Notes: generated by a model not told the origin, from the sequence alone. Positions 1 to 32,000 are shown, counted from the first letter of the stretch. The stretch is 32,000 nucleotides of DNA from Candidatus Saccharimonadota bacterium (GCA_001761425.1 CP012986.1:900001-932000); one strand, 5' to 3'. A program made the numbers and translations.

Positions 1-128
1 GCCTCTTCAAGTACAAGTACTGCGTTTTCCTGGACTTTTTCGAGTACTATGTCCAGTTTTTCGTTGAACTGCTGGTCTGTCAGTTTCTCCTTTGACAGGA
101 ACTCGATGGTGACTCCGTCCTCTCCCAT
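1..128 (-). CDS. DUF2073-like protein, N-terminal fragment (gene continues past the window start)
   Basis: The reverse-strand ATG at 126-128 overlaps the TAA stop of the upstream GTPase by 1 nt (TAATG). My translation MGEDGVTIEFLSKEKLTDQQFNEKLDIVLEKVQENAVLVLEE stays open to position 1. The ..VLVLEE N-terminus and the position directly after this GTPase family fit the archaeal GTPase-DUF2073 gene pair. This is recalled, not searched. Confidence 0.45.
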   Translation of the reverse strand, partial: MGEDGVTIEFLSKEKLTDQQFNEKLDIVLEKVQENAVLVLEE

Positions 129-772
129 TACGTTAACCTTTCAATTATTTCCTCATAAAGTTTGTCGATGTTTTCTCCTTCTTTCGCAGAGATTTCAAGC
201 ACTGGATGCTGTGGGAATGCGTCTCTGACTCTTTCCGGATCTGCATCCTCCAGATCTGTCTTGTTAGCCAGTACAAGGATCGGTATGTCTTTTGCTTCCA
301 GGTTGCCGATGATCGTAACGTTTACCTGTGTGTATGGATCTTCTGTGGAGTCAAAGATTACGAGACATGCGTCTACATCGTCAAGATACTTGATAGCTTC
401 TACTATGCCTTTTGTTGCTTCCTTGGCTCTTCCTTTTGCCTGTTCCTCTTCAAGACCGTGCTCTGTGAAGTCCTTGAAGTCTACATTCGTGGATATTCCA
501 GGCATGTCCAGAAGGTTGAGATCCAGTGTTCTACCGTCCTCGGATTCTATTGTGACTTTCTCCTTTTTTTCAACGGCTCTGGTCTCGTGCGGTACTTCGG
601 ATACGTTGCTCATCTCCTCGCCTGTCAGGTCCTGGGAGATCTGGTTCGCTAACGTGGACTTGCCTGCGTTAGGAGGGCCGTAGATCCCTATCCCGATATC
701 ATCTTTTCCTGAACCACTGAACAAGTTGCTGATAAGTTTCCTGAGGCGAGATATCATTTTGACACCGCTCAA
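128..772 (-). CDS. small P-loop GTPase (Era/MMR_HSR1-like archaeal GTP-binding protein)
   Basis: 214-aa ORF with G1 GPPNAGKS, G3 DMPG, G4 NKTD and G5 SAK. A TATA-like GGTTTTTATATC lies about 20-30 nt upstream on the minus strand (791-803). Confidence 0.85.
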   Translation of the reverse strand: MSGVKMISRLRKLISNLFSGSGKDDIGIGIYGPPNAGKSTLANQISQDLTGEEMSNVSEVPHETRAVEKKEKVTIESEDGRTLDLNLLDMPGISTNVDFKDFTEHGLEEEQAKGRAKEATKGIVEAIKYLDDVDACLVIFDSTEDPYTQVNVTIIGNLEAKDIPILVLANKTDLEDADPERVRDAFPQHPVLEISAKEGENIDKLYEEIIERLT

Positions 773-853
773 TAATAAATCCGGAGACTAGATATAAAAA
801 CCATTTCATTGAAAGGCATGGATTAAATAAAAAAAGCGGTTCAAATCACAGAT

Positions 854-1288
854 ATGAGAACTGAAAAAGGAGTGGTCGTGGTAGCATACAAAGAAGTCAG
901 GAGAAACCTCCGCTACCTCGTACTCAAAAGAACAAAGAACTGGGAAGGCTGGGAACTACCAAAAGGCCACCTCGAAAACGACAACTACAGAGAAACCGTC
1001 AAACTCGAACTAGGTGAGGAAACAGGCCTGGAAGAGGAAAAAATTGAAGAAGTACAGGAAATGGAAAAGAAGCTCGAATGGACCTTTGAAGACGACGGAG
1101 AAAATGTGAAACGGGAGTACAAGGCCTTTGTTGTGAAGATAGGTGAGGATGCTGTGGTCGATGTTTCCGGTAATCCTCATGATGAGCATGAGAACGGGTT
1201 TTTCCTGGATTACGAGGACGCTTCTTCGCTCTTGACCTATGATAATCAGAAAGAGCTTCTGGAACAGGGTAAGGAGAGCCTGGAGTAA
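854..1288 (+). CDS. Nudix-family hydrolase (degenerate Nudix box)
   Basis: 144-aa ORF with a Nudix-box-like segment GHLENDNYRETVKLELGEETGL. A TTAAATAAAAAAAG TATA-like element sits about 25 nt upstream of the ATG, suggesting a leaderless mRNA. Confidence 0.6.
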   Translation: MRTEKGVVVVAYKEVRRNLRYLVLKRTKNWEGWELPKGHLENDNYRETVKLELGEETGLEEEKIEEVQEMEKKLEWTFEDDGENVKREYKAFVVKIGEDAVVDVSGNPHDEHENGFFLDYEDASSLLTYDNQKELLEQGKESLE

Positions 1289-1334
1289 CTTATATGTTAA
1301 AAGGCCTTGATGCCGAGTATTTGTTTGTGATACT

Positions 1335-1589
1335 ATGAGCAAGCCTGATGAACTTCTGGAGGTTTACCAGTTTGAACAGTGTCCTTACTGTTCGAAGGTC
1401 CGTAAACAGCTTACAGAGATGCAGATAGACTTTATCGCAAGACAGGTCGAACCGAACGGAGATCGTGAGAAGCCTGAGGAGTTGACCGGTGAGACACAGG
1501 TTCCAGTCCTGGTTGATCCTGACAATGACACAGTGATGAACGAGAGCGATGACATAATCCAGTATCTGGAAGAAACTTACGGAGAATAA
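1335..1589 (+). CDS. glutaredoxin-like thiol-disulfide oxidoreductase
   Basis: 84-aa ORF with a CPYC active site near the N-terminus (YQFEQCPYCSKVRK) and a VPVL cis-Pro region typical of the thioredoxin fold. Confidence 0.8.
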   Translation: MSKPDELLEVYQFEQCPYCSKVRKQLTEMQIDFIARQVEPNGDREKPEELTGETQVPVLVDPDNDTVMNESDDIIQYLEETYGE

Positions 1590-1598
1590 ATTCTTTCT

Positions 1599-1630
1599 CA
1601 AGGCCTTGAAAAAGGCCTGGTTCTTTTTTT
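1599..1630. terminator. bidirectional terminator: AGGCCTT-GAAA-AAGGCCT hairpin plus T-run
   Basis: A 7-bp perfect stem (1601-1607 with 1612-1618) carries a GAAA tetraloop and is followed by TTCTTTTTTT (1621-1630). It lies between convergent genes that end at 1589 (+) and 1629 (-). Confidence 0.5.
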
Positions 1631-1994
1631 ACAGCACTTTTTTGACTTTGTCTACTGCGTCACTCATCTCTACTTTTACTAGGCCCATGTTGACGTCGCT
1701 TTCTGTTAGTATTGCGAGTATTCCTTCGTCTCCTGCTCCTGTGGCGATAAGTTTTCCGTTAGCTGCTTCTATACTTACTTCGTCCACGTCTCCCATGTTC
1801 AATGCTTCGCTGGCGGTTTCTCCTGATCCTACCGTGGATGCTGTCATCGCACCGACCTGATCGTCATCAATGTCCTGGCCAAGGTTGGATGCGATCAGTA
1901 AACCGTCTCTTCGTACCACTGCTGCTCCTTTAATCCCCTGGACACTGTCCAGATCATCCAGCGGCTCGTTCAACTTTTCCTCCTTACTTGACAT
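1629..1994 (-). CDS. Roadblock/LC7 (MglB-like) domain protein
   Basis: 121-aa ORF. LDSVQGIKGAAVVRRDGLLIAS ... NGKLIATGAGDEGILAILTESDVNMGLV follows the Roadblock/LC7 pattern. A GGTGAAC Shine-Dalgarno-like motif lies 10-14 nt upstream (2004-2008). Confidence 0.8.
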   Translation of the reverse strand: MSSKEEKLNEPLDDLDSVQGIKGAAVVRRDGLLIASNLGQDIDDDQVGAMTASTVGSGETASEALNMGDVDEVSIEAANGKLIATGAGDEGILAILTESDVNMGLVKVEMSDAVDKVKKVL

Positions 1995-2151
1995 TTTATA
2001 GGTTCACCCTGTAGAATCTGGTGGTACTCATCTATATTGTATTTACTTCTACTGTGGGTTTAAATATCCTAATCCTGTGGTGAGCAGTAAACAATTCAGG
2101 GGGTCCATATCAGTGTCTTTAGACTCGAGGGATGGAGTAAATCTGTCTTAT

Positions 2152-4755
2152 CTACTTTTTGTACATGTAAGATTGGTCGATATATCTATTGGCTACTTTC
2201 TTCAGTGCTTCGAGAGCTACTATCGGAACTAAAGTCGCAGCTGTCAGGGTTTTCCATGTCTCAAGGCCTAGAGGCTGGTGGCCGAAGATGTTTGCTGTCG
2301 GCGGGAAATATACCAGAAGTACAAGCACCGGGATGAGGAAAAGTACAGAGCCTACAAGCCATCTGTTCTCGAAGAGGCCTACTTCTAGAACTGATTTATC
2401 CAGGGAGCGGTAGAAGTTGGCAGATATCATCATCAGTGTGATGGCTGCGAAGGTTGCTGTCTGAGCTACCCCGAGATTCTTCAAAGGGTCTGAGAGATAA
2501 AATACCGCGAAGGCTGAGAGACCCATGACTGTCGCCATTGAGCCGATGAGAAACAGATTTCTCCTGTGCATGATGCCTGCGGACGGGTTTCTTGGAGGCC
2601 TCTCCATTATTCCTTCTGTTCCCGGATCCATGCCCAACCCGATCGCTGGAATCTCCTCTTCGACAACGTTCAGGAAAAGGATCTGAACCGCAATTAGAGG
2701 AAGGTATTTGAAACCGAAGAATGCGATTCCAAGCGCAAGGACCACCAGTTCTGTGAAATTGATAGATATCAGGTAGGATGTGAATTTCTCGATGTTGTCG
2801 AAGATTCTCCTTCCATCCTTTACAGCAGAGACAATGGTCGCGAAGTTATCGTCTTCCAGTATAACATCGCTGGCCTCCTTCGTAACATCTGTACCTTTCT
2901 GACCCATGCTCACACCGATATCAGCCTTCTTCACTGCTGGAGCATCGTTTACACCGTCTCCGGTCATCGCCACTACCTCATCACCTTCCTCAAAGGCCTT
3001 TACGATCCTCAGCTTGTCCTTAGGATGGGTCCTTGCAAAGATATCGATGTCATCAACCATCAGCTCCAGTTCACGATCGCTCATATCCTGGACCTGTTCC
3101 CCGGTAACTACCTTCGGATCCTCTGAAAGACCTACATCCTTCCCGATAGCTCTGGCAGTCCTCGCATTGTCTCCTGTCACCATCTTCACATCGATACCTG
3201 CCTTCTCACATCTCTCAAGTGCTTCTTCAATTTCTTCTCTCGGAGGATCGATCATACCGGCAAGGCCTACAAAAGTCATCTCCTTTTCTACATTTTCCCT
3301 GTCGAAAGCTCCCTCAAGATCTTCTTTGAATGCGAAGCCAAGAACTCTCAAGGCCTCTCCCGCCATACTTTCGTTCTGTCTGATTATATCTTTTTTTCTT
3401 TCCTCTGTAAGCTTTTTTCTCTTTCCATCCTTCAGTACGTGACTGCATTTCTCCAGTACTACTTCTGGTGCGCCTTTCATGAAAGCGTAGTTCTCTCCGG
3501 TAACTGTTTCCTCACTTACTGTTGTCATACATTTTCTGTCGGATGTAAACATCAGTTCCTCTTTTCTCTGGAACTCTTCTTCCAGTTCTTCACGTTTCAG
3601 GCCTTCTTTTTCACCCATAACTGTGAGAGCTGCTTCTGTCGGTTCACCCTGTATTTTGTAGTTTCCTTCCTTGAGCATTAGGTATGAGTTGTTGCAGAGG
3701 ACTGCTGTTATGTACATTCTTCTCAGTGCGTCGCTCTCCTGTATGTTGACATTTTCCCCGTCTCTCAGAAGATCTCCCTCCGGTACGTAGCCCGAGCCCT
3801 CGACGCTGTATTCTTGGCCGTCCGCATAAACTTTCTTTACCGTCATCTCATTCTTGGTGAGTGTCCCGGTCTTGTCCGTGCATATCGTTGTTGTAGATCC
3901 AAGGCTTTCCACTGCCAGCATCTTCTTCACGACCGCGTTCCTTTTCGCCATATTCTTCATACCGACAGAAAGAGTCAACGTGAGAGCCAGTGGGAGGCCT
4001 TCAGGTATCGATGCTACTGCAAGAGCCAGTGAGACTATCAGGATCTCTGTAAAAGGTGCTCCACGTACGAGGCCTAAACCCATGACTACAAAGGTTGCGA
4101 GGACAGCTACAGCTCCCAGCTGTTTTCCAAGGCGATCAACATTTTTCTGTAGAGGTGTTTTCTCCTCTTCCTGCTGTATATCGTCTGCGATACTTCCAAG
4201 CTCGGTGTTCATTCCTGTGGAAGTGACTTTGGCCTCTGCTCTTCCATAGGTCACGGTAGTGCCAGAATAGATTTCGTCTTCTGCGTCTTTGGAAACTGGT
4301 TTGCTTTCTCCTGTCAGTATAGCTTCGTCTACTTTGAGAGAGTTTGATTTGATCAGTTTTGCGTCAGCTGCTATCTTGTCGCCGACATCTATCTTCAGTA
4401 TGTCCCCTGGAACGACTTTTTCACGTTCGATTTCCTTGATCTTTCCATCTCTGATGACCTTGACCTTGGGCTGGGTCATCTCTTCCAGTTTCTGCATCGC
4501 CTGTTCGGCTTTCCACTCCTGTACGAAACCCATAACTGCGATGAGGCCTATGATGGCGTTTACAAAGTAAAATTCCAGCATTTTTCCAGCGAAGACGGAG
4601 ATAACCGCTGCTGCTACAAGTATCCAGATAAGAGAGCTTTTGAACTGTCTTTTGAAGATGCTCCATTTTGTGGTAGGATCTTTCTCCTCCAGTCTGTTGG
4701 GACCGTTCTCTTCCAGTCTTCTGTCTGCTTCCTCCTGACTGAGGCCTCTCGCCAT
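2152..4755 (-). CDS. P-type cation-transporting ATPase (type II, Ca2+/SERCA-like)
   Basis: 867-aa ORF with TGES, the DKTGTLT phosphorylation site, KGAPE, MVTGDN, the TGDGVNDAPA hinge and multiple TM segments. Confidence 0.95.
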   Translation of the reverse strand: MARGLSQEEADRRLEENGPNRLEEKDPTTKWSIFKRQFKSSLIWILVAAAVISVFAGKMLEFYFVNAIIGLIAVMGFVQEWKAEQAMQKLEEMTQPKVKVIRDGKIKEIEREKVVPGDILKIDVGDKIAADAKLIKSNSLKVDEAILTGESKPVSKDAEDEIYSGTTVTYGRAEAKVTSTGMNTELGSIADDIQQEEEKTPLQKNVDRLGKQLGAVAVLATFVVMGLGLVRGAPFTEILIVSLALAVASIPEGLPLALTLTLSVGMKNMAKRNAVVKKMLAVESLGSTTTICTDKTGTLTKNEMTVKKVYADGQEYSVEGSGYVPEGDLLRDGENVNIQESDALRRMYITAVLCNNSYLMLKEGNYKIQGEPTEAALTVMGEKEGLKREELEEEFQRKEELMFTSDRKCMTTVSEETVTGENYAFMKGAPEVVLEKCSHVLKDGKRKKLTEERKKDIIRQNESMAGEALRVLGFAFKEDLEGAFDRENVEKEMTFVGLAGMIDPPREEIEEALERCEKAGIDVKMVTGDNARTARAIGKDVGLSEDPKVVTGEQVQDMSDRELELMVDDIDIFARTHPKDKLRIVKAFEEGDEVVAMTGDGVNDAPAVKKADIGVSMGQKGTDVTKEASDVILEDDNFATIVSAVKDGRRIFDNIEKFTSYLISINFTELVVLALGIAFFGFKYLPLIAVQILFLNVVEEEIPAIGLGMDPGTEGIMERPPRNPSAGIMHRRNLFLIGSMATVMGLSAFAVFYLSDPLKNLGVAQTATFAAITLMMISANFYRSLDKSVLEVGLFENRWLVGSVLFLIPVLVLLVYFPPTANIFGHQPLGLETWKTLTAATLVPIVALEALKKVANRYIDQSYMYKK

Positions 4756-4854
4756 TAAACAAGAATTAGATGAGATGGTTGAAAAGGTTTCTACCTGGAG
4801 AGGCCTTTATTTTTTCTAGAATTCAGAGAAAAACGTCTGGTCGTCTTTGGCAAC

Positions 4855-6225
4855 TTAATCACCTGCTTCAGACTCGACTCGTGCAGTGGTTACGTATACG
4901 CTTGGCCGACCGAAGACTACTTCGTCCAGGAATGATACGACGTAGACAATACTCTGAAGTGCGAGATAGAACCAGAGTGTTACCGGTGCTAGATACTCTC
5001 TCCAGTCGTGGGAAAGCCCGTCACGGTAATCCTGTATGAAGACGCATCCTACTGCGAGAGCTGGTGCTGCGGCCAGTATTCTCCACAGAGATTGTTCAAA
5101 TGGCAGGTAGGTACTGGTGTTGATACCGAAGTAAGCCAGAGCCAGTAGCGGGAAGGTAAAGGCGACGAATACCGGTACTAGTGCGTAAAAGAAGGTGAAC
5201 GCCGAGTCAATACGTGCAGTTGGAGAAACATTTCTATTCCTCGGGAGTCGGGTCAGATACCTGAACGCAACCTGCATCCATCCACGTGCCCATCTTTTGC
5301 GCTGGCTCCACCACGACTGTAGTGTTGCAGGATTTTCCTCAAAGGTGATTATAGAGGGGTCAACACGCAGTTTCTTCCCGTACTGATGGATTTTGGAAGA
5401 CATGTCAATGTCCTCAACTAGAACAGTCTCATCGAATTCACCTAGCTCATCGAACATTTTCTTACGGAAAAAGGCCTGGCCTCCGCCGAAGATAGTGAAT
5501 CCTCCGAACAACTGTCTTGCGAAAAGATCTCCTTTTTCCGCAATATGTCTTTCTATTGTTGCGTGTAATGCCAGAAGCGAATCCTCCGCGTTATCACCGT
5601 AACAGCGGCCTTTGACACACCAGATATCTTCATCTCTCTGGAACCAGGCAACTGCACGTTTGATCGCATCAGGTTTGAAACGGTGATCTGCGTCAATACT
5701 GGCGATTATTTCTCCAGTCGCATGTCTGAGAGCATAATTAGTCGCCTTCGCCTTTCCACCTCCAGGCTCATCACGCCTGACGGCTACAAAACGATCACTA
5801 TCTCTAGCAGCAGACTCACATATCTCCTCAGTATTATCGACCGAATCGGCCTCATAACAGAGTATAACCTCTAGCTTGTCATCATCATAACCCAGGGACT
5901 TACAGGCCTCAATCGTCTCCGGAAGCACAGCGGCTTCATTGTACGCAGGTATAACCACACTTACGCTCGGAAGTTCTGCCTCATCATCCAGTTCAGGAGT
6001 CCTAGGCCTGACAAAAGTAATCAAAGCGGAAAAAAGCGCACGACCGGTCAGGAAAAGTAATGCAACAAGCATCAAACTCGTCAATACACGAATCCATGAA
6101 GAAAAAACCAGTGCCGGTGCATAGAGAAAAGCTGAAATCAAAATTGCAGCTGAGATGTAACGAAGCCCGTACCAGAACGAGAACTGTTGACTCTCTGCTG
6201 TCTCAACTTCCATATTACACAACAT
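4855..6225 (-). CDS. membrane-embedded family 2 glycosyltransferase (processive, cellulose/chitin/PNAG-synthase-like)
   Basis: Motifs VSVVIPAYNE, DADH and QRKRWARGW (QxxRW), flanked by TM segments. The longest ORF reaches 6408 but would overlap the divergent photolyase start. In-frame ATGs at 6225 and 6213 (MLCNMEVETAE..) are more plausible, so the start is uncertain. Confidence 0.85.
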   Translation of the reverse strand: MLCNMEVETAESQQFSFWYGLRYISAAILISAFLYAPALVFSSWIRVLTSLMLVALLFLTGRALFSALITFVRPRTPELDDEAELPSVSVVIPAYNEAAVLPETIEACKSLGYDDDKLEVILCYEADSVDNTEEICESAARDSDRFVAVRRDEPGGGKAKATNYALRHATGEIIASIDADHRFKPDAIKRAVAWFQRDEDIWCVKGRCYGDNAEDSLLALHATIERHIAEKGDLFARQLFGGFTIFGGGQAFFRKKMFDELGEFDETVLVEDIDMSSKIHQYGKKLRVDPSIITFEENPATLQSWWSQRKRWARGWMQVAFRYLTRLPRNRNVSPTARIDSAFTFFYALVPVFVAFTFPLLALAYFGINTSTYLPFEQSLWRILAAAPALAVGCVFIQDYRDGLSHDWREYLAPVTLWFYLALQSIVYVVSFLDEVVFGRPSVYVTTARVESEAGD

Positions 6226-6384
6226 TGAACAAAAGAAGTTTAATACAAAACCCTTACGAACCGAAAACCATCCAGCGACTCCAGAAAAATAGAACAAGAA
6301 TAAAAGGCCTAAAAATCTCAGTAAAAAATCCTCACCGTCGGGAATGGGTAATGTGAAAAATTTCCCTGGTAAAAGTGATTCTTT

Positions 6385-7857
6385 ATGGGGAGAAAGGTTG
6401 TATGGCACAGATATGATCTCAGGCTGAGAGATAACAAGGCCTTATCTGAAGCAGGTGAAGAAGCTGTGCCAGTCTATATTTTTGATCCTGAATGGCTGGA
6501 AAGTGAATTAGTCTCAGATTCGCGTATACAGTTTGTATTTGAATGTCTGAAAGATATTAATAGACAGTATCAGGTCAAGGACTCAAGGATAAGTCTCTTG
6601 TACGGTGATCCGGTTGAAGAACTGGAAAAGCTGAATGATAGAGGATATGATGTATATTTCAACAAGAACGCGAACCATTTCAGACAGGAAATGGAGGAAG
6701 AGGTCAGAAACAGGTTCCAGGGCTTTTCAGGAGACGGAGTTGTCAGAAACAAACCCGGTACACGGAGAAAATGGGATAACAATGCGAAAAAATATTTCAG
6801 AAGTAAACCGCCGAAGATCGCAGAAAGTTTTGATGACAATCCTGTACAGAATCAGGTATCTCTAGATGAAATAGGAGAAAAATACAGTGTTAGGCCTGAA
6901 AAGAAAAAATTCGGGCCAGGAGGCAGTGAAGAGGCTGGAAACCGCCTGAAAAGTTTTCTGGATAATATAGAAAAATATCCTTCCAGCATATCCTCTCCCA
7001 TCAAGGCAGAGAAAAACACTTCACACCTATCCCCCTATATTCGATACGGATGTATAACCCGTAGACAGGCCTACAGACATGCAAAGTGGAGATCTAAAGA
7101 CTCCGATCAAGCTGACAGATACAAGATGTTTATAGACCGGCTTTTCTGGCATCTGAACTTCAGTCAAAAAATTGAAGACAACCCGGAACTGTTCAAAGAA
7201 AGTGTTAATCCTGTCTTCCGGGATCTGCATAGAGATAAGAGAGATGAGAAAAAGATAGAGGCCTGGAAGGAAGGGAAGACCGGTTATCCTTTAGTAGATG
7301 CATCTATGAGAGCTCTAGTTAGGACTGGCTGGATCAACTTCCGGATGCGGGCTATGTGCGCCACATTTTTCTCTTACATACTGAAACAGTGGTGGAAAGA
7401 AGGCGCAGACTTTTTCTACAAACACCTGATAGACGCAGATGTCGCAATAAACTACTACCAATGGCAGATGCATTCAGGTCTTGTAGGAGTACATAAACAC
7501 AGGATTTACAACCCGACAAAACAGGTAAAGGACAATGACCCCAGAGGAGAGTTCATCAAAAAATATGTACCGGAGCTACGTCCCCTCAGTCCGGAACAGA
7601 TAGTAAAACCTTGGGAAATGTCCGAACAAGAACAGAGAAAGACAGGAGTAAAAATAGGGAAAAACTATCCAGAACCGATAGTTAACCACGAAGCCGAGAC
7701 AAAGAAAGCCAGAAAATTCTTCAAAGCCAAGAAAGGATCAGCACACGCAGCATTCAAAGACGACGAACTCTGGAAAAAGGCCTCCCTGAGCCCAAGACAT
7801 GACAGACAGAAAATACTGGAAAAGGCCTCCGAACAGAAAAGCCTGAAAGACTACTGA
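6385..7857 (+). CDS. phr: cryptochrome/photolyase family protein (deoxyribodipyrimidine photolyase)
   Basis: 490-aa ORF. The N-terminal VVWHRYDLRLRDNKAL matches the photolyase alpha/beta domain. The C-terminal TGWINFRMRAM...LIDADVAINYYQWQ matches the FAD-binding domain pattern. Confidence 0.85.
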   Translation: MGRKVVWHRYDLRLRDNKALSEAGEEAVPVYIFDPEWLESELVSDSRIQFVFECLKDINRQYQVKDSRISLLYGDPVEELEKLNDRGYDVYFNKNANHFRQEMEEEVRNRFQGFSGDGVVRNKPGTRRKWDNNAKKYFRSKPPKIAESFDDNPVQNQVSLDEIGEKYSVRPEKKKFGPGGSEEAGNRLKSFLDNIEKYPSSISSPIKAEKNTSHLSPYIRYGCITRRQAYRHAKWRSKDSDQADRYKMFIDRLFWHLNFSQKIEDNPELFKESVNPVFRDLHRDKRDEKKIEAWKEGKTGYPLVDASMRALVRTGWINFRMRAMCATFFSYILKQWWKEGADFFYKHLIDADVAINYYQWQMHSGLVGVHKHRIYNPTKQVKDNDPRGEFIKKYVPELRPLSPEQIVKPWEMSEQEQRKTGVKIGKNYPEPIVNHEAETKKARKFFKAKKGSAHAAFKDDELWKKASLSPRHDRQKILEKASEQKSLKDY

Positions 7858-7903
7858 AAATAGGAAGAATACTCTGAACATGGGCTGGCTATTGGATAGG
7901 GTT

Positions 7904-8064
7904 TGGACCGGCCCAGATTTGAACTGGGGATCTCCACGTTTCTGAATTTTTTCCGTTGATGCGGATTATTTGCATCCTTCTCGGAGAGAAGGCGTGTTTG
8001 GATACCCGGCTAAGCAGGGTGTGTTTATCAGCGTGGCGCTCTAACCTGGCTAAGCTACCGGTCC
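7904..8064 (-). tRNA. tRNA-Ile: tRNA-Ile (anticodon GAU) with an 86-nt intron at the canonical 37/38 position (intron 7940-8025)
   Basis: - **5' exon (minus strand):** GGACCGG-TA-GCTTAGCCAGGTTAGAGC-G-CCACG-CTGATA.
- **3' exon:** A-CGTGG-AGATC-CCCAG-TTCAAAT-CTGGG-CCGGTCC-A.
- **Fold:** the acceptor, anticodon and T stems are all complementary.
- **3' end:** no encoded CCA. Confidence 0.85.
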
Positions 8065-8085
8065 TTGGTAAATGTTGTTCCTTCC

Positions 8086-8098
8086 TTAATACTTTTAA
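8086..8098 (-). promoter_or_regulatory. candidate TATA box for tRNA-Ile
   Basis: The minus strand reads TTAAAAGTATTAA, centred about 27 nt upstream of the tRNA 5' end at 8064. Confidence 0.4.
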
Positions 8099-8177
8099 GA
8101 GGGTTGGAAAGGCCTTTTGTGGGTTCCCTGGTTGGGGAAAGAAAGAAGAAGGGAGTTGGCGTCCGGATTTTTCTGGT

Positions 8178-8564
8178 TTACTGTCCTGATTTGTAGAACA
8201 GGTAGAATCCGTAGCCTATGAAGAAATAGCTCATTAGGATGCCTCCGTGGTAGAAGATGTACCAGAAGCTGGGGTTTAGGCCTAGCATTTCTGGTTCGCC
8301 TCTGTGCCAGATGACGTGTGGTGTGGTTGTGAGCAGGAATACTCCGATTCCTGTGGCTATGAAGTAGAGGTATCTTGCTACCATTCCTCCGTATTGCTGT
8401 GCGGCTAGGTAGACGAACAGTATGGAGATGATTCCTGCTGGGAGCATAAGAAGTGTTACCGGTCCAATAGGTACTGGTGTTCCTAGCTCGTTTAGTGCTC
8501 CTGCAAGGATTGATAGGATCAGTGCAGATCCTATTACCGTGATGTCTTTTCTCTCCAGGTTCAT
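8178..8564 (-). CDS. small integral membrane protein (about 4 TM), unknown function, paralog B
   Basis: 128-aa hydrophobic ORF whose ATG overlaps the stop of the upstream paralog (ATGA). It shares M-x-LE-[KR]-KD, GG..(A/G)R, (A/T)-x-GIG, PH...H and the C-terminal GFY-x-x-Y-x-SG with ORF 8561-8959. Confidence 0.7.
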   Translation of the reverse strand: MNLERKDITVIGSALILSILAGALNELGTPVPIGPVTLLMLPAGIISILFVYLAAQQYGGMVARYLYFIATGIGVFLLTTTPHVIWHRGEPEMLGLNPSFWYIFYHGGILMSYFFIGYGFYLFYKSGQ

Positions 8565-8959
8565 TCTTTACCACTCTCGTAGAGTTGGTAGAATCCCCAT
8601 GCTATGACGAAAAACGTCAGAGTGGTGGATGTATGAAGGAAGATTTCGACTGAATCCGCTCCAAACGGTCCGATCGTCTCCGGGCTTGCGATGTGGTAGT
8701 ACAGGTGAGGCAAAATGTAAATCCCGTAATAACCTATACCCACAGCTGCTATCGACATAGCCCTGCCGATCTCTCCCCCTACCAGGTTCACACCTTTATA
8801 CACGAAGTACAGAGATGCGAAAATGACAAGGGCATTGATAAGATCGACCACGGCCTCAACCTTGATAGGTAACTCCAGAATCATCGAGACCGTCGAGACA
8901 ATCAGAAGCAAGACGAAGGCACCTAGGATTATACCGTAATCTTTTTTCTCTAAACCCAT
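8561..8959 (-). CDS. small integral membrane protein (about 4 TM), unknown function, paralog A
   Basis: 132-aa hydrophobic ORF with the same architecture as 8178-8564. An ATTAAATATC TATA-like element lies about 32-40 nt upstream (8991-9003). Confidence 0.7.
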   Translation of the reverse strand: MGLEKKDYGIILGAFVLLLIVSTVSMILELPIKVEAVVDLINALVIFASLYFVYKGVNLVGGEIGRAMSIAAVGIGYYGIYILPHLYYHIASPETIGPFGADSVEIFLHTSTTLTFFVIAWGFYQLYESGKE

Positions 8960-9326
8960 AAAGTGCTCTAAGAGTAAAATGAAGACTTCTGATATTTAAT
9001 AGCTTCGGCAGAGAAAACAACGCCTGACAACGAAAAGAGTAAAAACATACGATAGAAGCCAGAGGCCCTGTAGATCCTCTTAAAAACAGCAGGCCTTCTC
9101 TGTCCCCCCTCCTTAACGTTTTCAGCGATCATTCCCGGATTTACTGCATCTTCAACTAGTTTTGTACCTGTCTAAAAGGTCTGAAAGATTTTTTCGTCTC
9201 TCTATTCTACTCCAACTCAACGGTAAGGCCTTTGATTTCCTTGGCTAGGATTGCTAGTTTGTGTAGAATTTTATGATGACTGAAGCATGGTTTCTGTCTG
9301 GTTCCACAGTTCAAAATGTAGGTGTG

Positions 9327-9348
9327 GATGGGCTCGACGGGATTTGAA
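9327..9348 (-). repeat. 22-nt direct repeat duplicating the 3' end of tRNA-Lys (T-loop, 3' T-stem, 3' acceptor strand, discriminator plus 2 nt)
   Basis: gatgggctcgacgggatttgaa at 9327-9348 is identical to 9400-9421. The sequence between the copies cannot form the 5' part of a cloverleaf because no GGGCTCG acceptor partner is present. Confidence 0.9.
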
Positions 9349-9401
9349 GCGAAAATGCAAGATTTTCTTGGTCAATTCGCGTCTTAACCAGCACGAAGTG
9401 A

Positions 9402-9475
9402 TGGGCTCGACGGGATTTGAACCCGCGACGACCGGCTTAAAAGGCCGGTGCTCTGCCAGGCTGAGCTACGAGCCC
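9402..9475 (-). tRNA. tRNA-Lys: tRNA-Lys (anticodon UUU)
   Basis: Minus strand: GGGCTCG-TA-GCTC-AGCCTGGCA-GAGC-A-CCGGC-CTTTTAA-GCCGG-TCGTC-GCGGG-TTCAAAT-CCCGT-CGAGCCC-A. This is a 74-nt canonical cloverleaf with no intron. Confidence 0.95.
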
Positions 9476-9551
9476 CGAGAACTTGTGAGAGTTCTATCAT
9501 CAGAAGCCGCATTCGGCAGAGGCCTTCAGCGGCTTTTGAAATATAATTTTT

Positions 9552-9767
9552 TTAGACGGTTTCGTGGTCAAATGTTCCGTACTGGATGTTTTCTACTGCT
9601 TCGTACGGGATGAAGACTTTTTCGGCCTGGATTTCATGTGCCTGTTCGTCTTCGTTGATGATGAACGGCTGTGAGGCCTTTACTCCGTTATCTGTTCTTT
9701 CTACGTGTGTCTGTTCTTCGACCATGAAGTCGCCTGCTTTGCTGAGGATGATAATGGAGAATTCCAT
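9552..9767 (-). CDS. hypothetical small acidic protein (71 aa)
   Basis: The ORF starts 4 nt after the L37e stop on the same strand, so co-transcription is likely. I recognise no motif. Confidence 0.5.
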   Translation of the reverse strand: MEFSIIILSKAGDFMVEEQTHVERTDNGVKASQPFIINEDEQAHEIQAEKVFIPYEAVENIQYGTFDHETV

Positions 9768-9771
9768 GTTT

Positions 9772-9933
9772 TTACTCTTTCCTCGGTTTGGCTGTGTTGA
9801 AGTCGTTTCTCTTCTTTGTTTTACCGAATCCGCATGATGCGCATTGGCCTTTCTGAAGGTGGTAGGCCTTTTCTCCGCATCTTCGGCATTTGCCGTGTGT
9901 TTTCTTGTTTCGTTTTCCTTTGTTAAGTCCCAT
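9772..9933 (-). CDS. rpl37e: 50S ribosomal protein L37e (eL37)
   Basis: This ORF is absent from the track because it is under 60 aa. My translation is [53 protein letters not shown] (53 aa). It has the L37e zinc ribbon CRRCG...CASCG and lies directly downstream of the LSm gene, as in most archaea. Confidence 0.9.
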
Positions 9934-10007
9934 TAGTCGAAACACCTGTATGTTTCTGGTAAGCTGAAAATCTGTGATTTTCGCATCAAGGTCACCTAGT
10001 TAGTTTT

Positions 10008-10253
10008 TTATTCTGGGCTGACGAAGAGGACGTTGTCTCCACGGACGAATAGTTTTCCGTAGTCTGTCTGTCCATCTTCTGTCTTGACTGAAGCGTCGTT
10101 CAGCCAGATGTTTAGGTGTTTGTCAAACGCCTGTAGCTCTCCGGATACTGTAGTATCTTTTCCTGAGTATCCCTTCAGCTTTACTAGAACGTTTCCTTGC
10201 TTTGAGTCATCGAGTACGTCAAAAGGCCTTCTGTTACTGTGGTTGTCAGACAT
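10008..10253 (-). CDS. Sm-like (LSm) RNA-binding protein
   Basis: Sm1 and Sm2 motifs are present (GELQAFDKHLNIWLNDA; LFVRGDNVLFVSP). I chose the internal ATG at 10253 (MSDNHSNRRPFDVL..), because the longer ORF to 10415 would overlap the divergent S8e start. Confidence 0.85.
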   Translation of the reverse strand: MSDNHSNRRPFDVLDDSKQGNVLVKLKGYSGKDTTVSGELQAFDKHLNIWLNDASVKTEDGQTDYGKLFVRGDNVLFVSPE

Positions 10254-10390
10254 TGAAATTAGGCACCTGTACATCTGAATACCTTGACAAGTATTATAAA
10301 CCCTTCGAGATTGTCTGATTAAAGGCCTTTCAGAGAGTTTGTATCGGGTTGAAATGTTCTTTTTATAAAATTTGGTCGATTTTTTGATGT

Positions 10391-10768
10391 ATGGCTGTTT
10401 GGCAAGATCGTTCACAGACTAAGAAGACAGGAGGGAAAACCCGCAGTTACAGAAAGTCCAGGAAGCATGATAAAGGAAACGAGTTCTCCGAACCCAGTGT
10501 CGGTGAGGAGAAACGTATCAAGAAGAGGACTCAGGGAGGACACGAGAAAAGCGTTCTCAAGCGTGCAGAGACGGTTAACGTTTCTGTGAACGGAGATGTG
10601 AAGAACGCAGAGATCGAATCTGTTGAAGATAATCCTGCGAACCCTAACTATGTTAGAAGAAGTCTTCTGACAAAGGGTGCTATCGTCCAGACTTCAGAGG
10701 GGAAGGCCCGCGTCACTTCAAGGCCTGGACAGGACGGAGTCGTCAACGCCAAGCTCGTAGAAGAGTAA
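10391..10768 (+). CDS. rps8e: 30S ribosomal protein S8e (eS8)
   Basis: 125-aa basic ORF. MAVWQDRSQTKKTGGK...RIKKRTQGG...VRRSLLTKGAIV is the typical S8e pattern. TTTTATAAAA lies about 25 nt upstream of the ATG. Confidence 0.85.
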   Translation: MAVWQDRSQTKKTGGKTRSYRKSRKHDKGNEFSEPSVGEEKRIKKRTQGGHEKSVLKRAETVNVSVNGDVKNAEIESVEDNPANPNYVRRSLLTKGAIVQTSEGKARVTSRPGQDGVVNAKLVEE

Positions 10769-10818
10769 CGGTAGATCCTGCAGCATCTTTTTTACCTTTC
10801 GTTAACCCTGTTTTCTGT

Positions 10819-11274
10819 ATGAACAAGGCCTCGAATCAAAACGCGTTCTACACCGTCTACCGTGGAGGTCTCGAAGATCTCTCCGAACTGGCTACAGAGT
10901 TTTGCCTCGGAGAGTACGGCGACAGATGCGAGTTCTACGAGGTCAGTATCCAGAGAACGCATCCGGATGATCATGTCTGGACTGTACACGAGTTTCCCAG
11001 CTTTGATTCCAGAGCTGTCCGGGCGATAAAACATCATCTGAAGGCCCGAAGAGATGTGGTGAAACTGGAGTTCGGTTCAGAACAGAGGCCTAACATGGAG
11101 ATCAGGCTTTGCAAAGCCCGGAACACAAACGTCCTGGCACGTTACCTCTCGAAAGATGAAAGGGAAGGCCTTGATGAAGACGATCTTGTGGTTCTTGCTG
11201 TGAACTATGAGGAGCTAGGCAGTGAGGCTGAAAGGTTTATACAGAAAGTTGAAGGCCTTGAAAATAAAGAGTAG
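10819..11274 (+). CDS. hypothetical protein (151 aa)
   Basis: This is the longest ORF at the locus. Its acidic composition matches the neighbouring genes, and the opposing 81-aa ORF (10792-11037) looks like a shadow. No motif recognised. Confidence 0.55.
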   Translation: MNKASNQNAFYTVYRGGLEDLSELATEFCLGEYGDRCEFYEVSIQRTHPDDHVWTVHEFPSFDSRAVRAIKHHLKARRDVVKLEFGSEQRPNMEIRLCKARNTNVLARYLSKDEREGLDEDDLVVLAVNYEELGSEAERFIQKVEGLENKE

Positions 11275-11298
11275 AGAAAAGAGAGGATGTTGGCAGTT

Positions 11299-11418
11299 TC
11301 ACTCGTTTCTGTAACTTACTAGGTCTCTGATGTATGAGAACACTCTATCTGAGAGGCTCTCACTGTCGAACTCCACCGAGATCTGATGGCCGGTGTCGTC
11401 CATGAAATCAGATGCCAT
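11299..11418 (-). CDS. candidate small acidic protein (39 aa)
   Basis: Below the ORF-track cutoff. My translation is MASDFMDDTGHQISVEFDSESLSDRVFSYIRDLVSYRNE. A palindromic TATA element TTTATAAA at 11442-11449 lies 24-31 nt upstream of the ATG, which is leaderless geometry. Confidence 0.3.
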   Translation of the reverse strand: MASDFMDDTGHQISVEFDSESLSDRVFSYIRDLVSYRNE

Positions 11419-11610
11419 CAACTAATAACAGGACCTTAAACTTTATAAACGATGATGGCCTCACCGGATCTAATCGTTTTATAGGACTTCTAAGGCCTTG
11501 AGAGAAGTTTTTCTTTTCCCCATGATTTTTCAAAGGAGTAGAAGGCCTCTTGTGCCTGGATTCCTGGACTTATCCGTTGACTTCTGGGAAACTGGTGTCC
11601 AGGTATTCAG

Positions 11611-12696
11611 TTAGACATGTCTCAGGTTCAGCTGAAGAATATCTTCATCCGCCAGTTCATGCTCTGTTCCGACTTTCTGCTTCGGGAATTTTGAGCTTTC
11701 GCCAGTAACCTTTGCGTCCTTGAAACGATCTCTCATATCTCCTGGAAGCTCGTCAAGGGCTTCGCCGACGGTCGCACCTTCTGTCATTATGAGAGGATCT
11801 TTTTTATCTGGATCCTCGCCTTTCTCCTTCATGTAAACCCTGATCAGGCTGAGGCCTTCGAAGATCTGATCTTTTAACTCTTCAAGGCCTTTTCCTGTCT
11901 CTGCGGACATCAGTAGGTCGTATTTTCCCCCATATTCTTTTCTTTTTTCTTCAGTTAGCATGTCGGATTTGTTCACAGTTGTTATCGCCGGGACATATTT
12001 CCTGTTTCTCATCAGGCCGTCGATGAACCTGTCGAGATCCATCTGCTCTCTTATTATGACCTCCGCGTTTGTGTATCCTTTCTGGTGCATCAACTGCTTG
12101 ATAGTCTCGTCCTCGATGTCCAGATCTACAGTTGTCGATATGTTGATACCTCCTTTGCCTTTTTTCTCTACCTTCATGTTGGGAGGACTTGTGTTAATTC
12201 TGATTCCTGCATCGTATAACTCGGATTTGATCTCATCCTCCCTCATCTCCTCAGGATCAAGTAAAATCACCACAAACTCTGCGTTTCTCACAACTGAGAG
12301 GACCTGTGTTCCACCTCCTCTACCATCGGCAGCACCTCCTATAAGGCCTGGTACGTCCAGTATCTGTATCTTGGCTCCCTTATGCTCCAGCATTCCAGGG
12401 TTAACATCAAGGGTTGTGAACTCGTACGCGCCGGTATCCGAGTCCGCGTTCGTCACCTGGTTGAGAAGTGTGCTTTTTCCTACGCTGGGGAATCCGACCA
12501 GTGCCACGGTTTTATCGCCTTTTTTCTTCACCGCATAACCGCTGGTCTCGCCAGTCCCTTTCTGCTTCTTCTGCTTCTCCTCCTTCAGATCCGCAATCTG
12601 GCCTTTGATACGGCCTCTCTCCGTCTCTGTCGCCTTATTCACCGGCGTCTTCTCCAGCTTATCCTCCAGTTCCTGAATCCTGTCGTCGATCCCCAT
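11611..12696 (-). CDS. drg: developmentally regulated GTP-binding protein (DRG/Obg-family GTPase with C-terminal TGS domain)
   Basis: 361-aa ORF with G1 GFPSVGKS, G3 DVPG, G4 NKSD, an N-terminal coiled basic segment and a C-terminal TGS-like LIRVYMKEKG...GATVGEALDELPGD. Confidence 0.9.
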   Translation of the reverse strand: MGIDDRIQELEDKLEKTPVNKATETERGRIKGQIADLKEEKQKKQKGTGETSGYAVKKKGDKTVALVGFPSVGKSTLLNQVTNADSDTGAYEFTTLDVNPGMLEHKGAKIQILDVPGLIGGAADGRGGGTQVLSVVRNAEFVVILLDPEEMREDEIKSELYDAGIRINTSPPNMKVEKKGKGGINISTTVDLDIEDETIKQLMHQKGYTNAEVIIREQMDLDRFIDGLMRNRKYVPAITTVNKSDMLTEEKRKEYGGKYDLLMSAETGKGLEELKDQIFEGLSLIRVYMKEKGEDPDKKDPLIMTEGATVGEALDELPGDMRDRFKDAKVTGESSKFPKQKVGTEHELADEDILQLNLRHV

Positions 12697-12799
12697 ACAT
12701 CTGTGAAAAAGTCTTTCAGTTTCAAAAGTCTAGCGGAAAAGGCCTAAAGATCAGGAAATAGAGATAGAGAAATAAGAGAGAAAATTAGGTGATGAAGCT

Positions 12800-13117
12800 T
12801 TACTCGTCAGCTTCCTGTGCTTCGTCGGCCATCTCTATGTTGCCGTCTCTGCCTATGTTAAGCTGAATGTCTTCAGCCCATTCCCTGACGTATGCTCCTG
12901 TGATCTGGACCTCTGCTCCTTCCTCGATAGCTTCGATCTCTTCCTCCCACAGTGTCAGGTCGATCTCTCCTGTATCATCCTCGAAAACCGCGGTTACTAT
13001 CTTCTTCTGGCCGTAACGTGTTGAAACGGCGCGTGGAGTTGGTAGTTCCTTGATTGTTCCTGTGATTTCGACATCATCTGCTTCTGGGTCAAGTTCCTCA
13101 ACTGTCATTTCGGGCAT
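12800..13117 (-). CDS. single OB-fold nucleic-acid-binding protein (SSB/RPA-like)
   Basis: 105-aa ORF. VEITGTIKELPTPRAVSTRYGQKKIVTAVFEDDTGEIDLTLWEEE...VQITGAYVREW follows the OB-fold ssDNA-binding pattern, and the protein ends in an acidic tail. Confidence 0.65.
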   Translation of the reverse strand: MPEMTVEELDPEADDVEITGTIKELPTPRAVSTRYGQKKIVTAVFEDDTGEIDLTLWEEEIEAIEEGAEVQITGAYVREWAEDIQLNIGRDGNIEMADEAQEADE

Positions 13118-13217
13118 CTATACCACTAAGAAAACCACAACTTGCTAATCTTAAAAGCTTTCCGCTAAAAGGCCTCACAGATCAACAGTTTAAAGCATCA
13201 AAAAACCATACAAGGAC

Positions 13218-14093
13218 GTGAAACTTCCCTGGAACACCGATAAGGAAAAAAGAATACAGGAACTCGAAAAGAAAATTGAAGACCTTGAAGAGAAAAGACA
13301 GAAACTGGAGAACCAGTACCATGCAGAAAAAGACAGAAGATCCAAACTATCCAGAGAGAAACAGGAAGCAGAGGAAAAACTCAACAGGCTTAAAGACAAA
13401 GTAGAAGGCCTCAAAGGAGAAAAAGAACAGGAAGAAAGAGAGGAGCGGAAAGGCCTTGAAAGCATCGGCTTCGAACAGGCCTACCAGCTCATGGAAAAAC
13501 TCTCCACACTGGAAGGTAGAAAAGAGGAGTTCGTAACCGTTTACTGTCCCGGAAAGTTTGAGGACTTTGACAGAAGAAAGGATCTAAAGAATTCTGTAGA
13601 TAAAAAAGATTTTGAACATCTCTCAGGGAAAAAGAGTTTTACAGCTTTCATGGACGAGGACCTGGGTTCCTGGATGCTGGAGACAAGGCCTTTCTTCACT
13701 CAAAAACTGGAGATAGATGAAAATTTCGATGTTTCAGGCCTTCTAAGTTTTATCGAAGAGGAAAAGATCTGGGTTTTACTTTCTGCGGGAAACACGAAAA
13801 TCTTCAGGGAGGAGCAGGGAAAATTTGAAGAGATCGAGGCCTTGAACTCCCGTATCGAGGAGAAGCATTCGAAAGGCGGTTTCTCGCAGGGCCGGTTTGA
13901 AAGGAAGCGTGAGGAGCAGATCAGGCAGTACATGGATGAGGTTAAGGATTTCGTTGAAGGCCTTGACGGCGAAGTCTTTTTACTGGGTGATCAGCGTTTC
14001 TGCGAGGAAGTCCCTGGTAAACGTCTGGGAGGCTTCGATCCGAACAGGGGAAGGCCTGACCAGTTCTACGGCTTCAGGCTGAAAAGGTTCTGA
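13218..14093 (+). CDS. Vms1/ANKZF1-like (VLRF1, eRF1-fold) putative peptidyl-tRNA hydrolase with N-terminal coiled coil
   Basis: 291-aa ORF with a GTG start. The N-terminal 80 aa form a K/E-rich heptad-like coiled coil. The C-terminal part has WVLLSAGNTKIF followed by HSKGGFSQGRFERKREEQ, matching the Vms1-family GxxQ/GSQ loop and RF-x-R signature as I recall it. Confidence 0.55.
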   Translation: MKLPWNTDKEKRIQELEKKIEDLEEKRQKLENQYHAEKDRRSKLSREKQEAEEKLNRLKDKVEGLKGEKEQEEREERKGLESIGFEQAYQLMEKLSTLEGRKEEFVTVYCPGKFEDFDRRKDLKNSVDKKDFEHLSGKKSFTAFMDEDLGSWMLETRPFFTQKLEIDENFDVSGLLSFIEEEKIWVLLSAGNTKIFREEQGKFEEIEALNSRIEEKHSKGGFSQGRFERKREEQIRQYMDEVKDFVEGLDGEVFLLGDQRFCEEVPGKRLGGFDPNRGRPDQFYGFRLKRF

Positions 14094-14126
14094 ATTTTTT
14101 AACTCTGGCGTTGAGAAATTTCTTTT

Positions 14127-14870
14127 ATGGATTATGGATCTGAAGAGGAGAAAATCCGTGACATCAATAGAAAATTGAGGGATTACTACGGGAGGCCTGA
14201 GCCTCCTCAAGATCTTTCCGGGATCGAATACTTGATTGAGACAATTTTATCCCAGAATACGAACGATGTGAACCGGGACAAGGCCTTTAATCAGTTGAAG
14301 GAGAAGTACGGCGATGACTGGGAGAAAGTGGAGAACGAAGACATCAATGAGTTAACAGATACTATCAGAGTCGCGGGCCTCGGTCCTACGAAGGCAGAGA
14401 GGATTCAGGAAAGCCTGAGGATAGTCCGTAAAGATAGCCGAAGCTCTGGAGATGTAGAAGAGTCTTCGAATCAGGGAGAATATGATCTAGAGTTCATCGA
14501 GGATATGAGTATTGAAGAGGGTAAGGCCTGGTTGACGGATATCCCTGGTATCGGGCCTAAGACCGCAGCTATCATCCTCTGTTTCTACTTCAGGAAGCCT
14601 GTGATGCCTGTTGATACACATGTTCATAGAATCTCGAAGCGTCTAGGCCTTATCCCGGAAAATGCTTCACGTACAGAGGCACATAGTCTCCTTGAGGAGA
14701 AAGTGCCTGATGATATTAAATACGAGTTTCACCGGCTTTTAATCGATCATGGGAGAGAACACTGCAAAGCCCGCAACCCGACCTGCGAGGAAGGCCCTAT
14801 ACCCGGGTACTGCAAGCATTACAGGAAGGTGGAAAACGGTGGTAAGGATCCAGATGAAGTCCCGTATTAG
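14127..14870 (+). CDS. nth: endonuclease III-like HhH-GPD DNA glycosylase/lyase
   Basis: ILSQNTNDVN, the HhH motif IPGIGPKTAAIIL with the catalytic Lys, VDTHVHRISKRLGL with the catalytic Asp, and a C-terminal Cys cluster CKARNPTC...GYC. Confidence 0.85.
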   Translation: MDYGSEEEKIRDINRKLRDYYGRPEPPQDLSGIEYLIETILSQNTNDVNRDKAFNQLKEKYGDDWEKVENEDINELTDTIRVAGLGPTKAERIQESLRIVRKDSRSSGDVEESSNQGEYDLEFIEDMSIEEGKAWLTDIPGIGPKTAAIILCFYFRKPVMPVDTHVHRISKRLGLIPENASRTEAHSLLEEKVPDDIKYEFHRLLIDHGREHCKARNPTCEEGPIPGYCKHYRKVENGGKDPDEVPY

Positions 14871-15675
14871 ACATCTCTACGATCTTGGACGGCTTTACCT
14901 GCTTCCAGGAACCATACTGGCTGTGTACGCTGGCGTAGCCTCTTACTCCGAGCTGACACTGGCTAAATCAGTTAAGACATTCTTCGCAGCTCTTCTGCTA
15001 AACTTCGTGTTTTTCTCACCGAACGATGTCTTCGACAGAGAGACAGACCGGGAGAATGAGAGAAAAGGGACTATGTTCGAAGGCCTTGTAGAGAAAAAAG
15101 GATTTCCGGAGAGGATAGCAGCTGGAAGCGTTGTTTTAAGCTATTTAACTGCTATGATCTCCGGAGGATTTTTAGGCCTTTCGATAGCTGTCGTTACTAC
15201 CGCGTCCGTTCTTTACTCGGTTCCTCCTGTCCGTCTGAAGACAAGGCCTCCATTTGATTCGTTGATCAATGGTATAGGCGTGTTTTTCATCTTTTCCACA
15301 GGTGTAGCCATCGCTGGCGGAGGTCTTTCGGATGTTATCTCCGGTGCTTATTGGTTCTCCGCAATAGGTGCAGGATTTCATGTAATGCTGGCTGCACCGG
15401 ATATAGAGGCAGATAGAAAAGCCGGGATCAGGACTACAGCCATGATCCTGGGCTGGAAAGGCTCAGTAGTTTTCGCCCAGGGCATAATCCTTCTGTCACT
15501 GATCTTCGAGAACTGGAGCACTTTGACCAGAAACTTTTTACTCATCAACTTTTTCGGACTTTCTCTGATGTGGAAAAAACGGGGTAAGAAAAACACTGTA
15601 AGAATAATTTTTCTCGGAGGTCTCACCATGGTAGTTTACCTAGGTTATTATGCGTACAGTAGAGGCCTGATGTAG
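14854..15675 (+). CDS. UbiA-family prenyltransferase
   Basis: Asp-rich motifs NDVFDRETD and DIEADRKAG with about 8 TM segments. I prefer the ATG at 14854 (MKSRIRHL..), which overlaps the nth 3' end by 17 nt, to the longer ORF from 14749. Confidence 0.8.
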   Translation: MKSRIRHLYDLGRLYLLPGTILAVYAGVASYSELTLAKSVKTFFAALLLNFVFFSPNDVFDRETDRENERKGTMFEGLVEKKGFPERIAAGSVVLSYLTAMISGGFLGLSIAVVTTASVLYSVPPVRLKTRPPFDSLINGIGVFFIFSTGVAIAGGGLSDVISGAYWFSAIGAGFHVMLAAPDIEADRKAGIRTTAMILGWKGSVVFAQGIILLSLIFENWSTLTRNFLLINFFGLSLMWKKRGKKNTVRIIFLGGLTMVVYLGYYAYSRGLM

Positions 15676-15710
15676 AAAAGGAAGAAATGAGAGTAGATGG
15701 AAGACCTTTT

Positions 15711-15947
15711 TTACTCGTCTTCGAGCTGGTCTTCTAGATCTTCGAGGCCTTCAGCGCCCTGTGCCTGCTGCTCCTGCATCTCTTCGACGATGTTCTGAGC
15801 TTCTTCGTTGATCTCGTCCTGATCGACGATGTCGTTCTCCTCAAGTACTGAGAGAAGAGCATGGACTGTAAGCTCTAGGTTGCCGAGTTTCTGCTGGAAC
15901 ATCTGCATGGCCTGCTGTGGGCCGACTTCTTCTGGTTGATCTGCCAT
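15711..15947 (-). CDS. hypothetical small highly acidic protein (78 aa)
   Basis: ORF with a GAGGTGAA Shine-Dalgarno-like motif 8-12 nt upstream (15955-15959). It is helical, Q/E/D-rich, and has no motif I recognise. Confidence 0.55.
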   Translation of the reverse strand: MADQPEEVGPQQAMQMFQQKLGNLELTVHALLSVLEENDIVDQDEINEEAQNIVEEMQEQQAQGAEGLEDLEDQLEDE

Positions 15948-16064
15948 AAATAATTCACCTCTAAATCAGATACACAGAATCGATTATCCCAATGCACCTG
16001 TAACAAGGTTAGTCTCCTGCAAACCTTTTAAAACAAGCAGATAGGAAAGAACAAGGAAAAGGCC

Positions 16065-16463
16065 TTAAACCGGTGTTCTGGCACCGCAGGCCTGACATTT
16101 CAGGATTTCTACTCCTTTCTCCTTTCGGATCTCGGTATCAGGCCTTTCACACTCCGGACAGAAAAGATATTCATCAGCGTAGTTATGGACTTTTTCATTG
16201 ACTTTTCCTCTTCTGAACTCTCCGTTCAGTACGAGTTCGTCGCCTTCGATGTGTCCTGCTGTTCCAAGCTCGTTCTGGATGTAGTTGGACAGATGCTTTT
16301 CATCCCTGTTAAACCTCTCGACAAGGCCTTTGAATTCTTCGATGATGGTCTGGGAGCCTTCTTTCCTGGTCTTTATCTCCGGGATTTCAAACCTGTTCTC
16401 AGATCCTATATCCTCAGGTACTTCTTCCTGTCCTTTCTCCAGTAGGTCTTCGTAGTCGCTCAT
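16065..16463 (-). CDS. eif2b: translation initiation factor aIF-2 beta subunit
   Basis: 132-aa ORF with the C-terminal zinc ribbon CPECERPDT...CQACG and a core typical of aIF2-beta (IQNELGTAGHIEGDELVLNG). GGTGAAC lies 8-12 nt upstream. Confidence 0.9.
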   Translation of the reverse strand: MSDYEDLLEKGQEEVPEDIGSENRFEIPEIKTRKEGSQTIIEEFKGLVERFNRDEKHLSNYIQNELGTAGHIEGDELVLNGEFRRGKVNEKVHNYADEYLFCPECERPDTEIRKEKGVEILKCQACGARTPV

Positions 16464-16491
16464 TTTTTGTTCACCTTAGTATTTCTGTGAT

Positions 16492-17238
16492 TTACAGTTT
16501 CTTTATTTTGCCTGGCTGTGGTTCGTAGCAGGTTCCGTCGCTGAGGAGGCCGTTGATGGTGTCTTCGAGTTTGTCTTCTGGTTCGTCGATTCCGTCGACG
16601 ATTTCTGAGTAGTCTGCGCCGTCTCCTTCGTCGAGGTCTTCTATTGCTTCGAGGACTTCTCTTTCGAGGTTTTCCATGTCCTGTTCTGTGCCTGCGTTGT
16701 CGAATGTTTCTCCGAAGCTCTGTAGCAGTGCGTCGATTTCGTCTTCGTCCAGCTTTCCTGCCATTTCTTTTTCGATTTCTTCCTGGTCTTTACCGCTTTC
16801 TTTTAGCTGTTTGACGGTTTCTCTCATCTGGCTCCATTGTTCGTCTGTTTTCTTTTTTCTGAGCTGGTGGAGGAGTTCTTTTTCGACTTCCGACTTCTTC
16901 AGTACTTCTCCGTCGAGGTAGATCTGTCCCTGGTATTCACGGACTTTTCCTACAACTTCAATGATGTCGCCGATCTCGTAGTCTTCCATGCGCTGTACTT
17001 CGTTGAAGAACTTGATCTGTGTAGTATCATTTCCGTCGTCGATAGTCAGGGAGCCGTATGTCTCATCATCGTTGATGAAGGAATCAACTACTGTTCCGAC
17101 CAGTCTTGCGCGTGAGAGCCTTCTGCCTTCAACAGTTAAAAGGAAATTAGGCTCGAAACCCTCTCTCTGAAAGTATTTTCCTTTGTTGAGTTCATCAGTA
17201 TCGGTCATTTTCGCGGTCTGTCTCTTCTGCTGAGGCAT
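16492..17238 (-). CDS. RPA32/Stn1-like OB-fold protein with acidic linker and C-terminal winged helix
   Basis: 248-aa ORF.
- **OB-fold segment:** RARLVGTVVDSFINDDETYGSLTIDDGNDTTQIKFF...GDIIEVVGKVREYQGQIYL.
- **Linker:** a long acidic stretch.
- **C-terminus:** LLSDGTCYEPQPGKIKKL resembles the MCM winged-helix C-terminus next door. Confidence 0.55.
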   Translation of the reverse strand: MPQQKRQTAKMTDTDELNKGKYFQREGFEPNFLLTVEGRRLSRARLVGTVVDSFINDDETYGSLTIDDGNDTTQIKFFNEVQRMEDYEIGDIIEVVGKVREYQGQIYLDGEVLKKSEVEKELLHQLRKKKTDEQWSQMRETVKQLKESGKDQEEIEKEMAGKLDEDEIDALLQSFGETFDNAGTEQDMENLEREVLEAIEDLDEGDGADYSEIVDGIDEPEDKLEDTINGLLSDGTCYEPQPGKIKKL

Positions 17239-17269
17239 ACTAGTTAATTGTTCGAAAAAACTTTAGTAC

Positions 17270-17524
17270 GTGACTAAGGAAAAACTCTCCATGGTATCAG
17301 AAAAGCAGAAAACAGAACTGGGCGAAGCACTCATAGGCATCGGATTCGTCCAGGTAACTTTCTCACTCCCATTCATACCCCTGAACCCGTTTTCCTTACT
17401 GCTTTCGCCACTGGAACTACCTACCACACACGTACTCGCTGTTTCAGGAGTAACAGGTTTCATCCTGTTCCTGACAGGAGTCGAACTCTGGAAAAGAAAC
17501 AGAACACACTGGAAAGATATCTAG
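17270..17524 (+). CDS. candidate small membrane protein (2 TM)
   Basis: 84-aa ORF with a GTG start and an alternative ATG at 17291. It has two hydrophobic segments. It is convergent with mcm and overlaps it by 4 nt. An opposing 66-aa ORF is present, so coding status is uncertain. Confidence 0.35.
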   Translation: MTKEKLSMVSEKQKTELGEALIGIGFVQVTFSLPFIPLNPFSLLLSPLELPTTHVLAVSGVTGFILFLTGVELWKRNRTHWKDI

Positions 17525-19509
17525 ATCTTCTGAACGTGGCCCTGCTGAGGCTCAAACAGCTCTCCTTCACGCTTCAGCTTCTCGATGATCTCCTCCGCCT
17601 TATCCTCAGATATACCTTCCCCATCAGCCCTCTCAAGCACTTCCTCGATCTCGGCAGAATCACCGTCAGCCAGCTCCTCTATAATATGCTTGATAGTCTG
17701 CAAACGATTCCTCTGGGAACTGGAAACACCTGACTCAATCATATCGATATCGAACTCACCAGTCTCCGGATCCATACCTACAAGCTTCAGAGAGTAAGTC
17801 AAAAGATCTATAGCTCTTTCAGCATCCTCAACAGTAACCTCATCCCTCAAATGCGCACGTGCAGAGGCCTCAGCAGTTCTCACTGTTGCCTCGAGCTGTC
17901 TCGCAGTTATAGGTACTCCTCCGCCTTCATCGTCGCCTTCCTGACGCATGGAAACGTAGAACTCCTGTATCTTGTCCGAGGCCTCTCTGCTAAGTTGAGG
18001 CCTTTTGTTCTTTTTTGCGAAGGCCACGTATTTCCTGAGTTTTTCGCCTGTGATATCGGGATTGGTCTCCTCTGGCTCGATGTGGTTCTGTAGGATCGCA
18101 TCAGCCAGTTCTGTGTCCCTCTCTTTGTCCGGTTCATCCATGACCGGGAAGATAAAGTCGAACCTGGAAAGCAGTGTATCTCCGATGCTGATCTGTTCTG
18201 CGACAGGCTCATAGGGATCGAACCTTCCCAGTTTCGGGTTACCTGCTGCAAGTATGCTTGTTTCCGCGTTCAAAGTTGCCTGGATGTTGGCCTTCGAGAC
18301 GGAGATCTGCTGTTGCTCCATCGCTTCGTGGAGGCTTGAACGGTCTTCCTTATCCATTTTGTCGATCTCGTCGATCGCTGCCATTCCTTTGTGTGCGAGG
18401 ACAACTGCACCGGCTTCAAGCGAGAACTCGCCAGTAGATTCTTCCTTAACTACCGAGGCTGTAAGGCCTGCTCCTGTACTGCTTTTTCCTACGACATAGC
18501 GTCCTTTTGGAGCGATCTCTCCTGTGAACTTCAGTAGCTGGGACTTACCTGTTCCTGGCTCACCGATTAGTAGTATATGAAGGTCTCCACGGCTTTTGAC
18601 ACCGTCATCCCTCGTCTTCTTCACTCCTCCGAACATCTGGAGAGCAATAGCTTCCTTGATACGGTCATGACCGTATATGCTCGGTGCTATAGAATCATTT
18701 ATCTGCTGAAATATATCCTCCCGCTCTGACATAGTTTTGATCTCGTCGATCTCTTCCTGGGAAAGTTCCAGCTGTTCGAACTCCTGCTGCGTCGGGTTAA
18801 CGTGCGAGGCCTCCATGTAGATATCGTATTTTTTCGAATCTTTCTGTAGAGGCGTCTCCCTCATTACTCCTGTTACTTCGACGACGTTTCCGGGAACTAC
18901 ACGTTTCTGGAACTCTGGATCCACCAGATCTCCTTCAAGACGGACGGAAAGACTTGTAGGCTGTTCTGAACCTTCTCTCGACTCCGGGTTCTCCTCCAGG
19001 GTCACCACCTGGGTATCTGTCATTATTTTTTCCTGGACCTCGAATTTTTTCGATCCGCAGTCGCATTTGTAAGGCGATTTCAGCTTGGACGAGTCCTGTT
19101 CCTTCTCGTAAAGGTCTCCGCACTGAACGCATTCGAAGACGGCAGAAACCACTTCCGGCTTGACCTGTGAGGCCCTCTTGATCATTCCCTCGATAGGAAT
19201 GAACCTTCCTATGTGCTCGGAACGCAGATTTTTCAGAAGAACAAACTCGTGTTCAGGGAAGTTGCTGAATCTGACAGTCAAATCCTCAGAGGTGACCTGT
19301 TCATGGACCTGAAGGCCTTCCTCAGCTGCCCCTATACCGTTTTCCGGTTTGTCGTGGAGGTAGTCTGTTACATCAGGGCTGAACATGTCAAGTTGCTGGT
19401 AGTCAACTACTATGGCATCGTCTCCGTCCTTGACCGCTTCCGATACCTCTGCATAGTAGCTCTCGGAGAAAAATTCCTCGAACTCGTTGACTGCCTCCCC
19501 GTAGTCCAT
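17521..19509 (-). CDS. mcm: minichromosome maintenance (MCM) replicative helicase
   Basis: 662-aa ORF with the zinc motif CVQCG...CDCG, Walker A GEPGTGKSQLL, Walker B IDEIDKM, the arginine finger SRFD and a C-terminal winged helix. Confidence 0.97.
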   Translation of the reverse strand: MDYGEAVNEFEEFFSESYYAEVSEAVKDGDDAIVVDYQQLDMFSPDVTDYLHDKPENGIGAAEEGLQVHEQVTSEDLTVRFSNFPEHEFVLLKNLRSEHIGRFIPIEGMIKRASQVKPEVVSAVFECVQCGDLYEKEQDSSKLKSPYKCDCGSKKFEVQEKIMTDTQVVTLEENPESREGSEQPTSLSVRLEGDLVDPEFQKRVVPGNVVEVTGVMRETPLQKDSKKYDIYMEASHVNPTQQEFEQLELSQEEIDEIKTMSEREDIFQQINDSIAPSIYGHDRIKEAIALQMFGGVKKTRDDGVKSRGDLHILLIGEPGTGKSQLLKFTGEIAPKGRYVVGKSSTGAGLTASVVKEESTGEFSLEAGAVVLAHKGMAAIDEIDKMDKEDRSSLHEAMEQQQISVSKANIQATLNAETSILAAGNPKLGRFDPYEPVAEQISIGDTLLSRFDFIFPVMDEPDKERDTELADAILQNHIEPEETNPDITGEKLRKYVAFAKKNKRPQLSREASDKIQEFYVSMRQEGDDEGGGVPITARQLEATVRTAEASARAHLRDEVTVEDAERAIDLLTYSLKLVGMDPETGEFDIDMIESGVSSSQRNRLQTIKHIIEELADGDSAEIEEVLERADGEGISEDKAEEIIEKLKREGELFEPQQGHVQKI

Positions 19510-19569
19510 AACTGTAAATCCGTCGCCAAATGATAAAAAGTGAAAACAATTCAGGTCAAAGGCCTTAAC

Positions 19570-19884
19570 ATGTCAGATAAAGAAGTGCTTTCAGAGGATG
19601 AGATAACGGAAAAACTGGGCGAACTGAGGATCTGGGGTGTTGAATCACTGGACCAGGACCGCCTTGTATGCAGAGTCGAGTTCGATAACTACCGGGATGC
19701 CGTTTTCTTCGCCAGCGGAGTCTTTTCTCTCGCCGAGAAACAGTTCCACCACCCAGAGGTCAAAGTAGAGTACGGAGCAGTATCCATAGACCTTTACACA
19801 CATGACGCAGAAGGCCTTACCGAGAAAGACTTTGAACTCGCAGAAAAAATTGAGGAACTGGTCGGAGACACGGACTGGAGCTAG
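19570..19884 (+). CDS. pterin-4-alpha-carbinolamine dehydratase (PCD/DCoH) family protein
   Basis: The signatures are F.NYRDAVFFASGVFSLAEKQFHHPEV and DLYTHDAEGLTEKDFELA. I prefer the ATG at 19570 to the GTG at 19540. Confidence 0.8.
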   Translation: MSDKEVLSEDEITEKLGELRIWGVESLDQDRLVCRVEFDNYRDAVFFASGVFSLAEKQFHHPEVKVEYGAVSIDLYTHDAEGLTEKDFELAEKIEELVGDTDWS

Positions 19885-20480
19885 TTTTCAGGTCTTAGAA
19901 GGCTCAGTTCCTGCCACAGTAAATCAAGAGGGTAGGCCTCCCCTTCCCTGTACTGATCCAGGATTTCCTTCCTGTTTTCCTCTCTAAGCTGGAGGCCTTG
20001 AATTTCTTCTTTGTCCTTGAAATCTGTTTCAATTATGTCGTCTTCAAGCTCTTCCGTCTTCTTTTCCCCTAGTTCTCCTTTGAACACGAATACTATAGTT
20101 TCAGTGTTGTCTGCGTTGCTTGCTCCTTTGTAGAGGCCTATAAGGCCTGTGATCTCTGTTTTAAAGCCTGTTTCTTCGAGGACTTCTCTCTTGGCGGATT
20201 CTGTTACTTTTTCTCCTTCTTCGAGGCCTCCTCCGGGGAGGTCCCAGGTATTTTTTATGTGTTCTTTGGCTTCTTTGACCATCAGGATTTCTCCCTGTTC
20301 GTTTTCTATAATGGTTTTTGTTGCGGAGTAGAAAACTATGAGGCCTCGCCTTTGAGAGTTTAGAAATAGAAAAAATATGTGTGTGGAGCTATTCGAGTGC
20401 TCCGATGTCTTTGAGGTTCTCTTCCAGAACGCTGATGCCTTCTTTAACGTCTTCGTAAGTTTTTCCTCCTGTGCATACAA
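19881..20480 (-). CDS. Nudix hydrolase
   Basis: Canonical Nudix box GGGLEEGEKVTESAKREVLEETGF. The start is uncertain: the only in-frame ATG/GTG/TTG upstream of the first beta-strand is the TTG at 20480, which lies 92 nt inside tbp. Confidence 0.8.
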   Translation of the reverse strand: MYAQEEKLTKTLKKASAFWKRTSKTSEHSNSSTHIFFLFLNSQRRGLIVFYSATKTIIENEQGEILMVKEAKEHIKNTWDLPGGGLEEGEKVTESAKREVLEETGFKTEITGLIGLYKGASNADNTETIVFVFKGELGEKKTEELEDDIIETDFKDKEEIQGLQLREENRKEILDQYREGEAYPLDLLWQELSLLRPEN

Positions 20481-20940
20481 GGTTTCCTGAGGAAAACAGC
20501 AGGAATACTACTTCTGGTTCTTCAAGCCTGTATACGAGGCCTGGGAACTGCTCAGGTTCGTACTCTGTTCCTACGAGTTCGAATGCAATCCTGTTCAGGT
20601 TAAGTGTTCCTGGAAGCTGACTGCTTGCTACGATGTTCTGTACCGTCACTTCCGGTTTCACGTCGATTTCGACGTCTGCTTCTCTCAGCTCGTCGATGAT
20701 CTTGTGTGTCGCTTCCTTTGCCTGTTCCGGACTTTTTGTACCGGTACAGACTACTTTTCCTGATCCGAACAGCAGGGCTGCTGCTTTAGGATCTTCCAGT
20801 CTGTAGACCAGGCCTGGGAACTGCTCAGGCTCGTATTCCGTGTTTTTGAGGTAGATCGCTATTCTGTCGAGAGGAAGCCTCTGGTTAAAAGTTGCAGAGG
20901 CGACCACGTTCTGAATTTCAATTTCGTCGTCTTCAACCAT
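20389..20940 (-). CDS. tbp: TATA-box binding protein
   Basis: 183-aa ORF with two direct repeats, each containing TEYEPEQFPGLVYRL and (F)GSGK/SSGN-VCTG. AGGTGAAC lies 11-15 nt upstream. Confidence 0.97.
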   Translation of the reverse strand: MVEDDEIEIQNVVASATFNQRLPLDRIAIYLKNTEYEPEQFPGLVYRLEDPKAAALLFGSGKVVCTGTKSPEQAKEATHKIIDELREADVEIDVKPEVTVQNIVASSQLPGTLNLNRIAFELVGTEYEPEQFPGLVYRLEEPEVVFLLFSSGNLVCTGGKTYEDVKEGISVLEENLKDIGALE

Positions 20941-20968
20941 TTTTCTTTGTTCACCTTTTAATGAGTCG

Positions 20969-21026
20969 TTTAAATACTATATAACCGGTTTATAAAGGAA
21001 CTCTTATAAAGATACTTATAAAGGAA
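20969..21026. promoter_or_regulatory. cluster of TATA-like elements upstream of tbp, including three tandem TTATAAAG(G/A)A units
   Basis: TTTAAATACTATATAA at 20969-20985 lies 30-45 nt upstream of the tbp ATG. It is followed by TTTATAAAGGAA (20989-21000), CTTATAAAGATA (21003-21014) and CTTATAAAGGAA (21015-21026). Confidence 0.5.
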
Positions 21027-21096
21027 AAGTTCCCGGGACGTGTGAAAAGGCGTTGAATACGGAGTTAGAGAGAATATAGGGAGATTTAAGAGGGCT

Positions 21097-21672
21097 TTAC
21101 TTGGCCTTGTTCTTGTTAGCTGCCTGTGAAGGCCTTACCTTCTCTGCTCCTGTGCCTTTGTTGTCTTGGCCTCTGGAGCTTTTTGCTGCAGGAGTCAGGC
21201 CTTCTTCTGCCCTGTTTCTGTTTTCTGTGATCCAGTTAATATCATCGTCTGCCTGGATCGTTGGTTCTTCTGGGTCTACCATGATGACTTCGAACCATCT
21301 GCGGTTTCCGTCTTCCAGTACCCAGTAGCTGTCGAGAACTTCGAGGTTGGAGAAGTTTCTGGATGCTCTCTGTTCTGCGATTACCTGTTTGCTTTTCTTG
21401 CTTGAGTACCTATTCTGTCCTGCGTTTTTGGGCTTTCTTCCTGCTGTGAGGCGTTCTCTTTTGCTGCCTCCTTTGTCTATCTGTACTCTTACTACGCTGA
21501 ATCCTTTCTTGGCTTTGTATCCCTGTGTTCTTGCCTTTGGGATTCTTGTCGGGTTGTCCACGTTCTTTATTTTTTCTTCCTGTCTCCATTCTACCAGTCT
21601 CTGCTTCCATATTTCGTCTAGGTTCTCTTTAGGCTGCTCGTACTGTTCACGTGCGTACTTGTAATAGGTCAT
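21097..21672 (-). CDS. rpl15e: 50S ribosomal protein L15e (eL15)
   Basis: MTYYKYAREQY...KARTQGYKAKKGFSVVRVQIDKGG...SYWVLEDGNRRWFEVIMVDP is the typical L15e pattern. I chose the internal ATG at 21672; the track ORF extends to 21747. Confidence 0.9.
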   Translation of the reverse strand: MTYYKYAREQYEQPKENLDEIWKQRLVEWRQEEKIKNVDNPTRIPKARTQGYKAKKGFSVVRVQIDKGGSKRERLTAGRKPKNAGQNRYSSKKSKQVIAEQRASRNFSNLEVLDSYWVLEDGNRRWFEVIMVDPEEPTIQADDDINWITENRNRAEEGLTPAAKSSRGQDNKGTGAEKVRPSQAANKNKAK

Positions 21673-21789
21673 ATCTGGACAACTCGTACCATCAAGATGT
21701 CGGAAAAACATTATAAACCCTACCGAGATGTGCCCCAGTGATAACAAAACACATATAAGAGCTATTTGTCATTGTCTAGTTGTGATACC

Positions 21790-22164
21790 ATGCATCCAGC
21801 AATCAAAATACTTGTAGGCGCGTTGATGGTCGTACTAGGAATATTCTCTCTAACACTGCCGGACTTCTTCCAGGCCTTTGTGAACCTTGTAAAGGGTGGA
21901 ATAGGGCCTATCCTGATTCTGGTCGGAGCATTCATCATCTGGCTGGAAAGCGACGAATGGAAGATGAGAAGAAGCGAGCAAAAAGAAGAGAGAAACATGG
22001 GCGTACAGCAGCAGCTTCAGGAAGAAGTAAAAGAAAGAAAACAGGCCTCAAAAGAGGATGAGACAGAGGAAGCTGAAGACGATAAACACGCATGCCCACA
22101 GTGTGGAAAGGAATTCGACACAGAAAGAGGAATGAAGATCCACCAGGCCCAGAAACACGACTAA
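21790..22164 (+). CDS. membrane-anchored protein with C-terminal C2H2 zinc finger
   Basis: Two N-terminal TM segments are followed by an acidic/K-rich linker and a canonical Cx2Cx12Hx4H finger (CPQCGKEFDTERGMKIHQAQKH). I prefer the ATG at 21790 to the TTG at 21766. An AACCTT-CTGGA-AAGGTT hairpin follows the stop (22166-22182). Confidence 0.65.
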   Translation: MHPAIKILVGALMVVLGIFSLTLPDFFQAFVNLVKGGIGPILILVGAFIIWLESDEWKMRRSEQKEERNMGVQQQLQEEVKERKQASKEDETEEAEDDKHACPQCGKEFDTERGMKIHQAQKHD

Positions 22165-22270
22165 CAACCTTCTGGAAAGGTTGGCCATCAGGAACCATGC
22201 GCTCAGTGGACCACTCACATTCTTCACTTATCTCTTCTCTTTTATCCTGTGTAGAGAATTATGGAGAAAA

Positions 22271-23944
22271 CTAGTTCTGATCTTGGTAGAGGCCTTTTAT
22301 TTTTTCCAGAGAATCTGCTTTTTCCTTGTCTTCCCGGAACTGTTTCATCCTCGGGAAACGCAGTGCGTAGCCCGATGAGTATGTAGGACTTTCTTGGATC
22401 TCTTCATACTCTGCTTCCACTATGACTTCAGGCCTTACATCGACTTTTCTTCCTTCTTCATTTGTTATCAAGGGCTTCAGTTTTTCTGTGATTTCTTGGA
22501 ACTGTTCATCGGTGAGGCCTGTCGCCATTTTTCCGACTTCCAGGTATTCATTGTTTTCCTTGTCGTAACAGCCGAGGAAAAGACGTCCGAGCCAGTTGCT
22601 TCTTCTTCCCTCGCTCCATTTCGCGCCGACGATGGCGAGGTCCAGTGTCTCCATCACAGGCTTTAACTTGACCATGTATCCGACCCGGTTGCCGGGTTTG
22701 TACTCAGCTTCAAGATTCTTCATCATGATACCTTCGTGTCCGTCACTTAGAGAGGCCTGTTGCATCTCCTGTACACGCTCTGCCTCCAAGGTGATATCGT
22801 TATCAACTAACTTCATCTCTTCCTCCTGTTCGTTAACTACAGACTTGAGTTTTTCCCAGCGCTCGCTGTAAGGCCTCTGAAGGATCGGTTCATCCAGGTA
22901 AATCAGGTCGAAAGGCCTTACCTCGACAGGTATCTCTTCTTTGAGCTTCTGGATATCGTATTTTCTCTTTATCCTTTTCGATAGCCTCTGGAACGGTATC
23001 ATACCGCCGTCCTCGGGGTCGTAACCGACGATCTCAGTATCAAGTATACAGTTATCTGATTCGATGTTCTCCTCCACTGCCTCAACCACGTCCGGGAACT
23101 GCTCCGTGACATCATCTAATCGGCGGGTGAAGACCTTGACCTCGCCCTCCTTCACATGTATCTGAGCTCTCATCCCATCGTACTTGTAATTGATAGATGC
23201 AGGTTCTCCGACCTCCTCAAACCCTTCCTCGATAGTATCGACGTTTTTCGCAAGCATTGATTTCACAGGCCTGTAAAGCTCAAGCTCAAGGGAGTTAACC
23301 TGTTCAAGGCCTTCACGACAAGCTTTTGCCACCTCCGCAAAGTCATTGGAGAAATCATATGCTTTCTGTATGTCTTCGAAGTGTTTTCCATCGAAGAAGG
23401 CCTCGGAAAGAGCGTCTCTAATTGTTCCTTCACCGACTCCGAGGCGTAGATTGTTTATGATTATCCTTGCGAGGTATTTTGCTTCTCTCGGTTCCGATGA
23501 GGAGATGAGGTCGGCCAGTTCCTTCTGTTTCTTGTCCTGGTTGACTGAGGAGTTGAGGCCTTCGCTTTCCATCTCTGCTACTTTCTGCATGCGTTCAAAG
23601 GTCTTCTGTACTGTTATTTCCTGACTCATAAGTCTTTGCTGTGTCTTTTTTTCGACCATCGTCTGTGCTGCGAGGCCTAGGTCTCCCTGTTCTTTCCATT
23701 CTTTTTCTACTTCTTTTTCGCTTCTTCCTGTGGCTTTTGATATTATCTTTACGAGCGTCTTTGAGGATACGCCTAAGTCCAGGTCTTTCCATGCGGGGAA
23801 CGGTGTTCCTGTACACATCAGGACTACCTGAGGTAGCTGTTCTCCTGATTCCTCGAATAGTTCGGCCAGGATATCTGTCTTTTCCAGTGTCTTCTGTGTC
23901 TGGTCCAGTTTTTCGAAGGCCTCTGTGATTTTTGAGAATTCCAT
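22271..23944 (-). CDS. lig: ATP-dependent DNA ligase
   Basis: 557-aa ORF with the adenylation motif I KYDGMRAQIH, motif EGIMMK, motif V-like MVKLKP and a C-terminal OB domain. Confidence 0.95.
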   Translation of the reverse strand: MEFSKITEAFEKLDQTQKTLEKTDILAELFEESGEQLPQVVLMCTGTPFPAWKDLDLGVSSKTLVKIISKATGRSEKEVEKEWKEQGDLGLAAQTMVEKKTQQRLMSQEITVQKTFERMQKVAEMESEGLNSSVNQDKKQKELADLISSSEPREAKYLARIIINNLRLGVGEGTIRDALSEAFFDGKHFEDIQKAYDFSNDFAEVAKACREGLEQVNSLELELYRPVKSMLAKNVDTIEEGFEEVGEPASINYKYDGMRAQIHVKEGEVKVFTRRLDDVTEQFPDVVEAVEENIESDNCILDTEIVGYDPEDGGMIPFQRLSKRIKRKYDIQKLKEEIPVEVRPFDLIYLDEPILQRPYSERWEKLKSVVNEQEEEMKLVDNDITLEAERVQEMQQASLSDGHEGIMMKNLEAEYKPGNRVGYMVKLKPVMETLDLAIVGAKWSEGRRSNWLGRLFLGCYDKENNEYLEVGKMATGLTDEQFQEITEKLKPLITNEEGRKVDVRPEVIVEAEYEEIQESPTYSSGYALRFPRMKQFREDKEKADSLEKIKGLYQDQN

Positions 23945-24010
23945 GTTAGTTGGTGGGTCTGAAAAAGGTTTAAACTGTATGGACCTAAATTACTGTTAGG
24001 AGGCGAATAG

Positions 24011-24652
24011 ATGTCGACTTTTGATGATGTTAGAGGCCTTGCAAGTTTCAGTGAACCGAAAGACGAGACTATTCCTAGAAAAACTATGGGTAGCATCCTG
24101 GAGGCAGGTAGACACGCACCTTCACCAGGAAATGTCCAGAGTCTGGAGATGATAGTGGTCGAATCTGAGGATAAGCTTGACATGCTTGCTAAAAGCACCG
24201 GCGACCACCGTATCAGAGAAGCTCCGGCAACAGTTATCCTCATAGCAGATGTTGAGAGGATGAAACGCAGGATAGGGAAAGGAGCACGCGAAGCTGCCAA
24301 CTCGGAGATCGCCTGCGCCGTACAGAACATGAGACTCGTGGCAAAGGAACACGACATCTACTCAGCCTGGGTCAGCGGATACGACGAACATACAGTCGCG
24401 GAGCAGTTCGAAATACCGGAAGGAAAAGTGCCTCTCGCAGCAGTAACATTTGCCTATACAGATAATCCAAACCCTCCTGAGGACAAGTTCGGCATGAACC
24501 AAATATGTTTCTACGACAGATATGATAACCAGATCGGAAGTTTCTTTGACAGCGTAGAGTGGAAAGGCCTCAGGGAGGAAAGAGAAGTCTATGGGAAAAA
24601 GGGCAGAGGCCTCATTGACAAGGCCAGAAGGAAACTTAGGAAGGTTTTATAA
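24011..24652 (+). CDS. nitroreductase-family protein
   Basis: 213-aa ORF. IPRKTMGSILEAGRHAPSPGNVQSLEMIVVE is the typical N-terminal nitroreductase signature. Confidence 0.75.
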   Translation: MSTFDDVRGLASFSEPKDETIPRKTMGSILEAGRHAPSPGNVQSLEMIVVESEDKLDMLAKSTGDHRIREAPATVILIADVERMKRRIGKGAREAANSEIACAVQNMRLVAKEHDIYSAWVSGYDEHTVAEQFEIPEGKVPLAAVTFAYTDNPNPPEDKFGMNQICFYDRYDNQIGSFFDSVEWKGLREEREVYGKKGRGLIDKARRKLRKVL

Positions 24653-24664
24653 AAATTCATCGAA

Positions 24665-24706
24665 TATTGTTTACTCATGAATAATAAAAGGAAGTTATTG
24701 TTTACT
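24665..24706 (+). repeat. perfect 11-nt direct repeat TATTGTTTACT x2 upstream of the TrmB-family gene
   Basis: Copies at 24665-24675 and 24696-24706 are 31 nt apart start to start. They lie upstream of the TTTAAATA TATA-like element at 24749-24756 and the ATG at 24775. Confidence 0.85.
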
Positions 24707-24774
24707 TCAAAACCCGGAAAAAGGTTTATAACTACCTTTACGTAACGGTTTAAATAGGAGAAGGTGCTAGAAAA

Positions 24775-25635
24775 ATGGTTGCAAGTCAAGAGACTCTAGA
24801 CAAGCTAGAAGACATCGGTCTGAACATGTACGAGAGGAAAATTTACTCCGCACTTCTTGGAAGAGGGGTTTCAACAGCCGGAGAACTCTCAGAGATGACC
24901 AATGTTCCACGTTCACGTGCCTACGATGTTCTAGAGTCACTAGCGGAGAAGGGCTTTGTCGTGATAAAGTCCTCCAAGCCGATGGAATACGTCAGTATCC
25001 CACCGGAGCAAGCTATCGAAAACATAAAGAAACAACATCAGAAAGATCTGGAGGAAAAACTGGACAAACTGGAAGACTTCAAGGACTCCGAAGCAGTAGA
25101 AGAGCTTGAAGGCCTTTACGACCAGGGAGTCGAGCTTGTAGATCCTGCAGAGATGTCAGGAAGCCTGAAAGGCAACCACCAGATCCATCAGCACATGGGA
25201 ACCATGTTCCAGGATGCCGAGAAAAGCATCAAAATCATGACATCCGAAAAAGGCCTAAACGATATTTACGAGAATCATTCTGACCTTCTGAACGAAGCCG
25301 AGGATAAAGGCGTAAGTGTCCAGGTTCTAGCACCTGTAACAGACGAGAACCAGGAGGCCTTCGAAGCTTTGAGCGATGTAGCAGAGATCAGACATGTAGG
25401 AGATCTCGAGCAGAAACTGGAGGAAGTCAACGAATCTCCTGACGGAAGATTCGCGATCATCGACGATGAGGCCCTGACAATGGCTATGACGCATGATGAA
25501 GTTCATGCAACCCAGGATACTGCTTTCTGGTCAAAGAGCGATCACATGGCGGACAACATGCTTTCACCGATGTTCCACATGCTCTGGGATCACGCGGAGA
25601 AGCCAAGCGGTCCATCAGGCCCTGAGATGGAGTAA
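24775..25635 (+). CDS. TrmB-family transcriptional regulator
   Basis: The N-terminal winged HTH LGLNMYERKIYSALLGRGVSTAGELSEMTNVPRSRAYDVLESLAEKGFV follows the TrmB pattern, and there is a C-terminal effector-like domain. Confidence 0.85.
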   Translation: MVASQETLDKLEDIGLNMYERKIYSALLGRGVSTAGELSEMTNVPRSRAYDVLESLAEKGFVVIKSSKPMEYVSIPPEQAIENIKKQHQKDLEEKLDKLEDFKDSEAVEELEGLYDQGVELVDPAEMSGSLKGNHQIHQHMGTMFQDAEKSIKIMTSEKGLNDIYENHSDLLNEAEDKGVSVQVLAPVTDENQEAFEALSDVAEIRHVGDLEQKLEEVNESPDGRFAIIDDEALTMAMTHDEVHATQDTAFWSKSDHMADNMLSPMFHMLWDHAEKPSGPSGPEME

Positions 25636-25710
25636 AAACTTTTTTTCTCATCCTCTCTTTTTCCTATACTGATTATTTCTGAACAGGGTAAAAATAGAAG
25701 AATTACAGGC

Positions 25711-26607
25711 CTAGTACCGTGCTGATAGAGGTGTCTGTACACCTGTTCCAAGGCCTAGATCAGCGAGAATGTTTCCTACTCCTGTGTTTGAGAGAAAGAG
25801 TGATAGTAGGCCTTCCGTCTGTCTTGTCTCAAGTTCTCTGAGCTGTAAGTCTTTGTTTGTAAGTTTTTCAGCAGATTCTACTGCCTGTGCTCTGCCTCCA
25901 AGACTGTCTACTAGGCTGAGGTTTCTGGCTTCTTGTCCGAGGAATATCTTGGCTGTCTGTACCTCTTCTATCTCTGCCTGTGTCAGGTTTCTGTTCTTAT
26001 CGACCATGTCGATGAATTCGTCCTGTATGTCGACAGCCATATCCTGTAAAACTTCCTTATCCTGTTCTGTGGTGTTCGTGAACGGCGATCCTACCTGTTT
26101 GTATTTTCCTGCGCTGATGTTAACGTATTCTACACCTATTTTGTCCATAGCTCCTGAATACTCCAGATATGAGGAAGTTACTCCTATACTCCCTGTTATT
26201 GTAGCTGAGTCTGCGACGATCCTGTCACATCCCATCGCTATCATGTAGCCTCCGGAAGCAGAGATATCCCGGAAACGGCACACAGTAGGAACCTCTATAT
26301 TATCTATAGCCCTCTTGATCTCTTTGGAAGCTACTACAGAGCCTCCTCCAGAGTTTATCTCGTACACCACAGCATCGTAACCACCATTTCTAACCTTCTG
26401 GTTCAGATCCCGGACCTGCTCAGGTGTGATACCGCTCGAAGCAAAACCTGAGGAAGTCGGCGTGATAGTACCTGAAAGCTTCAAAAGAGCTGCATCACCC
26501 GAAGTACTCTGGAAAAGGCCTCCAAGACCTAAAGCTGCTACAGAAGCCGTGAAAATTACGAAAAGCCCGAGAAAGCCTGCTAAAATCTTCAGCTTCGAAT
26601 GTTTCAT
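25711..26607 (-). CDS. sppA: signal peptide peptidase SppA (S49 family, 36K type)
   Basis: 298-aa ORF with an N-terminal TM anchor and the S49 core INSGGGSV...SASGGYMIAMGCDRIVADSATITGSIGV. Confidence 0.9.
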   Translation of the reverse strand: MKHSKLKILAGFLGLFVIFTASVAALGLGGLFQSTSGDAALLKLSGTITPTSSGFASSGITPEQVRDLNQKVRNGGYDAVVYEINSGGGSVVASKEIKRAIDNIEVPTVCRFRDISASGGYMIAMGCDRIVADSATITGSIGVTSSYLEYSGAMDKIGVEYVNISAGKYKQVGSPFTNTTEQDKEVLQDMAVDIQDEFIDMVDKNRNLTQAEIEEVQTAKIFLGQEARNLSLVDSLGGRAQAVESAEKLTNKDLQLRELETRQTEGLLSLFLSNTGVGNILADLGLGTGVQTPLSARY

Positions 26608-26663
26608 ACAGTAAAGTTAGGCGGATATTTCCTTTTTAACTCTTCATATCCTCGACTAAAAGT

Positions 26664-28235
26664 ATGTCGAAGTTAAAACAGCTCTCAAGAGAAATAATCA
26701 AGGAGATTGAAGCAGGAGAGATGGAAGAGAAACAGGAAGTAGAAAAAAGGAAAAAAGAGCTTTGCAGTGAACTAGGATTTTCAGGAATGCCAAAAAACTC
26801 GGACCTGCTGAAATTCGCTGAAGATGACGAAGAGAAGGCCCAGCACGTTCTCAAGACCAAACCGATGCGTACCATCTCTGGTATCGCAAACGTAGCGATA
26901 ATGGCAAGGCCTGCGCCCTGCGGCGGAGGATGTATTTACTGTCCTAAAGGAGAGGACGCACCACAGAGCTACACCGGTAAGGAGCCAGCGACTAGGAGAG
27001 CGATCAGGAACGGCTACGACCCGTATGACCAGGTGGAGGACAGGCTCGGCCAGTACGAGAAAAACGGTCACAGCATCTCCAAGTCCAAGCTAATTATAAT
27101 GGGAGGAACCTTTCCATTCCAGGACCCGGATTACCAGAAGAAGTTTTTGAAAAGAGCTTTCGACGGACTAAACGAATACGAAGACGGAGAAAAAGCTGAG
27201 ACGCTTGAAGAGGCCCAGTTACAGAACGAGACCGCTGGGGTTAGAAACGTCGGAGTTACGTTCGAGACAAGGCCTGATATCGCCGAGACCAAACATATTG
27301 ATAGAATCCTGGATATGGGAGGTACACGTGTAGAGATGGGAGTCCAGACAGTCTTCGACGAGACCCATGAAATAACTAACAGAGGCCACGGTATGGAACC
27401 GGTTATTGAAGCTACGAAGCGTTTGAAAAACGCAGGTTTCAAGGTAGCTTACCATTTGATGTTAGGCCTTCCTGGCGAGGAAAGAAAACATGATATCGAG
27501 AAGTTCCAGGAGGCCTTCTCTAATCCTGATTACCAGCCTGATGAGGTAAAGATCTATCCCTGTGAGGTTATCGAGGGTACAGAACTTTACAGACAGTACG
27601 AGGAGGGCGAGTTCGATCCTATTGACGACGATGAAGCTAAAGATAGGCTAAAGGAGGTCTTGAGGAATCATATGCCTCCTCACGTCCGTGTTAAGCGAGT
27701 CATGAGAGATATTCCTTCTACAGAAGTTGATGCAGGCCCTCAGCTAACAAACATGAGGCAGATGGCTCTCCAGGAGCTGGAGAAAGAAGGAGAACACTGT
27801 CGCTGTATCAGATGCAGAGAAGTAGGACATGTCAGAAGGAAGAGGGATGACACGCCTGAAGATGTAGAGCTTGTTGAACGCGATTACGAGGCCTCAGGAG
27901 GACACGAATACTTCCAGAGCTTTGAAGACACTGAGAAGGATATAATTCTAGGCTTCACAAGATTGAGAGCACCGCCAGAAAGCCATAGAGAGGAGATCGA
28001 TGGTAATACTGTTTTAGTCCGACAGCTTAAGGTTCTCGGCTCCGCTACTGACTTCGGCGAAGAAGGTGAGGCCCAGCACCAGGGCTACGGTAAGAGACTT
28101 ATGGAAAAAGCAGAAGAAAAGGCCTCAGAGCTAGGCAGAGATAAAGTGGTCGTCATCTCCGCTGTCGGCACGCGCGAGTACTACAGGAAGCTGGGTTATG
28201 AGCGTGAAGGGCCTTACATGGTCAAGAACCTGTAG
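26664..28235 (+). CDS. elp3: Elp3-type radical SAM / GNAT acetyltransferase (tRNA uridine-34 modification enzyme)
   Basis: 523-aa ORF with the radical SAM cluster motif CGGGCIYCP, GVQTVFDE, and the C-terminal GNAT motif QHQGYGKRLMEKAE. Confidence 0.93.
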   Translation: MSKLKQLSREIIKEIEAGEMEEKQEVEKRKKELCSELGFSGMPKNSDLLKFAEDDEEKAQHVLKTKPMRTISGIANVAIMARPAPCGGGCIYCPKGEDAPQSYTGKEPATRRAIRNGYDPYDQVEDRLGQYEKNGHSISKSKLIIMGGTFPFQDPDYQKKFLKRAFDGLNEYEDGEKAETLEEAQLQNETAGVRNVGVTFETRPDIAETKHIDRILDMGGTRVEMGVQTVFDETHEITNRGHGMEPVIEATKRLKNAGFKVAYHLMLGLPGEERKHDIEKFQEAFSNPDYQPDEVKIYPCEVIEGTELYRQYEEGEFDPIDDDEAKDRLKEVLRNHMPPHVRVKRVMRDIPSTEVDAGPQLTNMRQMALQELEKEGEHCRCIRCREVGHVRRKRDDTPEDVELVERDYEASGGHEYFQSFEDTEKDIILGFTRLRAPPESHREEIDGNTVLVRQLKVLGSATDFGEEGEAQHQGYGKRLMEKAEEKASELGRDKVVVISAVGTREYYRKLGYEREGPYMVKNL

Positions 28236-28309
28236 ATTTCTGAGCGAAGGTAAGAAAGTGGTGATACCCCCTCCCCAGGAGGCTCACCGATGATGCGGGA
28301 AAGAACTGT

Positions 28310-28591
28310 CTAATTCGAGTGTGTCTGCTTAAGTGTCTGCCATCTCTCAGAGAACTCGTCTTTCATCTGTTCAAGAGCTATACGCTCCTCATCTGTAAGC
28401 TCCTGAGATTCAACTATCTCTCTGTAAACTTTGTAAGGATGTGTAGGGACTTCCTCATCCATGTTCTGCTTAAAATCATCTTCAAACTTGTCCCTGTGTT
28501 TCTCTACTTTTTCTTCAAGAACGCCATCTTCTTCCCATTCATCGGCGAGCTTTTCCTTCGTACTTTTACCTAAATCCCAGAGGCTCGCCAT
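28310..28591 (-). CDS. hypothetical small acidic protein (93 aa)
   Basis: The ORF has D/E/K-rich helical composition consistent with the neighbouring proteome. The opposing 84-aa ORF is F/L-rich and looks like a shadow. No motif recognised. Confidence 0.5.
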   Translation of the reverse strand: MASLWDLGKSTKEKLADEWEEDGVLEEKVEKHRDKFEDDFKQNMDEEVPTHPYKVYREIVESQELTDEERIALEQMKDEFSERWQTLKQTHSN

Positions 28592-28800
28592 AAAGGACTA
28601 ACAGCCATTAAGTCTTATTAACCTTATCCCCCTCTCTTAGACTCTTAGGACAAAAAGAACCGATTTTGTGTCGTTTCCTTGACGTAAAAACAGTTTTAGC
28701 ATCGATTAGACAGGTCTAAGAGATGGAAAGCTCTAGGCAAGAACAAAACGAAAACATGTAAAATTCCCCGAATACAAACCTTCTATAAGGCGATTACAGA

Positions 28801-29523
28801 GTGAACATTATCAATGTTTTGCTAGACAGCCTTAAGATGCTCAAGAGAAGGCCTCAACTTTTCCTCCCGAAACTGGCATCTGCACTGATAAGCTCGGCCT
28901 GGATAATACTTATATTTTCCATGCTGGAAGCAAGACAGCTCCAGCAACTTACAGCAGTCTACACGATAACTACACCGTTTATAGTACTGTTAGGAGTCTT
29001 CGTACCGCTGATGACTGCCGAAATGATAAGTAATCATGAAAGAAAAAACCTTCTCAGGTCCTCTTTCCTCAAGACAGCAAAAAACTGGAAAAAAGTACTG
29101 GGAGTAACCTTTTTGATGTTCATGGTAATATTCACGGTTTCCATACCCTCCATACTAGGCCTCACCGGATTCTGGCTCTTTGAAAACGCTTTGATAGGCC
29201 TAGCCGGGATCTCCGTATCCGTACTGATCCTGGTAGGCCTCAGCTTCCTGATATACTTTCTGCCGATCTCTGTTCTTGCAGAAGACAGTGTTATATCGGG
29301 AGTAAGAAGTTCAATGGATACTTCGCTGGAAAACAGGAGAGAGGTCTCTGTTCTAATGGCTTTCTCACTAGGCCTCTTCCTTCTAGCGTTTGGCTCCCAG
29401 GGCGTGACCAGAAACCTTGGTTTCACAGCATTTGTTTTTGGAAGAGTGCTTTCAGCGACGGTAACGACCTATACCTTTGTAGTAAGTCCTAAATACTACT
29501 TGAAAGAGAAAGATACTGAGTAA
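28801..29523 (+). CDS. hypothetical multi-pass membrane protein (about 6 TM)
   Basis: 240-aa ORF with a GTG start and alternatives TTG 28819 and ATG 28837. It has repeated hydrophobic segments and no catalytic motif I recognise. Confidence 0.6.
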   Translation: MNIINVLLDSLKMLKRRPQLFLPKLASALISSAWIILIFSMLEARQLQQLTAVYTITTPFIVLLGVFVPLMTAEMISNHERKNLLRSSFLKTAKNWKKVLGVTFLMFMVIFTVSIPSILGLTGFWLFENALIGLAGISVSVLILVGLSFLIYFLPISVLAEDSVISGVRSSMDTSLENRREVSVLMAFSLGLFLLAFGSQGVTRNLGFTAFVFGRVLSATVTTYTFVVSPKYYLKEKDTE

Positions 29524-29560
29524 GAAAAGAACAAGGCCTTGGATGGAGAAAAGGAGGCGT

Positions 29561-30127
29561 TTAGGCCTCCAGTGTTTCTACGAGTTTTTCCGCTGCTTCG
29601 TCTGCTTTGCCTTCCCTGTTTTCGATGATCTGGAGATAGGCGCCTGTGAGGACTGATCCTGTGGCCGCCATTTCTCTGGCGACTTCCTGGTATTCCTCGA
29701 TATCTTCAACGGATTCGTGTTCTCTGTCACGTCCTCCTTCCTGGCTTCTCTTAAAGATTGCTTCAGAGTCTGCTGTCAACATTACAAGCTTGTCAGGCAT
29801 GAGATTTTCGATAGTCCATTTCGGAAGACCTGGAATATAGCCGAAGGGAGACTTGATGGTAGCGTGAGTATCTACGATGACGTTTCCATCCTCAGAATCT
29901 TCAACAATGGATTCCGCGGCCTTTTTCTGTATATCCTTGTATGTTTCGACATCAAGGTCTTTCATCTCGTCCCTGTGTTCGACTAGGCCTCGATCCTTGG
30001 CGGTTTCCACCATCCTGTCGCCATAATTGATTACTTCATACTCTTCGCCAGATTTTTCTGTCGCTTTTTCGAGTACTGTTGATTTTCCGACTCCTGAAAG
30101 GCCTACAACTATATTTACGCTACTCAT
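29561..30127 (-). CDS. adkA: archaeal-type adenylate kinase
   Basis: 188-aa ORF with the P-loop GLSGVGKSTV at the extreme N-terminus and the DTHATIKSPFGYIPGLP pattern of AdkA. It overlaps the cca stop by 8 nt. Confidence 0.9.
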   Translation of the reverse strand: MSSVNIVVGLSGVGKSTVLEKATEKSGEEYEVINYGDRMVETAKDRGLVEHRDEMKDLDVETYKDIQKKAAESIVEDSEDGNVIVDTHATIKSPFGYIPGLPKWTIENLMPDKLVMLTADSEAIFKRSQEGGRDREHESVEDIEEYQEVAREMAATGSVLTGAYLQIIENREGKADEAAEKLVETLEA

Positions 30128-31481
30128 TTTCCTTCACTTTCAGCTTCTCCGCCAAGTATTTTAACCATTCCTCGTCGTCAGGAACAGCCTCCGTGAACCG
30201 GAACTCGACTATCTTCTTCGCCACATGATCCGGTATACCCTTCTTCTCCAGTTCCTCGACTTCTCCTGAAAGAAAATCGTTCAGAAAGGCCTTCGCTTCC
30301 GTGTAGTCTCTGTCGATTTTAGCCCAGATCCTTTCATCTTCTATGAAAGTGTTCTCGTACTTCTCTGTAAACTGTTCGAGGTGTTCGACGCCGTGAAAGA
30401 CTTTCGGACCTTTCTGCTTCCGGACTTCGGGAAGGGAGGCCTCAAGTTCGAGGAGGATGCGGGTTTTCTCCTCTCCGACGTGGAAACCGGTCTCGAAAAT
30501 CCTGAACTGTTTTTCTTCCAGTACGTTTTCCAGGCGGCGAAGAGTTTTCCTCATCTGTGGATAGATCACGTCCTCTACCGCTTCAGGCCTCTCAAACTCC
30601 ATAACCAGGAAGTCCGCTCTCCTGTCGATCTCCTGTTTTACCTCGAACTGGCTGATCTCTCTTTCCTCTTCCTGGAAGAATTTCATGCTAGGATCTCTGT
30701 TGAACTGCCAGAACCTGTGGATAACCCTGGAATAGTTCTGCGCACTCATCACCGAGGCGACATTCCTCTCCGGATCCACAGGATCGATGACCACAAAGCT
30801 TTCATCCGAAAACTTCTCTTTCAAGGCCTGAGGAAGGCCTCCCCCATGATGATTTTCAGGGTCTATTACCTCGTTTTCCCTCCAGTTCTCCGCTTCTTCC
30901 GCCAGTTCCTTGAAGCCTCCGAAGTGTGCGATCAGTATCTCACACAGGTAACCGGAGAAGGCCTGTACTTTGAGTGATGAGCCGTAGAGGCCTCCCGAGT
31001 CGAGGAACTTCTTCAGTATGACTGCGTCTTTTTTCTGTCTCTGGTTAAGGTTTTCTGAGGCCCATTTCGAGTGGTGTGGTGTTCTGTCGACCGCTGATTT
31101 GATGTTTTCGGGGCTTACTTTGTAGCAGGGGACGATTTCGACTTCGTGACCGTTTATTTGGCCTTTTGTGTATGGATGCTCTGCGTATTCGACCTGGTAT
31201 TCGCCGTCAAAGTTTTCAAAGGCTTTTTTTCCGACTGTGAGGCCTTGCTGTTCTATTGTTTTTCTTTCAGTATCTCTGGGAAAGAGTACGAAAAGATCAA
31301 TGTCTTTGTCGCCTGACATGCATGTACCTCGGCCTGTGCTTCCTGCGAAATGTGTTTCAAGGCCGTACTCTCCTTCTATAAACGCTGAGATTTTCTCGTA
31401 TACGCTTCTGGCATCGCGGAGTTCTTTCTGCTCCGGGTAAACCTGTTCTATGATTTTTTCACGGACTCTTTCCCATTCCAT
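30120..31481 (-). CDS. cca: CCA-adding tRNA nucleotidyltransferase (archaeal class I)
   Basis: 453-aa ORF with the active site GSTGRGTCMSGDKDIDLFVLFP and an RTPHH-like motif (DRTPHHSKW). An ATTAATAT TATA-like element lies about 25-35 nt upstream of the ATG. Confidence 0.93.
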   Translation of the reverse strand: MEWERVREKIIEQVYPEQKELRDARSVYEKISAFIEGEYGLETHFAGSTGRGTCMSGDKDIDLFVLFPRDTERKTIEQQGLTVGKKAFENFDGEYQVEYAEHPYTKGQINGHEVEIVPCYKVSPENIKSAVDRTPHHSKWASENLNQRQKKDAVILKKFLDSGGLYGSSLKVQAFSGYLCEILIAHFGGFKELAEEAENWRENEVIDPENHHGGGLPQALKEKFSDESFVVIDPVDPERNVASVMSAQNYSRVIHRFWQFNRDPSMKFFQEEEREISQFEVKQEIDRRADFLVMEFERPEAVEDVIYPQMRKTLRRLENVLEEKQFRIFETGFHVGEEKTRILLELEASLPEVRKQKGPKVFHGVEHLEQFTEKYENTFIEDERIWAKIDRDYTEAKAFLNDFLSGEVEELEKKGIPDHVAKKIVEFRFTEAVPDDEEWLKYLAEKLKVKENE

Positions 31482-31592
31482 AAAACTGTTTTTGTCCGGA
31501 AGCCGATATTAATCTTGGGAAAAAACGCTGAAATCTGAAGAATAATGAGCGAAAGAGTAGTGAGGCCTTTATAGAGGCCTCGGAGGAGTTTT

Positions 31593-31976
31593 TTAGTTGT
31601 TGAGGCCTTTAACCTGTTTGCGGTCGCCGATGACCCAGAACTCTATTTCTTCTCCTTCTCCTGCTGAGAGGTCGTCTGGGAGTTCCATTTCTTCGGTCTC
31701 GTATGTGTCCATGTCCATGACCTGTGCAATGTTTCCGTCTCTGGAGACTACCTGGCCGACTTTTTTGTCGACGTCAGGGCTCATCATCATTGCGTCGCCT
31801 GGCTTGGTGATATGTCTGTCCTTGTCATCGAATACTCCTCTCGCCTTGATCTTGTGCTTGGCACTTCCATGCTTTCCTGGAGAGGATTTGCTTGTTGATC
31901 GGACGATGCATGGCTCTCCGTCGATCATGATGTATGTTCCGTCGCTGACGTTGGATGCTTCCATTTGTGTCGGCAT
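31593..31976 (-). CDS. eif5a: translation initiation factor 5A (aIF5A)
   Basis: 127-aa ORF with the hypusination loop SSPGKHGSAKHKI and a C-terminal OB domain. AAGGTGAAC lies 9-13 nt upstream. Confidence 0.93.
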   Translation of the reverse strand: MPTQMEASNVSDGTYIMIDGEPCIVRSTSKSSPGKHGSAKHKIKARGVFDDKDRHITKPGDAMMMSPDVDKKVGQVVSRDGNIAQVMDMDTYETEEMELPDDLSAGEGEEIEFWVIGDRKQVKGLNN

Positions 31977-32000
31977 TGTTTAGTTCACCTTAGGTTGGAG

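What the first reader, a model, noticed from the sequence alone, without database searches (positions are those of the whole stretch)
1024..31608. Highly iterated palindrome AGGCCT / AAGGCCT(T): about 17-fold over-represented, in all codon phases and in spacers
**Count.** A manual scan finds about 137 copies of the palindromic hexamer AGGCCT, roughly one per 230 bp. Equal base frequencies predict about 8 (32000/4096). With the moderate GC seen here the expectation is no higher.

**Specificity.** One-mismatch relatives that keep the GGCC core (TGGCCT/AGGCCA, CGGCCT/AGGCCG, GGGCCT/AGGCCC) appeared only about 10-16 times each in the same scan. So this is not a GGCC or base-composition effect.

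**Codon phases.** The motif occurs in all three phases:
- AAG GCC T = K-A at 1121-1129 (YKAF)
- xxA GGC CTx = G-L at 1022-1030 (TGL)
- AGG CCT = R-P at 13686-13691 (TRPF)

**Strands and spacers.** It occurs in genes on both strands and in most intergenic spacers. Copies start at 1601, 1613, 4801, 6305, 8110, 9091, 9226, 9520, 10323, 11493, 11543, 12740, 13170, 19560, 29534, 31563 and 31575.

**Effect on proteins.** It visibly shapes the proteome: [EK]-G-L, K-A-x and R-P recur in many of the predicted proteins.

**Interpretation.** The closest known analogue is HIP1 (GCGATCGC) of cyanobacteria, whose function is still debated. Palindromic hexamers are normally avoided rather than enriched because of restriction-modification pressure. 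Possible causes are a methyltransferase plus mismatch-repair drive (as very-short-patch repair enriches CCWGG-related words in E. coli), a nucleoid-protein or uptake/recognition signal, or a recombination/repair signal.
Basis: partly seen in the sequence, partly recalled or inferred. Interest (0 to 1): 0.85.

Follow-up and report, generated by a model that had tools for sequence, protein, structure and literature searches.

The report
Hyper-abundant AGGCCT palindrome in a nanohaloarchaeon
The genome of the tiny salt-loving archaeon SG9 spells the 6-letter palindrome AGGCCT at nearly every place its proteins allow, an archaeal counterpart of the cyanobacterial HIP1 puzzle that can now be studied in a cultivated relative.

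Summary
The window has 137 AGGCCT copies (4.3/kb), 17-fold over a dinucleotide model, and AGGCCT is the commonest hexamer.

The window comes from Nanohaloarchaea archaeon SG9 (a DPANN archaeon, 1.125-Mb contig).

The enrichment acts on the DNA word, not on codons:
- Coding regions hold 118 sites against 14.4 expected after synonymous-codon shuffling, about 8-fold in each codon phase.
- Non-coding DNA is about 20-fold enriched.
- Synonymous opportunities are almost saturated: 88% of Arg-Pro, 85% of x-Gly-Leu and 74% of [KEQ]-Ala-[CFLSWY] contexts read AGGCCT, against 8-21% in motif-poor relatives.
- Gly-Leu and x-Ala-x peptides are 1.5-2.4 times commoner than in orthologues.
- Sites arose by all substitution types. 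This argues against deamination (Vsr-type) repair alone.

A recently transferred gene block has no sites in five motif-rich genomes, so accumulation depends on residence time.

The trait is patchy. Two separate clades have it: the SG9 group (strict hexamer) and the cultivated Ca. Nanohalovita group (GGCC/AGGCC-centred). Ca. Nanohalobium constans lacks it.

Best reading: a HIP-like word written by a transferable sequence-specific activity. The likeliest form is methylation-linked biased repair or recombination. No enzyme was found, so the mechanism is inferred.

The parts
1024..31608 (.). Dispersed set of 137 AGGCCT sites (palindromic, so the same on both strands)
   Evidence: One search gives every start: 1024, 1122, 1302, 1601, 1613, 2264, 2375, 2596, 2994, 3263, 3351, 3599, 3995, 4070, 4544, 4742, 4801, 5472, 5904, 6004, 6305, 6437, 6892, 7067, 7259, 7778, 7823, 8110, 8278, 9091, 9226, 9520, 9674, 9864, 10224, 10323, 10721, 10826, 11086, 11166, 11253, 11493, 11543, 11852, 11885, 12344, 12740, 13170, 13406, 13451, 13477, 13686, 13736, 13837, 13958, 14052, 14193, 14281, 14524, 14645, 15081, 15174, 15244, 15663, 15745, 16060, 16088, 16140, 16324, 17865, 17979, 17998, 18464, 18807, 19313, 19560, 19812, 19934, 19993, 20134, 20143, 20224, 20341, 20537, 20810, 21130, 21197, 21872, 22043, 22290, 22430, 22515, 22753, 22871, 22913, 23267, 23307, 23398, 23556, 23673, 23917, 24034, 24565, 24607, 25110, 25251, 25355, 25707, 25751, 25808, 26516, 26907, 27270, 27464, 27511, 27889, 28120, 28849, 29157, 29196, 29235, 29370, 29534, 29563, 29985, 30099, 30287, 30437, 30585, 30824, 30835, 30959, 30988, 31240, 31563, 31575, 31603. 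Spacing is near-Poisson: CV 0.91, mean gap 225 bp. Flanks show only a weak preference, A at -1 and T at +1 in 45% each.
13686..13691 (+). Example of phase-0 use: AGG-CCT = Arg-Pro
   Evidence: Offset 468 in the CDS 13218-14093. The site is kept in L010, L001 and L003. Outgroups have AGGGTA, CGGCCG or GCTCCA. 22 of 25 Arg-Pro dipeptides in the window are spelled AGGCCT.
1122..1127 (+). Example of phase-1 use: xAG-GCC-Txx = Lys-Ala-Phe
   Evidence: In the NUDIX gene 854-1288. 35 of 47 [KEQ]-A-[CFLSWY] contexts carry the site.
1024..1029 (+). Example of phase-2 use: xxA-GGC-CTx = x-Gly-Leu
   Evidence: In the NUDIX gene 854-1288. 60 of 71 x-G-L contexts carry the site.
1601..1618 (.). Two sites 12 bp apart between convergent genes (glutaredoxin 1335-1589 on +, Roadblock 1629-1994 on -). 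They can pair as a 7-bp hairpin, followed by a T-run on the + strand.
   Evidence: sequence context; minimum free energy -11.6 kcal/mol, not exceptional against shuffles (z = -1.6).
31563..31580 (.). Two sites 12 bp apart just downstream of the aIF5A gene (31593-31964, - strand). They can pair as a 7-bp hairpin.
   Evidence: -12.9 kcal/mol, z = -5.5, 0 of 200 shuffles fold as well.
16325..17864 (.). Longest site-free stretch of the window (1541 bp). It covers the conserved OB-fold gene 16492-17238 and the 3' end of MCM.
   Evidence: The expected number of gaps of 1500 bp or more is 0.22.
1..1023 (.). Site-free start of the window (GTPase gene 128-757)
   Evidence: 4.4 sites would be expected at the mean density. 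This is not significant on its own.

Best explanation
AGGCCT is a 'highly iterated palindrome' of the SG9 lineage of Nanohaloarchaeota. It is a DNA-level word that a continuing, directional, genome-wide process writes into all resident DNA.

Most likely mechanism. The cell carries a sequence-specific activity that reads GGCC: strictly A-GGCC-T in the SG9 clade, and GGCC with a looser A preference in the Ca. Nanohalovita clade. The likeliest candidate is a HaeIII/StuI-type cytosine methyltransferase, either orphan or part of a restriction-modification (R-M) system. Sites accumulate through a repair or recombination bias of the kind Elhai proposed for HIPs. A replication error or heteroduplex that completes a site becomes modified and is then treated as the template strand. 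An error that destroys a site is corrected from the modified parental strand. Any substitution that completes the word is therefore favoured and sites are rarely lost. The word fills every position that the protein sequence tolerates and also pushes some amino-acid replacements. The determinant is probably transferable between nanohaloarchaea.

Shown here:
- the effect acts on the DNA word, in all codon phases and in non-coding DNA
- synonymous opportunities are nearly saturated
- sites were gained by all mutation types and losses are very rare
- accumulation depends on residence time in the genome
- the phylogenetic distribution is patchy, with clade-specific stringency

Inferred, not shown:
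- the protein factor
- methylation
- the bias mechanism

My confidence is about 0.9 for 'a DNA-level directional force acting on the word through a sequence-specific factor'. It is about 0.4 for the methylation-linked ratchet specifically.
For: Source. The window is Nanohaloarchaea archaeon SG9: 100% MCM match, on a 1,125,078-bp contig.

Not a coding effect. Coding regions hold 118 sites against 14.4 +/- 3.3 after synonymous shuffling (maximum 26 in 1000 shuffles), about 8-fold in every phase. A codon-order shuffle gives 8.8. Non-coding DNA has 17 sites in 3.8 kb against 0.86 expected.

Saturation. R-P 22/25, [KEQ]-A-[CFLSWY] 35/47 and x-G-L 60/71 are spelled AGGCCT. The pooled values in motif-poor relatives are 0.11, 0.21 and 0.08.

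Effect on proteins. G-L and x-A-x peptides are 1.5-2.4 times commoner than in aligned orthologues. The amino acids at phase-1/2 sites differ from the outgroup majority in 71-72% of cases, against 56% background.

The whole word is the target. Gains were 67 transitions and 68 transversions, spread over all three half-site positions. The flank association odds ratio is 5.4.

Ratchet-like dynamics. Site patterns over (window, L001, L003) are 111 = 12, 110 = 11, 101 = 5, 011 = 0, 100 = 18, 010 = 8, 001 = 6. Every lineage gains sites and the window lineage shows no loss.

Dependence on residence time.
- A CobW/CbiA/decarboxylase block is 87-94% identical between otherwise diverged nanohaloarchaea.
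- It has 0 sites in 12.5 kb summed over five motif-rich genomes, whose flanks carry 1.2-5.4 sites/kb.
- A 75%-identical copy in a motif-rich genome has begun to acquire sites, 1.27 vs 3.56/kb.

Patchy, factor-like distribution. Two clades with 100% bootstrap support carry the trait: SG9/L161/L001 at 3.0-4.3 sites/kb and Nanohalovita/L003 at 2.1-2.2/kb. Motif-poor Ca. Nanohalobium constans (0.18/kb, equal to expectation) is sister to the first clade.

Different stringency on the same GGCC core. In clade B, GGCC is 6.7-7.2/kb with independent flanks (odds ratio 1.2-1.4).

Precedent. In cyanobacteria, alternate HIPs co-occur with cognate methyltransferases and show outer-position variation around the methyltransferase core (PMC4390886). 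CAGGCCTG is over-represented in Synechococcus PCC 6312 (PMC5861425).
Against: - No DNA methyltransferase, restriction enzyme or Vsr/Mig-type gene was seen in the 50.6 kb of SG9 read, nor by a crude C5/N4/N6 motif scan of the related and viral-scan loci held. That covers only about 4% of the SG9 genome.
- The published annotation of Ca. Nanohalovita mentions only a type III Mod/Res system and generic SAM methyltransferases (PMC10266531). The SG9 paper mentions no methylation.
- Elhai's model predicts saturation near 1 site/kb. Here the density is 4/kb and synonymous opportunities are 74-88% filled.
- One-mismatch neighbours are not depleted overall, at 0.8-1.65 of expectation. Almost all of the remaining neighbours sit where conversion would change the protein.
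- Sharing of sites between clades can be explained by parallel saturation: 15/25 shared with L003 against L003's own occupancy of 0.52. So 'conservation' does not by itself prove selection or inheritance.
Confidence: 0.4

Rival explanations
1. Uptake or recombination signal (DUS/USS-like or Chi-like drive). DNA fragments carrying AGGCCT are preferentially taken up or recombined between conspecific cells. The word then spreads by molecular drive, independently of organismal fitness.
For: The features resemble those of uptake sequences:
- all codon phases and non-coding DNA
- distortion of the proteome
- absence from recently acquired DNA
- occasional inverted pairs forming hairpins at gene ends

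DNA exchange among nanohaloarchaea does occur: a 90%-identical block sits in diverged genomes.

HIP1 has recently been reported to raise natural transformation in a methylation-dependent way and to correlate with uptake machinery (bioRxiv 10.1101/2024.09.10.611283; 10.64898/2026.06.24.733823).

A per-site transmission advantage without diminishing returns fits the near-saturation.
Against: - A 6-bp palindrome is a poor kin tag, because any foreign genome carries it by chance about every 4 kb.
- The transferred block entered five motif-rich genomes without a single site.
- No competence machinery is known for nanohaloarchaea (own knowledge; not testable here).
- Known DUS/USS are 9-12 bp and not palindromic.
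Confidence: 0.25
2. Selected binding sites for an abundant chromatin or nucleoid protein, or another chromosome-architecture factor. Each site is kept by natural selection for genome organisation, as Xu et al. argued for HIP1.
For: - Sites are retained at synonymous positions far above baseline: with identical amino acids, 26/26 in L010 against a baseline of 0.41, and 24/29 in L001 against 0.30.
- Spacing is slightly more even than random: CV 0.91, and 5 gaps of 20 bp or less against 11 expected.
- A histone gene lies just beyond the window.
- HIP1 conservation and periodicity were read this way (PMC5861425).
Against: - The occupancy odds imply a scaled advantage of ln(OR) = 2.4-4.1 per site. 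This would apply at what extrapolates to about 4,000 or more sites in a 1.1-Mb genome. That is hard to reconcile with a collective function that should show diminishing returns.
- There is no significant short-range periodicity: the best is 10.5 bp, p = 0.018 uncorrected over 15 periods.
- The conservation is largely explained by saturation itself.
- Close relatives such as Ca. Nanohalobium constans do without the word.
Confidence: 0.15
3. Very-short-patch type repair only. An m5C methyltransferase, plus a Vsr- or Mig-type T:G mismatch enzyme that over-corrects T to C in the site context, enriches the target word. This is what happens for CCWGG in E. coli, and is what Mig.MthI with M.MthTI (GGCC) could do in Methanothermobacter.
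For: - The core is GGCC, a known archaeal methylation target (own knowledge).
- The window encodes an HhH-GPD glycosylase at 14127-14870.
Against: - Only T>C or A>G changes at the C/G positions could be driven this way. In fact half of the creating changes are transversions, and 39 of 135 are at the outer A/T position.
- AGGCTT/AAGCCT and AGGTCT/AGACCT are at 0.90 and 0.95 of expectation.
- The glycosylase is EndoIII-1/DR2438-like, not Mig-like. It is conserved in motif-poor relatives too.
- VSP effects in E. coli are small compared with 17-fold (own knowledge).
Confidence: 0.05
4. By-product of amino-acid, codon or codon-pair usage or of base composition, or copies of a dispersed repeat element.
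For: The maximal-order Markov expectation (126) is close to the observed count (137).
Against: - Synonymous and codon-order shuffles give 14.4 and 8.8 against 118 observed.
- Non-coding DNA is enriched 20-fold.
- Relatives with the same G+C content and orthologous proteins have 0.2-0.6 sites/kb.
- The flank association test rejects independent sub-words.
- There is no sequence conservation beyond +/-1 around the sites.
Confidence: 0.02

Closest known systems
HIP1 (GCGATCGC), the highly iterated palindrome of cyanobacteria
   Same: - A short G+C-rich palindrome, 15- to 300-fold over-represented.
- Present in coding DNA in all frames and in intergenic DNA.
- Retained at orthologous positions.
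- Lineage-specific, with exceptions inside the lineage.
- Function still debated.
(PMC5861425; PMC4390886.)
   Different: - A hexamer rather than an octamer, and a different sequence.
- Archaeal (DPANN) rather than cyanobacterial.
- Higher density: 4.3/kb against 0.3-2.7/kb.
- Synonymous opportunities 74-88% filled. I know of no equivalent figure for HIP1.
- The cognate methyltransferases (DmtA, DmtC) are known for HIP1 and unknown here.
- Long-range periodicity could not be tested on 50 kb.
Alternate HIPs of cyanobacteria: GGCGCC in Calothrix PCC 7103, rCCGGy, GCsGC (Elhai 2015); CAGGCCTG in Synechococcus PCC 6312 (Xu 2018)
   Same: - Hexamer-scale palindromes with O/E above 15 that replace HIP1 in single genomes.
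- Sporadic phylogenetic distribution.
- Built around a methyltransferase core with variation at the outer positions.
- One of them (CAGGCCTG) contains AGGCCT itself.

   Different: - Those occur in single genomes. Here two whole clades of several species share the word or its core.
- A cognate methyltransferase was identified there and not here.
DNA uptake sequences (Neisseria DUS, Pasteurellaceae USS)
   Same: - About one or more copies per kb, in all frames.
- They distort protein sequences.
- Missing from recently acquired islands.
- Sometimes found as inverted pairs at gene ends.
- Explained by molecular drive.
(own knowledge)
   Different: - Those are 9-12 bp and not palindromic, and are read by a known competence receptor.
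- No competence system is known here.
- The transferred block has no sites.
Dcm/Vsr word bias in E. coli, and Mig.MthI with the GGCC methyltransferase M.MthTI of Methanothermobacter (own knowledge)
   Same: Methylation target words whose frequency is shifted by a repair enzyme. The archaeal precedent has a GGCC core.
   Different: The predicted signature was tested and not found: only T>C changes creating sites, and depletion of the deamination-product words. The effect here is far larger.

Membership tests
Highly iterated palindromes (HIP1 / alternate HIPs) | Short G+C-rich palindrome over-represented at least about 15-fold against low-order Markov models, and the top word of its length | tested here: met
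   17-fold (order 1) and 20-fold (order 0). It is the top hexamer.
Highly iterated palindromes (HIP1 / alternate HIPs) | Present in coding DNA in all reading frames and in non-coding DNA, beyond what codon and amino-acid usage explain | tested here: met
   Phases 22/36/60 against 2.6/4.4/7.5 after synonymous shuffling. Non-coding DNA has 17 sites against 0.86 expected.
Highly iterated palindromes (HIP1 / alternate HIPs) | Sites retained at orthologous positions more than control words | tested here: met
   28/40, 25/55 and 19/54 sites are retained, against hexamer baselines of 0.26, 0.18 and 0.13. With identical amino acids the figures are 26/26, 24/29 and 15/25, against 0.41, 0.30 and 0.27. 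Caveat: parallel saturation explains much of this.
Highly iterated palindromes (HIP1 / alternate HIPs) | A cognate DNA methyltransferase for the word or its core is encoded in the genome | not testable with these tools
   Only 50.6 kb of the 1.125-Mb SG9 genome could be read. No methyltransferase motif was found there, nor in the related and viral-scan loci held at the time.
Highly iterated palindromes (HIP1 / alternate HIPs) | Sequence GCGATCGC and a cyanobacterial host (HIP1 proper) | tested here: not met
   The word is AGGCCT and the host is a nanohaloarchaeon. It is therefore an analogue, not a member of HIP1 proper.
Highly iterated palindromes (HIP1 / alternate HIPs) | Long-range (10-90 kb) periodic distribution | not testable with these tools
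   Only 50 kb of contiguous sequence was available. Short-range periodicity is not significant.
DNA uptake sequences (DUS/USS) | Non-palindromic 9-12 bp word with a conserved extended context | tested here: not met
   The word is a 6-bp palindrome. Flanks show only 45% A/T at +/-1, and AAGGCCTT occurs 29 times against 27 expected if the flanks are independent.
DNA uptake sequences (DUS/USS) | Competence or uptake machinery that prefers the word | not testable with these tools
   No genome-wide gene search or experiment was possible.
VSP-repair word bias (Dcm/Vsr; Mig/M.MthTI) | Enrichment produced by T:G to C:G correction: sites created only by T>C or A>G changes at the C/G positions, and deamination-product words depleted | tested here: not met
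   Sites arose by 67 transitions and 68 transversions, with 39 changes at the outer A/T position. AGGCTT is at 0.90 and AGGTCT at 0.95 of expectation.
Dispersed repeat elements (REP/MITE) | Copies share sequence beyond the core and lie mainly between genes | tested here: not met
   There is no conservation beyond +/-1. 118 of the 137 copies lie within coding sequences.
Chi-like or polarity words (Chi, KOPS) | Asymmetric word with strand or orientation bias | tested here: not met
   The word is its own reverse complement (sequence).

The most novel reading that the evidence does not exclude
A transferable, sequence-specific 'genome-writing' system spreads among nanohaloarchaea. Once a lineage acquires an activity with GGCC/AGGCCT specificity, a repair or recombination bias rewrites the whole recipient genome. 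It fills 74-88% of the synonymous opportunities and changes protein sequences as well. Newly imported DNA stays unmarked for a long time. The word may then serve as a self-mark in a symbiont that lives attached to, and exchanges material with, a host cell.
Probability: 0.25. Interest if true: 0.9.

Novelty: new variant of a known kind. Interest (0 to 1): 0.8.

Why it matters
The purpose of hyper-abundant palindromes such as HIP1, and how they arise, has been open for three decades. So far they have been studied essentially in one phylum. This case brings several new things.

- An independent occurrence in Archaea, in 1-Mb genomes.
- The strongest degree of saturation I could quantify.
- A natural clock: a recently transferred block that is still blank in five motif-rich genomes.
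- A natural comparison set of complete genomes that differ in the trait. SG9 and Ca. Nanohalovita have it. Ca. Nanohalobium constans and Ca. Nanohalococcus do not.
- Two clades that read the same GGCC core with different stringency.

Ca. Nanohalovita haloferacivicina is in co-culture. The responsible factor and any modification can therefore be sought directly.

There are practical consequences too. The word is a sharp compositional marker for binning these genomes and for spotting foreign DNA in them. It also biases codon-usage and protein-evolution analyses of these genomes.

Tried and rejected
- Methyltransferase hunt. Regular-expression scans for C5 motif IV (PPCQxFS) and for N4/N6 (D/N/S)PP(Y/F/W) plus a SAM motif were run in six frames over the loci held. 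These were the nanohaloarchaeal relatives, both SG9 flanks, the island loci, and also the viral-scan loci. Nothing was found. A genome-wide search was not possible.
- HhH-GPD glycosylase as a Mig-like partner. Rejected: its best matches are Deinococcus EndoIII-1/DR2438-type enzymes, and it is present in motif-poor relatives.
- Viral contigs. MCM and OB-fold protein queries found no viral relatives. Whether viruses of these archaea avoid or share the word remains unknown.
- Short-range periodicity (3-200 bp). Nothing survives correction for multiple tests.
- Conservation of intergenic sites. Only three informative alignments were obtained (2 of 3 sites kept in L010), too few to use.
- Neighbour-word depletion. 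Not seen.
- Literature. No paper in the library combines AGGCCT with nanohaloarchaea, DPANN or haloarchaea, or 'highly iterated palindrome' with an archaeal case. The SG9 and Ca. Nanohalobium constans genome papers do not mention methylation or palindromes.
- An early reading that shared sites prove inheritance or purifying selection was dropped once the occupancy figures showed that parallel saturation predicts similar sharing.

Full report
**1. The observation.** AGGCCT occurs exactly 137 times in the 32,000-base window (G+C 46.5%). That is one site per 234 bp. It is the commonest hexamer; the next two are its own sub-words AAGGCC (73) and GGCCTT (66). Observed over expected is 20.5 at order 0, 17.1 at order 1, 5.8 at order 2, 2.05 at order 3 and 1.09 at order 4, the maximal order. 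It is uninformative here, because 86% of all AGGCC/GGCCT copies and 68% of all GGCC copies lie inside the hexamer.

Two better tests show that the hexamer is the unit:
- GGCC outside AGGCCT is at expectation, 65 against 72.
- The two flanks of GGCC cores are strongly associated. The counts are A+T 137, A only 22, T only 23 and neither 20, giving an odds ratio of 5.4 (p = 1.3e-5).

The word does not extend further. A at -1 and T at +1 occur in 45% of sites each, independently of one another: AAGGCCTT occurs 29 times against 27 expected. Spacing is close to random (CV 0.91). Short gaps are slightly too few, and no periodicity survives correction.

**2. Where the window comes from.** The genes are archaeal: MCM, an ATP-dependent DNA ligase, an archaeal CCA-adding enzyme, Elp3, TBP, aIF2-beta, and ribosomal proteins S8e and L15e. 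The window lies on a 1,125,078-bp JGI metagenome contig. Its MCM is 100% identical to a protein that NCBI assigns to 'Nanohaloarchaea archaeon SG9'. This fits Ca. Nanopetramus SG9 from Atacama halite (1.1 Mb, 46.4% G+C). The paper describing that genome says nothing about methylation or palindromes.

**3. It acts on the DNA word, not on coding.** I used the deposited gene calls. The 39 coding sequences of the window hold 118 sites. Keeping every protein sequence and the overall codon usage but shuffling synonymous codons gives 14.4 +/- 3.3 sites, with a maximum of 26 in 1000 shuffles. Shuffling codon order gives 8.8. The excess is about 8-fold in each of the three phases: 22/36/60 observed against 2.6/4.4/7.5. 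Non-coding DNA (G+C 40%) has 17 sites in 3.8 kb against 0.86 expected.

The most telling figure is occupancy, the share of amino-acid contexts able to encode the word synonymously that actually do so:

| context | window | motif-poor relatives, pooled |
|---|---|---|
| Arg-Pro | 22/25 (0.88) | 0.11 |
| [KEQ]-Ala-[CFLSWY] | 35/47 (0.74) | 0.21 |
| x-Gly-Leu | 60/71 (0.85) | 0.08 |

The log odds ratios of 2.4-4.1 are large for synonymous sites. This is my inference under a mutation-selection-drift reading.

The word also alters proteins. Gly-Leu and [KEQ]-Ala-[FLSYCW] are 1.5-2.4 times commoner than in aligned orthologues of motif-poor relatives. The number of Arg-Pro dipeptides is unchanged; those are only recoded.

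**4. How the sites arose and how they behave.** I compared 63 sites with the majority state in at least three motif-poor outgroups. The creating changes were 67 transitions and 68 transversions, spread over all three half-site positions, with 39 at the outer A/T position. The deamination-product words AGGCTT and AGGTCT are not depleted. A Vsr/Mig-type T:G repair drive therefore cannot be the sole cause. Whatever acts, it acts on completion of the whole word.

Site patterns across (window, L001, L003) are 111 = 12, 110 = 11, 101 = 5, 011 = 0, 100 = 18, 010 = 8 and 001 = 6. Every lineage keeps gaining sites and the window lineage shows no loss.

Sites are retained at synonymous positions well above baseline: 26/26 in L010 against 0.41, 24/29 in L001 against 0.30, and 15/25 in L003 against 0.27. 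Occupancy is so high that independent saturation predicts much of this sharing. L003's own occupancy is 0.52, against 0.60 sharing. I therefore do not take conservation as proof of inheritance or of classical purifying selection.

**5. A natural clock.** Just left of the window lies a five-gene block: a 201-aa ORF, an Orn/Arg decarboxylase, CbiA, a 163-aa ORF and CobW. It has no site in 4.5 kb, where about 19 would be expected. A 2.2-kb gene of 35% G+C on the right flank also has none. Both have atypical codon usage.

The decarboxylase/CbiA block recurs at 87-94% amino-acid identity in contigs of nanohaloarchaea whose neighbouring genes are only 40-64% identical. That indicates recent horizontal transfer. 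Summed over five motif-rich genomes the block has 0 sites in 12.5 kb, while the flanks carry 1.2-5.4 sites/kb. A more diverged copy (75% identity) in a motif-rich genome has 1.27 sites/kb against 3.56/kb in its flanks. The word therefore accumulates with residence time in the genome.

**6. Phylogenetic distribution.** AGGCCT densities around the MCM locus:

| genome | sites per kb |
|---|---|
| SG9 (window) | 4.28 |
| L161 | 4.05 |
| L010 | 3.60 |
| L001 | 2.96 |
| L003 | 2.24 |
| Ca. Nanohalovita haloferacivicina (cultivated, CP107255) | 2.14 |
| Ca. Nanohalobium constans LC1Nh | 0.18 (equal to expectation) |
| Ca. Nanohalococcus occultus | 0.05 (1 site against 4.5 expected) |
| Nanosalina and others | 0.2-0.7 |

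A neighbour-joining tree on 2,336-3,051 aligned residues gives two motif-rich clades, each with 100% bootstrap support: SG9/L161/L001 and Nanohalovita/L003. Motif-poor Ca. Nanohalobium constans is sister to the first clade with 64-79% support. So either the trait was gained at least twice, or it was lost several times. Two gains seem more economical, because a loss would need thousands of sites to decay back to expectation.

The two clades differ in stringency. In the SG9 clade the hexamer is the unit (flank odds ratios 4.2-7.1). In the Nanohalovita clade GGCC is just as dense (6.7-7.2/kb). There GGCC outside the hexamer runs at 4.4-5.0/kb, against about 1/kb in motif-poor genomes, and the flanks are independent (odds ratios 1.2-1.4). 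GGCC and AGGCC are the top 4-mer and 5-mer in both clades. They exceed synonymous shuffles in Nanohalovita: GGCC 131 against 56, AGGCC 84 against 24, AGGCCT 38 against 8.6. They do not in Ca. Nanohalobium constans.

A shared core read with clade-specific stringency, combined with a patchy distribution, is what a transferable sequence-specific protein would produce.

**7. Mechanism.** I conclude with high confidence that a lineage-specific, still active, directional process acts on the DNA word through some sequence-specific factor.

The specific model I favour, at about 0.4, is a methylation-linked repair or recombination ratchet of the kind Elhai proposed for HIPs. In that model, changes that complete a methyltransferase site are protected and changes that destroy one are corrected. 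It accounts for five findings: gains by any substitution type, very rare losses, filling of all tolerated positions, blank imported DNA, and outer-position variation around a GGCC core.

Against it:
- No methyltransferase was found in the roughly 4% of the genome I could read.
- The published Ca. Nanohalovita annotation lists only a type III Mod/Res system.
- The density of 4/kb exceeds the roughly 1/kb that Elhai's argument predicts.

The main rival, at about 0.25, is an uptake or recombination drive, as now proposed for HIP1. Selection for chromatin or nucleoid binding sites comes next, at about 0.15. VSP-type repair alone and coding or composition artefacts are disfavoured or refuted.

**8. 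Comparison with what is known.** The closest known kinds are HIP1 and, more precisely, the 'alternate HIPs' of cyanobacteria. These include hexamers such as GGCGCC with O/E above 15, and the octamer CAGGCCTG, which contains AGGCCT. The defining features I could test were met: over-representation, all frames plus non-coding DNA, and retention at orthologous positions. The cognate methyltransferase and long-range periodicity could not be tested. It is not HIP1 proper, because the word and the domain of life differ.

I found no report of such a word in Archaea or in nanohaloarchaea in the searchable library. Absence from that library is not proof that nobody has seen it.

I therefore rate it a new variant of a known kind, with high interest. 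It gives the HIP question an independent archaeal instance, a quantified near-saturation, a built-in clock, a presence/absence set of complete small genomes, and a cultivated carrier.

Noticed in passing
L025:236-4784 (window coordinates -8911 to -4363, just left of the window): A five-gene block (201-aa ORF, Orn/Arg decarboxylase, CbiA, 163-aa ORF, CobW) has no AGGCCT. It recurs at 87-94% identity in otherwise diverged nanohaloarchaeal contigs and is site-free in five motif-rich backgrounds. This indicates recent horizontal transfer. In L155 the adjacent NikR-like and ParB_N genes are also 80-92% identical.
   Followed up: yes
L023:4323-6512 (window coordinates 34970-37159, right of the window): A 729-aa gene with no Pfam hit has 35% G+C, strongly atypical codon usage and no AGGCCT in 2.2 kb. 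It is probably foreign or fast-evolving.
   Followed up: partly
window 1601-1618 and 31563-31580: Pairs of AGGCCT 12 bp apart in spacers at gene ends can fold into 7-bp hairpins, because the word is self-complementary. The first is followed by a T-run. The second folds much better than its shuffles (z = -5.5). They may act as terminators.
   Followed up: partly
L010:1627-3102: The MCM gene of the close relative L010 carries an in-frame insertion of about 490 aa with LAGLIDADG-like motifs, ending in ...SHN|S. This is an intein that the window's MCM lacks. It has 37% G+C and 3 AGGCCT sites (2.0/kb against 3.6/kb for the locus).
   Followed up: partly
window 14127-14870 (+): An HhH-GPD DNA glycosylase. 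Its best matches are Deinococcus EndoIII-1 / DR2438-type monofunctional glycosylases, not Mig. It is conserved next to the VLRF1-like gene in all the nanohaloarchaeal relatives examined, whether or not they carry the motif.
   Followed up: partly
L162, L160, L004, L007, L013: Several motif-poor nanohaloarchaea have CCGG as their top over-represented 4-mer (O/E about 2-2.4). TCCGGA is among their top palindromic hexamers. This may be a weaker, different iterated palindrome.
   Followed up: no
L160 (Ca. Nanohalococcus occultus CP180231); pooled L004-L007: AGGCCT is nearly absent around the MCM locus of Ca. Nanohalococcus (1 site against 4.5 expected). GGGCCT/AGGCCC is strongly depleted in the pooled motif-poor relatives (3 against 18.7). 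This may reflect restriction-type avoidance.
   Followed up: no
L028 (IMGVR_UViG_3300029432_000018) and L113: Two viral contigs have dispersed, non-tandem AGGCCT. L028 has 13 sites in 3.6 kb at 36% G+C, mostly as AAGGCCTT. L113 has 22 sites in 10.8 kb. Neither shows homology to the nanohaloarchaeal loci. Their hosts are unknown.
   Followed up: partly
L016 (JAJPHT010000046.1): A contig labelled 'Proteobacteria bacterium' MAG (73% G+C) encodes an archaeal MCM. It resembles the Thermoplasmatota contigs L014, L017 and L018, so it is probably mis-binned.
   Followed up: no
window (whole); also L007, L002, L003: GATATC is the second most over-represented palindromic hexamer (19 against 6.5 in the window, 20 against 4.7 in L007). 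This may be a codon effect of Asp-Ile in acidic proteomes.
   Followed up: no
L001, L010: These MAGs are labelled 'Candidatus Nanohalobium sp.' in their records. By MCM identity both are closer to SG9 (85% and 91%) than Ca. Nanohalobium constans is (78%), and in the tree L001 groups with SG9. Both share SG9's motif, which Ca. Nanohalobium constans lacks.
   Followed up: partly
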